The notes below the pieces were generated by a model. The model had not been told where the DNA came from, made no database searches, and worked only from the letters and a program-made list of their open reading frames with translations. Both the position numbers and the translations under genes were made by a program. 52,027 bases of DNA. It comes from Octopus bimaculoides. Taxonomy: Eukaryota. The DNA lies in the NCBI RefSeq assembly GCF_001194135.2, contig NC_068986.1, positions 90,898,019 to 90,950,045 on the forward strand, read 5' to 3'. This document shows, piece after piece, positions 1-52,027 of this stretch. Within the stretch, counting starts at the first letter, position 1. The number at the start of each line of letters is the position of its first letter.

Positions 1-323
1 AATACAAAGACCTGGAAATAGAGATAACTCGAATGTGGAATCTCAAAACAGAAACAATTCCTATCATAGTAGGTACCTTAGGTATAATAAAAAAATATTC
101 AGACAAATACATAACAAAAACACCAGGACTTACAAATATATATAACATACAGAAAATTGCACTACTGGGCACTGCACACATTCTACGCAAAACACTTTCA
201 ATACAGTAACCATAAGAGCATCACAGCAAACCACAGCACATACCCAAGGCACACAGAGCTGCGCTTGGTAGTGAAGTGAAAGCACGTTATAAAAATAAAA
301 CTACTGAACAATAATAATAATAA
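1..323 (+). mobile_element. 3' end of an R4/Dong-like non-LTR retrotransposon (restriction-like endonuclease C-terminus, 3' UTR, (TAA)n tail)
   Basis: Frame from nt 3 reads YKDLEIEITRMWNLKTETIPIIVGTLGIIKK...IQKIALLGTAHILRKTLSIQ* (stop 207-209), typical of the R4-clade REL domain. Ends in aataataat. Near-identical copy at ~8850-9172. Confidence 0.8.
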
Positions 324-324
324 T

Positions 325-540
325 AATAATCATTTCATGTCTACTTTGCATGCTGGCATAGGTTATATGATTTGGCTGAAACTGGTAAGCTTGGTGGGCA
401 GCATCAAGTTCCAGTCTGATTTGGTGTGGGTTCTATGGCTGGATGCCTTTCCTAATGCCAACCACTTCTAGAGTGTAATGGGTACTCTTTATGTGCCACT
501 AGGATGGGTGCTATTTACATGTCAGCAATAGAGGTTTGTA
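325..540 (-). mobile_element. degenerate SINE / RTE-3'-tail-type repeat
   Basis: catcatttcatgtctactttgcatgctggcatagg...ggatgcctttcctaatgccaaccac resembles the better-preserved copy at 17983-18297. Confidence 0.6.
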
Positions 541-714
541 AAGTAATGTGAGTTGTATAATAATAAAAGGTGATGAATGAATGATTATTAATGAAAAGGT
601 TTTGTATATCTGATGGAAATTCTCATGAGACTGTCATTGTGTTCATCCCTGGAGTAAGAATAATACGATTGAAGAGCTCCATTACATTTATAACAACAAC
701 ATGAACAACAAAGA

Positions 715-860
715 TGATGATCCTTTCTATTATAGGCAAAAGGCCTGAAATTTGGTGGGGAGGAGTTAGTCAATTGCATTGACCCCAGTGCCCAAGTGGT
801 ACTTATTTTATTGACTTTCAAAGCATGAAAGCCAAAGCTGAGCTCTGCAGAATTTGAAAT
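715..860 (-). mobile_element. degenerate tRNA-derived SINE; further copies near 1235-1390, 8005-8200, 9780-10200, 12420, 13125, 16350, 20370, 39870, 40550, 40960, 45460
   Basis: Shares the gaccccagtg/ggtacttatttta/aaggatgaaaggcaaagt/gaatttgaa blocks with the intact SINE at 22280-22480. Confidence 0.65.
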
Positions 861-1179
861 GAGAATTTAATGACAGACAAAAGGTTTTGTCCGAAAAGGT
901 AGGAAAGTTCGTCTAAACAGAGGAAGAAAACGGAGAAAGATATAATAAATAAATATATAAATAGATAAATAAATAAATAGAACTCCCAAAGGGAGAGGCG
1001 CTTCGAAAAAGGAAAGGTTACACGTGGAAAAACCCATAAAACCACGGGAGCATGGTCAGAAAAAATAAGAAAGGGGTATAGAGCCCTTTCTCCTTTTACA
1101 TTACCTTTTTTTTTCTTTCTACAAGTGTATTCTCAGAATTGGTCCGTTTATACTGGCCATTCTTCCAACAGTCACCCAT

Positions 1180-1228
<49 letters not shown>

Positions 1229-1738
1229 GTAATCGTTTCTACTATAGGCACAGGGCTTAAAATTTTGGAGGAGGGGGCTAATTAAACTACATCAACTGCA
1301 AAAGGATGAAAGGCAAAGTTGACCCTGACGGAATTTGAAATTAGCATTTTCACCCAGCATGCTAATGAATCTACCAGCACACCACCTTAATAATAATTTT
1401 ATCAAAACTGGAACGTTCACCTTAGGAGAAAATAAAATCAGATCCTAAAGAGCAGGGAAAAAAAATGTCTTCTCAATTAGCAGTGATGTGAGGATAAACA
1501 ACAAAAAACCACAGCAAAACAAATACGAGAAATTCCAGCCATCCTTTAAATACAATCTCCAAAAACTTAACATTACAAGGCTCAGCATATTTACAAACAG
1601 GATTCATTCCATAAAGTCAATATATCAAACATAGGAAGACACTTCTTTCACGACTTCACTGGTATGAAAATGATTTTCAGCAATTCAGAAACAATTTCAA
1701 AACCAATAACAACTTAGATTTCTCATATGCTGATCACA

Positions 1739-1772
1739 ATGATGATAATGATGATGATGGTGGTGGTGATGG

Positions 1773-1839
<67 letters not shown>

Positions 1840-1872
1840 GATGATGATGATGATTAATTTGATGATGATGAT
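1739..1872. repeat. (GAT)n microsatellite; others at 1183-1227 (AAT), 8199-8286 (TAC/TAA), 21872-21980 (ATG), 22541-22614 (ATT), 23353-23450 (ATG)
   Basis: Directly visible simple repeats. Confidence 0.95.
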
Positions 1873-2419
1873 TACAGTGGCAATAACAACAGCAACAATT
1901 TAGTTTTTCTTTTCAGTTCTCTTTTAATGAATATTTCATATGTAATATGGAAACTGTAGGATCCAAATGGTTTTGAGTTTAAAGTAGAACTTACACAAAC
2001 AGTTATGTTCCATGGATGGTATAAAATAACAAAAGAAACTAAAACAAATATAGAATAGAGAAATTGTTTAAGTGTTNNNNNNNNNNNNNNNNNNNNNNNN
2101 NNNNNNNNNNNNNNNNNNNNNNNNNNNNNNNNNNNNNNNNNNNNNNNNNNNNNNNNNNNNNNNNNNNNNNNNNNNNNNNNNNNNNNNNNNNNNNNNNNNN
2201 NNNNNNNNNNNNNNNNNNNNNNNNNNNNNNNNNNNNNNNNNNNNNNNNNNNNNNNNNNNNNNNNNNNNNNNNNNNNNNNNNNNNNNNNNNNNNNNNNNNN
2301 NNNNNNNNNNNNNNNNNNNNNNNNNNNNNNNNNNNNNNNNNNNNNNNNNNNNNNNNNNNNNNNNNNNNNNNNNNNNNNNNNNNNNNNNNNNNNNNNNNNN
2401 NNNNNNNNNNNNNNNNNNA

Positions 2420-3109
2420 GATTATGACAAGTACAATGTTTATGAGATTGATTCGCTCTTGTTGAGAAGATTCTTCTTTACTTTGCTTTTTCTTCAAATG
2501 CTGATTAATAGTCTTCCGAACAAATGAATAAAGTACAGTCGTGCTGAGGACAAGAATACTGTAAACAATTAATGCCATGAGAGCATATGACCAAAGAAAT
2601 GATCCCCTTAAGACATTCTCACATTCCATAAATATTTTGTTTTCATGAAAAATGGGAACACCCTCAGTGTAGAGAACAGGTGGTAGTACCAATACAACTG
2701 ATAATACAATGATGAAAATAATAAGAGAATTGCGTAGTTTTGGAGTAATTTGTTTACTAAGTGGACAACATATTTTTGTGAACCTTTCAATGGCAATGGT
2801 AAAAAGAATAAAGGATGAAATAGTAGAACAGATGAAGACAATAAACTTGTAAAATTTGCACAAATAATTTGATTGAATTGCAGGGTAAAGTTCAGCCATT
2901 TCCAGAGGCATTCCAAAGATACATCCAATGAGATCAATGACAGCTAGTACAAAGATGAATGTTTCTACATTGCTTTTCTGGGATTGGCGTACATAAATAT
3001 ATACCACAAACGTGTTACCTATGAGTCCTACAATTAGGAAGAAAGGTATGATACTAAAAACAACTAATCTTGAAAGCAAAACAGGATCAGACAAATGGGT
3101 TGCATTCAT
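2420..3109 (-). CDS. class A (rhodopsin-like) orphan GPCR, array copy 1; 3' part hidden in N gap 2077-2419
   Basis: ATG at 3109; MNATHLSDP, TM1 GLIGN, TM2 LAVIDL, TM3 C...ERF, open through TM5/ICL3 up to the gap. Sequence below the gap is homologous to paralog 3' flanks, so the stop lies in the gap. Confidence 0.9.
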
Positions 3110-3599
3110 GTTGAAACAAGTGTGTAGTTTCTAGTTTAGTAAGAATTATGTAAATATGTTGATAGCTGATATGCATATATGATGTGTGTTCATTTATATA
3201 TATAAATATGTATGCAACAATTTCACAGAATGTACTTGTAGGTAAGCAACATGATTATTGTCTTAACATTATTTGTAATCCAAACTTGTATACTGGAGTT
3301 GTTTTAGTTAAGTCTTTATGCAAATACAACTACAATGTGAAGTAAACATCCAGAGTGAATGATGAAAGTCAAATGCAATAGGTTGTGTGGTATTCCAATT
3401 ATATACATTTACAGATTAGTATACATCCTGTTTTGTTTAGTTTATGATTTAATTTAAGATTACAGATGACGATATTGGGCAAATTTAGAAAATTTACGTA
3501 GGAAGGATGATTCAAACACTTACATTTTCCTAATTTGTTATAATTCATATTGCAGCTGTTTTTTGGTACTTCATTGTTCAGTAGAAGTGGTGTCCCTGA

Positions 3600-3815
3600 T
3601 TGCACAATGGACTTCAATGTCTACCTTATTAGCCAGCTGTGACTCTTGACAATGGAGTCGGAGTGTCATGAAAAGCAGACAACATTCAGGGAGATATATG
3701 CAGCACTATGTAGCCGTATGGTCTATATACATTTATATGTCAGACTTGTTAGATGACCTTTTAACAGGCGAATAACAAAACTTGCAACAGCAGTTGTTGG
3801 GATATCTTGTCCATG
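3600..3815 (+). mobile_element. ancient Tx1-like RT relic embedded in the GPCR upstream region
   Basis: Degenerate translation MDFNVYL..RLLTMESECHEK..ADNI..PYGLY..YMSDLLDDLL aligns by eye with the Tx1 ORF2 segment at 5903-6130 (DFASYFSGMPRLSARDAEFC..ITAKDI..MPGLFSDLLA). Confidence 0.6.
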
Positions 3816-3874
3816 GACAAACTACAAACACGACTGAAAACAATACCTCTGCCTTTGCAAAGGCAGAGGTAATA

Positions 3875-6800
3875 ATCGTTTCTTTATTGGCCACAAGGGG
3901 CCGAACACAAAACAAATAGGGACAATACAAATCTGGAGACATGTGGGGTTTAACACAACAATCAAGTAAACGATAAAATGATGACAATTAACAATAGAAG
4001 TATACAATAAAATTCACCAAAAGCAGAGAGTTCCTCACAGGGACAACCAGGGAACCTCACACGTTCTGGTTATCCCATCTGCCAGACGCACCTCAGTCGA
4101 CGCGTCTCTCCTCTTTACATCCTCTGGTTTATGAATGAAAGTTCAGAGTAGGCCCATTTACACAGGCCATCCTTGCCACACGCACCCACCTTTCAACAAA
4201 TTTACTGGGGAGAGGGGGACAGAACTTCCTTCTCTACTCTCACTTTTCTTTTCAAGTGGAACTTGAAATGGTCAATGAAGGCTTGGCCAAAGAGGAAAGT
4301 AACTGTCTTCAGACCTTTCAATCTCATCCACCACACTAATTCCTTCGCCATAGCCACCAGACTGAGGAAAACTGCCTTTCCTNNNNNNNNNNNNNNNNNN
4401 NNNNNNNNNNNNNNNNNNNNNNNNNNNNNNNNNNNNNNNNNNNNNNNNNNNNNNNNNNNNNNNNNNNNNNNNNNNNNNNNNNNNNNNNNNNNNNNNNNNN
4501 NNNNNNNNNNNNNNNNNNNNNNNNNNNNNNNNNNNNNNNNNNNNNNNNNNNNNNNNNNNNNNNNNNNNNNNNNNNNNNNNNNNNNNNNNNNNNNNNNNNN
4601 NNNNNNNNNNNNNNNNNNNNNNNNNNNNNNNNNNNNNNNNNNNNNNNNNNNNNNNNNNNNNNNNNNNNNNNNNNNNNNNNNNNNNNNNNNNNNNNNNNNN
4701 NNNNNNNNNNNNNNNNNNNNNNNNNNNNNNNNNNNNNNNNNNNNNNNNNNNNNNNNNNNNNNNNNNNNNNNNNNNNNNNNNNNNNNNNNNNNNNNNNNNN
4801 NNNNNNNNNNNNNNNNNNNNNNNNNNNNNNNNNNNNNNNNNNNNNNNNNNNNNNNNNNNNNNNNNNNNNNNNNNNNNNNNNNNNNNNNNNNNNNNNNNNN
4901 NNNNNNNNNNNNNNNNNNNNNNNNNNNNNNNNNNNNNNNNNNNNNNNNNNNNNNNNNNNNNNNNNNTGTCACTCCTGCCCACCACTAATCCCCTATAGAA
5001 CTCCATGGTAGTACTTTCACAAACCATGTTGCCTGACTGGCAAAAAGTTGTGAGTTCTTGCCAAAACTCCAGGTGCCAAGCTACCTTTCTTGGTCTATGC
5101 TTGATACATGACTGTAGCTCTGTGAATGAGATGAGATGCAGAAAATCCTGCTTGACAAACAGTGATCACACCTGTTCACCATAAAGAAAGTGCTGGAGAT
5201 GCTGTAGCCTCAGCACATGTCAGCACATCATTAGCTATGGCATGCCCAGTCCTCCACTCAGTGGCTGTTGACAGTAGATGGACCATCTGACGAGTGGAAC
5301 ACGACTCTTCCACAGAAAGCAAAAGAGCAAGCATTCCACCTTGGTCAGCCACGAAGCAGGGCAAGGGATGACAGTCAGGCGGTAGAAGATGACGGAAGCA
5401 ATGTGCACATTCACCACATCTGCCCGAGTTTTCAGGGACAGGTACCTCTCTGCCCATTTGTGGGAAAGAGTGTGCATACTTGACGTACTGAGCAAGTGAT
5501 GCTGAACAATTTCGAAAGACCACTCAAGTGATGCCACTATACATTGCAGTGATCCAGCCTCTGAAAATCGGACTGAAGTTGGCCTACATCGAGAACAGCC
5601 TCCAAGTATAGATGGTCGACCCTGTCAAAAGCTTTTGATTGATCCAAATTGATCGGAGCCCCACCCATACCAGGGTTCTTCCCTACTCTCTCTATCATGT
5701 AGCACACGAAATGGAGGTTGTCAGGAATAGATCTGTTTGGAATAGCGCATGCCTGTGCGTTACCAACCAACTGACGACAAGCGGTAACCTCTTGCCTAAC
5801 ACCTTTGCCAAAATTTTATAATCTGCATTTAGCAGAGTTATAGCCCTAAAATTATCTAATTGATCCCCTTTATTTGAATCCTTTGTCAGCAGCACCACCA
5901 CATCATCTCCTGTTCTGTTGCCAGTTATGAGAGACATCTGCTAAGAGATCACTGAACAAGCCTGGCATATGAAGACCATCAAACCCTGAAGACTTCTCTC
6001 TTGTGCAGGCCTTCATCATGTCCCGTATGTCTTTGGCTGTTATCGAAATTCTGCAGAACTCTGCATCCCTGGCTGAAAGCCGTGGCATGCCGCTGAAGTA
6101 GGAGGCGAAATCCACCTCCATCCCCAACACTGTTTAACGAAACGCTGTTGAAATTCCATACTTGTCTTCTTGGACTCATGTAGAATATACCTGTCCTGGC
6201 TCAAACAAGGCCAAATTCTGGCTTTGTTGCCATGTTGCACCTCTGCCACCTGGGCCCATTTCATGGACTAGCTTGCTAACCTGGTTTCTGAATGCTTGAC
6301 ACTAGGAAAGATGCATTCAGCTTCCAGTACCCAGGGCTTTGCCAATGGAGCCAATCTAGGTCAATTTTTGCAGCCCCCTTTCCTATCAGCTATTCCCACC
6401 CTATCCAGGTGTGCATCCAAAATAGCGTTTCAATTGCGCACTAGAACTAAAGAGTAAGACATCTCAAGGAAAACCTCCAAACGGCTGAAGAAATCTGGCT
6501 GCCCAGTCCCAAATGGGGCGTATACAGCAACTAGTCTGTAAGCACCAGCAACTTACTTTCTGGGGGTCCAGGAAGATTGTCCATACCTTGAGATTCAGAG
6601 TTTTCCTAAACAGCACTGCTACTCCCCCTTTACATTAGAGGTACCCACGTCTTGCAGGAAGCTCATCCTGATGAGTTTATACACCTCTATAGGCATCCGC
6701 ACCAACACCAATCTTTCTGGCACTTGAAAGGTGCTAGTGCCAAAGATCACACCCTCTCTCTCAACATCCTTCCTTCATGATAAGAAGTCCATCAATTGGA

Positions 6801-7945
6801 CTTCCTCACCAGCTCAAAGTTTGGTGTTTGTGTGGTTGTTTGTTGCTGTTGGGAGTGCTTTCTTTCGGTCAGTTGTGGCAGTTGGGGTAGTGTTAGCGGT
6901 ACTTTTTTTATTGTTGTGCTGGAGAGGTTAGTGATGTTGTAGGTGTGTCTGTGGTAGTTGTCGGTGTATTTTCTATGTTTTTTGATGTGTGTGTTGATGT
7001 GGGACTTGATGCATTTTTGTGATTCCTTTCTGTTATTTTTAGTTTTTATGGTTTCCCCTCATTTTCGCTGTGTTGTCAATGAATCTGAGTCAGTGGAATC
7101 AGGGAGTAGGTCAATGGGGTTGAAGTAGATGGAGAGCTTCATTGAGGGAGCCTGGGTGTTGAGTGTGTTCTTATATGTTGTCTCTTCTGCTGTTAAGGCG
7201 AGTAAAGCTGGTGCATCAGTTCTTGGTGTTGTTGATGTTGCTGGTGCTGCTGAAGTTGCTGGTGTCGCTGCTGTAACTTATGTTGTTGATGATGCTGTTG
7301 TTACTAGGATTGGTGCTGCTTTTGTTACTGGTCGTTCTTGTTGAGGCTTTTGAGGACCTGGTGTTGGCAGTAAGGGACAACCATGGTTCCTTGTCTTCTG
7401 TCATATCAAACAGGTGGCACCGTAACCTTCTACCCTCCACTGTAACATGTAATTCTTCCACTCTTGGGAAGTGAATGAGGTCTGGTTTTCTTGGGAATAG
7501 CTTCTGGTTAAATGTGGAAGAGTACCTCCACAATGGTCCCAGACCAATTTTCATGTCGTGTCCTTTTGACCTCCATGAGGCTGTTGCTCCCTTCCAAAAT
7601 GATCGCTGCGAGAATCCACCACAGGTTTACCTCTGGTGGTATCGCAACTATCTTTATGCGCACCACCCTCCTTAAATAGGATGGATGAAGCATATATTCT
7701 TCAATCCGACAGGAAACCATGGAGTGTTTGGCGGCCAGAGCTTCAAATTTAAAGAGCAGTGAAATGCCTGCAAACTGTTTAGCCTTTGAAATATGAAAGA
7801 TGTCTGGCATTATTTCTTTCAGTGCATCTTCCACATCTGCCAAGCTCACTATCTCTGGCCACTTTGTGTTTATGGAGTGAGCTAAGGAGCAGTAGAGCTG
7901 CTCAGAACCCACACAAGGGAAACCACATTAATAATGGTCAGTAAA
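3875..7945 (-). mobile_element. near full-length, decayed Tx1-like (L1 group) LINE with ORF1 and ORF2 (APE endonuclease, RT, C-terminus); N gap at 4383-4966
   Basis: ORF1 fragments at 7216-7912 (VVRIKIVAIPPEV, EGRRLRCHL knuckle relic). APE-like segment ~6400-6790. RT motifs NFRAITLLNADYKILAKVL, IPNRSIPDNL, NLDQSKAFDRVDHLYL. C-terminus AKELVWWMRLK...FKFHLKRKVRVE. Multiple stops and frameshifts. Confidence 0.8.
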
Positions 7946-8199
7946 AAATATTTGCAGGATCTTTTCTGTTTGGCTGCCACCTTTCAATTTGTTGCAAATT
8001 CATTTCAATTGAAATTTGGTGGGAGGGGACAAGTCAATTACATCAAATCCAGTATACAACTGGTACTTAATTTATTGACCCCGAAAGGATTGAAGGCAAA
8101 GTAAACCATGATGGAATTTGAACTCAGAATGCAGTGACAGGTGAAATACCACTAAGCACTACATCCAACGTGCTAAATGATTCTGCCAGCTTGCTGCCT

Positions 8200-8249
<50 letters not shown>

Positions 8250-8775
8250 ATAATAATAATAATAATAATGATAATAATAATAATAATCATTCTACTCAAG
8301 ATACACAATACTTGTAATTACACTCGACAATATGCAACTCTGGGTTTTACACGGCTCACCAACTCTCCCTTACACTCTCTGTGCATGTTCATTTATATTG
8401 TGGGACAGTCCATTAGGAGCCAACCAAATAGAAGTGTTCTACTTCCACAAAACAATCATTCTACTATCTATGGTACTACGTGACAGCTGAAAACATTCAA
8501 GAGCAGAATAGGCACATATTACACCCACACTTGTATACTTACCTCCTTGTCCCTAGACACACAGATCACTTCTATTCTTTATTATCTTCTTTGCTCACAT
8601 TATTTCTACCAATCATCTCCCTGCTGAGCCTTCAGCCACTATTCTCTCTCCTTCATTACATTCAAATAATAATAACAATAATAACAATAACAATAACAAT
8701 AATAATAATAATAATAATAATGAGAAAAAAGAAGGAAAAAAAAGGAAGAAGAAAAAAAAGAAGGAAAAGAAGAAG

Positions 8776-9172
8776 AAAATGCTTTCTAATTGATGTATCA
8801 ATACCAGCAGATGACAACGTTTCCCTAAAAGAAATGGAAAAACTTTCAAAATACAAAGACGTGGAAATAGAGGTAACTTGAATGTGGAATCTAAAAACAG
8901 AAACAATTCCTACCATAGTAGGCGCCTTAGGTATAATAAAAAAATATTCAGACAAATACATAACAAAAACACCAGGACTTACAAATATGTATAACATACA
9001 GAAAATTGCACTACTGGGTACTGCACACATTCTATGCAAAACACTTTCAATACAGTAACCATAAGAGCATCACAGCAAACCACAGCACATACCCAAGGCA
9101 CACAGAGCTGCGCTTGGTAGTGAAGTGAAAGCACGTTATAAAAATAAAACTACTGAATAATAATAATAATAA
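8776..9172 (+). mobile_element. 5'-truncated R4/Dong-like element (REL domain plus 3' UTR) flanked by (TAA)n
   Basis: KCFLIDVSIPADDNVSLKEMEKLSKYKDVEIEVT (PD..D..K..KY-type REL motif). (AAT)n upstream at ~8665-8720 and at the tail. Confidence 0.8.
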
Positions 9173-9179
9173 ATAATAG

Positions 9180-9745
9180 TAGATGGAACAAACAAGTCAA
9201 TGCTGTGGTCATGGAGTGTTACTACCTGAACAACCCTGTAGATGAAAATGGTGTTCGTATTAGGGGATACTGATAACGTATGTATGATCAACGGAGAGAA
9301 AGCGAATTGTTTCAACTCACGGAAGAGAGATTATGTGATCAAGCTAGAGCAATAAGAAAAAAATCGTTAGTTCACAGAAGTAGAGCTCAATGCTATCAAA
9401 AGACGGGTATTGGAAAATAACATCAGAGGAAAGGATGAAAATACAGTTCTCACTGATAAAAGTAATCTCATAGCGGAAAACAGATGTGAGATATCTAATA
9501 AACCACAGGAAAGGAACAGTGATATCTTGCTCGATGAGAGGCATATAGATGGTCTGGAAGATGACAATAAAACTAATGGTGACATGACAGATGGGCAAAA
9601 GGCAATCTATGACAGAATAAAGGCCAGGCTACAGGAGAACGATAGCAACATTATTTGCAACCATAAAATAGTTGATCGGTGGAAACTGAACCAAGAAATG
9701 AAAAATGTGAATGAAATTCTGAAATACATAACGACTGGGTTATGG
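9180..9745 (+). mobile_element. N-terminal ORF fragment of an R4/Dong-like element
   Basis: Degenerate translation RWNKQVNAVVMECYYL..P....RGY..RMYDQ..E..LFQLTEERLCDQARAIRK matches my recollection of the R4-clade N-terminal domain. Confidence 0.6.
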
Positions 9746-10399
9746 CATAGAGATAGCAATATCGCAGGAGAGGTAAGTTAATTATATCAAACCCAACATT
9801 CAACTGGTACTAATTTCATGGAAGTTCAAATGATGAAACGTAAAACTAACCTTGGTGGAATTTGAACACAGATCATAAAACCAGAAGAAATGCTGCTCAG
9901 CAGTCTTTCTGGCAGGCTTACATTGACCCCAGTGCTCAAATGATGCTTATTTCATTGCTCCTGAAAGGATGAAATGCAAATTTCCCCTTGATGAATTTGA
10001 ACCCAAAACATAATGACAGATGAAATGACACCAAGTGTTTTGCACAGGGTGCTAATGATTCTTCCAGGTCACTACCTTAATAATAATAATAATAATAATA
10101 ATCCTTTCTACTATAGGCAAAAGGCCTAAAATTTTGGTGGAGGGGGTAAGTCGATTGCATTAACCACAGTACTCAATGAATACTCATTTCATTAACCCTA
10201 AAACGATTATCACAACGCATTTCTGCAAGAAATTGTCAATGCTGGTCATCACTTTTACTAGTTTTTTTACACCTGAAGATCTGAACAAAACCAGACAAAT
10301 CTCCTGCATCCCATTTCATGTGGGATGTGCCTCATCGTCTCTATTTCCCAGAACAGTGACAAAGAATCAATGTACAGAGGGAAGATGACATCCTTGAAG

Positions 10400-11030
10400 G
10401 ATTGACTGCCAAAATACTAAATGGCTCTGAGAGGTAGCCATTCACCTTAACCACTAAGAAAATATTGCTACACACAGCTGTAATCCAGCCCCTGAAGAAT
10501 GTACTGAGGCTAGCTGTTGTGAGGATTGCTGCCAAATATTGGTGGGTGACCCTATTGAATGCTTCCAATTGTCCTGCATTATCACCCTTGTTTGGGTCCT
10601 TTCTCACTACAGATCTTCTACATCCTACTTCATGTGTGCTGCACCTTAAGGCCACTAGTTTCCACAGAGATGGCTAAGGAGTCAGTGCATACAGAAGAGA
10701 AGGTGCAATTGACCTGAACTGATCAGAGCTCACCTACGCCATGTTCATTACCCACTTTCTCTATGATGTATTGCATGAGGTGGATGTTGTAATGCATTGA
10801 TATGTTCAGGATACTGCATGTTTGCATATCATCAGTCTGACTATTGAAGACAAGTGCAAAATTCCTTGCGAACATCTTGGCCAAAATCTTGAAATCTACT
10901 TTGAGCAAAAGTTATGTACCAAAAATTATAGATGTGGTCATCCTTGTTTCAGTCTTGCCTTGTCAACACTACTGTTGCAAGTTTTGGTATCCACCTGTCA
11001 AAGGGTCATCTAACAAGCCTGCTATATAAA
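10400..11030 (-). mobile_element. Tx1-like RT relic, part of an inverted GPCR-upstream block
   Basis: LLKVDFKILAKMFARN...YNIHLMQYIIEKVG and YQYLAAIL segments; reverse complement of 43790-44500 and 3735-3815. Confidence 0.7.
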
Positions 11031-11950
11031 TGTATACAGACCATACAGTAACCTATCTAAACAAAGTGATTTGTCCCTCATGCAGCTAGATATTGCTGGA
11101 ACATTGTCTGATTTTCACAACACTCTCCCTCCATTGCCAAGAGTTACAACTCACTGATGAGGTGATCATTGAAGTCCATTGTGCAATCAGGGACACCACT
11201 TGTTCTGGGTGATCTTACAGTATGAGTCCTAAATATCGGCCTTTTCTGTAAAAAATGTCTTCGGCGATCTTTACCAAAGATCAGCCTTTTCCATAAAAAG
11301 TGTTGGAGAGAAACAGGGAAACGATGTCATAAAAGCGAAAGACATACAGAGAGTGTGATTTATTTTGAAGGGTTTAGGGTTAGGATTAGGGTTTGGGTTT
11401 TAGGCTTTGTGTTAGGGAATTCTGTCCCTAACCGTAACCATAACCCTAAACACTAACCGTAACCCTAAAACCCTAACCCTGACACTAAAACCCTAACCCT
11501 AACACCGTAGTGAAGTTCGTGCAGGTGTTACAGAAAAGGCCGATCTTTGGTAAAGATCGCCGAAGACACTTGTTACGGAAAAGGCCGATATTTAGGACTC
11601 GTACCATAAGATCGCCCTTGTTCTGAACAGTGAAATACCTAAGAACAGCTGCAATACTAATAGTAACAAATTAGGAAATTGTAGGTTTTTGAATCACCCT
11701 TCCTACTTAAGTTGGGATGCTTTAATCCTAAGTTGAATCTGCTAAGTTAAACAAAGCAGGATGCGTATAAATCTGTAAATATATATATGTAGAATACCAC
11801 ACAAACTATGACATATTACTTTGATAGCTCTCTGTGGATGTTCACTTCACATCATAATTGTATTTGTGTAAGAACTCAACTAAAACAGAACAAATATCAT
11901 CTCCAGAATACAAGTTTGGATTATAAATGACGTTAAGGCACGAATCAAGT
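10990..11950 (+). promoter_or_regulatory. inverted, CDS-less copy of the GPCR upstream (putative promoter/5' UTR) region
   Basis: 11040-11207, 11617-11790 and 11830-11950 are reverse complements of the blocks upstream of each GPCR. Example: ggatgttcacttcacatcataattgtatttgtgtaagaactcaac here versus gttgagttcttacacaaat...gtgaagtaaacatcc. The promoter function itself is inference. Confidence 0.7.
11208..11616. mobile_element. MULE-type MITE with ~90-bp TIRs, 9-bp TSD and an internal telomere-like core
   Basis: TIRs ggtgatcttacagtatgagtcctaaatatcggcc... / ...ggccgatatttaggactcgtaccataagatcgcc. TSD cttgttctg at 11199-11207 and 11617-11625. Removing the element and one TSD restores the spacing of the empty paralogous site (gggacaccacttctactgaac). 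Confidence 0.85.
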
Positions 11951-12074
11951 TCCTTGATTAATATTGCTATCTTCAAAACTATAAATCTGAGTGTTTGGGA
12001 TGATTTTTTATATTAATTGCTTACTAAACTGCTAAATATCCATTTTCCCCTTTTGAACACTGAAATTTCTTTTC

Positions 12075-12570
12075 TTCTTTCTCCAAAGGTGAATTATTCA
12101 AACCCCAAAGAATTCCTCCCAACAAATAGCTATGGTGCTCTCCAACTATTTCTGCTCATGATCAGAGCTGCACAAATCATCAGCCACTAAGGAATATGCT
12201 CAACCGGTTACAGTCAAACAACTGACAAGCAAATCTGTGGTATTGAGCAGAATATTTGTCACGGCCCATCTTTTATACTAAAACAAAACATGTATATGAT
12301 AACACTTCCAATCAGTTAAGATCAGAAGCATTCTGTCTGGAACACCAACAATTCTGCCAGCTCACAGCTTTAATAATAATAATACTAATAATACTAATAC
12401 TAATAATAATAATAATAATCCTTTCTACTACAGATACAGGGCTTGAAATTTTGGAGGAGGGAGCTAATTAAACTACATCAACTGCAAGTAAAACAAAACA
12501 TGTACATGATAACACTTCCAATCAGTTAAGATCAGAAGCCATGAGAGCCTGCCTCTGGTATTGCATCAGG
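12075..12570 (-). repeat. dispersed repeat family (longer copy at ~39284-39830); this copy has a 51-bp direct duplication (12279-12329 / 12489-12539) around a SINE fragment
   Basis: Shared tract gaattattcaaaccccaaagaa...gacaagcaaatctgtggtattgagcagaatattt...aacacttccaatcagttaagatcagaagccatgagag. Strand is tentative. Confidence 0.7.
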
Positions 12571-12689
12571 GTATTTATTATCATTATTTGTTGCTATTGC
12601 AGTGTTTAATCTCATAGCATAAGTATGTTTGGCAATCATTTTGGATGTGAAAGTGTAGTGTGCTTAAAAACATTTTCTGAAGATTTTAA

Positions 12690-13115
12690 AATAAATCTCA
12701 TGTTGTTTTTCTCTGTTTCTGCACATAAAGGAAGGCTTTCATTACATGATAGTAGGTTATTTTTACAAGTTTTTTTAAAGAAAAATTAATTTAATAATGC
12801 TTGAATGAAACCTGTCTCAAAAAGAGAAGAAAATAACATCTACACACAATGCAAGCCAAATTTAATAATAAAAACAACAGCAACTATAGGCATATGTTCT
12901 AGAGATTTTAAAACAAAAACAAATCTATTTCATGTTGATTTTCTCTTTTCCTGCACATAAAGGAAGGCTTTCCTTACAAGACAGTAAGTTATTTTTACAA
13001 GTTTTTTTAAAGAAAAATTAATTTAATAATGCTTGAATGAAATGTGTCTCAGAAAGAGAAGAAAATAATATCTACACACAATGCAAGCCAAATTTAATAA
13101 TAAAAACAACAGAAA
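12690..13115. repeat. ~230-bp tandem duplication; single copy of the same sequence at ~40750-40955
   Basis: ctgcacataaaggaaggcttt...aagaaaaattaatttaataatgcttgaatgaaa...ctacacacaatgcaagccaaatttaataataaaaacaacag occurs twice in tandem. Confidence 0.85.
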
Positions 13116-13890
13116 TAAACCTTTCTACTATAGGCACATGGCCTGAAATTTTGGTCAAGGAGGATAGACTATTAACATTGACCACAGTGCTTGACTGGCA
13201 TTTATTTCATAAACTTCCAAAGGATGAAAGACAAAGCTGACCTTAATGGAATTTAACCCTTTTGTTATTGTATTTATTTTGAGATGCTGTGTTTCTTTCA
13301 ATTACTTTAAATATAACAAAGAATTTAGTAAAATAACTTATTTATCATTCAGCCAGTGTTAGGAATATAAATTGTGACAAACGTTTGGTGGAAGATTTTA
13401 ATTCAAAACTTATGAAAACAAGACATTTGTACTCAGAGCCAGAACTGGTTTCAGCTGGGTTGGTAACGAAAGGGTTAAACTCAGCATGTAAAAACAGATG
13501 AAATGCCACAAGCATTTTGCTCAGCATGCTCATGATTCTACTAGCTCAACACCTTAACAACAATAATAATAATTTCTAATTTAGGTACAAGGCCAACAGT
13601 TTTGATGAGTGGATGTAAGCTGATGCCAATTTCCCCTGTACTGGAATGCTACTTTACTCTATCTAGCACTGGAAGGTTAGATAAAATGAAGGATTTGGCA
13701 GGATTTGAGCCTAAAGAGCTGGAAAATAGGTCTTTTCACTTAGGAGTGATGTTGAGCTAAACAACAACAAAAACACAGTAAAAAAAAAATATGTAAAATT
13801 CAACGCATCCATTAACTACAATCTCCAAAGCATAAAATTACTAGGCTTGACAATAGGATGCATTTCATAAACTGAATATATCAAACATAT

Positions 13891-13932
<42 letters not shown>

Positions 13933-14922
13933 CTACAATACATTGTAAGTACTAAAAACATGAGAAAATGTTGAAATGTGAGACAATGAGAACAACGTTA
14001 ATTGTAACTCTAGAAGGGTTTATTTCTTAAAAACATATGAAAATTGCTAATGACGTATGTATAACACAATACTGAAGATTTTCTGCTTACCAAAGAATAT
14101 CAAACATTTACATCGAAAAAGAAATTTAAGTTGTCATTATTTTTGAAATTGTTTCAGAGTTGCTAAAACACAGTAGATTATTTTTAAACCGTTTATCTGA
14201 GAAATGTATTGTACTAAAGAAGTGAATGCATTGTTAGGGACATATAATGTGCATATGTAACATGTCCATATTAGTGCAGATATCATAGATTGGCCAGTCT
14301 AAAAGTTCTGAGATTAGAAAGATGATACAAAGACAGGAATAGCATGGTACTGTGCAGGAGACGACCTGACCAACAAGCTGAAAAATGGGAAAGTGGATGC
14401 AAGAGTGATGATGAAGATGCTGATGATGACAATGACAACAATGCCAAAAATTTTGTTTGTTTTCTCAGTATTTTTGTAAATACAAATTCAACACGTAAGT
14501 CAGAAAGTATAGGATTGAAATAATTTTGTTTAAAGTAGAACTTACATAAACAGTTATGTTCCTATAGAAAGTTTAAAACAACGGAATCCAGAGTAAGTAT
14601 GTAATAGAGAGATTGTTTACGTGTTTGAATAGACCTCTCTGATAATAACCTATCTTGAATTGACTCTGGGTCAAGGATAAAAACAGCATATCTTAAAATG
14701 TTCATATTTAAATTAAAGCCTTCCAATTTTATGAAAGAAAATGTAATTCTCCAAAGATCAGAAAAATAATGGAAAAATTAGTTATTTCATTAAAAATACC
14801 TCAAACTTTTCAATATAACACACACACACACACAAACAAAATGTTGGAAATGGTCAGCAAAGAAAATGTTTCTGTCACTTGAAAGTATTCCTCCTTGTTG
14901 AAAATGTGGTATAAACCAAATC

Positions 14923-15846
14923 CTAAAATTTCTCTTCCATTTCAAAGACAGTTTTATCCCGAGTAAATATATTTACAAAACTTTTTCGAAATATTTTGTT
15001 GCAGAATCCATACACCATGGGATTTAAGGATGAATTTAGTATCCAAGTACGATATAAAACTACTTTCAAAATCTGCAACAAGTTAGAATCTTTGCAGAAT
15101 GGATACGAGACACAGAATAGTAGAGTTGGTGAAAAACTGACAAAATACAAAACAGAAATTGAGATAAGCACAATGTTTGTGCGATTGATTCGTTCATGTT
15201 CCGAAGTTTCTTCTTTAGTTTCTTTTTTCTTGAAATGCTTCTTGATCGTTTTCCGAACAAATGAATAAAGTACAGTCATGCTGAGGACAACGATACTGTG
15301 AATAATCAATGCTATGAGAGCATATAACCAGAGGAATGGTCTTCTGAAGTCACTATTACATATGATATAGATCATATGTTCATGAGAAACGGGAACACTA
15401 TCAGTGTATAAAACAGGTGGCAGGACAAATGCAAGTGCTGTAATGATTGTGAAAATCATAAGAGAAATGCACAGCTTTGGAGTAATTTGTATGCTAGATG
15501 GTTGACATATCCTTCTGAATCTTTCAATGGCAATTATAAGAAGAATGAGGGATGACATGATAGAACAGATGAAGATAACAAACTTGTATAATCTACACAA
15601 ATATTTTGATTGAATTGCTGGGTAAAGTTCAGCCATTTCCAGAGGCATTCCAAAGATACATCCAATGAGATCAATGACAGCTAGTAGAAGGATGAATGTT
15701 TCTACATTGCTTTTCTTGGATTGGCGTACATAAATATATACCACAAATATGTTACCTACAAGTCCCACAATTAGGAAAAAAGGTATGATACTAAAAACAA
15801 CTAATCTTGAAAGCAAAACAGGATCAGACAAATGGGTTGCATTCAT
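14923..15846 (-). CDS. intact intronless class A orphan GPCR, array copy 2 (307 aa)
   Basis: Seven hydrophobic helices: GN (TM1), LAVIDL (TM2), C..ERF (TM3), ECL2 Cys, SFSP (TM6), NSSLNPMVY (TM7), helix 8 FRKSF. Ends FEMEEKF*. Confidence 0.95.
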   Translation of the reverse strand: MNATHLSDPVLLSRLVVFSIIPFFLIVGLVGNIFVVYIYVRQSKKSNVETFILLLAVIDLIGCIFGMPLEMAELYPAIQSKYLCRLYKFVIFICSIMSSLILLIIAIERFRRICQPSSIQITPKLCISLMIFTIITALAFVLPPVLYTDSVPVSHEHMIYIICNSDFRRPFLWLYALIALIIHSIVVLSMTVLYSFVRKTIKKHFKKKETKEETSEHERINRTNIVLISISVLYFVSFSPTLLFCVSYPFCKDSNLLQILKVVLYRTWILNSSLNPMVYGFCNKIFRKSFVNIFTRDKTVFEMEEKF

Positions 15847-17690
15847 GTTGAAATAAATGTGTAGCTTCCAGTAAAGGATGTATAATATATATATGTTAAT
15901 TATTGAAATGTATATACGTGCATATGTTCATATATGTGTATAAATCTGTATAAAAGACTTGAGATGCAATAATTTCAGATATGTACTTGTAGGTAAGCAA
16001 CTTGATTAGTGCATTAACACCGTTTGTAATCCAAACTTGTATACTGGAGATGATATTTGTCTTGTTCTGTGCCTGCAGTTGAGTTCTTACACAAATACAA
16101 ATACAATGTGAAATAGCATCATCAGAGAGTGTTTTGTAATATTTTGTCTGATAAATTGCTTATATAGATCAACAGATTAATATACATCCTGTTTTATTTC
16201 ACTAATTAGATTGAAAGTAAATCATCACGACTCAAATATGTACAAAATTAAGAAACCTAAATGATAAGAACATTTTACAAAATTACATTGTTTAATGATG
16301 AATACTAGAAGCACAAATAGTACTGGATAAAAATTGTTGAGTTATTTCTTCACACTTTTTACATTCTAAGCCCAAACCTTGCTGAGGTCAACTTTGCCTT
16401 TTAAATCTTTATGATTGAGAGAATAAGGTACCAGTCAAGTACTGGGGCCAATGATATTGACTTACACCCTCCTCTTAAAACAACAGGCTTCATATCTAAA
16501 TCAGATTTCTCTATCAAATATAATACTTATTTATTCACATTCTTTTGAAATAGTCATGCTTGTAGCTTTTAGGTTTCAGTCTCTTTTATTATTATTAATA
16601 TTACTATTATTAATTCCTTTATCGTCATTGTTGTCATCATTACTATTATTCAAATATGAATAAGAAGCAGCTTGAAGGATATAAACAATATCAAACAGAC
16701 ATACACAATGTATTTTTCTAGTTTGGGTGCCCGCTGCAATTTATAGGCATAAGAGAGTATATTCTCATCAATTTGTCTGATGTTAAAACACCTGGAAATC
16801 ACAGACTATGACTCCCAGGTGAATTTAGGCAAATTGATGAGAATATACTCTCTTATGNNNNNNNNNNNNNNNNNNNNNNNNNNNNNNNNNNNNNNNNNNN
16901 NNNNNNNNNNNNNNNNNNNNNNNNNNNNNNNNNNNNNNNNNNNNNNNNNNNNNNNNNNNNNNNNNNNNNNNNNNNNNNNNNNNNNNNNNNNNNNNNNNNN
17001 NNNNNNNNNNNNNNNNNNNNNNNNNNNNNNNNNNNNNNNNNNNNNNNNNNNNNNNNNNNNNNNNNNNNNNNNNNNNNNNNNNNNNNNNNNNNNNNNNNNN
17101 NNNNNNNNNNNNNNNNNNNNNNNNNNNNNNNNNNNNNNNNNNNNNNNNNNNNNNNNNNNNNNNNNNNNNNNNNNNNNNNNNNNNNNNNNNNNNNNNNNNN
17201 NNNNNNNNNNNNNNNNNNNNNNNNNNNNNNNNNNNNNNNNNNNNNNNNNNNNNNNNNNNNNNNNNNNNNNNNNNNNNNNNNNNNNNNNNNNNNNNNNNNN
17301 NNNNNNNNNNNNNNNNNNNNNNNNNNNNNNNNNNNNNNNNNNNNNNNNNNNNNNNNNNNNNNNNNNNNNNNNNNNNNNNNNNNNNNNNNNNNNNNNNNNN
17401 NNNNNNNNNNNNNNNNNNNNNNNNNNNNNNNNNNNNNNNNNNNNNNNNNNNNNNNNNNNNNNNNNNNNNNNNNNNNNNNNNNNNNNNNNNNNNNNNNNNN
17501 NNNNNNNNNNNNNNNNNNNNNNNNNNNNNNNNNNNNNNNNNNNNNNNNNNNNNNNNNNNNNNNNNNNNNNNNNNNNNNNNNNNNNNNNNNNNNNNNNNNN
17601 NNNNNNNNNNNNNNGACGTTAAACGATGATGATGATGATGATGATGATACATACATACATATACTCTTTTACTCTTTTATTTGTTTTACA

Positions 17691-17743
17691 AAAACAGCTA
17701 ATCTTGAAAGCAAAACAGGATCAGACAAATGGGTTGCATTCAT
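17691..17743 (-). pseudogene. 5' stub of a GPCR copy (MNATHLSDPVLLSRLAV); its upstream region continues at 17744-17830 and 18830-19445
   Basis: Exact paralog start sequence that breaks off into tactcttttactcttttatttg. Confidence 0.85.
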
Positions 17744-17982
17744 GTTGAAACAAGTATGTAGTTTCTAGTTTAGTCAGTATAATGTATATATGTTGATATG
17801 CATATATGTCTGTGTATGTATATATATATATATATACAGACACAGTTGGACTCCCGTTTGGAGCCTGTGAAACTTGAAGTAGCATGGAACAAAATCAAAC
17901 TGTTTCAAACAATACACTAAATGTGTTGACTGTCCTTTTCTTTCATCTGTCAACTACCCATATATATATATATATATATATA

Positions 17983-18297
17983 TCATCATCATCATCATCA
18001 TCATCGTTTAACGTCCGCTTTCCATGCTAGCATGGGTTGGGACGATTTGACAGAGGACTGGTGAAACCAGATGGCTAAACCAGGCTCCAATCTGATTTGG
18101 CAGAGTTTCTACAGCTGGATGCCCTTCCTAACGCCAACCACTCCGAGAGTGTAGTGGGTGCTTTTACGTGCCACCGGCACGAAGGCCAGTCAGGCGTTAT
18201 TGGCAACGGCCATGCTCAAAATGGTGTATTTTATGTGCCACCAGCACAAGAGCCAGTCCAGGGGCACTGGCAACAATCTCGCTCAAAAGTCCTTACA
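17983..18297 (-). mobile_element. SINE / RTE-derived 3' tail element ending in (ATG)n; other copies at ~46005-46270, 47290-47595, 48895-49100
   Basis: catcatcatcgtttaacgtccgctttccatgctagcatgggttgg...ggcagagtttctacagctggatgcccttcctaacgccaacc; recurrent family in this window. Confidence 0.75.
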
Positions 18298-18700
18298 CNN
18301 NNNNNNNNNNNNNNNNNNNNNNNNNNNNNNNNNNNNNNNNNNNNNNNNNNNNNNNNNNNNNNNNNNNNNNNNNNNNNNNNNNNNNNNNNNNNNNNNNNNN
18401 NNNNNNNNNNNNNNNNNNNNNNNNNNNNNNNNNNNNNNNNNNNNNNNNNNNNNNNNNNNNNNNNNNNNNNNNNNNNNNNNNNNNNNNNNNNNNNNNNNNN
18501 NNNNNNNNNNNNNNNNNNNNNNNNNNNNNNNNNNNNNNNNNNNNNNNNNNNNNNNNNNNNNNNNNNNNNNNNNNNNNNNNNNNNNNNNNNNNNNNNNNNN
18601 NNNNNNNNNNNNNNNNNNNNNNNNNNNNNNNNNNNNNNNNNNNNNNNNNNNNNNNNNNNNNNNNNNNNNNNNNNNNNNNNNNNNNNNNNNNNNNNNNNNN

Positions 18701-18736
<36 letters not shown>

Positions 18737-19449
18737 TACATATCCTTTGTTCCCAAGCATTAAACTAACACATCTGCTTGTTGTTCCTACACCTGTCTTT
18801 GTGTTTTGCTTTCTGCAAATTTGAACTATATGTATTTATTTATCTGTATAAAACACTAATGGTACATTACTTTCAGATACGTAGTTGTAGGCAATGAAGT
18901 TGATTAGTGCATTAACATCATTTGTAATCCAAAGTTGTATACTGGGGATGATATTTGTTTTGTTTTGTTCTTGCAGTTGAATTCTTACACAAATACAATT
19001 ACAATGTGAAGTAAACATCCAGGAAGAGCTATCAATGTAATACACAATAGCTTGTGTCATATTCTGCTTGTAGAAAATTACAGATTAATATACATCCTAC
19101 TTAGTTGAACTTAACAGATTCACCTTACAATCCAGTATCACAATATTGGACAAAATTAGGAAACTTAAGTAGGAAAGATAATTCAAACACTTACATTTGT
19201 GCAATTTGATTTAATATTGGAGCTTTATTGTGGCACAAGTGGTGACCCTAATCACACAATGGACTGTAATGACAACCTCACCAGTGAGGTGTGGTTCATA
19301 GCAATGGAAAAGCAGACAACATTCAGAGGAATATGTACAGCAATATCTAGCTGCACAAGGGAAAAAAATCACTTGCATTAGATAGTTTACTCTATTGGTT
19401 TTATACATTTATATGCCAGACTTGTTTGGTGAACTTTTGGCAGGTATAT

Positions 19450-20010
19450 GGTTGCTTTGTCATATTCTGAGCCCTTTTCTGGGATATGCCTATACAGTCT
19501 TTTCTCTGTTGTCATTCCATAGTGAGGGCATAGCTTTCCATGATCGTAGGTCCCAAATCAGTCATGTCTGTGGATATATTTCTTCTTAGCCAGGACTGGG
19601 CAGCCAGAGTAAATATGATTTATTGTTTCTTCCCCATCACCATATACTCTGAAATTCCTTATTGTATTTTTCTTCATTATGTATTTTTGGTGATTTCTGA
19701 TGGGGAGGCTTTCATCCTGTGCCACAATTGAAAACTCTACAATCTCTGCTTTGAGTCCTGAGCTTCCCAACCAGTGTTGGGGTTTTATTTTACTATTTCT
19801 TTTCTGTTTGACTTATGCCAGTATTTGTTATGGAAGGGCTTTCTTGCCATTGTTTTATCACATTTTGTAGTTCCAGTTTTAGTTGTGATTTTTGTTGCTT
19901 AACAGCTTTTGTTGTTTATTTTCTTTCAGTTATCTGGCATTATGACCTCTTTGTAGCATATTCAATTTTTTTAGTTTTGATCCTCTTTTGCAGCTCTTTG
20001 TAACAGTTTT
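19450..20010 (-). mobile_element. R4/Dong-like fragment (post-RT zinc-knuckle region)
   Basis: GSSGLKAE....VAQD.SL..RN...FRVYGDGEETINHIYSGCPVLAKKKYIHRHD, a decayed CCHC motif typical of R2/R4-group elements. Confidence 0.75.
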
Positions 20011-21893
20011 CCATGGCTCTTTTTCAAGCCATCCTTAAATACAATCTCCAAAACATAAAATTACTGGGCTCAGCACATTTACAAACAGGATCTGTTCCAT
20101 AAATTGAATATATCAAGAATCTTAACACTCTTCTTTTACAGTTGCATTGTATGGACATGTTACCTGTGCATTGTATGGACATGTTATCTGTGCATGTTAC
20201 CTAACAATGCATTCACTTCTCTTGGACACTAAACAGGTAAAGAATTTAAAATTAATATGCTAGGTTTTCAACAATTCTCAATTAATTTCAAAGGCAACAG
20301 TAACTTAAGATAACTCCCATTATGATGATGATGCTAGTAAAAATAATAAAAGTGTTAGTATCTAATATATGCACAAGGCTAGTAGTTTTCAGGCAAATCA
20401 GCAAACTGATGCCGTGGACACAAATACTTAAAACCCTGGAAGGATGAAAAGTAAAATCGACCATGATAGGATTTGAAATTTGAACTTAAAAGGCTTGAAA
20501 AAATAAGTCTTCTCAATTGGGAGTGATGTTGGGTTAAGCAACAAACAACACAGGTAAAGAAATATGTAAATTTCAACACATCCATTGACTATAATCTTCA
20601 GAACATAAAATTACTATGCTCAACACATTTACGAACAAGAAGTGTTCCATAAATTGAATATATCAAACATGTTAATACACACACACAAATAAAATGCATT
20701 GTATGTACCAAAGACAGAAAATGTTGAAAAGTGAAACAATGGTAATAATGTTGATCACAACTCTAGAAGGGTTTATTTCTTAAATAAGTATAAAAGTTGC
20801 TAATGATGTATGTAAAATACAAGATTGAAGAGTTGGTGGGTTTAACAATAATTTTCTGCTCAGCAAAGAACATTAAACGCTTTCCTAGAAAGAGAAATTT
20901 AAGTTCTTGTTTTTGAAATTGTTTCAAAATTACTAAAAACATAGCAGATGAATTTTAACCCTTTAGCATGTATAATGGGGATATTCAGTCACAATATTTA
21001 ACCTGTTTTATGTTCAAACTTGCCAGATCAGGCCTCTCACATTAACCCTACAATATCATTCTAAAAATTAAGTTACCTCATCAAAATCTCAAAGCTATAA
21101 GATAATGATTAATTAAAAATAATGTGAATAACTAAGCATTACATTTGACAGAATAATGTGAATGCTAAAGGGTTAAATCCTTTATCTGACAAAATAGGTG
21201 AATGCATTATTAGGGACATAGAATGTGCATAGGTCACTACCAGTGCAGATATCAAAGGAATATCATGAGATCCACATAGATTGGCCAGTCTAAAATTTCT
21301 GAGACTTAGAAAGATGATACAGAAAGAGGAATAGCATGGTTATGTATTGGAGAAGAGCTGACTAACAAGCTGAAGTATGGGAATGTGGATGTAAGAGTGA
21401 TGAAGATGATGATAACGACAGTGACAAAAACAACAAAAATTTCTATTCTGCATACAAGGTCAGACATTATGAGGCAGGAGATGTAAAATGATGACATTAG
21501 TCCCAGTTTTTGAATAGTTTGTCATTTTATGAAAACTGGGAAGTTCACCTAGGGAGAAGATGAAATCGGATCCTAACGAGCAGGGGAAAAAATGTCTTCT
21601 CAATTAGTAATGATGTAGGGATAAACAAAAAAAAAAAAAAAAACACAGCAAAACAAATACGAGAAATTCCAGCCATCCTTTAAATACAATCTCCAAAACA
21701 TAACATTACAAGGATCAGCATATTTACAAACAGGATTCATTCCATAAAGTCAATATATCAAACATAGTAACACACTTCTTTCATGACTTCACTGGTATGA
21801 AAATGATTTTCAGCAATTCTGAAACAATTTCAAAACCAATTACAACTTAGATTTCTTGTATGCTGATCGCCATGATGATAATGATGATGATGG

Positions 21894-21973
<80 letters not shown>

Positions 21974-22279
21974 ATGATGATAACAACAATAATAATTTCT
22001 AATTTAGGTATAAGGCCAAAATTTCAAAGGGGAGGAAGCAAACTGATACCATAAACACAACTCCTTGAATGGTACTTCATTTTATCAAAGCCTGTGAGAT
22101 GAAATCAGATCCTCAAGAGCAGGAAAAAAGATATCATCTCAATTCGTAGTGAGGTGGTGATAAACAACAAAAAACCATAACAAAACTAACATCAAAAATT
22201 TAAGCCATCCTTTAAATACAACCTCAAAACCATAAAATTGCTGGGCTCAAAACATTTACAAACAAGCTTTAGCAGTTCT

Positions 22280-22480
22280 TATTTCTTTACTGCCCACAAG
22301 GGACTACACACAGAGGGGACAAACAAGGACAGACAAATGGATTAAGTCGATTATATCGACCCCAGTGCGTAACTGGTACTTATTTAATCGACCTCCGTGG
22401 AATTTGAACTTGGCAAACGAAATACCACTAGGCATTTCGCCAGGCGTGCTAACGCTTCTGCCAGCTCGCCGCCTTAAACT
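22280..22480 (-). mobile_element. young tRNA-derived SINE with 16-bp target-site duplication
   Basis: Minus strand ggcggcgagctggcagaagcg (A-box-like) ... gttcaaattcc (B-box-like). TSD aagctttagcagttct at 22264-22279 and 22481-22496. Confidence 0.88.
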
Positions 22481-22530
22481 AAGCTTTAGCAGTTCTGAAA
22501 CAACTTCCAAAATATTAACAACTTGAATTT

Positions 22531-22614
<84 letters not shown>

Positions 22615-23352
22615 NNNNNNNNNNNNNNNNNNNNNNNNNNNNNNNNNNNNNNNNNNNNNNNNNNNNNNNNNNNNNNNNNNNNNNNNNNNNNNNNNNNNNN
22701 NNNNNNNNNNNNNNNNNNNNNNNNNNNNNNNNNNNNNNNNNNNNNNNNNNNNNNNNNNNNNNNNNNNNNNNNNNNNNNNNNNNNNNNNNNNNNNNNNNNN
22801 NNNNNNNNNNNNNNNNNNNNNNNNNNNNNNNNNNNNNNNNNNNNNNNNNNNNNNNNNNNNNNNNNNNNNNNNNNNNNNNNNNNNNNNNNNNNNNNNNNNN
22901 NNNNNNNNNNNNNNNNNNNNNNNNNNNNNNNNNNNNNNNNNNNNNNNNNNNNNNNNNNNNNNNNNNNNNNNNNNNNNNNNNNNNNNNNNNNNNNNNNNNN
23001 NNNNNNNNNNNNNNNNNNNNNNNNNNNNNNNNNNNNNNNNNNNNNNNNNNNNNNNNNNNNNNNNNNNNNNNNNNNNNNNNNNNNNNNNNNNNNNNNNNNN
23101 NNNNNNNNNNNNNNNNNNNNNNNNNNNNNNNNNNNNNNNNNNNNNNNNNNNNNNNNNNNNNNNNNNNNNNNNNNNNNNNNNNNNNNNNNNNNNNNNNNNN
23201 NNNNNNNNNNNNNNNNNNNNNNNNNNNNNNNNNNNNNNNNNNNNNNNNNNNNNNNNNNNNNNNNNNNNNNNNNNNNNNNNNNNNNNNNNNNNNNNNNNNN
23301 NNNNNNNNNNNNNNNNNNNNNNNNNNNNNNNNNNNNNNNNNNNNNNNNNNNN

Positions 23353-23440
<88 letters not shown>

Positions 23441-23912
23441 CGACGACGACAGCAACAATTTTCTTTTACTTTCCAGTATTCTTCAAATGTAAATCTAAAT
23501 TGTAATTCAGAAACTGTGGGAACCAAATTATTTTGAGTTTAAAGTAGAACTTACATAAACAGTTATGTTCCCATAAAAGGTATAAAACAACAGAAACTAG
23601 TGTAAATATGTTATAGAGAAAATGTTCAGCTGTACAAATTGACCTTTTTCATACTAATCTATCTTAGACTGACTCTGGGTCAAGGATACAAGCAGCGTAT
23701 CTTAAAATGTTCAGATTTAAATTAAAACATTCCAATTTTATGAAAGAAAATATAATTCTCTTAAAAATGGAAAAGGTAGTTATTTCACTAAACACCTCAA
23801 TCCTTGAGTTATTTTCAGTCTAGTGCATTTGCTATGAAATGGTAAGCAAAGGAAACGTTTCTGCTACTTGAAAGTATTCCTTGATGTTAAAAAGTGTGGT
23901 GTAAACCAAATC

Positions 23913-24836
23913 TTAAAATTTCTCCTCCATTTCAAAGACAATTTTACTCCTTGTAAATATATTTACAAAACTTTTGCGGAATATTTTGTTACAAAATCCA
24001 TACACCAAGGGATTTAAAGATGAATTTAGTATCCAAGTACGGTACAAAACTACTTTCAAAATCTGCAACAAGTTTGAATCTTTGAAGTAAGGGTATATGA
24101 CAATAATAACGAGGACTGGTGAAAAACTGACGAAAATCAAAATGGTGAGTGAAATAAGTACAGCGTTAGTGTGATTGATTTGTTCTTGTTTGCAAGCTGC
24201 TTCTTAACTTGGCTTTTTCTTGAAATGCTGAGTAATAGTCTTCTGAACAAGCAAATAAAGTACAGTCATGGTTAAGAAAAGTATAATGTAAAGAATTAAT
24301 GCTGCTAGAACATATGACCAGGCAGTTGACCTTCTAAGGTCACAGCCACATATCATATATATCTTATTTTCATGGGTAAAGGGAAATCCTTCATAGTAAA
24401 ACAGAACTGGCAGCACCAATGCAACTGATGTTACAGTTATGAAAATAATAAGAGTTTGCCGTAGTTTTGGAGTAATTTGTTTGCCATGTGGACAACAAAC
24501 TTTTCTGAGTCTTTCAACAGCAATAGTAAACAGAATCAAGGATGACATGGCAGTACAGATGAAGACAACAAACTTGTATAGTTTGCAGAAATATTTTGAT
24601 TGTATTGCCAGGTAGAGTTCAGCCATTTCCAGAGGCATTCCAAAAACATATCCAATAAGATCAGTAACAGATAGTACAAGGATGAATGTTTCTACATTGC
24701 TTTTCTGGGACTGTCGTGCATAAATATATATCACAGAGATGTAACTTATGAGTCCTACAATTAGGAATAAAGGTATGATACTAAAAACAACTAATCTTGA
24801 AAATATAACAGGATCAGACAAATGGGTGGCATTCAT
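23913..24836 (-). pseudogene. GPCR array copy with a single in-frame TAA at 24204-24206
   Basis: The 924-nt span equals that of intact paralogs. The frame continues after the stop (EAACKQEQINHTNAVLISLTILIFVSFSP...NPLVY...FEMEEKF). TM1 GN is changed to SY. Confidence 0.88.
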
Positions 24837-25103
24837 GTTGAAACACGTGTGCAGTTTCCAGTTTCATAAGTACAATGTATATATGTTGATTGTTGATTAT
24901 ATATATATATATNNNNNNNNNNNNNNNNNNNNNNNNNNNNNNNNNNNNNNNNNNNNNNNNNNNNNNNNNNNNNNNNNNNNNNNNNNNNNNNATATATAGC
25001 TTTCTGTTTGTATATATATATATATATATATCTTTCTGTTTGTATGTATGTATATATGCTTTCAGTGTGAATGGTCTGTTTGTATGTATGTATTATATAT
25101 ATA

Positions 25104-25626
25104 CAGGGTGATTCGTAAGTAACTCCCTATTCTAAAGTAACTATAATTTATTCAAATGCTGTAATTTGTTTCTCAATTTTTGTGTGTATGTTACTTAATG
25201 TGTGGCAATTAAATCTATGCTATTGTTGTTCGTGAATGGCTGAATGCCCAATTTCCTGGAAAATGGATGTGTCGTCGTAGTTCACACAAATGGCCAGCCA
25301 GAAGTCCTGACTTAACACCCTGCGACTTTTTTCTTTGGGGTTGGTTGAAAGAACAAGTCTACTCAACCAAACCAAGAAATCTGAAAGAACTTGAAGATAG
25401 AATACGTGAAGTTATTAGTTCCATACCGCAAGAGTTTCTTGTGAAATCAGTTGATGCGGTTCATGGTCGACTTGAAAAGCTGGTGGCAAATGATGGTGCC
25501 CATATTGAATTTTAAATAAAAGTCCATGTAATATACTTTCTTCTCGTATTCATTAATTGGAGAAATTATACTTCAAAAATATATTATAGTTATTTTAGAA
25601 TAGGGAGTTACTTTCGGATCACCCTG
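25104..25626 (+). mobile_element. internally deleted Tc1/mariner-superfamily transposon (maT-like C-terminus)
   Basis: ~45-bp TIRs cagggtgattcgtaagtaactccctattctaaagtaactataat / attatagttattttagaatagggagttactttcggatcaccctg, TA on both sides. ORF 25267-25515 reads WPARSPDLTPCDFFLWGWLKEQVY... Confidence 0.9.
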
Positions 25627-25989
25627 TATATATTTATATATATATGAATATATATATATAAAGACTGGTGTTGCAATAATTTCAGAGATGTACTTGTAGG
25701 TGAGCAAGCTGATTAGTGCATTAACATGATTTGTAATCCAAACTTGTACACTGGAGATGATATTCGTTTTGTTCTGTTGTTGCAGTTGAGTTCTTACACA
25801 AATATAATTACAATGTGAAGTAAACATCCAGAGAAAGGTTTCAAAGTCATATGTAATAGCTTGTGTCATATTCTGCTGATATACATAAACTTAAGTAGGA
25901 AGGGTTATTCAAACACTTACAGTTTCCTAATTTGTTATTATTCATATTTCAGTTGAAAATCCACTTTCTTCTCTAGTTCTGGTGGTGAT

Positions 25990-26450
25990 TCTGCTATGAG
26001 AGCAAGGTCATAGAGGAGCTCCTAGGGGCAACCTCTCTTGAATACCTCAGTTATTGCCTGGAGGACTATGATAAATAAGAGGAGACTGAGGGCTGACCCC
26101 TGGTGGACCCCTACATCTACCAGGAATTCTTCACTATACTCATTGCCAACCCTTACTAATGGCATCTCTGTACAGGGCCTGTACAGCTCTTATTAACCAC
26201 TTGTCAATCCCTAGTTTCTACATTGCCAACCAGATAAGGGATTGGGGGACCCTGTCAAAGGCTTTCTCCAAGACCACAAAAGCCAAGTATAGGGGTTTAT
26301 CTTTGGCTAGGTATTTCTCCTGCAGTTGCCGTACCAGGAATATAGCATCAGTGGTGCTTCTACCTGGCACAAAACTGAACTGCATCTCATCCAAGCAGAC
26401 TTTCTCCCTAATTAGTTGGGCTATGAACCTCTCCATGACCTTCATCACCC
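25990..26450 (-). mobile_element. RTE-clade LINE RT fragment
   Basis: LDEMQFSFVPGRSTTDAIFLVRQLQEKYL...AFVVLEKAFDRVP, followed by HQGSALSPLLFIIVL. Confidence 0.88.
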
Positions 26451-27982
26451 GATTCAGATTGCCAACGATTCTGCCAGCTCACCACCTGAAGGCCAACAGT
26501 TTTGACAAGGGGAGGTAAATTGATGTCAACTATCTCAGTACTTGAATGGTACTTTATGTTCTCTACCCCTATTTAGGGTTAGATAAAATGAAGGCTTTGG
26601 CAGGGTTTGAAATAATTACCAAAAGTAAATAATGTAAATAATGTAAATAATTCCTCATCTCTCAAATATAGAACTGTATTACCAAACGTGTTGGATAAAA
26701 TAAGTCTTCTCAATTTGGAGTCATGTGGAACTAAACAGCAACAACAAAGTAAGAAAATATATGTAAAATTCAACACATCCATTAACGACAATCTCCAAAA
26801 CATAAAATTACTAGGTTTAATACGTTTACAAACAGGATGCATTCCATAAATTGAAGATATCAAACATATTAACACGCACACACACACATATATAATACAT
26901 TGCTTGTACCAAAGACATGTAAATAAATGTTGAAATGTGAGACAATGAGAACAATGTTAATCACAACACTAGAAGTGTTTATTTCTTAAATAAGTATAAA
27001 AGTTGCTAATGATGTATGTAAAATACAAGATTGAAGAGTTGCTGGGTTTCAAAATAATTTTTTGCTCATTAAAGAATATCAAACATTTTNNNNNNNNNNN
27101 NNNNNNNNNNNNNNNNNNNNNNNNNNNNNNNNNNNNNNNNNNNNNNNNNNNNNNNNNNNNNNNNNNNNNNNNNNNNNNNNNNNNNNNNNNNNNNNNNNNN
27201 NNNNNNNNNNNNNNNNNNNNNNNNNNNNNNNNNNNNNNNNNNNNNNNNNNNNNNNNNNNNNNNNNNNNNNNNNNNNNNNNNNNNNNNNNNNNNNNNNNNN
27301 NNNNNNNNNNNNNNNNNNNNNNNNNNNNNNNNNNNNNNNNNNNNNNNNNNNNNNNNNNNNNNNNNNNNNNNNNNNNNNNNNNNNNNNNNNNNNNNNNNNN
27401 NNNNNNNNNNNNNNNNNNNNNNNNNNNNNNNNNNNNNNNNNNNNNNNNNNNNNNNNNNNNNNNNNNNNNNNNNNNNNNNNNNNNNNNNNNNNNNNNNNNN
27501 NNNNNNNNNNNNNNNNNNNNNNNNNNNNNNNNNNNNNNNNNNNNNNNNNNNNNNNNNNNNNNNNNNNNNNNNNNNNNNNNNNNNNNNNNNNNNNNNNNNN
27601 NNNNNNNNNNNNNNNNNNNNNNNNNNNNNNNNNNNNNNNNNNNNNNNNNNNNNNNNNNNNNNNNNNNNNNNNNNNNNNNNNNNNNNNNNNNNNNNNNNNN
27701 NNNNNNNNNNNNNNNNNNNNNNNNNNNNNNNNNNNNNNNNNNNNNNNNNNNNNNNNNNNNNNNNNNNNNNNNNNCAAACCTTTCCAATTTTACGAAAGAA
27801 AATATGATATAAAAATAATGAAAACATTGGTCATTTTATAAAAATATCTGAAACCTTGAGTTATTTTCAATATTGTACAAAAGAAAGAAAACAGTATTCT
27901 TTTCAGGAAATGGTCAGCAAAGAAAATGTTTCTTCTACTTGAAAGAATTCCTCTCTATTGAATGTGTGGTGTAAACCAAATC

Positions 27983-28904
27983 CTAAAATTTCTCTTCCAT
28001 TTCAAAAATAATTTGACCCCTAGTAAAAATATTTACAAAACTTTTCCGGAAATTTTTGTTGCAGAATCCATACACCATGTGATTTAAGGACGCGTTTAGT
28101 ATCCAAGTACGATATGCAACTACTTTTAAGATCTGCAACAAATTAGAATCTTTGCAGAATGGATATATGACGAAGAAGATACATGTTGGTGAAAAACTGA
28201 CAAAATACAAAACAGAGATTGAGATAAGTACAATGATTGTGCGATTGATTCCTTGTTGTCTGCGAGCTTCTTCTTTACCTTGCTTTTTCCTGAGATGCTG
28301 AGTAATAGTCTTCCAGATAAAGGAATAAAGTACAGTCATGGTTAAGAAAAGTATAAAGTGAACAATTACGGCTAATAGAGTATATAACCAGTCAGATGAC
28401 CTTCTAAGGTCTCCGTCACATATCATGTATGTCTTGTTTTCATAGGTAAAGGGAACACCTTCATAAAAGGTAACAGTTGGTACGAGTAGTACAGCCGATA
28501 TTATTGTTATGGAAACAATAAGTGCCTGACGTAGATTTGGGGTAATTTGTTTTCCAAGTGGACAACATATTTTTCTGAACCTTTCAATGGAAACTGTGAG
28601 AAGAATGAAGGACGACATGACAGAACAGGTGTAGACAATATACTTGTATATTTTACACAAATAATTTGATTGAATTGCAGGATACAGTTCAGCCATTTCC
28701 AGAGGCATTCCAAAGATACATCCAATCAGATCAATGACAGCTAATACAAGGATGAATGTTTCTACGTTGCTTTTTTGGGATTGGTGTACATAAATATATA
28801 CCACAAACATGTTACCAATGAGTCCCACAATAGTAGAAAGGTATGATACTGAAAACAACTAATCTTGAAAGTAAAACAGGATCAGACAAATGGGTTGCAT
28901 TCAT
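27983..28904 (-). pseudogene. GPCR array copy with a 2-nt frameshift deletion near codon 24 (~28830-28836)
   Basis: True ATG at 28904; span is 922 nt versus 924. aatagtagaaagg here versus aattaggaagaaagg in paralogs. The listed 291-aa ORF starts at TTG. TM7 NP is changed to NH. Confidence 0.88.
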
Positions 28905-29676
28905 GTTGAAACAAGTGCGTAGTTTCTAGTTTAGTAAGAATTATGTAAATATGTTGATAGTTGATATGCATATATGATGTGTGTTCATTTATATATATAT
29001 ATATGTATGCAACAATTTCACAGAATGTACTTGTAGGTAAGCAACATGATTATCATCTTAACGTTATTTGTAATCCAAACTTGTATACTGGAGTTGTTTT
29101 AGTTAAGTCCTTACACAAATACAACTACTATGTGAAGTAAACATCCAGAGTGAATGATGAAAGTCAAATGCAATAGGTTGTGTGGTATTCCAATTATATA
29201 CATTTACAGATTAGTATACATCCTGCTTTGTTTAGTTTATGATTTAACTTAAGATTACAGCATCACAATATTGGACAAACTTAGAAAATTTACATAGGAA
29301 GGATGATTCAAACACTAACATTTTCCTAATTTGTTATTATCAATATTGCAGCTGTCCTTTGGTACTTCATTGTTCAGTAGAAGTGGTGTCCCTGATTGCA
29401 CAATGGACTTCAATGTCTACCTTATTAGCCAGCTGTGACTCCTGATAATGGAGTTGGCATGTCATGAAAAGCAGACAACATTCAGGAAAATGTGTGCAGC
29501 AATATGTAGCCGTATAAGGGACAAGTGACCTGCTTTAGATATCTTACCGTATGGTCAATATACATTTATATGTCAGACTTGTTACATTACCTTTTAACAG
29601 ATGAATAACAAAACATGCAACAGTTGTGCTGATGAGACTTGCTTGATGAACTTAGGGTAAGCATGTACCAAACCAC

Positions 29677-29713
29677 AAAACATAACAGGATCAGACAAAT
29701 GGGTTGCATTCAT
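29677..29713 (-). pseudogene. 5' stub of a GPCR copy (MNATHLSDPVMF) with a 5' flank like that of copy 37348-38271
   Basis: 29677-29810 aligns with ~38235-38365. Confidence 0.85.
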
Positions 29714-30329
29714 GTTGAAACAAGTTCGTAGTTTATAGTTTAGTATGTTTAACGTGTATATGTTGATTGTTGAAATGTATGTATTTGTATGCTTGTATTA
29801 GTATATATATANNNNNNNNNNNNNNNNNNNNNNNNNNNNNNNNNNNNNNNNNNNNNNNNNNNNNNNNNNNNNNNNNNNNNNNNNNNNNNNNNNNNNNNNN
29901 NNNNNNNNNNNNNNNNNNNNNNNNNNNNNNNNNNNNNNNNNNNNNNNNNNNNNNNNNNNNNNNNNNNNNNNNNNNNNNNNNNNNNNNNNNNNNNNNNNNN
30001 NNNNNNNNNNNNNNNNNNNNNNNNNNNNNNNNNNNNNNNNNNNNNNNNNNNNNNNNNNNNNNNNNNNNNNNNNNNNNNNNNNNNNNNNNNNNNNNNNNNN
30101 NNNNNNNNNNNNNNNNNNNNNNNNNNNNNNNNNNNNNNNNNNNNNNNNNNNNNNNNNNNNNNNNNNNNNNNNNNNNNNNNNNNNNNNNNNNNNNNNNNNN
30201 NNNNNNNNNNNNNNNNNNNNNNNNNNNNNNNNNNNNNNNNNNNNNNNNNNNNNNNNNNNNNNNNNNNNNNNNNNNNNNNNNNNNNNNNNNNNNNNNNNNN
30301 NNNNNNNNNNNNNNNNNNNNNNNNNNNNN

Positions 30330-31560
30330 GGCAACGACCTCGCTTGAATGATTTTCTAATGTGCCACCAGTACAAGTGCTTGAAGGCAACGCTAGTATCA
30401 ATTAAGCTCAAATGGTGCTACTTAAGGGCCACTAGCATGGAAGCCAGACAGCTGCTCTGGTAATGAACACGCTCAGACAGTGCTGATAGTGCTCCACTGG
30501 CGCAGGTGCCAGTCATCGAGTATAGTTCAATTACCATTTCAATTTCACTTGCCCCAACAGATCTTCGCAAGCAGAGTTTAGTGTCCAATGAAGGAGAGGT
30601 TGGCATGAGTGCCAATTATCGGATTTGGTTCAATTTCAATTTCAAATTTCAAATTCCAAAATTCACTTGCCTCAACAGGTCTATGCAAGCAGGGGTTTAG
30701 TGTCCAATGAATTAAAGATAAGAATTAGTAAGCTGGCTACACTTCTGGCAGAGGTCACAGATTATGCTCTAACTTGCCTTGCCGGGCCTTCTAATGTACT
30801 GCATATTTCCAAAGGTCCCGGTCACTGGTCATTGTCTCGGTGAGGACTAAAGGTCGAATGTCATGCTTCACCACCTCATCCCAGGTCTTCCTGGGTCTAC
30901 CTCTTCCACAGGTTCCCTCAACTACTAGGGTGTGGCACTTTTTCACACAGCTATCCTCATCCAGTCTTGCCACATGTCCATACCAGCGCAATCGTCTCTC
31001 TTACACACCACAACTGATGCTTCTTAGGTCAAACTTTTCTCTCAAGGTACTTACACTCTGTCGAGTATGCACACTGACATTACACATCCATCGGAGCATA
31101 CTGGCTTCGTTTCTTGCAAGCTTACGCATGTCCTCTGCAGTCACGGCCCATGTTTCACTGCCATGTAGCATGGCTGTTCGTACACATGCATCATACAGTC
31201 TGCCTTTTACTCTGAGTGAGAGGCCCTTTGTCACCAGCAGTGGTAAGAGCTCTCTAAACTTTGCCCAGGCTATTCTTATTCTAGCAGCTACACTTTCAGT
31301 GCACCCTCTCCCGTTACAAACTTGGTCACCGAGTTAGCAGAAGCTATCAAGTCCTTCTAGTTTTTCTCTCTGGAATGTGGCAAAGGTTGTTTTCTGCACA
31401 TTTTCAGTGTTTATTGCTCCTGAGTATCTGCCACATACAAAAACTATCTTGCTAGTTAGCCTTCCTTTGATATTGCTGCACCTCTTATGTGTCCACAGCT
31501 TACATTGGGTACATCTTATGAAGTCTCTACCTACGCCTTTTCTACAGATCGAGCAGGGTC
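30330..31560 (-). mobile_element. 3' portion of an RTE-clade LINE (RT C-terminus plus probable 3' UTR); small related fragment at ~35230-35660
   Basis: KGLSLRVKGRLYDACVRTAMLHGSETWAVT...MLRWMC..., RWYGHVAR..EDSCVKKC...GRGRPRKTWDEVV. Confidence 0.88.
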
Positions 31561-32690
31561 ATCTACCTGAAGGGGTTTGTGTTTTCAGTGGGAAAAAAAT
31601 TTATTCAGGTATTTCTTCCAACTAAGTTCAAACCTTGCTGAGGCCAAATTTGCCTTTCAAATCTCTATGGTTGAAACAATGTATCAATCAAGTACTGGCA
31701 CCAATGGTATTGACTCACACCCTCCTCTTCAAACTGCTGGCCTTCTGTCTAATTCAAAGACCCTATTTAGAGGCAGTGAGCCTTTAAATGGCACAATCTT
31801 TAGAACATAGCAGAAAAGTTTTGTGGCATTTGTGTCAGCACTTTATGGTGTTGGTCCCTAACCAGCAAATTTCAAGTGGGTGTTTTATTTTTTCGGGGGT
31901 GGATTAAAGTACTAGTGAAGTCCTAGTAATAATAATAGTAATTAAATATTATGACATCTTCTTGTAAGGCTGTTTAAGTATGTGGAGACACATCCGTTCA
32001 GATAAGGCCCTTAGCACTCCATTCAATCCTATATTTAAGGAATAGTTTTTTCATTAATATCATCACTTGCTCAATTGCCCTTCATGTAACAACAGGCCTT
32101 GAATTAACAGTTAAGTTCCTACGTTCTAATTTTATTTAAATGTGACTCAGTCAATGTCTTTATAAACTTCCGCTTTCTCAATTAACATCCCATTTGCCAA
32201 AGCTACATGTCAGTCTTTCCCTCTAATTGTATAATGTTTATGCAATAAATATGCTGATTAGAATGTTTATGCGTATTAATATAGTATTAATAATCAGGAG
32301 ACTTATATCCATTCGCACAGGTTATGAATACAACATCCATGTTTGCACACCCATTATGCTCACCTATCCTCCTCTACCACTGCCATTTTAATTTAAATGT
32401 AAATGAACAGTTTCAACTGGCAATTTGTACACCCCTCTTGTAATGAGGGTAAGGGTACATATTTTGCTTACTTCCCTCTTTGTACTACATGCCTCCATGC
32501 AGGCATCCATATAAGTGCCATACACACCTAATGGTACTGCATACATAACGAGTTAAATAATTATGGAAATGATCAAAATATACCTAATAGTAGAATTGTT
32601 GAAGGGATAAATAATATTAGTGTAAATAATTGTAACAATAATAATAGAGATATTAGTAATAATACAGGTGTGGTTGATAGCTCCACTAGG

Positions 32691-33146
32691 TGCAACTGTA
32701 GAAATGAGTCCCATTGTCCGTTATTAGGCACATGTTGCACCCATAACATAGTTTACAAATGCATCATAAGTACGAGAACCGAGAATTATATTTACGTAGG
32801 ATGTAGCATTAATCTGAAACAGAGAATATAAAGCCATAGGTCTTCTTTTAGACTAAGACATAAGGCAAATAGTACAACATTAGCAAATAAAATTTGGGAG
32901 TTAAAAGATAATGCTATTAGTTTTAGCCTTAAATGGGAAATTATAAGAAAAGCTCAACCTTATAGAAATAGTAGATGTGGATGTGAACCTTATAGAAATA
33001 GTAGATGTGGATGTGAATTATGTTCTATGGAAATATATGAAATTCTTAAACTTAGAAATAATCCTAATCTAATCAATAATAGATTAGACCTTAGAGTATC
33101 ATGTGTACACTGCTCTACTCACACTTGTAAATTTTTTAAAAAGTAA
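32691..33146 (+). mobile_element. Penelope-like element GIY-YIG endonuclease relic (missed by the ORF track)
   Basis: My translation from 32691: CNCRNESHCPLLGTCCTHNIVYKCIISTRTENYIYVGCSINLKQRI*SHRSSFR...TTLANKIWELKD...LKWEIIRKAQPY...CELCSMEIYEIL...LINNRLDLRVSCVH. This is the typical PLE CNC..CPL..C..VY..YxG..R..H layout. Stop at 32829-32831. Confidence 0.88.
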
Positions 33147-33453
33147 TTAAAATTATCAAAATATGGGATTTCAACTTCTACCATGTTCATCTTGGGGTAC
33201 TAATTAGCACATATTTTAAATTGGAAATTGAACCTTTGTAACATATATTTCTGATCTCTCACTTTAACATACAATCTTCTTGTGATAACTAAGATTTCAA
33301 CTTTATTCCACGAGAGGTATTTTTTCACACTACTTCTGCTACTGCTGTTAGTTCTTAATATGTATCTTAACCCTATGTAGCTTATAAAAATAGGATGTTT
33401 TTAATTAGTTCCCAAAATTTACATTTTATTTTATTTTATTCAATGCTTGACTC

Positions 33454-33527
33454 TAAAAGGTTCCTTATTATCATTACATTAAAAGGTTCCTTATTATCAT
33501 TAAAAGGTTCCTTATTATCATTACATT
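33454..33527. repeat. three-unit 21-26 bp tandem repeat (aaaaggttccttattatcatt[acatt])
   Basis: Directly visible. Confidence 0.9.
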
Positions 33528-33642
33528 ATTTTAGGGCTTCTAGTGGTAGTGTCGTGTTTATTCTATATTTTGACTTAAATAAATCTAATCCGTTTACATA
33601 TTTGTTTTGCAAGATTTTTTATGTGAAATTGTGTGTTGAAAC

Positions 33643-34036
33643 AGATGTTGTTGTACTTGGGGATGGTCATATTGCCAGTTTAGCCAATAAAAACACACGC
33701 ACTGAATATCTGGTGTTAATTTGCTTCAGCTTTATATTACCATATATTACATTATTCCTATTTCGGCCATTGAAGGATACGCATGCGTAGACACATACAA
33801 TAGGAATACAAAATACAAAATGGCTGACAGTTAGCAAGGTGAGACACACATAAGAAAGAAGAAAGCAAAGGACCACTGATGAGGTCACAGAAGTGTAACG
33901 AAAGAACTCTGGCCGAAATAGGAATAATGTAATATAAGGTAATATAAAGCTCAAGCAAATTAACACCAAATATACAGTGCATGTGTTTTTATTGGCTAAA
34001 CTGCCAATATGACCATCCCCAAGTACAACAAAATCT
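33643..34036. repeat. 127-bp inverted repeat; arms 33643-33769 and 33910-34036, ~140-bp spacer
   Basis: ttgtacttggggatggtcatattgccagtttagccaataaaaacac...attcctatttcggcca versus its reverse complement tggccgaaataggaat...ccatccccaagtacaa, with few mismatches. Confidence 0.92.
33870..33914 (+). ncRNA. candidate minimal type I hammerhead ribozyme, degenerate, Penelope-associated
   Basis: gg(a)cca-CTGATGA-ggtcac[agaa]gtgtaac-GAAA-gaac-TC-tggcc: stem I gg(a)cca/tggcc, imperfect stem II, 1-bp stem III, CUC cleavage triplet. Same strand as, and downstream of, the PLE endonuclease. Confidence 0.55.
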
Positions 34037-37000
34037 AATCCTTATTCCATTAATATTCTGTAATTAGCCCATGTTAGTCTTAAAACAAGTTCATGACTAT
34101 ATAAGATAGTATNNNNNNNNNNTTAGCTTAAATTTTAAAATAATTTTTTTAAATAATTCAAAATAGTTTTCTGAGCCCAATATATATAATATTCTTAAAC
34201 TTTACACCTTATCTATAGCCTTTGAATTCAAAATTGACACTACTTCAGGGATTTTGTATAAACTAATTACATTTTTATTATTAACATACTTCTTATTATT
34301 AACATAATAATTAAGCTAATATTGATATCTATAAATTTCCCATACTTAGTATATGTAAAACAATACTGATACTTTATTCAGACTAAAGAAAAAGCCCTGT
34401 TGACCTAAATGCTTAAGGTTTAATTCCCCAACATTATGATAGCAGTAAAAAACACCCAACCTAAAATAGTGTTGCCACTTTGACCAGTGAAACCTTTATA
34501 ACCATATCCATGTATAATGCTTATACCTTCCCTTTCCTTAGGAGTGATTGCCCCTTATACTATAACCACTAGATAAGAGACAATAAAATCAGAGACAGTT
34601 AGAATTCTACCAAGAACTAATTACTAGCCTGCTAGCCTTGGCTATGTCAAGATAGATTTTTATGTATTCTTCTTCCCACTTGGATTTTAAGTGTTGCCAC
34701 AATTATAAAGTGTCTATTCTACTGTAATTTTCTACATTTTTGTGCAGCTGAAGATTGCTCTACATATTGCATTTAATGTAATGCTTGCATTACTTAAATA
34801 AATGGAGTAGTATGAAACGTGCGTACTGCAGTCATCTTTAAAATCCGTGTTGCTTATTTTGATTTTTTAAATATTTAGATATATAAATACCTAAACAGTC
34901 CTGTGGAGTCTCCCTATCCTCTCTTCCTGAACAGCTTACATGCACTCTTTTTATATCCTCTTAATCACTTCCTTGCTGGCTCTTACTCTGGATATTGTAT
35001 GGGAATGAGAAAGTTTGTAACACACTTTCATTCATTGAATACAATTATGTAGTAAAGTCTTTGTGCAGAACCTCTTCTTTCCAGGTGATGACAAAAGTGT
35101 CACAACTATCTTTCCACTGTCACTCCCAAGTACACAGTTTTAGGTCCTTTACCATCAATGGTGGCACAATAAAAAGAGGTAGTAGAGAGATTATGGAAAT
35201 GTTGGAGTGATGCCAGATACAGGAACCAGTCGGGGTGAGGGCACTGGCACAGACCACATTTAGATGGTGCTTTTTACATGCCATCAGCACGGGAGCCAGT
35301 CAGGTGGCACTGGCATCAGCCTCAACTACAGTTTCCATTTGATTGTGGTTTGATTTGATTTTGATTTATTTGACCCTATAGGTCTCCTCAAACATGGCAT
35401 GTCACCTGACGATCCAAAGGTACATTTTTAAGTGGGCTGCTTATGCAACACTGGTGTAGGCTACAGCTGTGATATCACTTTACTAACCAGGTCTTCTTAG
35501 TCAAAGCATATCTCCAGAGGTCTCGCTCTTTTGTCATTGCATCACCACTTCATCCCATGTCTTCCTGGGTCTCCCTCTACTATGGGTTCCTTCCACTATT
35601 TAGGAGTGATACTTTTTCACACAGCTCTCCTCATCCATACGCAGTACATGACCATACCAGTGCAGATATTAATGATAATCTCCATGGGTTGGCCAGTCTA
35701 AAACTTCNNNNNNNNNNNNNNNNNNNNNNNNNNNNNNNNNNNNNNNNNNNNNNNNNNNNNNNNNNNNNNNNNNNNNNNNNNNNNNNNNNNNNNNNNNNNN
35801 NNNNNNNNNNNNNNNNNNNNNNNNNNNNNNNNNNNNNNNNNNNNNNNNNNNNNNNNNNNNNNNNNNNNNNNNNNNNNNNNNNNNNNNNNNNNNNNNNNNN
35901 NNNNNNNNNNNNNNNNNNNNNNNNNNNNNNNNNNNNNNNNNNNNNNNNNNNNNNNNNNNNNNNNNNNNNNNNNNNNNNNNNNNNNNNNNNNNNNNNNNNN
36001 NNNNNNNNNNNNNNNNNNNNNNNNNNNNNNNNNNNNNNNNNNNNNNNNNNNNNNNNNNNNNNNNNNNNNNNNNNNNNNNNNNNNNNNNNNNNNNNNNNNN
36101 NNNNNNNNNNNNNNNNNNNNNNNNNNNNNNNNNNNNNNNNNNNNNNNNNNNNNNNNNNNNNNNNNNNNNNNNNNNNNNNNNNNNNNNNNNNNNNNNNNNN
36201 NNNNNNNNNCAAACATATTAACACGCACACACACACATATATAATACATTGCTTGTACCAAAGACATGTAAATAAATGTTGAAATGTGAGACAATGAGAA
36301 CAATGTTAATCACAACACTAGAAGTGTTTATTTCTTAAATAAGTATGAAAGTTGCTAATGATGTATGTAAAATACAAGATTGAAGAGTTGCTGGGTTTCA
36401 AAATAATTTTTTGCTCATTAAAGAATATCAAACATTTTCATTGAAAGAGAATTTTAATTGCTATTTTTAAAATTGTCTTAGAATTGCTAAAAGCACAAGA
36501 GATTAATTTTAAATCCTTTCTCTGACAAATGAATTGCACAAAAGAAGTGAATACATTGTTAGGAACATATAACATGCATAGGTAACATATCCATACCAGT
36601 GCAGATATTAATGATAATCTCCATGGGTTGGCCAGTCTAAAACTTCTGTGATTTAAAAAAAGTTGATACAAATACAGGAATAACATAATTCTGTGTAGAA
36701 GACTTGACCAACTAACTCAAGGAGGGAAAAGTTTACATAAGAGTTATGATGATGATGAAGACGGTGGTAATAATGATGATGATAATGATGATGACTGTGC
36801 CAACACCAACAGCAACAATTTTTTTTTTCCAGTATTTTTTTAATGCAGATTTAATATGTAATTCAGAAACTGTAGGTTCCAAATAGTTTGGAGTTTAAAA
36901 GAGAACTTTGATACACAGTTATGGGTCTACAGAAAGTATAAAACTACAACAGAAGCTAGAATAAATATGTAACAGAGAAACTGTTGAGGTGTTCAAATAG

Positions 37001-37347
37001 GCCTTTCTGATACTAACCTACCTTAGACTGACACTGGATCAAGGATATAAACAGCATATTTTAAAAGGTTCATCATCATCATCATCGTCATTTAACATTC
37101 GCTTTCCATGCTGGCATGGTTTGATATCAAACCTTTCCAATTTTACGAAAGAAAATATAATTCTCCAAACATCATAAAAATAATGAAAAAGTTGGTTATT
37201 TTATAAAAATATCTGAAACTTTGAGTTATTTTCAATATTGTACAAAAGAAAGAAAACAGTATTCTTCTTAGGAAATGGTCAGCAAAGAAAATGTTTCTTC
37301 TACTTGAAAGAATTCCTCTCTATTGAATGTGTGGTGTAAACCAAATC

Positions 37348-38271
37348 CTAAAATTTCTCTTCCATTTCAAACATAATTTTACCCCTAGTAAAAATATTTA
37401 CAAAACTTTTCCGGAAATTTTTGTTGCAGAATCCATACACAATGGGATTTAAGGATGAATTTAGTATCCAAGAACGATATAAAATTAATTTAAAGATCTG
37501 CAACAAATTAGAATCTTTGCAGTATGGATATATGACTAAGAAGACAAGGAATGGTGAAAAACTGACAAAATACAAAACAGAGATTGAGATAAGTACAATG
37601 ATTGTGCGATTGATTCCTTGTTGTCTGCGAGCTCCTTCTTTACTTTTCTTTTTCCTGAGATGCTGAGTAATAGTCTTCCAAACAAAGGAATAAAGTACAG
37701 TCATGGTTAGGAAAAGTATAATGTGAAGAATTAAGGCTGATAGAGCATATGACCAGACAGATGACTTACTAAGGTCACAGTCACATATCATGTACATCTT
37801 GTTTTCATAGGTAAAGGGAACACCTTCATTATAGATAAAAACTGGTACTATTTGTATGGCCGATGTTATTGTTATGGAAACAATGAGTATCTGAAGTAGA
37901 TTTGGGGTAATTTGTTTTCCAAGTGGACAACATATTTTTCTGAACCTTTCAATGGAAACTGTGAGAAGAATGAAGGACGATATTGTAAAACAGGTGTAGA
38001 CAATATACTTGTATATTTTACAGAAATAATTTGATTGAATTGCAAGATAAAGTTCAGCCATTTCCAGAGGCATTCCAAAGATACATCCAATCAGATCAAT
38101 GACAGCTAGTACAAGAATGAATGTTTCTACGTTGCTTTTCTGGGATTGGCGTCCATAAATATATACCACAAACATGTTACCAATGAGTCCCACAATTAGG
38201 AAGAAAGGTATGATACTGAAAACAACTAATCTTGAAAACATAACAAGATCAGACAAATGGGTTGCATTCAT
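37348..38271 (-). CDS. intact intronless class A orphan GPCR (307 aa)
   Basis: All seven TM segments present with GN, LAVIDL, ERF, SFSP, NSSLNPIVY. Ends FEMEEKF*. Confidence 0.95.
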   Translation of the reverse strand: MNATHLSDLVMFSRLVVFSIIPFFLIVGLIGNMFVVYIYGRQSQKSNVETFILVLAVIDLIGCIFGMPLEMAELYLAIQSNYFCKIYKYIVYTCFTISSFILLTVSIERFRKICCPLGKQITPNLLQILIVSITITSAIQIVPVFIYNEGVPFTYENKMYMICDCDLSKSSVWSYALSALILHIILFLTMTVLYSFVWKTITQHLRKKKSKEGARRQQGINRTIIVLISISVLYFVSFSPFLVFLVIYPYCKDSNLLQIFKLILYRSWILNSSLNPIVYGFCNKNFRKSFVNIFTRGKIMFEMEEKF

Positions 38272-41200
38272 GTTGAAACAAGTTGGTAGTTTATAGTTTA
38301 GTACGTTTAACGTGTATATGCTGATTGTTGAAATGTATATATTTGTATGCTCGTATTAGTATAAATATATATATATATATATATCGTATGGTAAGTAAAT
38401 TGGTTAGTCCATTAACAGTAGACTGGAAATCATTTGTAATCTAAACTTCTATGTTAGAGATGGTATTGGAGTTCTGTTCTCAGCTGAGTCCTTATAGAAA
38501 TACAATCACAATGTGGAATAAACTTGTCAGAGAGAGATTTCAAAGGAATTTGCAATAATATGTTCGATAAATTGCTTAAATAGATATTATACAGACTAAA
38601 ATACATCCTGCTTAATTTTACTAATTAGTTTGAAAGTAGATCATCACATCACATATATGTACCAAGTTATGAAACATGATTAACAACAATGATTTTAATA
38701 CTATCACTTTACAAAATTACACTATTTAGTGATGATGACCAGAAACAAAATATCAGTGGGAAAAAAATTATTTAGGTATTTCTTCCAACTAAGTTCAAAC
38801 CTTGCTGAGGCCAAATTTGCCTTTCAAATCTCTATGGTTGAAACAATGTATCAATCAAGTACTGGCACCAATGGTATTGACTCACACCTTCCTCTTCAAA
38901 CTGCTGGCCTTCTGTCTAAATCAAAGACCCTATTTAAAGGCAGTGAGCCTTTAAATGACACAATCTTTAGAACATAGCAGAAAAGTTTTGTGGCATTTGT
39001 GTCAGCACTTTATGGTGTTGGTCCCTAGCCAGCAAATTTCAAGTGGGTGCTTCATTCTTTCAGGGGTGGATTTAAGTACCAGTGAAGTCCTGGGACTACT
39101 GGTACTGACTAATTCCCTCATAGCATGAACACAGAATTTCATTTTTCTATGTTTATTCATGATATAAGATTCCATCAAGTAGATGAGGCCAACAGGATCA
39201 CAATTATATGCTCCACACACAATATAAAATTCCTTGTGCTGATATCAGAATTTATAATTATCATCATTATTATTGAGTGAGAGAGCAGTGCATGTGATCA
39301 AGTGACACTGGTGTAAAATATACGAAGCCCAGTATCCCCACCATGACTACCCAACTCATAATGGTACATCAGGCACGTGCATCACAACTGTATGTGCATG
39401 ACATGGTGATCTCATATCAAAATAAACAGCACATGACCTAGCAGGTGGGGCCCAATTAGAATTTTCATCAAGTCGAGTAGCCCATCCAGCAGAAAAGGTC
39501 CCTGAATGAGGGTTGTTTAAGGATGTTGAACGAAACACCCATGTTTTCAGAGTTGAATTATTCAAACCCCAAAGAAGTCGTCTCAATACGTGGCTATGAT
39601 GCTCCCCCACTACCTCTGCTTGTGATCAGAGATGCACATATTGTCAGCGACTAAAGGACATGCTCAACTGGTTATGGTCAAACAGCTGACAAGCAAATCT
39701 GTGGTATTGAGCAGAATATTTGCTGTAGTCCATCTTTTATACCAAGACAAAACAATGTACATGATAACACTTCCAATCAGTTAAGATCAGAAGCCATGAG
39801 AGTCACTGCCTGGTACTGCATCAGGGCAGCTGCTGCCGCTGCCACCGTCATTGCTGTCATTATTATTATTATATAGGGTGGCAAGCTAGCAGGAATGTTA
39901 GCACACTGGGCAAAATGCATAGTAGTATTTTGTCCCTCTTTATGTTTTGAGTTGAAATTCCACTGAGGTTAACTTTGCCTTTCAACTTTTGGGGTTGATA
40001 AAATAAGTAGCAGTTGAACATTGGGGTTGATGTAATCAACTCATCCCCTTCTCCAAATTGCTACCCTTGTGACAAAATTTGAAACCATTATTACTATTGT
40101 TGTTGTTGTTGTTGCCTTTGCATAGCTTCTAACTCTGGAGATGTACTATAGTGTCAGCTGTTCACTACCAGTAAACTAGGGTAACCTCTTATTTTTCAAG
40201 CACCTTATGGAGTATTCGAGCGGTCCCAAGCAGTGCTGTTTTCTGCAAGTGCTCCACCCTTATTGCAGCCCCTATTTGTTTAAATATTTCTCGAGTTGTC
40301 TCAATGTGCAACTAAATCAACCAGTAAGCATTTTTGACATATTTGGGGTTATGTTCCATGTTGCTTGTAGTGATTTTATTTGAATTTTACTAAGAATCTA
40401 TCTTTTACATGTTGTTCATATTTTGAACTTATCACTTGTATATCATTCTAACTTCTTTGGAATGTTTGTAGCACCACAGATGAGAAGCTATATCTATTAA
40501 ATTTTTGTTCAGTTTTTTGAAAAAGGGTGAAGCTTGGTTGCTCTTTAAATGAAGTACCAGTTGAACACTGAGGTCAATATGATTGACTTATCCCCTCCCC
40601 ACAAATTTCAGGCCTTGTGCCTATAGCAGAAAGGATTATTATTATTATAATTATTAATGTTACTATTATTATTTGTTGCTACTGCAATGTTCAACCTCAT
40701 AGCAATCATTTTTGACATGAAAATGTAATGTGCTTAAAAACATTTTCTAAAGATTTTAAAACATCTATTTTTTGTTGTTTTTGTCTATTCTTGGGTATTA
40801 AGGGTAGGCTTCCTTTACATGATCAAAGCTCATTTTTGCAAGTTCCTACAGAAAAATTAATTTAATAATGCTTGAATGAATCATGTCTCAAAAAGTGAGG
40901 GAAAGAACATTTTCACACAAGGCAAGCCAAATCTGACGATAAAAACAACAGCAATAAATCTTTCTACTATAGGCACATGCCTGAAATTTTGGGCAAGGGG
41001 TATGAACAATTAACAGAGACTACAGTGGTTGACTGGCATTTATTTCCTTGACCTTGAAAGGATGAAAAACAACGTAGACCTCAACAGAATTTAAGCATGT
41101 AAATGATTCTGCCAGCTCACCACATTAACAACAACAGCAATAATAATCTCTAATTTAGATACAAGCCCAATAGTTTTGAGGAGTTGAAGTAAATTGATGC

Positions 41201-42028
41201 TAACCACACCAGTACTTGAATGGCACAATATTTTATCTAGCACTGGAAGGGTAAGATAAAATAAAGGATTTGGCAGGAAAAAAAATAGGTCTTGTCAATT
41301 CAGAATGATGTGGAGCTAAACAAGATAAAACATAGGAAACAAAATTCAATACATCCATTAACTACAATCTCCAAAATATAAAATTATTCAGCTCTGCACA
41401 TTTAAGAACAGGATGTGTTCCATAAATTGAATATATCAAACATATTAACACACAAACACAAAAACGGTGATGATGATGACTGCGACAAGAGCAACAATAT
41501 TGTTTATCCAGTATTTTTTTAGTGCAGATTTAATATGTAATTCAGAAATTGTAGGTTCCAAATAGTTTGGAGTTTAAAAGAGAACTTTGATACACAGCTA
41601 TGGGTCTACAGAAAGTATAAAACTACAACAGAAGCTAGAATAAATATGTAACAGAGAAACTGTTGAGGTGTTCAAATAGGCCTTTCTGATACTAACCTAC
41701 CTTAGACTGACACTGGATCAAGGATAGAAACAGCATATTTTAAAAGGTTCATCATCATCATCATCATCATTTAACATCCACTTTCCATGCTGACAGGGTT
41801 AAAATCAAAACTTTCCAATTTTATGAAAGAAAATATAATTCTCCAAACATTAGGATAGAATAAAATGGAAAAGTTGGTTATTTCATTAAATACCTAAAGC
41901 TTTGAGCTCGTATTTTCAATATTACAAAAAATTTTTTAAATGCATTTTGTTGGAAATGGTCAGCAAAGAAAATACTTCTGGTATGTGAAAGAATTCCTCT
42001 CTATTGAATGTGTGGTCTAAACCAAATC

Positions 42029-42937
42029 CTAAAATTTCTCATACATTTTAAAGTCACTTTTATCCCTACTAAATATATTTACAAAACTTTTCCAGAAAAT
42101 TTTGTTACAGAATCCATACACTATGGAATTTAAGGATGAATTTAGTATCCAAGAACGATATAAAATTACTTTAAAAATTTGTAACAGGATAGAATCTCTG
42201 CAGTATGGATACATGGCACAAAAGAGAAGGGTTGGTGTGAAACTAACAAAGTATAAAACTGAGACAGAGAAAAGTATAATGCTTGTGCGATTGATTTGTT
42301 CTTGTTGGAAAGATTTTTTACTTTGCTTTTTCATCAAATGCTGATTAATAGTCTTCTGAACAAATGAATAGAGCACAGTCATGCTTAGGACAAGAATACA
42401 CTGAATAATTAATGCTATGAGACGATATGGCCAGAGGAATGACCCTTGAAAGTCACAGCTATACATCTCTTCATGGGAAAAGGGAACACTTTCAATGTAG
42501 ATAACAGGTGGCAGTATCAATGCAAGAGATGTTACAGTTATGAAAATAACGAGAGTATTGCGTAGTTTTGGATTCATTTGTTTACTAAGTGGACAACATA
42601 TACTTCGAAACCTTTCAATGGCAATTGTGAGAAGAATGAAGGATGACATGATAGAATAGGTGAAAATAATAAACTTGTATAATTTACACAAATATTTTGA
42701 TTGTATTGCCAAGTAGAGTTCAGCCATTTCCAGAGGCATTCCAAAGATACATCCAATAAGATCAACAACAGCTAGTACAAGGATGAATGATTCTACATTG
42801 CTTTTCTTTGGTTGTTGTACATAAATATATACCACAAATATGTTACCTACGAGTCCCACCATTAGGAATACAGGTATGATACTAAAAACAACTAATCTTG
42901 AAAACAGAACAGGATCAGACAAATGGGTTACATTCAT
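42029..42937 (-). CDS. intact intronless class A orphan GPCR (302 aa; 5-codon deletion in ECL2)
   Basis: Same family. ECL2 FSHEEMYSCDF versus VSHEHMIYIICNSDF. TM7 NSSLNSIVY (NP changed to NS). Ends KMYEKF*. Confidence 0.93.
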   Translation of the reverse strand: MNVTHLSDPVLFSRLVVFSIIPVFLMVGLVGNIFVVYIYVQQPKKSNVESFILVLAVVDLIGCIFGMPLEMAELYLAIQSKYLCKLYKFIIFTYSIMSSFILLTIAIERFRSICCPLSKQMNPKLRNTLVIFITVTSLALILPPVIYIESVPFSHEEMYSCDFQGSFLWPYRLIALIIQCILVLSMTVLYSFVQKTINQHLMKKQSKKSFQQEQINRTSIILFSVSVLYFVSFTPTLLFCAMYPYCRDSILLQIFKVILYRSWILNSSLNSIVYGFCNKIFWKSFVNIFSRDKSDFKMYEKF

Positions 42938-42987
42938 GCTGAAACAAGTCTGTAGTTTCTAGTTTAGTAAATATAAAATATATATGT

Positions 42988-43026
<39 letters not shown>

Positions 43027-43210
43027 TTTCTGTTTGTATATATATATGCCTTCAGTGTGACTGGTCTGTTTGTATGTGTAGATANNNNNNNNNNNNNNNN
43101 NNNNNNNNNNNNNNNNNNNNNNNNNNNNNNNNNNNNNNNNNNNNNNNNNNNNNNNNNNNNNNNNNNNNNNNNNNNNNNNNNNNNNNNNNNNNNNNNNNNN
43201 NNNNNNNNNN

Positions 43211-43244
<34 letters not shown>

Positions 43245-43689
43245 AAGACTGGTGTTGCAATAATTTCAGAGATGTACTTGTAGGTAAGCAAGCTGATTAG
43301 TGCATTAACATGATTTGTAATCCAAACTTGTACACTGGAGATGATATTCGTTTTGTTCTGTTGTTGCAGTTGAGTTCTTACACAAATATAATTACAATGT
43401 GAAGTAAACATCCATAAAAAACTATCAGAATACAATGCAACAGTTTATGTAGTAGTCTGCTTATATATGTTTACAGATTAATATACATCCTACTTAACAG
43501 ATTCAACTTAGAATCTAGTTTCACAACATTGGACAAATTTAGAAAATTTGTCGGAAGAATGATACAAACACTTACATTTTCCCAATTTGCTATGTTTAAT
43601 AAAGCAACTGCTCCATGGCACTTCACTGTTCGGTATAAGTGGTATCCCTAATTGCACAGTGGACTGTAATGACTACCTCATCAGTAAGT

Positions 43690-44700
43690 CATGACTCTTG
43701 ACAATGGGGGAAGAGTGTCATGAAAAGTGACCAACATTCAGGGAAAATCATCTACTTTAGATAGGTTGCTCAATAGGCTTGTATACAAGCCTACAGTTGT
43801 TAGACAACCTTTTGGCAGGTGTATACGAAAACATAAAATAGAATGGGAGAATCCCAACACTGTGTGAGCTTAGGAGCAGTATTATTGCTGAGAAAAAAAC
43901 TGAAACAAGAGGGAACACATCGATAATTTTCAGCACATAACTTTTGCTCAAAGTAGATTTCAAGATTTTGGGCCAAGATATTAGCAAAGAGTTTGACACT
44001 GTCCCCAACAGTATAACTGGTGGTATGCAAACATGAAGTATCTTGAACAAACCTATACATTACAACTGCCACTTCATACAATACATCATAGAGAGTAGGG
44101 TTAATGAGCCTGACACAGATGGACCCTGATCAATCTAGGTCAATGTGCCCTCTCTTCTGTATACACTAACTCTTTAGCCACCACTGTGGAAACTAGAGTC
44201 ATTGAAGTACATCCCACACAAACTAGGATGCAGATGACCTGTACTCAGAAAGAACAAAAACAAGAGAGACCTCTACAGGTCAATAGGAAGCATTCAAAAG
44301 TCTCGCCCACCGATATTTGGCAGTAGTCCTCACAACAGCTGGTTTCAGTGAATTCTTCAGGGTCTGGATTGCTACTGTGTATAGCAACATTTGCTTAGTG
44401 GCAAGGGTGAATGGCCACCTTTCACAGCCATTCAGTATTCTGGCACACAATCCTTCTAAAGTGTGCCATATCATCTCCCCTCGGTGCACTGATTATTTTG
44501 CCACTGTTGTGGAAACTAGAGACAATGCAGTGTATCGCACATGAAGTAGGGTATTGGAGATCTCTACTGGCATACACAGATGACCTCACCATAATTGTTA
44601 GACACCAAACACATCAAGGTGATCAGCAATGCTCTAAGAGAGTGCAAGGTGGTAATGGGAATAAAATAATCATCCTGAGGTCAATGGCCAGCAACTTGCT
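43690..44700 (+). mobile_element. longest copy of the ancestral Tx1-like RT relic upstream of a GPCR
   Basis: LLDNLLAGV..., SKVDFKILAKILAKSL-like, INL.Q and AYTDDLT segments. Confidence 0.7.
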
Positions 44701-44715
44701 AACTAGAGAGGCCTT

Positions 44716-45420
44716 CTAACATACTGCATATTTCCAAAGGTCCCGGTCACTGGTCATTGCCTCGGTGAGGCCCAATGTCCAAAGGTCGTGCTTCACCACC
44801 TCATCCCAGGTCTTCCTGGGTCTACCTCTTCTACAGGTTCCCTCTATTGCTAGGGTGTGACACTTTTTCACACAGCTGTCCTCATCCATTCGCAACACAT
44901 GACCATACCAACACAGTTGTCTCTCTTGCATACCACATTTGATGCTTCTTAAGTCCAACTTTTCTCTCTGTCGTGTATGCACACTGACATTACACATCCA
45001 GCGAAGCATACTGGCTTCATTCTTTGCAAGTTTACGCATGTCCTCAACAGTCACAGCCCATATTTCACTGCCATGTAGCATGGCTGTTCACACACATGCG
45101 TCATACAGTTTACCTTTTACTCTGAGCGAGAGGCCCTTTGTCACCAGCAGAGGTAAGAGCTCTCTAAACTTTGCCCAGGCTATTCTTATTCTAGCAGCTA
45201 TACTTTCGGCGCACCCTCCCCCACTACTGACTTGGTCACCTAGGTAACGGAAGCTATCAACTACTTGTAGTTTTTCCCCTTGGAAGGTAATGAAAGCCAT
45301 TTTCTGCACATTTTCAGCGTTTATTGTTACTGAGCATTTGCCACACACAAAAACTATCTTCCCAGTTAGCCTTTCTTTGATATTGCTGCACCTCTTATGT
45401 GTCCATAGCTTACACTGGAT
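44716..45420 (-). mobile_element. RTE-clade LINE 3' fragment
   Basis: WAKFRELLPLLVTKGLSLRVKGKLYDACV; MLHGSEIWAVT...WYGHVLRMDEDSCVKKC...GRPRKTW. Confidence 0.88.
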
Positions 45421-45639
45421 ACATCTTATGGAGTTTCTAAATTCTTATCGGCATTTAATCCATCTTTGTGTTCTGGGTTCAAATTCTGCCAAGGTTGACT
45501 CTACTTATCATCCTTTTGGGGTCAATGAAAACCTTACCAGTTGGACACTGAAGTTGATATGATTAACTTACCCCTGCCCTGAAATTGCTGGCTCTGTACC
45601 AAAATTTGAAAATTTTCCTTGCTATACTTTCAGAAAGGG

Positions 45640-46020
45640 TCAGAAGAGGTTGTTAGAGAATTTTTGACTTCACCTACCCCAATTTCTAGCCTCCCAATTC
45701 CTCCAATTATAATTCCATGGATTACTATATATGGGACACAGTTGAGAAAGACACCAACTGCTTTGCATGCAACATTAAGGCCAAGCTGGTGGCCAAAATC
45801 AAAGAAATATTCAAAGATCTTCCCAGGGACACAGTGAGGAATGCATGCACCAGGTTCTGGAGCCTTTGAGACAGTGGTAGAAGGTGAGGGCAGCTACTCT
45901 GAGTAAACTATTATCTCCCAGTCATAATCTAGTTGATATATTTTGTGTTTTTAAAATACATGGGATATTGTGTTTTTTTCCCCCTTTTATACAAACTGTT
46001 GAATTTAGCCTAAACACCCT
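45640..46020 (+). mobile_element. decayed Tc1/mariner (maT-like) transposase C-terminus and right end
   Basis: PPNS..YNSMDYYIWDTVEKDTN...KAKLVAKIKEIFKDLPRDTVRNACTRFWS..ETVVEGEGSYSE*; terminal caccctg at ~46015-46021. Confidence 0.65.
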
Positions 46021-46416
46021 GCGTGAGTGCGTGCGTGTGTTTCTCTTTCTCTCCTTGTCTTGACATTATGTAATTGTTCAAAATGAATGTTGCTTATTTC
46101 CAGTTTCCTGTGAAAATATGTCTGGCCATGGGGAAATATTACCTTGCTTGGAAAAAAGGTAAGGGTTGGCAAGAGGAAGGTAATCCAGCTACAGAAAATC
46201 TGTCTCAATAAACTCCATCTGACCCACGAAAGCATGGTAAAATGGACATTGTAACAATCATGATGACGATAACGAAAACAAAAATTTAAATATCATAAAT
46301 AGATTTGTATAGAATTTTCATCTTTCTTTTTTTTTTTTATCCTAGTATTTTGGTTCATAGTGAACAAAATGTTATCAAAATGTAAGGAAACAAAATAATT
46401 TTTAAAGGTAACATAC

Positions 46417-46538
46417 ATTAAGGTGTCAACATCATCACCAAGTTTAGGGGACGTACAACCAAGTATTTCACCAGGTGACAGCGGCTTCACTTGCGGAATG
46501 ACGACATTGAATGTGTTTCTGAGCTCTTTTGCAACACC
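46417..46538 (-). CDS. DPH1: DPH1 (diphthamide biosynthesis protein 1) internal exon, 122 nt
   Basis: ttccag|[40 protein letters not shown](AT)|gtatgt. [17 protein letters not shown] is the DPH1 signature. Phase 0 acceptor matches the phase 0 donor of the upstream exon. Confidence 0.93.
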
Positions 46539-48194
46539 CTGGAACAATCAAAAGAATATGACAGACAGAGAATAAATTACTTAAAGACATCATGAAAAAC
46601 AATAGTTAATAGTGGCATTAAATAAACTATCACATGTTTATAACAAGCTGTGACAAAAGTTTGCCATGCATTTTGGAAGCAAAAAATAAAATTTTGATTT
46701 ATTGAATTAACATAAGGCTACAGTGTTTTAGAATAGGAGTATTGTCAACTGAATTGATCCCTATATTTATTTCATCAACCACTGAGAGATAAAAGTAAAG
46801 TTAATTCCAGCAATATCTGGATTCATTGCACAGAATCACTGTATGTTCTACCATTCATACTACTCCATTGCTAAAGGATAAAAAAATGTCCAATCTCTAA
46901 TGGTATGTACAAGTGAGACATATTCTCCAATCTGTTCAGGAAGGTAGTAACCCAGAAATAAGAACTAATTCAGACCATGAGGAGCCATCCAACCCATCCA
47001 AGTATAGAAAAGATGTAAAAAGAAGATAATGATGATGTTTTAAACTCTAAGACATCATGTTGTGTTGGTGGCTTTCAGAAATGGAAAGAAAATAGATGCC
47101 CTTCAGAAGTGGATCTTTTGCAGCTTGGGTAGAATAAGCTGGACAGACAGCATAACAAATGCTACAGTACTAGAAAAACTGGAAGTCTAAAAACATTTAT
47201 TAACAAAATATGTGCTGCATTGATTGCTATACTCAAGAAGACCCACCAAACACAACAGAAATGAGATCCTAAAATCACGGTGAGATGTAAAAAGCATGTA
47301 AAAACACTGGTGATGGTGCCACATGAAAAGCATCCAGTACATTCTGTAAAGTGGTTGGCATTATGAAGGGCATCCAGCTGCAGAAACCATGCTAAAGCAG
47401 ACAGTGGAATCTGGTGCAGCTCTCTGGCTTGCCTAGCTCTTGTCAAACTGTCCAACCCATGCCAGCATGGAAGATGGACGTTAAATGATGATGACTATGG
47501 AACCTGGTGCAGTCCCTGGCCTTTCGAGCCCTGTCAAACCCATCCAACCCATGCCAGCATGGTAAATGGAGGTTAAATGATGATGATGATAATGAAGAAC
47601 ACAAAGCTATCATATTTTGAACATAATGCACCAGTGAGAGGACATGTGGAAGAAAAGAGAGTAAGAGGCCATCAAAGACATCTGTGGACTAATAACATCA
47701 AAGAATAGATTGGAAACGAGCCTTGCCAATTGTATGCATGCAGCACAGTGCAGAGGAAACAGAAGTGTTTTGACAAGTGTAGAATCTATATGGCAATTGT
47801 TAGTTTGAAGCACTGATTTCCTATCCTCGAATTTAAATGTTTCATAAGCATCAAGATGATTACAAGGGCTGGGAATTAGCTGTGGATATATGGAGTTTTA
47901 AAATAGACCACTTGATTCAAGTGGTTTTAGCATGATTGCACTCTTCTGAGTAAGTAATATTCAGAGAAACAAAAGCCATTGTACTAGTGGTGGTGGTAGT
48001 GATAGTTGTTGTTGTGTAGCCCCAGGCCAGCCCTGATCCACCAGATCAATGATCAAAGATGTTCCAGCCACAAGCATCCAGTTTCTTACTCTCAAACATA
48101 CTATTTCTAGACTACAATCTCAAATTTGTCCTTCTTTTTATGGTGTGGGGTGTAATTTGGTCACTATTTCTAGTAGTTCAGTGATCAAGGAGAG

Positions 48195-48524
48195 CAGGGG
48201 TTCTCAACCATTTTTTATCCATGGACTCCTTTGATTACTATTTTATTCTGGAAGATCCCCATAGCCATTCGATGTTTAAAAACTAGTTTTATGGAAACTT
48301 CTTTCAAAATTCCTATTTTGTTTTTCACACATTCACTTGTGTAGGTTGAACTATGTAAAATGTTAGAGAAAGAATCCCAGCTATTTCTTGCAATACACAC
48401 CAACACATACAACTAAAGCAAAATATTTTCAGGGTCCTTTAAAATACTACTGTAGATCCCCAATTTATTCTTTTGTTGCATGGACTCCCAAAAATTTTAT
48501 ATGGACCCTGGTTGAGAACCACTG
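48195..48524. mobile_element. hAT-type MITE
   Basis: Termini caggggttctcaacca / tggttgagaaccactg (Charlie/hAT-like). No clean 8-bp TSD remains. Confidence 0.65.
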
Positions 48525-49836
48525 ATGTGAGGATGTCTCATTGGTTGTAGCATTTGTATTAGAGGGAAGCAAGCAAGAGAAAAAGAGAAGAGTCGGATCA
48601 TTATTGGTTAGTGACGGTCTATTTGGTTTATAAAATGTAGATAGCACACCTATGGAGCTTTTATACAGTTAAGTGGATGAGAGATAACTCACACTCAGAT
48701 ACAAGCTCATTTCTAGTAACATTCTCTAATTAGTTGAGATAAATTGAGACAAAGTATAATTTAGCTGCTGACCAGACACAACAAAACACCAGCAAACTAA
48801 TGAAGGAACCTGCATGTGGTCAATCAACTTACAAGAAATAACAGCTAAATCTTCTTCAAATCATTCTTACTGTCTTTAAAAAAGGCAGACATATCATCAT
48901 CATCATTTAATGTCCATCTTCCATGCTGGCATGCGATGGGCAGTTTGACAAGAGCCAGGCAAGCTGGAGAGCTACACCAGATTCCATTGTCTGCTTTGGC
49001 ATGATTTCTACAGCTGGATATCCTTCCAATCATCAACCATTTTACAGAGGGCACTGGGTGCTTTTTATGTGGCACCAACACCAGTAGGGTCATCAATCAA
49101 GTAACTTGCAAGTTGAAGACCTCTCAGCTGGGAAAGGGAGTGGATCCGAGGGAGGTGATTTTGTGCCAGCTGAGAGTTAAAGTATAATAGAGAGATAGTA
49201 GATGTCTTACTGTAGAAGAAATACTTGGGTACTCCAGTAGGAAAAGAAAGGAGATACAGTTAGAGATAGAGTGAGAGAGAGAAATAACTGGTGGAACAGT
49301 GAGGGGGAGTGTAAGTGGTACAGAGGGGATACAGGAGAATGTTCCATAAGACTATGAGGTGAGATGTTTAGAGAGGCAGAAGAGGTGACTGTAGCAAGTG
49401 GTAGCAAGGGAAATTGGAGTGGTTGGGAGTGGAGAATGGTAGATATGTGAGGGCATGATTAATGTTTGGGTAGGCATGTGAGGGCTAGTGGTGATCATGG
49501 GTGGTGGAATGGGGAGTGGGTGAGAAGATGGTTTTGACAGAGGACAGGTTATGCGTGTGTGTGTGAGAGAGAGAGAGAGGGGGGGGACCTGTCCTTCAAG
49601 AAGACAAGCTGGTCATGACTGGGTTGTCTTTAATCAAAGCTGATATTGGGATAAACACAACAACCACACTACTATTTGAAATAAAGACCATTTAGGTGAG
49701 GTGTCCAACATTCAATATCTCCCCCAGCCAAAAAACTATGCAGCAACAAAGAAGAGAGTCACCATAAGACACAGCCACTTAAGGAGCTAAGCAAATCCAA
49801 ACCAGGAATTATTCTGATTTTGGAATCTTACACATA

Positions 49837-50594
49837 TGAGGTGCATTCCATTAGTTTTGAGACATTTTTGAAGAGGCAATTATAACTGTCCCAGGTTATT
49901 GCAATTTTGCTATATCATTACTATATATCTAATAAGCTGACCTGCCAATTATTTTTTTTACTCCACTAAACATTGCTTGTTACAGTTAACTAATTTGCAG
50001 AATGCAGTTGGGACATTTAGAAGCTCACTATGAAATAAAATTTTCTGTTAGATTGGGTAAAAAACACTACAGAAACAGATGGAATGCTCCAGACTGCTTT
50101 CACAAAAGGTTCGAGGATGGTAGAAAGGAAGTGAAAGACAATTTCTGATGAAGGCCATTGTGTGTTTATAAAGATAAGAAGCACACAGCTTGGAGTTGGT
50201 GAGGTAACCACACAGAATTATTCATGAAGATCCGGACATATGTAAAGTTTGTTTCCAGAGTAGTCAGTGATAAACATTCTGGTAATCAGCTGCTTGACAG
50301 AGATGGGCATCAAACCTGCCCCTCACCCTCCTTACAGTCCAGACTTTACTCCTTGTGACTCTTGGTTGTTCCCCAAGCTGAAGGAAAACCTAAGGGGCAG
50401 TTGTTTTGAAGATGGAGAAGGCTGTGAGAAGGGTTCTGGAGGACTTTGATGGGCGCCTTGACAAAGTGGCTGGAGTACTTACAAGTGCATTGAAACTAGA
50501 GGATCCGACTTTGAAGGAGATTAGAGCTTTGTATTTCATTGAAATTAATAAATGACTTGCCTAAAAAGTCGGAAAACTTCTGCAGTACACCTTG
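49837..50594 (+). mobile_element. decayed mariner transposon
   Basis: MGIKPAPHPPYSPDFTPCDSWLFPKLKENLRG..FE (mariner YSPDL motif). Diverged TIR-like ends flanked by TA. Confidence 0.75.
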
Positions 50595-50661
<67 letters not shown>

Positions 50662-50716
50662 ACTACTGCTGCTGCTGCTACCACCACCACCACCACCACC
50701 ACTACTACTACTTCAA
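50595..50716. repeat. compound (TAC)n/(TGC)n/(CAC)n microsatellite
   Basis: Directly visible. Confidence 0.95.
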
Positions 50717-50915
50717 AATAATGTAGAAAGAAAAGAGAATTGAAGTAGGAATGAAGATGAAAGGAGAAAACTGGAGAAGAGTTAAGAAGAAGAAGAATAG
50801 TGACTTCAGAAGTCTGAAGTAGAAATAAAAAGATGATTAGAGAAGATGAGCAAGGGAAAGGAAGAAGTTGATAAAAATACATAAATGAAGAGGTAATTAA
50901 TAGAAGCAGCTTTAC

Positions 50916-51070
50916 CTGTAGGGCAGCTACAAACTGTATTGTACTAACCAGTGCAATACATGAGTTAGCAGGCAGATTGTACTTGATGGTCTCAACAAAA
51001 TGAGTATTGTCAATCTTGATGTCCACAAATACATAGAGCATATGTATATCTTCAGTCACAGTGATGGGCA
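50916..51070 (-). CDS. DPH1: DPH1 internal exon, 155 nt
   Basis: tttctag|[53 protein letters not shown]|gtaaag. LYVFVDI.ID..H and LVSTIQF are DPH1 motifs. Splices in frame to 46417-46538. Confidence 0.93.
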
Positions 51071-51639
51071 CTAGAAAGTAAGAGAATGAGACATCATTAT
51101 TGAATAAGTTCTATTATGATGAAATATCGAAATGTCTGAGACATTGTTATAAGATAATATTTTAAAGCAAACACTTGTTCACTGAGGCTGATGCTGTGCT
51201 CTGTCTCCAAATGCAGGAGTTCAGGTGGTAAAGCAGCTTTGGTGTTTTGGCCCCTTCCACTGCAACACCAGAGCTGCCTAGTGCCACTCACCAATGTAGA
51301 TGACAAAACTCCCACACAACAGATGTCGCTATCATTCCTCAATGCTTGTTCTTGCTGCACCACACCTCTCCTGAACTAGATTTATTCACTCACTTTCTCA
51401 GTGGCTTCTGACAATTTTCTGGCAGCATCTTTCCTTTTCTTTATAGCTTGTCCAAGACACGTGTACATCAAGTGAAACCTGATTCCAACAAGTCCTTTAA
51501 CACCTATCTCTACAGGAAGGCATATTTGCCTCCAATCCATTGTTTTCGCAGAGTTCAAACAACTCACTGTATTTTCTGTTGTTCTTGAGGAAAATGTCAC
51601 TTCCCAGGGTGCTACCATCTCTACCATTTTCACTGCCTT

Positions 51640-52027
51640 CCTTTCTTTGCACCTATGACAAGGTTGGATCATTTGTTGGCAAAAAGCAAGACCGGGAAAG
51701 CCCCCGGCCCATCAGGAATCACTGCAGAGATGCTCAAAATATCTGGCAGTGTTGGCTATAGCCTAGTCACCTGTATTACGAACCAGGTGATACACGAAGG
51801 AGTCATACCCAATGACTGGTGTAGCAGCATCATAGTCAACTGCTACAAAGGTAAAGGTGACGCTTTAGATACAAATAATTACAGAGGCATCAAGCTGTTA
51901 GATCAGGTTATGAAAGTTACAGAGAGGGTCATAGCCCAACTAATTAGGGAGCGAATCAATTTAGATGAGATGCAGTTTGGGTTCGTGCCAGGAAAAAGCA
52001 CTACTGATGCCTTATTTCTAGTGAGAC
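51640..52027 (+). mobile_element. RTE-clade LINE RT region, running off the window edge
   Basis: NQVIHEGVIPNDWCSSIIVNCYKGKGDALDTNNYRGIKLLDQVMKVTERVIAQLIRERINLDEMQFGFVPGKSTTDALFLVR, read by eye. Confidence 0.88.

Follow-up and report, generated by a model that had tools for sequence, protein, structure and literature searches.

Genes nested inside other genes are well documented in mammals, where host/nested pairs involve more than one-tenth of mouse and human genes, preferentially occupy long introns and show same-orientation nesting almost as frequently as opposite-orientation nesting (PMC11694760). Nested genes have been reported to cause premature polyadenylation of their hosts (PMC11694760, PMC3192792), and retained introns have been attributed to them as well (PMC3192792). 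In the octopus lineage, tandem expansions of class A G protein-coupled receptors (GPCRs) are known as clusters of co-oriented rhodopsin-class genes (Ritschard et al. 2019, PMC6408891); nesting, host genes and DPH1 have no occurrence in the main text of that study.

The stretch of DNA analysed here, hereafter the window, comprises 52,027 nucleotides of Octopus bimaculoides chromosome CM046606.1 (90,898,019-90,950,045). We read it as the central part of an intact DPH1 gene present at a single locus, with a receptor array nested in the same sense within an enlarged intron 7, and we put the probability of this reading at about 0.88. DPH1 encodes a diphthamide synthesis enzyme, 2-(3-amino-3-carboxypropyl)histidine synthase subunit 1. 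Its parts in the window are the following.

50916-51070, minus strand: DPH1 coding exon 6, residues ~136-188 of XP_014771185.1, 100% identity
46539-50915, minus strand: DPH1 intron 6, 4.38 kb
46417-46538, minus strand: DPH1 coding exon 7, residues 189-228 of XP_014771185.1 plus two nucleotides (AT), 100% identity
1-46416, minus strand: the portion of DPH1 intron 7 in the window, continuing left of position 1 and without DPH1 coding sequence

An earlier, sequence-only reading had recognised two minus-strand DPH1 exons, the last ending in phase 2 at 46417, and their complete identity to the annotated protein bears this out. Frames and canonical splice sites are intact in both. Exon 6 has the acceptor TTTCTAG/TG (phase 1) and the donor CAG/GTAAAG; exon 7 has the acceptor TTCCAG/GGT and a 3′ end reading ...TTA AT/GTATGT, with the donor GT at 46416-46415. 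Intron 6 harbors a microsatellite block, copies of short interspersed repeats and, on the plus strand, a decayed transposase-like ORF.

The entire window was compared by tblastn with an approximate human DPH1 query and then with the actual octopus DPH1 protein, and all six frames were scanned with 10-mers at a threshold of at least 7/10 identities. Beyond exons 6 and 7, neither search found a DPH1 segment; residues 1-135 and 229-424 had only chance matches (E > 1). This confirms, for the readable sequence, the earlier impression that the exons carrying YLGDGRFHLE, YDPY, GTLGRQG, ACPRLSIDWG and YPMDFY are absent below 46417. The accompanying suggestion that they could hide in N gaps did not hold: the DPH1 gene range passes the left end of the window by 39.8 kb, which puts exons 8-12 left of the window rather than in gaps or on another scaffold. 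With this placement, which is based on the range of the public gene model, intron 7 measures between 46.4 and ~86 kb.

The annotated protein XP_014771185.1 (P0192) has 424 aa and all five C-terminal motifs, and matches the Diphthamide_syn profile (PF01866) with 400.1 bits (cut-off 33.2) over the entire profile (positions 1-302 of 302). Cysteines within GACC, GCTSP and ACPRLS, which we take to be the 4Fe-4S ligand positions of DPH1, are present together with the C-terminal motifs in both P0192 and P0191; the window encodes only the GCTSP one, in exon 7, and the others are encoded outside it. The DPH1 gene range spans 103.7 kb of CM046606.1, starting ~11.9 kb beyond the right end of the window and reaching ~39.8 kb past its left end, and contains three called 7tm_1 genes on the same strand, at locus positions 35629-36552, 58054-58977 and 78354-79247. 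The first two correspond to the window ORFs 37348-38271 and 14923-15846 (locus = 73900 - window), and their spacing of 22,425 nt is exactly equal in the window and in the DPH1 locus. The database loci around these two ORFs lie on CM046606.1, with the DPH1 model overrunning both ends. The same-sense nesting within one DPH1 intron, proposed earlier from the letters, is thus supported by a model that encloses same-strand receptor genes; the receptors of the window lie wholly within one host intron, since there is no DPH1 coding segment below exon 7 and the host model continues 39.8 kb to the left. The competing suggestion of a truncated or misassembled DPH1 finds no support, as the complete 424-aa model spans the exons of the window and the called receptors. 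The octopus locus thus carries a complete DPH1, neither a truncated nor a chimeric copy.

All receptor copies of the window are located at 2419-43000, below exon 7 and in the same orientation as DPH1. Three of them are intact ORFs, two are disrupted, one is interrupted by a gap and two are 5′ fragments.

42032-42937, minus strand: receptor G1, intact single-exon class A GPCR ORF of 302 aa (7tm_1 E = 1.9e-29)
37351-38271, minus strand: receptor G2, intact ORF of 307 aa, a RefSeq-called gene (7tm_1 E = 2e-32)
29677-29811, minus strand: orphan 5′ receptor fragment, the first ~12 codons preceded by ~98 nt of upstream flank
27986-28904, minus strand: receptor G3, full length, with a frameshift near codon 20 and 81% amino acid identity to G2
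23916-24836, minus strand: receptor G4, full length with its frame kept, codon 211 being a TAA stop
17690-17836, minus strand: receptor G6, only the first 18 codons and their upstream flank
14926-15846, minus strand: receptor G5, intact ORF of 307 aa, a RefSeq-called gene (7tm_1 E = 2.2e-31)
2419-3109, minus strand: receptor G7, first 230 codons readable, C-terminal part in gap 2077-2418

G4 is a probable pseudogene, and G3, with a dN/dS of 0.92 against G2, is either a pseudogene or the product of a sequencing error. The orphan fragment is 95% identical to the 5′ end of G2 and adjoins gap 29812-30329, and the remainder of G6 was either lost in gap 16858-17614 or truncated there. The upstream flank of G1 runs across gap 43085-43210 to ~43746, and the 3′ flank of G7 restarts at 1778-2076, colinear with the other units. 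Altogether, at least seven receptor copies or fragments are found in the window and at least two more outside it; XP_014771188.1, the accession next after those of the DPH1 isoforms, is a further paralog of this family from outside the window.

Judged by their sequences, the receptor copies are intronless class A (rhodopsin-like) GPCRs. The three intact proteins score 103-113 bits against 7tm_1 (PF00001; cut-off 30.5), and the alignment of the copies shows the ERF version of the E/DRY motif and an NPxxY motif of the form NP(I/M/L)VY, with G1 (NSIVY) and G3 (NHMVY) as exceptions. The top matches among solved structures are CCK-A (2.3e-17), NPFFR1 (1.6e-15) and the motilin receptor (1.8e-15). 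In RefSeq a paralog is called "neuropeptide FF receptor 1-like", which is a similarity label only; a closer relationship to NPFFR1/2 than to other peptide receptors is not supported, as the CCK-A, NPFF, motilin and apelin receptors all match with E values from 1e-17 to 1e-14. At 50% clustering the receptors of the array form a single cluster, with the nearest outside relatives at most 37% identical.

The copies sit in duplication units of ~2-2.8 kb, with conserved flanks of ~0.65 kb upstream and ~1 kb downstream. A TA-rich, TATA-like block precedes the receptor ATG by ~55-90 nt, and a conserved AATAAA follows ~0.9 kb past the stop (+892, +901 and +987 in G2, G5 and G1, respectively). Among copies, dN/dS ranges from 0.34 to 0.61 and dS from 0.12 to 0.55. 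We hypothesize that a single receptor gene landed in the DPH1 intron and that unequal crossing-over later multiplied it in the Octopus lineage; intron 7 may have grown from a few kb to its present 46.4 to ~86 kb by the addition of this tandem intronless GPCR family and of interspersed repeats.

The DPH1 gene of Argonauta hians, which has 12 coding exons in 16.2 kb, offers a reference for this growth. Octopus DPH1 is 86% identical to it over a 250-aa C-terminal query (76% to a human-based chimeric query), and the boundaries of exons 6 and 7, including the phase of exon 7, are the same in both animals, the ortholog of octopus exon 6 being located at ~16820-16976 of the Argonauta locus (L001). 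The lengths differ: the gene spans 103.7 kb in octopus versus 16.2 kb in Argonauta, intron 6 measures 4.38 kb versus ~1.8 kb, and intron 7 at least 46.4 kb versus ~2.4 kb, i.e., at least 19 times longer. Only the two DPH1 exons and short repeats match when the Argonauta locus is aligned to the window, and no receptor match was found within 36 kb at the Argonauta DPH1 locus, which as sole comparator fits gain in Octopus and loss in Argonauta alike. No DPH1 of Octopus sinensis or O. vulgaris appears among the best 120 matches listed for either of two database searches.

In the proposed arrangement, transcription of DPH1 pre-mRNA would run across the entire array, and splicing would excise the intron between the GTATGT donor at 46416 and an acceptor beyond the left end of the window, while each receptor, with its TATA-like block and AATAAA, would form a transcription unit of its own. 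Interference may be limited in two ways: receptor promoters would be silent in most cells, and intronic poly(A) sites would generally be suppressed while the polymerase elongates, which would apply to any long AT-rich intron. On the sense strand of readable intron 7, AATAAA is found at expectation (42 occurrences, ~40 predicted by composition) and ATTAAA below it (27 versus ~43). The question of polyadenylation and interference that the nested array raises is legitimate but generic.

A different possibility is that expression of the two partners is coupled, some receptor copies serving as alternative 3′ ends of DPH1, reached either through a splice from exon 7 into a receptor unit or through early use of a receptor poly(A) site, with host and nested genes regulating each other. 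The shared orientation would allow this, and the induction of premature host polyadenylation by nested genes in mammals (PMC11694760, PMC3192792) offers a precedent. An A-to-G change found in no copy but G1 yields TTGTTTCAG/C one base ahead of the ATG, so that the phase-2 AT of exon 7 plus this C would give ATC (Ile), in frame into the G1 ORF. However, the acceptor-like site of G1 is weak and has a poor pyrimidine tract, the other copies read CAAC, and an in-frame match is expected by chance in one case out of three. Moreover, annotated isoform X3 stops after exon 10 and not in a receptor, the receptor units have conserved flanks of their own, and a fusion of a DPH1 fragment to a GPCR would presumably place a cytosolic domain on an extracellular N-terminus. 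We consider such alternative ends very unlikely. About as doubtful is a functional coupling in which host transcription would feed receptor mRNAs (e.g., from exon 7 into G1 in frame) or neuronal activation of a receptor would terminate DPH1 early; if true, receptor activation that ends DPH1 transcripts would mean cell-type-specific truncation of a diphthamide synthesis gene.

A scaffolding artefact would offer a technical explanation, in which receptor contigs were misplaced by mate-pair or Hi-C data between DPH1 exons 7 and 8 and the true intron is short. The 52-kb window has 11 N gaps, the repeats of the array are 67-90% similar and hard to assemble, and a 229-nt block, 99.6% identical, adjoins two different gaps. 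The public record of CM046606.1 is byte-identical to the window sequence and therefore gives no independent evidence on the gaps. Against this, the gap-free contig 43211-52027 joins DPH1 exons 6 and 7 to the flank upstream of the first receptor unit, and on either side of gaps 43085-43210, 27090-27774 and 2077-2418 the sequence is colinear with paralogous units, their order and orientation being as they should be. Gap 27090-27774 holds 685 N, with 690 nt expected from the paralogous unit, and the size of gap 2077-2418 is underestimated by ~170-245 nt; at gaps 4383-4966, 18299-18700, 22615-23352, 24913-24991, 29812-30329 and 35708-36209 the sequence gives no indication of continuity either way. 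In addition, the DPH1 protein and the neighbouring receptor carry consecutive accessions of the 2015 series, and EukProt has older "PREDICTED ... -like" names for them, which suggests, from the order of accessions, that the two already stood side by side in the first annotation. Misplacement is, in our view, very unlikely. Least probable is a truncated partial duplicate with a complete DPH1 elsewhere: the 46 kb downstream of exon 7 do lack 3′ exons, but the window exons, intact in frame and splice sites, show 100% identity to all the O. bimaculoides DPH1 proteins that the best 120 matches listed include, namely three isoforms with 2015-series accessions, of which full-length X1 maps to the single 103.7-kb locus, X2 has its reported position on the same 117-Mb contig and X3 is not placed, so that the two placed isoforms, both at one locus, argue against a duplicate.

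An intact DPH1 with receptors nested in its enlarged intron 7 settles the doubt over assembly and annotation of the octopus gene at this locus. It also provides a clean, dated case of cephalopod intron growth by more than an order of magnitude (~2.4 kb in Argonauta, at least 46 kb here). With at least eight co-oriented predicted transcription units inside an essential gene, the locus would lend itself as a natural test-bed, outside mammals, for interference between host and nested genes and for the suppression of intronic polyadenylation. The nested layout itself is a common arrangement, within known principles and already readable from the public RefSeq annotation.

Compared with the NPFF, CCK and motilin receptors, the array proteins stand out by an unusually small length (302-307 aa) and a very short N-terminus, and their likeness to these receptors is only at the generic class A level. 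The array resembles the octopus expansions of Ritschard et al. 2019 (PMC6408891) in being a co-oriented tandem cluster of rhodopsin-class receptors specific to the octopus lineage; we could assign it to none of the four groups distinguished there. As in metazoan host/nested pairs, the octopus receptor genes of the window lie entirely within one long host intron, but, unlike the usual nesting of a single gene, a whole tandem family occupies one intron of the housekeeping gene DPH1.

Two exons of DPH1, the diphthamide synthesis enzyme gene, lie in the window:

50916-51070, minus strand: DPH1 exon 6 (minus-strand translation), acceptor TTTCTAG/TG, donor CAG/GTAAAG
46417-46538, minus strand: DPH1 exon 7, acceptor TTCCAG/GGT, end ...GAC ACC TTA AT/GTATGT

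Together they match residues 136-228 of XP_014771185.1 (P0192, O. bimaculoides DPH1 isoform X1) with 100% identity. The last exon closes in phase 2 at 46417, with its donor at 46416, as the sequence-only reading had described. The absence of the expected C-terminal exons below 46417, judged by eye at that stage, was borne out for all readable sequence: neither tblastn (with a human DPH1 bait, then the true octopus protein) nor a six-frame 10-mer scan (at least 7/10 identities) found further DPH1 segments in the window, and outside residues 136-228 there were chance matches only (E > 1). Used as a protein query, the 92-aa translation of exons 6 and 7 returned only fragments of at most 160 aa, with no cephalopod proteins; the octopus DPH1 protein was recovered with a chimera query of human DPH1 (bait only) and octopus sequence.

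The window has a G+C content of 36% and 11 runs of N. One of its receptor open reading frames (37348-38271) is encoded by CM046606.1, a 117-Mb chromosome record of assembly GCA_001194135.2, and 20.9 kb fetched from this record (90,925,366-90,946,289, reversed) were base-for-base identical to 27348-48271. Therefore, the window is CM046606.1:90,898,019-90,950,045 in the orientation of that record. The public record has this very sequence, down to the N runs, and hence contributes annotation and no independent evidence on the gaps.

The annotated DPH1 protein XP_014771185.1 has 424 aa, carries YLGDGRFHLE, YDPY, GTLGRQG, ACPRLSIDWG and YPMDFY, and matches Pfam Diphthamide_syn end to end (400 bits). 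On CM046606.1 its gene covers a range of 103.7 kb, and the model overruns both ends of the loci fetched around each of two window receptors. The following class A GPCR (7tm_1) genes are called inside this range:

Locus 35629-36552, same strand as DPH1: 7tm_1 gene, 307 aa
Locus 58054-58977, same strand as DPH1: 7tm_1 gene, 307 aa
Locus 78354-79247, same strand as DPH1: 7tm_1 gene, 297 aa

The first two are spaced by 22,425 nt, the exact spacing of the window open reading frames 37348-38271 and 14923-15846, so that a locus position equals 73900 minus the window coordinate. By this mapping, the start of DPH1 lies ~11.9 kb beyond the right end of the window, and its end ~39.8 kb beyond the left end. 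The array, too, extends beyond the window on the left, where the third called receptor (297 aa, same strand) lies 4.5-5.3 kb from position 1. Residues 229-424 are not encoded in the window; exons 8-12 must therefore, going by the range of the public gene model, all lie within these 39.8 kb, and the earlier suggestion that short exons hide in N gaps is not needed. Intron 7, which starts at 46416 and runs left out of the window, is at least 46.4 kb long and at most ~86 kb (gene end minus remaining coding sequence), larger than was visible at first. With a 103.7-kb DPH1 range enclosing same-strand receptor genes, the proposal that the receptor array is nested, same-sense, in a DPH1 intron is supported.

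The DPH1 protein accessions belong to the 2015 series, and EukProt lists this sequence under an older name. Directly after the DPH1 isoforms comes XP_014771188.1, a 307-aa "neuropeptide FF receptor 1-like" protein of the same receptor family; sharing at most 70% identity with the window copies, it is not one of them. From this accession order, we take it that full-length DPH1 and adjacent receptors stood side by side already in the first genome annotation. Three DPH1 isoforms are annotated, with a one-residue difference at an exon junction between X1 and X2 and with X3 ending in CLWL after exon 10, and none of the three extends into a receptor. Among the top matches listed, no further DPH1 protein of O. 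bimaculoides was found. The best 120 matches listed include no DPH1 protein of O. sinensis or O. vulgaris, though a close congener would be expected near the top; their DPH1 may lack a model or have a split one, perhaps through a similarly huge intron.

A tblastn search with G2, one of the intact receptors, over the window found copies on the minus strand only:

42032-42937, minus strand: G1, intact, 302 aa
37351-38271, minus strand: G2, intact, 307 aa
29677-29811, minus strand: orphan 5' fragment, upstream flank and ~12 codons, adjoining a gap
27986-28904, minus strand: G3, otherwise full length, frameshift near codon 20
23916-24836, minus strand: G4, full length, single in-frame TAA at codon 211
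17690-17836, minus strand: G6, 5' fragment stopping at a gap
14926-15846, minus strand: G5, intact, 307 aa
2419-3109, minus strand: G7, 3' part in a gap

G3 and G4 are probable young pseudogenes, or else carry base-call errors of the draft assembly, and the public record calls neither of them as a gene. For the intact copies, matches to 7tm_1 lie at E ~1e-29 to 1e-32, and the ERF and NPxxY motifs are present. Their nearest solved structures are peptide receptors (CCK-A, 2e-17; NPFFR1, 2e-15; motilin receptor). As the family forms one cluster at 50% identity in a library of 1.84 billion proteins, with next relatives at most 37% identical, these receptors are a lineage-restricted orphan clade; the name given by RefSeq, "neuropeptide FF receptor 1-like", denotes similarity only.

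Homology between the units reaches ~0.65 kb upstream and ~1 kb downstream of the open reading frame. A TA-rich block ~55-90 nt ahead of the ATG is conserved between them, as is an AATAAA after the stop (+892 in G2, +901 in G5, +987 in G1), a flank pattern consistent with tandem duplication, at the DNA level, of whole transcription units. Copies share 63-81% amino acid identity, with dS of 0.12-0.55 and dN/dS of 0.34-0.61, the exception being G2 vs. the frameshifted G3 (0.92). An inverted repeat of ~0.95 kb with 72% identity (10299-11201 vs. 43637-44561; also 11617-11955) overlaps sequence upstream of several units, and for this reason the upstream flank may be, or contain, a mobile element. 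Octopus-specific GPCR clusters, tandem and co-oriented, were described by Ritschard et al. 2019 (PMC6408891), the main text of which makes no mention of nesting or DPH1.

The rival reading is that DPH1 is truncated or misassembled here. The stretch 43211-52027 is gap-free and holds exons 6 and 7 together with receptor-unit upstream sequence at 43211-43746, which corresponds to the segment ~80-590 nt ahead of the ATG in other units (G7 3192-3692, G3 28987-29490, G5 15922-16190). Exon 7 and the first receptor unit are thus physically linked and share one orientation, and with a complete protein model as well, this rival is not supported. Some gaps can be set against the units themselves:

43085-43210: gap inside (TA)n sequence, with colinear unit flanks on either side
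27090-27774: gap of 685 N, against 690 nt at the matching place in the G2 unit
2077-2418: gap of 342 N with colinear flanks, ~170-245 nt too short

The remaining gaps are in intergenic or microsatellite sequence, where continuity is not judgeable from sequence. Long tri- and dinucleotide microsatellites, with types including (TAC)n/(TGC)n/(CAC)n, (AAT)n-like, (ATC)n and (GA)n, occupy 50596-50715, 22486-22614, 23353-23460 and 49550-49590; they probably explain the gaps, several of which begin or stop inside them. In the distal 3' flanks of the G3 and G2 units, a 229-nt block (26861-27089 vs. 36210-36438) is 99.6% identical and adjoins an N gap at both sites, with the rest of the two units ~90% identical; this suggests that gene conversion occurred recently, or that the assembly shared or collapsed reads.

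Some other stretches are suspected transposon remnants. An open frame leaving the window end (51655-52027, plus strand; …GKAPGPSGITAEMLK…YRGIKLLDQVMKV…FGFVPGKSTTDA…), antisense to DPH1 in intron 5, resembles the beginning of a LINE reverse transcriptase; its match to Pfam RVT_1 is sub-threshold (E = 0.0011) because it is cut off there. A decayed, stop-riddled frame in intron 6 (~50050-50560, plus strand; …PPYSPDFTPCDSWLFPKLKENLRG…) is reminiscent of a mariner-type transposase C-terminus; Pfam gave no match for it or for a 165-aa frame at 30840-31337. A short interspersed repeat of ~150-180 nt, with core …CCATGCCAGCATGGAAA…TTAAATGATGATGATG, is found in the window in either orientation and has several relatives in Argonauta:

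17987-18175, 47315-47600 and 48893-49076, and in the G1 and G2 3' flanks (~41740-41800, ~37060-37120): window copies
~11970-12340, 16080-16240, 19280-19540 and 32210-34610 of L001, the 36-kb Argonauta hians DPH1 locus: related copies

Its presence in the Argonauta DPH1 locus marks it as an old octopod repeat family.

With the array nested in intron 7, DPH1 would most likely be transcribed across it and the intron removed from the GTATGT donor, and each receptor would be an intronless unit of its own, bounded by its own flanks. The worry about polyadenylation that this raises is real but generic. On the sense strand, the readable part of the intron contains 42 AATAAA against ~40 expected from composition; ATTAAA occurs 27 times in sense (~43 expected) and 19 times in antisense (~50 expected). 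There is no sense-specific depletion of poly(A) hexamers in the readable intron, tested as a sign of selection against premature termination: AATAAA is not depleted, and ATTAAA is low on both strands. Dozens of candidate poly(A) sites have to be passed over by the host, receptors present or not. In the long introns of other animals, intronic cleavage sites are suppressed during elongation.

It is very unlikely that the DPH1 host and the receptor array are functionally coupled, the one small hint being an acceptor-like TTGTTTCAG/C ATG at 42938-42946 (minus strand) in G1; other copies read CAAC. A search for a conserved splice acceptor ahead of the receptor frames, as a sign of shared 5' exons or host-driven splicing, found AG in G1 alone. 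The end of exon 7 (AT, phase 2) plus this C would give ATC (Ile, as in native DPH1), and the frame runs on into G1; a chimeric splice is possible, and the match is probably a coincidence since the acceptor context is weak.

Genomic DPH1 was sought in O. sinensis, O. vulgaris and squid for synteny, and Argonauta hians provided the sole genomic locus; P0242 and P0243, two further matches (79-80% identical), are on 1.3-kb contigs without genomic context. Argonauta DPH1 (P0241) is 86% identical over a 250-aa C-terminal query and has 12 coding exons in 16.2 kb, followed by SBDS. The boundaries of exons 6 and 7 are common to both species, and DNA-level alignment of the locus with the window recovers just these two exons and the short interspersed repeats. 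The orthologous intron 7 is ~2.4 kb in Argonauta, exons 8-12 span 4.9 kb, and the 36-kb locus contains no receptor-like sequence; the Octopus intron is therefore at least 19 times as long, and the receptors account for the qualitative difference. With Argonauta as the single comparator, the moderate dS among copies and the narrow distribution of the family suggest that gain of the array in the Octopus lineage is more likely than loss in Argonauta.

Cryptic polyadenylation and intron retention are documented ways in which nested genes interfere (PMC3192792). More than one-tenth of mouse and human genes belong to host/nested pairs, which favour long introns, with opposite orientation only slightly favoured (PMC11694760). 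The octopus arrangement, already readable in public annotation, is a new, unremarked case of this common kind.

Follow-up and report, generated by a model that had tools for sequence, protein, structure and literature searches.

Duplication, recombination and decay in a tandem array of intronless class A receptor genes of Octopus bimaculoides

INTRODUCTION

The current account of octopus chemosensation centers on nicotinic-receptor-like channels, the chemotactile receptors, which are expressed in suckers and have a demonstrated chemosensory function (van Giesen 2020; Allard/Kang 2023; both as cited in Nath et al. 2025, MBE, PMC11886862). Cephalopods are reported to possess few lineage-specific expansions of G-protein-coupled receptors (GPCRs) from class A, with a mean of 29 per genome (PMC11886862). 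Across lophotrochozoans, such expansions are tandem, mix full-length, truncated and pseudogene members, and are more variable on the extracellular side; the Aplysia candidate chemoreceptors are an example cited in that study. Vertebrate olfactory receptor (OR) clusters combine single-exon coding sequences of ~300 codons, tandem arrays and interleaved pseudogenes with a short N-terminus bearing an N-x-T sequon, and evolve by birth and death with gene conversion.

The closest described system is a cephalopod-specific class A expansion, 'group 1', which is nested among neuropeptide receptors and contains 63 genes from three species (Ritschard, Fitak, Simakov & Johnsen 2019, Proc Biol Sci, PMC6408891). 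Seven of its genes lie on the minus strand of Octopus bimaculoides Scaffold18646, and the study provides tissue expression, positive-selection tests and tandem co-localization for this cluster. Here, we analyze the same genes: Ocbimv22011402m-405m are inside our sequence, and 399m-401m are directly to its left. The locus is thus already published, and not new. Beyond that description, we report a pseudogene (c3), an unannotated intact gene (c6), two 5′ fragments, a mosaic gene (c4), a homogenized 5′ module and a position within a diphthamide-synthesis (DPH) gene, and we find that the published models 402m, 404m and 405m are truncated or chimeric.

The octopus array shares with vertebrate OR clusters all of the features named above, and shares with lophotrochozoan expansions their tandem layout, mixed membership and extracellular variability. 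Like the chemotactile receptors, it is lineage-specific and tandemly expanded. However, the chemotactile receptors are pentameric ligand-gated channels with a fold unrelated to GPCRs, and the receptors described here are known from their genes. A deorphanized member would distinguish GPCR-based chemical sensing in skin and suckers from diversified peptide signaling in peripheral organs.

RESULTS

The analyzed window is a 52,027-nucleotide stretch of Scaffold18646 on O. bimaculoides chromosome CM046606.1 (~90.9 Mb), matching CM046606.1 of assembly GCA_001194135.2 at 100%; coordinates below are window positions. Its minus strand carries six class A GPCR genes, c1 to c6, which are paralogs of 302-307 codons in a single exon, together with two 5′ fragments. 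Searching with the intact proteins by tblastn recovered the six full or near-full copies with E-values from 1e-96 to below 1e-140, and together with their Pfam 7tm_1 matches this upholds the tandem array of intronless, ~300-residue minus-strand receptors proposed in a preliminary description of the DNA. The array extent proposed there (2420-42937) is too narrow, as four further copies are found left of the window. The array comprises at least 10 genes in ~64 kb, the window is its upstream two-thirds, and the whole family amounts to ~15 loci in O. bimaculoides.

The array appears to be seated within an intron of the DPH gene, on the same strand. One minus-strand exon of this host (46410..46538) matches positions 106-156 of 302 in Pfam PF01866 (E 6e-7), is preceded by TTCCAG and is kept in O. 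sinensis L004. Another (50916..51068) matches positions 60-106 of 302 (E 1e-9), is flanked by AG and GTAAAG, and has homologs that are all Diphthamide_syn fragments.

Three copies are intact. The first array member, c6 (42029..42937), has 302 codons, and its O. sinensis ortholog is located at L004:10001-10909; the v1 gene set on which the 2019 study drew lacks c6, which falls outside the seven Scaffold18646 genes of Table S2 (PMC6408891). The 307-codon gene c5 (37348..38271) corresponds to Ocbimv22011405m, which starts only at M33, while the NCBI model is full length. The 307-codon open reading frame c2 (14923..15846; Ocbimv22011403m, A0A0L8HM91) has a 7tm_1 E-value of 2e-31, an exact match in GCA_001194135.2 and an ortholog, P0012, in O. 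sinensis with 86% amino acid identity. Table S2 places the window genes in Class A, Group 1, with UniProt accessions and Scaffold18646 coordinates, and shifting these coordinates by a single offset of 1,093,846 gives the positions of c1, c2, c4 and c5.

Two copies are pseudogenes. In c3 (23913..24836), a TAA interrupts codon 211 (24204-24206), and 10 derived changes, among them G31S, N32Y (with loss of N1.50) and C63Y, fall at sites where family conservation is at least 90%; in addition, ERF has become ERL. In O. sinensis, the reading frame at the orthologous locus (L004:33097-34020) is intact. In c4 (27983..28904), a 2-bp deletion between 28832 and 28831 shifts the frame at codon 25 and leaves the rest of the body open. 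There is no homopolymer at this site. Ocbimv22011404m annotates c4 from an internal Met only and so lacks TM1. An intact twin of c4, P0025, is located on chromosome CM046616.1 with 92.5% protein identity.

The remaining copy, c1 (2419..3109), is open over codons 1-230, and tblastn covers its residues 1-219 at 70-73% identity. It abuts an assembly gap (2077-2418), beyond which paralog 3′-flank homology resumes at 1778-2076; the paralogs predict 530-590 missing nucleotides where the gap holds 342 N. A biologically truncated c1 is not supported, as the gene runs directly into the gap and homology resumes beyond it, and its hidden 3′ part may or may not be intact. UniProt A0A0L8HM69 (Ocbimv22011402m) wrongly splices c1 onto the next gene, P0010. 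The interleaving of intact, nonsense, frameshifted and truncated copies noted earlier consequently holds for c3 and c4, but not for c1.

The window contains 11 N-runs, none of the listed gaps lying inside the coding sequences of c2 to c6. The 685-N gap at 27090-27774 is collinear with c5, which predicts ~690 nt, and with the P0025 locus; another gap (24913-24991) is 77 nt upstream of the c3 start codon. The chromosome-level assembly re-scaffolds the same contigs and retains the same gaps, and therefore, despite its 100% match, is not an independent O. bimaculoides sequence for filling them. Could the copy number and the pseudogenes be artefacts of a gapped short-read assembly, through collapsed or duplicated haplotypes or base errors? 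The N-runs, the shared contigs and a 229-bp block, 99.6% identical beside two different gaps (26861-27089 and 36210-36438), would fit such an origin. However, DNA divergence among the copies is 10-35%, well beyond the level of heterozygosity, and in a long-read O. sinensis assembly the orthologs of c6, c5/c4, c3 and c2 follow one another in the same order. In addition, c3 carries many further damaging substitutions, and the c4 deletion is in non-repetitive sequence at a recombination junction. We consider an assembly origin very improbable.

We now turn to the 5′ fragments, both of which had been described as stubs. Each begins with a proximal 5′ module of ~70 nt that contains a TATA-like element and whose conservation extends over 14 copies in two species. 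Stub 1 (17690..17836, minus strand) contains this module and codons 1-17/18 (coding part 17690-17743), followed by unrelated sequence and then a gap (16858-17614). Stub 1 and the ~1.8 kb upstream of it duplicate the 5′ region of P0017, another array member, at 86-89% identity, and stub 1 was not found in the O. sinensis array. Its homology ends 75 nt short of the gap, so that a body could be hidden there.

Stub 2 (29666..29811, minus strand) contains the module and codons 1-12/16 (coding part 29666-29713), and matches the 5′ module of c5 at 94.8% identity. At the intact P0025 locus, the counterparts of stub 2 and of the c4 body adjoin without interruption, which rules out an independent relic; stub 2 is the displaced original 5′ end of c4. 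The sequence between them (28903..29623, minus strand) is a c1-type 5′ flank inserted ahead of the c4 body: in a sliding-window comparison, its identity is 92-100% with the upstream flank of c1 but only 30-75% with c5, whereas the coding sequence downstream is of the c5/P0025 type. Ectopic recombination at the 5′ module has thus produced both the c4 mosaic and stub 2. The same module is homogenized among paralogs, with ectopic recombination and gene conversion centered there: paralog pS is 0.07 in codons 1-25 versus 0.3-0.46 further on, and no such drop is seen between orthologs.

New copies arise by tandem and dispersed segmental duplications of 6-15 kb, and copies are removed by nonsense and frameshift mutations. 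The dispersed copies are segmental duplicates. Synonymous divergence (dS) is 0.12-0.16 between orthologs, 0.27-0.48 between paralogs and 0.077 between c4 and c5, and with O. sinensis synteny it identifies c5 as a post-speciation duplicate of the c4 lineage. A tree combined with synteny assigns most copies one-to-one orthologs in O. sinensis, plus species-specific duplicates. The birth-and-death turnover initially proposed is therefore real in both its duplication and its pseudogenization, but its rate is moderate.

Selection on the family is uneven. Across intact orthologs, the pooled pN/pS is 0.67 (p = 0.005); it is 0.50 (p = 8e-5) outside codons 126-200 and 1.21 within them. Recent duplicates have a ratio of ~1. 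By these ratios, constraint is weak overall and close to neutral in TM4-ECL2-TM5. Given this weak constraint and a putative binding region indistinguishable from neutral, some 'intact' copies may be drifting towards loss. Sequence entropy peaks at the extracellular end of TM3, in TM4, in ECL2 and at the extracellular end of TM5, while TM2, TM7 and helix 8 are strongly conserved; it is at these entropy peaks, in the tops of TM3 and TM5 and in TM4 and ECL2, that ligand specificity would diversify. The locus thereby displays the rapid turnover and variable pocket of chemoreceptor families, with two pseudogenes, species-specific duplicates and the ratio of 1.21 in TM4-ECL2-TM5.

The proteins are class A GPCRs, as had been assigned, matching Pfam PF00001 (7tm_1) over profile positions 1-260 of 260 with E ~1e-30 and 103-113 bits against a cut-off of 30.5. 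All copies start with MN(A/V)TH, confirming that an N-x-T sequon is conserved at residue 2. With an N-terminus of ~8-10 residues, N2 is only ~8-10 positions from TM1, which makes its glycosylation doubtful. The motif reported in place of DRY, ERF, is present in c1, c2, c4, c5 and c6, but c3 has ERL; SFSP replaces CWxP in c2 to c5, but c6 has SFTP, and in c1 the motif falls in the gap. In alignments A1 and A3, N32, D59, R109, Y194, P240, N275-P276-x-x-Y279, C84 and C163 are invariant or nearly so. The switch residues N1.50, D2.50, R3.50 (as ERF), Y5.58, P6.50 and NPxxY are accordingly kept, as is the pairing of C3.25 with the ECL2 Cys. Three other class A residues are lacking: W4.50 (no Trp occurs in TM4), P5.50 (Leu at this position) and W6.48 (S-F-S/T-P at 6.47-6.50). 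All three are frequent in class A but not obligatory, so their absence does not exclude class A membership.

An AF2 model of c5 (pLDDT 92.4, pTM 0.90) contains seven helices, an ECL2 beta-hairpin and helix 8. Compared by Foldseek, it matched 1367 PDB GPCR chains at E ≤1e-3, the best 50 all being peptide receptors with TM-scores of 0.7-0.8, and no OR structure was among those 50. The OR family model 7tm_4 (PF13853) gave no match at E ≤0.01; just 7tm_1 and weak nematode Srsx/Srv cross-hits were obtained. The predicted fold is therefore peptide-receptor-like (CCK1R, opioid, orexin) and not OR-like. An olfactory-receptor-like architecture, as first suggested, describes the genomic layout but not the proteins, and vertebrate ORs number hundreds versus ~15 octopus loci.

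Among solved structures, the best sequence matches are likewise vertebrate peptide receptors (CCK1R, NPFF1/2, orexin, neurotensin, opioid, apelin, NPY; E 2e-17 to 1e-11), with the CCK-A and NPFF receptors as the nearest solved structures by sequence, in agreement with the suggested derivation from a peptide-receptor-like ancestor. Both groups possess the ECL2 beta-hairpin, the TM3-ECL2 disulfide cysteines, R3.50, NPxxY and helix 8. However, identity is 17-28% without one-to-one orthology, and the octopus N-terminus has ~10 residues versus 40-60. The octopus receptors also differ in their short ICL3 and C-tail, in ERF for DRY/ERY, in F6.48 and S6.47 for CWxP, and in lacking the TM4 Trp and Pro 5.50.

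The reading as a lineage-specific subfamily with no nameable ortholog, as anticipated, is supported. An exhaustive HMM search of 1.84 billion representatives returned it as one cluster at 560 bits, the next match, at 225 bits, being itself an octopod gene, and at 50% identity the whole family again forms one cluster. No orthologs are visible outside octopods, where the best matches are at most 32% identical, and no one-to-one orthology was found with a named neuropeptide-receptor orthogroup (CCK, NPFF, NPY, neuromedin-U). While group 1 is broader, the family here is at least 64% identical and looks octopus-restricted; the array is an octopus-restricted subclade of group 1.

DISCUSSION

We assign a probability of about three in four to the following reading as a whole: the locus is an octopus-restricted group 1 tandem array of working receptors, whose copies duplicate, recombine and decay. 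The intact copies would be functional GPCRs for short peptides or small molecules, expressed in different, mostly peripheral tissues. We next consider what these receptors might do, using published expression values (PMC6408891, Table S2), which are proportions across tissues and not absolute levels.

Ritschard et al. read such genes as receptor paralogs whose ligands are endogenous (neuropeptides, hormones or paracrine peptides) and which have divided the peripheral tissues among themselves, a role that we hold tentatively, at somewhat below even odds. It is favored by the family's nesting within a clade of molluscan tachykinin, orexin/allatotropin, CCK, GnRH and neuromedin-U receptors, by its nearest solved relatives in sequence and fold (CCK1R, NPFF, orexin, NTSR1, opioid and NPY receptors), by the conserved G-protein switch residues and by divergent tissue profiles (viscera, salivary gland, testes, axial nerve cord, embryo and skin). 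However, a receptor tied to a conserved peptide would be expected to have a pN/pS below the 0.5-0.7 observed, orthologs are not seen beyond the octopods, and the ~10-residue N-terminus removes a common peptide-docking element. NCBI names also differ between paralogs (NPFF, NPY, melatonin, neuromedin-U, angiotensin), an inconsistency that leaves no clear parent family.

The genes may instead form a dedicated external chemoreceptor repertoire, operating alongside the chemotactile channels, with sensory cells in the epithelium of the sucker, skin or olfactory organ responding to chemicals in the water or on contact; we regard this as unlikely, though worth weighing. The genes are single-exon, clustered and lineage-specific, with pseudogenes and near-neutral or positive evolution in TM4-ECL2-TM5, and Nath et al. 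(PMC11886862) take lophotrochozoan class A lineage-specific expansions as candidate chemoreceptors. Several relatives outside the window are strongly skin- or sucker-biased in Table S2: P0004 (skin 0.76), P0006 (sucker 0.73), P0015 (skin 0.41, sucker 0.15) and P0008 (skin 0.31, sucker 0.22). Of 12 family members, 4 have more than half of their expression in skin and sucker together, in bulk data whose sampled tissues exclude the olfactory organ and that do not separate sensory from other cell types. In contrast, the window genes show no sensory-tissue enrichment: c2 peaks in viscera (0.40) and posterior salivary gland (0.33), c5 is expressed broadly and partly in nervous tissue, and the c1/P0010 model broadly. 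The combined skin and sucker share is 0.07 for c2, 0.13 for c5 and 0.09 for the c1/P0010 model; it is 0.37 for the c4 pseudogene, which peaks in sucker, viscera and testes. The small family, its mostly one-to-one O. sinensis orthologs, and the peptide-receptor fold with an ECL2 hairpin and no OR-family match also weigh against this repertoire. For the window genes, an endogenous or paracrine peptide role is somewhat ahead of external chemoreception.

Because the genes lie on the same strand inside the DPH gene, some RNA-seq reads may come from host pre-mRNA, a caveat on any expression claim at this locus. Carried further, the array might be mostly decaying under relaxed constraint, its transcripts largely by-products of transcription of the surrounding housekeeping gene. 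Consistent with decay, 2 of 6 window copies are pseudogenes, the last 10 codons are lost in P0010 and in O. sinensis P0003, recent duplicates approach neutrality, and both c5 and the c1/P0010 model have low Tau. However, pN/pS outside the variable region is significantly below 1, intact reading frames are older than the species split (compare ortholog and paralog dS), and TM2, TM7 and helix 8 are strongly conserved. Furthermore, some members are highly tissue-specific (Tau 0.93-0.97), which read-through from a host gene is not expected to produce. We judge general decay to be improbable.

Within the preferred reading of a working, turning-over array, the locus records how a receptor family evolves: by segmental duplication within and between chromosomes, by concerted evolution of a promoter-proximal module, and by the killing of a gene, c4, through ectopic insertion of a paralog's 5′ region. 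It is also of practical use, since several database models here are truncated or chimeric and the intact c6 is missing from the 2019 set.

Each intact copy is probably transcribed from its own proximal ~70-nt module, a promoter reading based on the conservation of the module. Recombination at this shared module could then swap promoters between receptor bodies, as in c4 with a c1-type flank ahead of its c5-type body, and move receptors into new expression domains, and the subfamily, or its skin- and sucker-biased members, could be a body-surface GPCR chemosensory system beside the ion-channel chemotactile receptors. We offer these two proposals jointly as speculation, with the odds well against them.

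A minor observation concerns gene models in O. sinensis, one of which gives a family member a 24-kb span. A span of this length, if real, would place 5′ exons at a distance; the model is a chimera of two copies.

The tandem array

Using tblastn with three intact proteins as queries, we found six full-length or nearly full-length receptor copies, all on the minus strand. Three are intact: c2 (14923-15846) and c5 (37348-38271), each of 307 codons, and c6 (42029-42937), of 302 codons. The copy c1 (2419-3109) is open for 230 codons and then runs into an assembly gap, c3 (23913-24836) is a pseudogene with a nonsense codon, and c4 (27983-28904) is a frameshifted pseudogene. Two 5′ fragments on the same strand, stub 1 (17690-17743) and stub 2 (29666-29713), complete the set. 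The tandem array of paralogous single-exon genes put forward in the preliminary description is thus real, largely as described, and the N-terminal MNATH, ERF, SF(S/T)P and NPxxY motifs are found in the copies. The locus itself is already known and of a known kind. The window matches O. bimaculoides GCA_001194135.2 CM046606.1 at ~90.898-90.950 Mb with 100% identity, including identical N-runs, and its coordinates convert to those of the v1 Scaffold18646 by an offset of 1,093,846. Further array members (P0010, P0017, P0008 and P0015/P0028) lie to the left of the window, so that the whole array comprises at least 10 genes over ~64 kb, and other scaffolds carry five more dispersed members.

The gene c6 differs by a deletion of 5 codons in ECL2 and by SFTP in place of SFSP. 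This intact gene is not one of the seven Scaffold18646 genes covered by the 2019 analysis, and its exact product is absent from the contig index.

Receptor family and lineage restriction

The array proteins match Pfam 7tm_1 (E about 1e-30), and the family retains N1.50, D2.50, R3.50, Y5.58, P6.50, NPxxY and the TM3-ECL2 cysteines; W4.50, P5.50 and W6.48 are missing. An AlphaFold2 model built from a 66-sequence alignment (pLDDT 92.4, pTM 0.90) has seven helices, a beta-hairpin in ECL2 (residues 148-165) and a helix 8; it replaced a model based on 16 close paralogs alone, which reached a pLDDT of 45 and was discarded. The best 50 Foldseek neighbours of the model are exclusively peptide receptors (CCK1R, opioid, orexin, neurotensin, apelin, NPY and NPFF), and sequence search also places peptide receptors nearest, which supports the proposed derivation from peptide receptors. 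The earlier comparison with olfactory receptors consequently holds for the genomic layout but not for the protein, as the array proteins have no match to the olfactory-receptor Pfam model and the nearest folds lie elsewhere.

Efficient glycosylation needs a minimum spacing of 12-14 residues from the membrane. TM1 begins at about residue 9, and by this rule N2 is probably too near the membrane to be glycosylated efficiently. At the other end of the protein, the C-terminal F-E-M-E-E-K-F is kept in nearly all paralogs (for example, window 14923-14946), and one might speculate that it resembles a class III PDZ-binding motif (D/E-x-hydrophobic-COOH).

In a word-indexed search, the only proteins at 64-83% identity came from O. 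bimaculoides and O. sinensis; bivalve receptors came next, at no more than 32%. The proposed lineage specificity of the family is supported. When 1.84 billion representatives were searched exhaustively with a profile, the whole family fell into one 50% cluster (560 bits). The runner-up, at 225 bits, is an octopod gene whose O. bimaculoides ortholog is P0271, and beyond it come proteins of 320-360 aa, among them another O. bimaculoides gene of group 1, a cephalopod-specific class A expansion. These more distant relatives have SFxP in common with the family, but their N-termini are longer and they carry ERY or DRY. The nearest outgroup is P0029 (run SRR11869391), which we assign to an octopod because its O. 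bimaculoides counterpart P0271 is 83% identical. P0271 (A0A0L8HM64) and P0029 together represent the family's nearest sister gene, with ERY, SFTP and NPVICG for NPxxY, so that the Tyr7.53 switch is lost. Their annotated N-terminus is likely over-extended, with MFSINATF as the predicted start.

Assembly gaps and the state of individual copies

The window contains eleven N-runs, none of which interrupts the coding sequences of c2 to c6. The gap at 27090-27774 holds 685 N, against ~690 nt predicted from c5, and is collinear with c5 and with the locus of P0025, an O. bimaculoides gene outside the window. The preliminary description had listed c1 as a truncated copy. Its end is instead an assembly feature (gap 2077-2418), because paralog 3′-flank homology picks up again beyond the gap; for the gap itself the paralogs predict 530-590 missing nt, against 342 N. 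The homology of stub 1 ends at codon 17/18, 75 nt short of the gap at 16858-17614, and a gene body may be hidden within that gap. The chromosome-level assembly is built from the same contigs as the window and is therefore no help with the gaps at c1 or stub 1. Microsatellite or low-complexity runs adjoin most gaps (17615-17656, 22486-22614, 23353-23526 and 18701-18760), translating as poly-His, poly-Ser or poly-Asn and also including (CA)n; they are the probable reason why short-read assembly broke there.

Both inactivated copies are genuine. In c3, codon 211 (24204-24206) is TAA where AAA is expected; the copy has also acquired ten derived substitutions at positions whose conservation in the family is 90% or more, including G31S, N32Y (N1.50) and C63Y, and its ERF has become ERL. 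Its positional ortholog in O. sinensis has an intact reading frame. The frameshift of c4 results from the loss of 2 bp at codon 25, where the sequence is non-repetitive.

The copy c4 is furthermore a mosaic: 29622-28903 corresponds to the upstream flank of c1 at 92-100% identity, and the body of c4 is of c5 type. An intact near-twin, P0025 (CM046616.1 at 8.04 Mb; protein 92.5% identical), lies in a collinear locus with the order window 31646-30330, stub 2, c4 body and 27089-26085. Stub 2, previously counted as a separate stub, is the original 5′ end of c4, because the equivalents of the two form one unbroken gene in P0025. Ectopic recombination inserted ~0.75 kb of c1-type 5′ sequence and displaced this original end. 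Stub 1 and ~1.8 kb of sequence upstream of it duplicate the 5′ region of the array member P0017 at 86-89% identity. Neither stub is present in the O. sinensis array.

Duplication, gene conversion and selection

A neighbour-joining tree and synteny pair c2 with O. sinensis P0012, and c6 and c3 with the O. sinensis array members L4a and L4c, respectively; a third member, L4b, pairs with the clade of c5, c4, P0025, P0002 and P0004. The dS is 0.12-0.16 between orthologs, 0.27-0.48 between paralogs and 0.077 between c4 and c5. There are also recent dispersed duplicates particular to O. sinensis; they lie 1.1 Mb and 16 Mb away, within segmental duplications of 6-15 kb. Retroposition was rejected as the source of the dispersed copies, since they are embedded in blocks of flanking homology of 6-15 kb. 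The dispersed duplicate of L4b, P0003 ('melatonin receptor type 1B-B-like'; locus L005, CM016864.1, 20.46-20.49 Mb), has lost its last 10 codons; it lies on a segmental duplication of ~12-15 kb with 92-98% identity, within another gene of the same strand that has a Cob_adeno_trans domain.

Synonymous divergence between paralogs is 0.07 over codons 1-25, compared to 0.3-0.46 downstream. Orthologs lack this dip, which suggests that gene conversion has acted on the 5′ end of the paralogs. The sequences 3′ of c4 and c5 share a 229-bp block (26861-27089 and 36210-36438) at 99.6% identity, against ~90% for the remainder of the two units; both copies of the block adjoin an assembly gap, and it may have arisen by gene conversion very recently or be an artefact of assembly.

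Across intact orthologs, the pooled pN/pS is 0.67 (p = 0.005). It rises to 1.21 within codons 126-200 (TM4, ECL2 and TM5), compared to 0.50 outside, and the same region is the peak of sequence entropy.

Expression, gene models and a probable host gene

Ritschard et al. 2019 (PMC6408891) recognised two class A expansions specific to cephalopods and nested within the neuropeptide receptors of molluscs, and reported tandem clustering, positive selection and expression in tissues other than brain. In Table S2 of that study, the genes of the window appear under group 1 on Scaffold18646. By its expression proportions, c2 is found in viscera (0.40) and salivary gland (0.33), the c4 model in sucker (0.28), viscera (0.26) and testes (0.19), and c5 broadly (Tau 0.66), as is a chimeric c1/P0010 model. 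Skin- or sucker-dominated relatives lie outside the window (P0004, skin 0.76; P0006, sucker 0.73; P0015; P0008), where one member is embryo-biased and another brain-biased. Class A lineage-specific expansions have been named candidate chemoreceptors, with few in cephalopods (Nath et al. 2025; PMC11886862). A chemosensory role is an open possibility, though not one particularly supported by the window's own genes. Searching the literature by gene ID added no papers.

Several gene models are faulty. A0A0L8HM69 / Ocbimv22011402m wrongly fuses c1 (window 2419-3109) with the next gene across a gap, and Ocbimv22011404m and 405m begin at the internal Met33 and so omit TM1 (27775-29777 and 37348-38175). 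O. sinensis P0005 ('neuropeptide FF receptor 2-like', locus L004 10001-34020) is chimeric: its initial 87 codons come from one array member and codons 88-307 from a second, which lies 23 kb away. Trans-copy splicing was rejected as its origin: no donor-acceptor pair in the shared stretch keeps the reading frame.

A module of ~70 nt 5′ of the ATG is common to all 14 copies examined, with an invariant TATA-like element CAACATAT(A/T)(T/C)A; judged from its conservation, the module may be the proximal promoter. A conserved splice acceptor directly 5′ of the ATG (TACTAAAC...TAG) was discarded, its AG being absent from c2, c3, c5 and P0012.

Two exons of a diphthamide-synthesis (DPH) gene lie upstream of c6 on the array's strand, both in splice-site context: 50916-51068 (minus; PF01866 positions 60-106 of 302) and 46410-46538 (minus; positions 106-156 of 302). 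The NCBI 424-aa DPH model completely covers loci L001 and L002, the whole array region, and therefore at least eight array genes appear to lie within one DPH intron in the same orientation. The O. sinensis DPH model likewise overlaps the first two GPCRs. With the 52-aa DPH exon as query, all matches were fragments of exon size, and none was a full-length octopus DPH protein. Motif-based probes of the window, the 15 kb on its left side and loci L001-L004 picked up no downstream exons or remaining domain. The apparent same-strand nesting is a caveat for RNA-seq-based estimates of GPCR expression.

The spacers between genes are filled with LINE-type reverse-transcriptase fragments; an RVT_1 reverse-transcriptase fragment lies at 26.2 kb of the window. 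One ~745-bp spacer element occurs twice at 86% identity (30785-31529 and 44710-45439), and a 329-bp repeat recurs at 96% (1-328 and 8850-9178). In O. sinensis too, the duplicated blocks have similar repeats at their edges.
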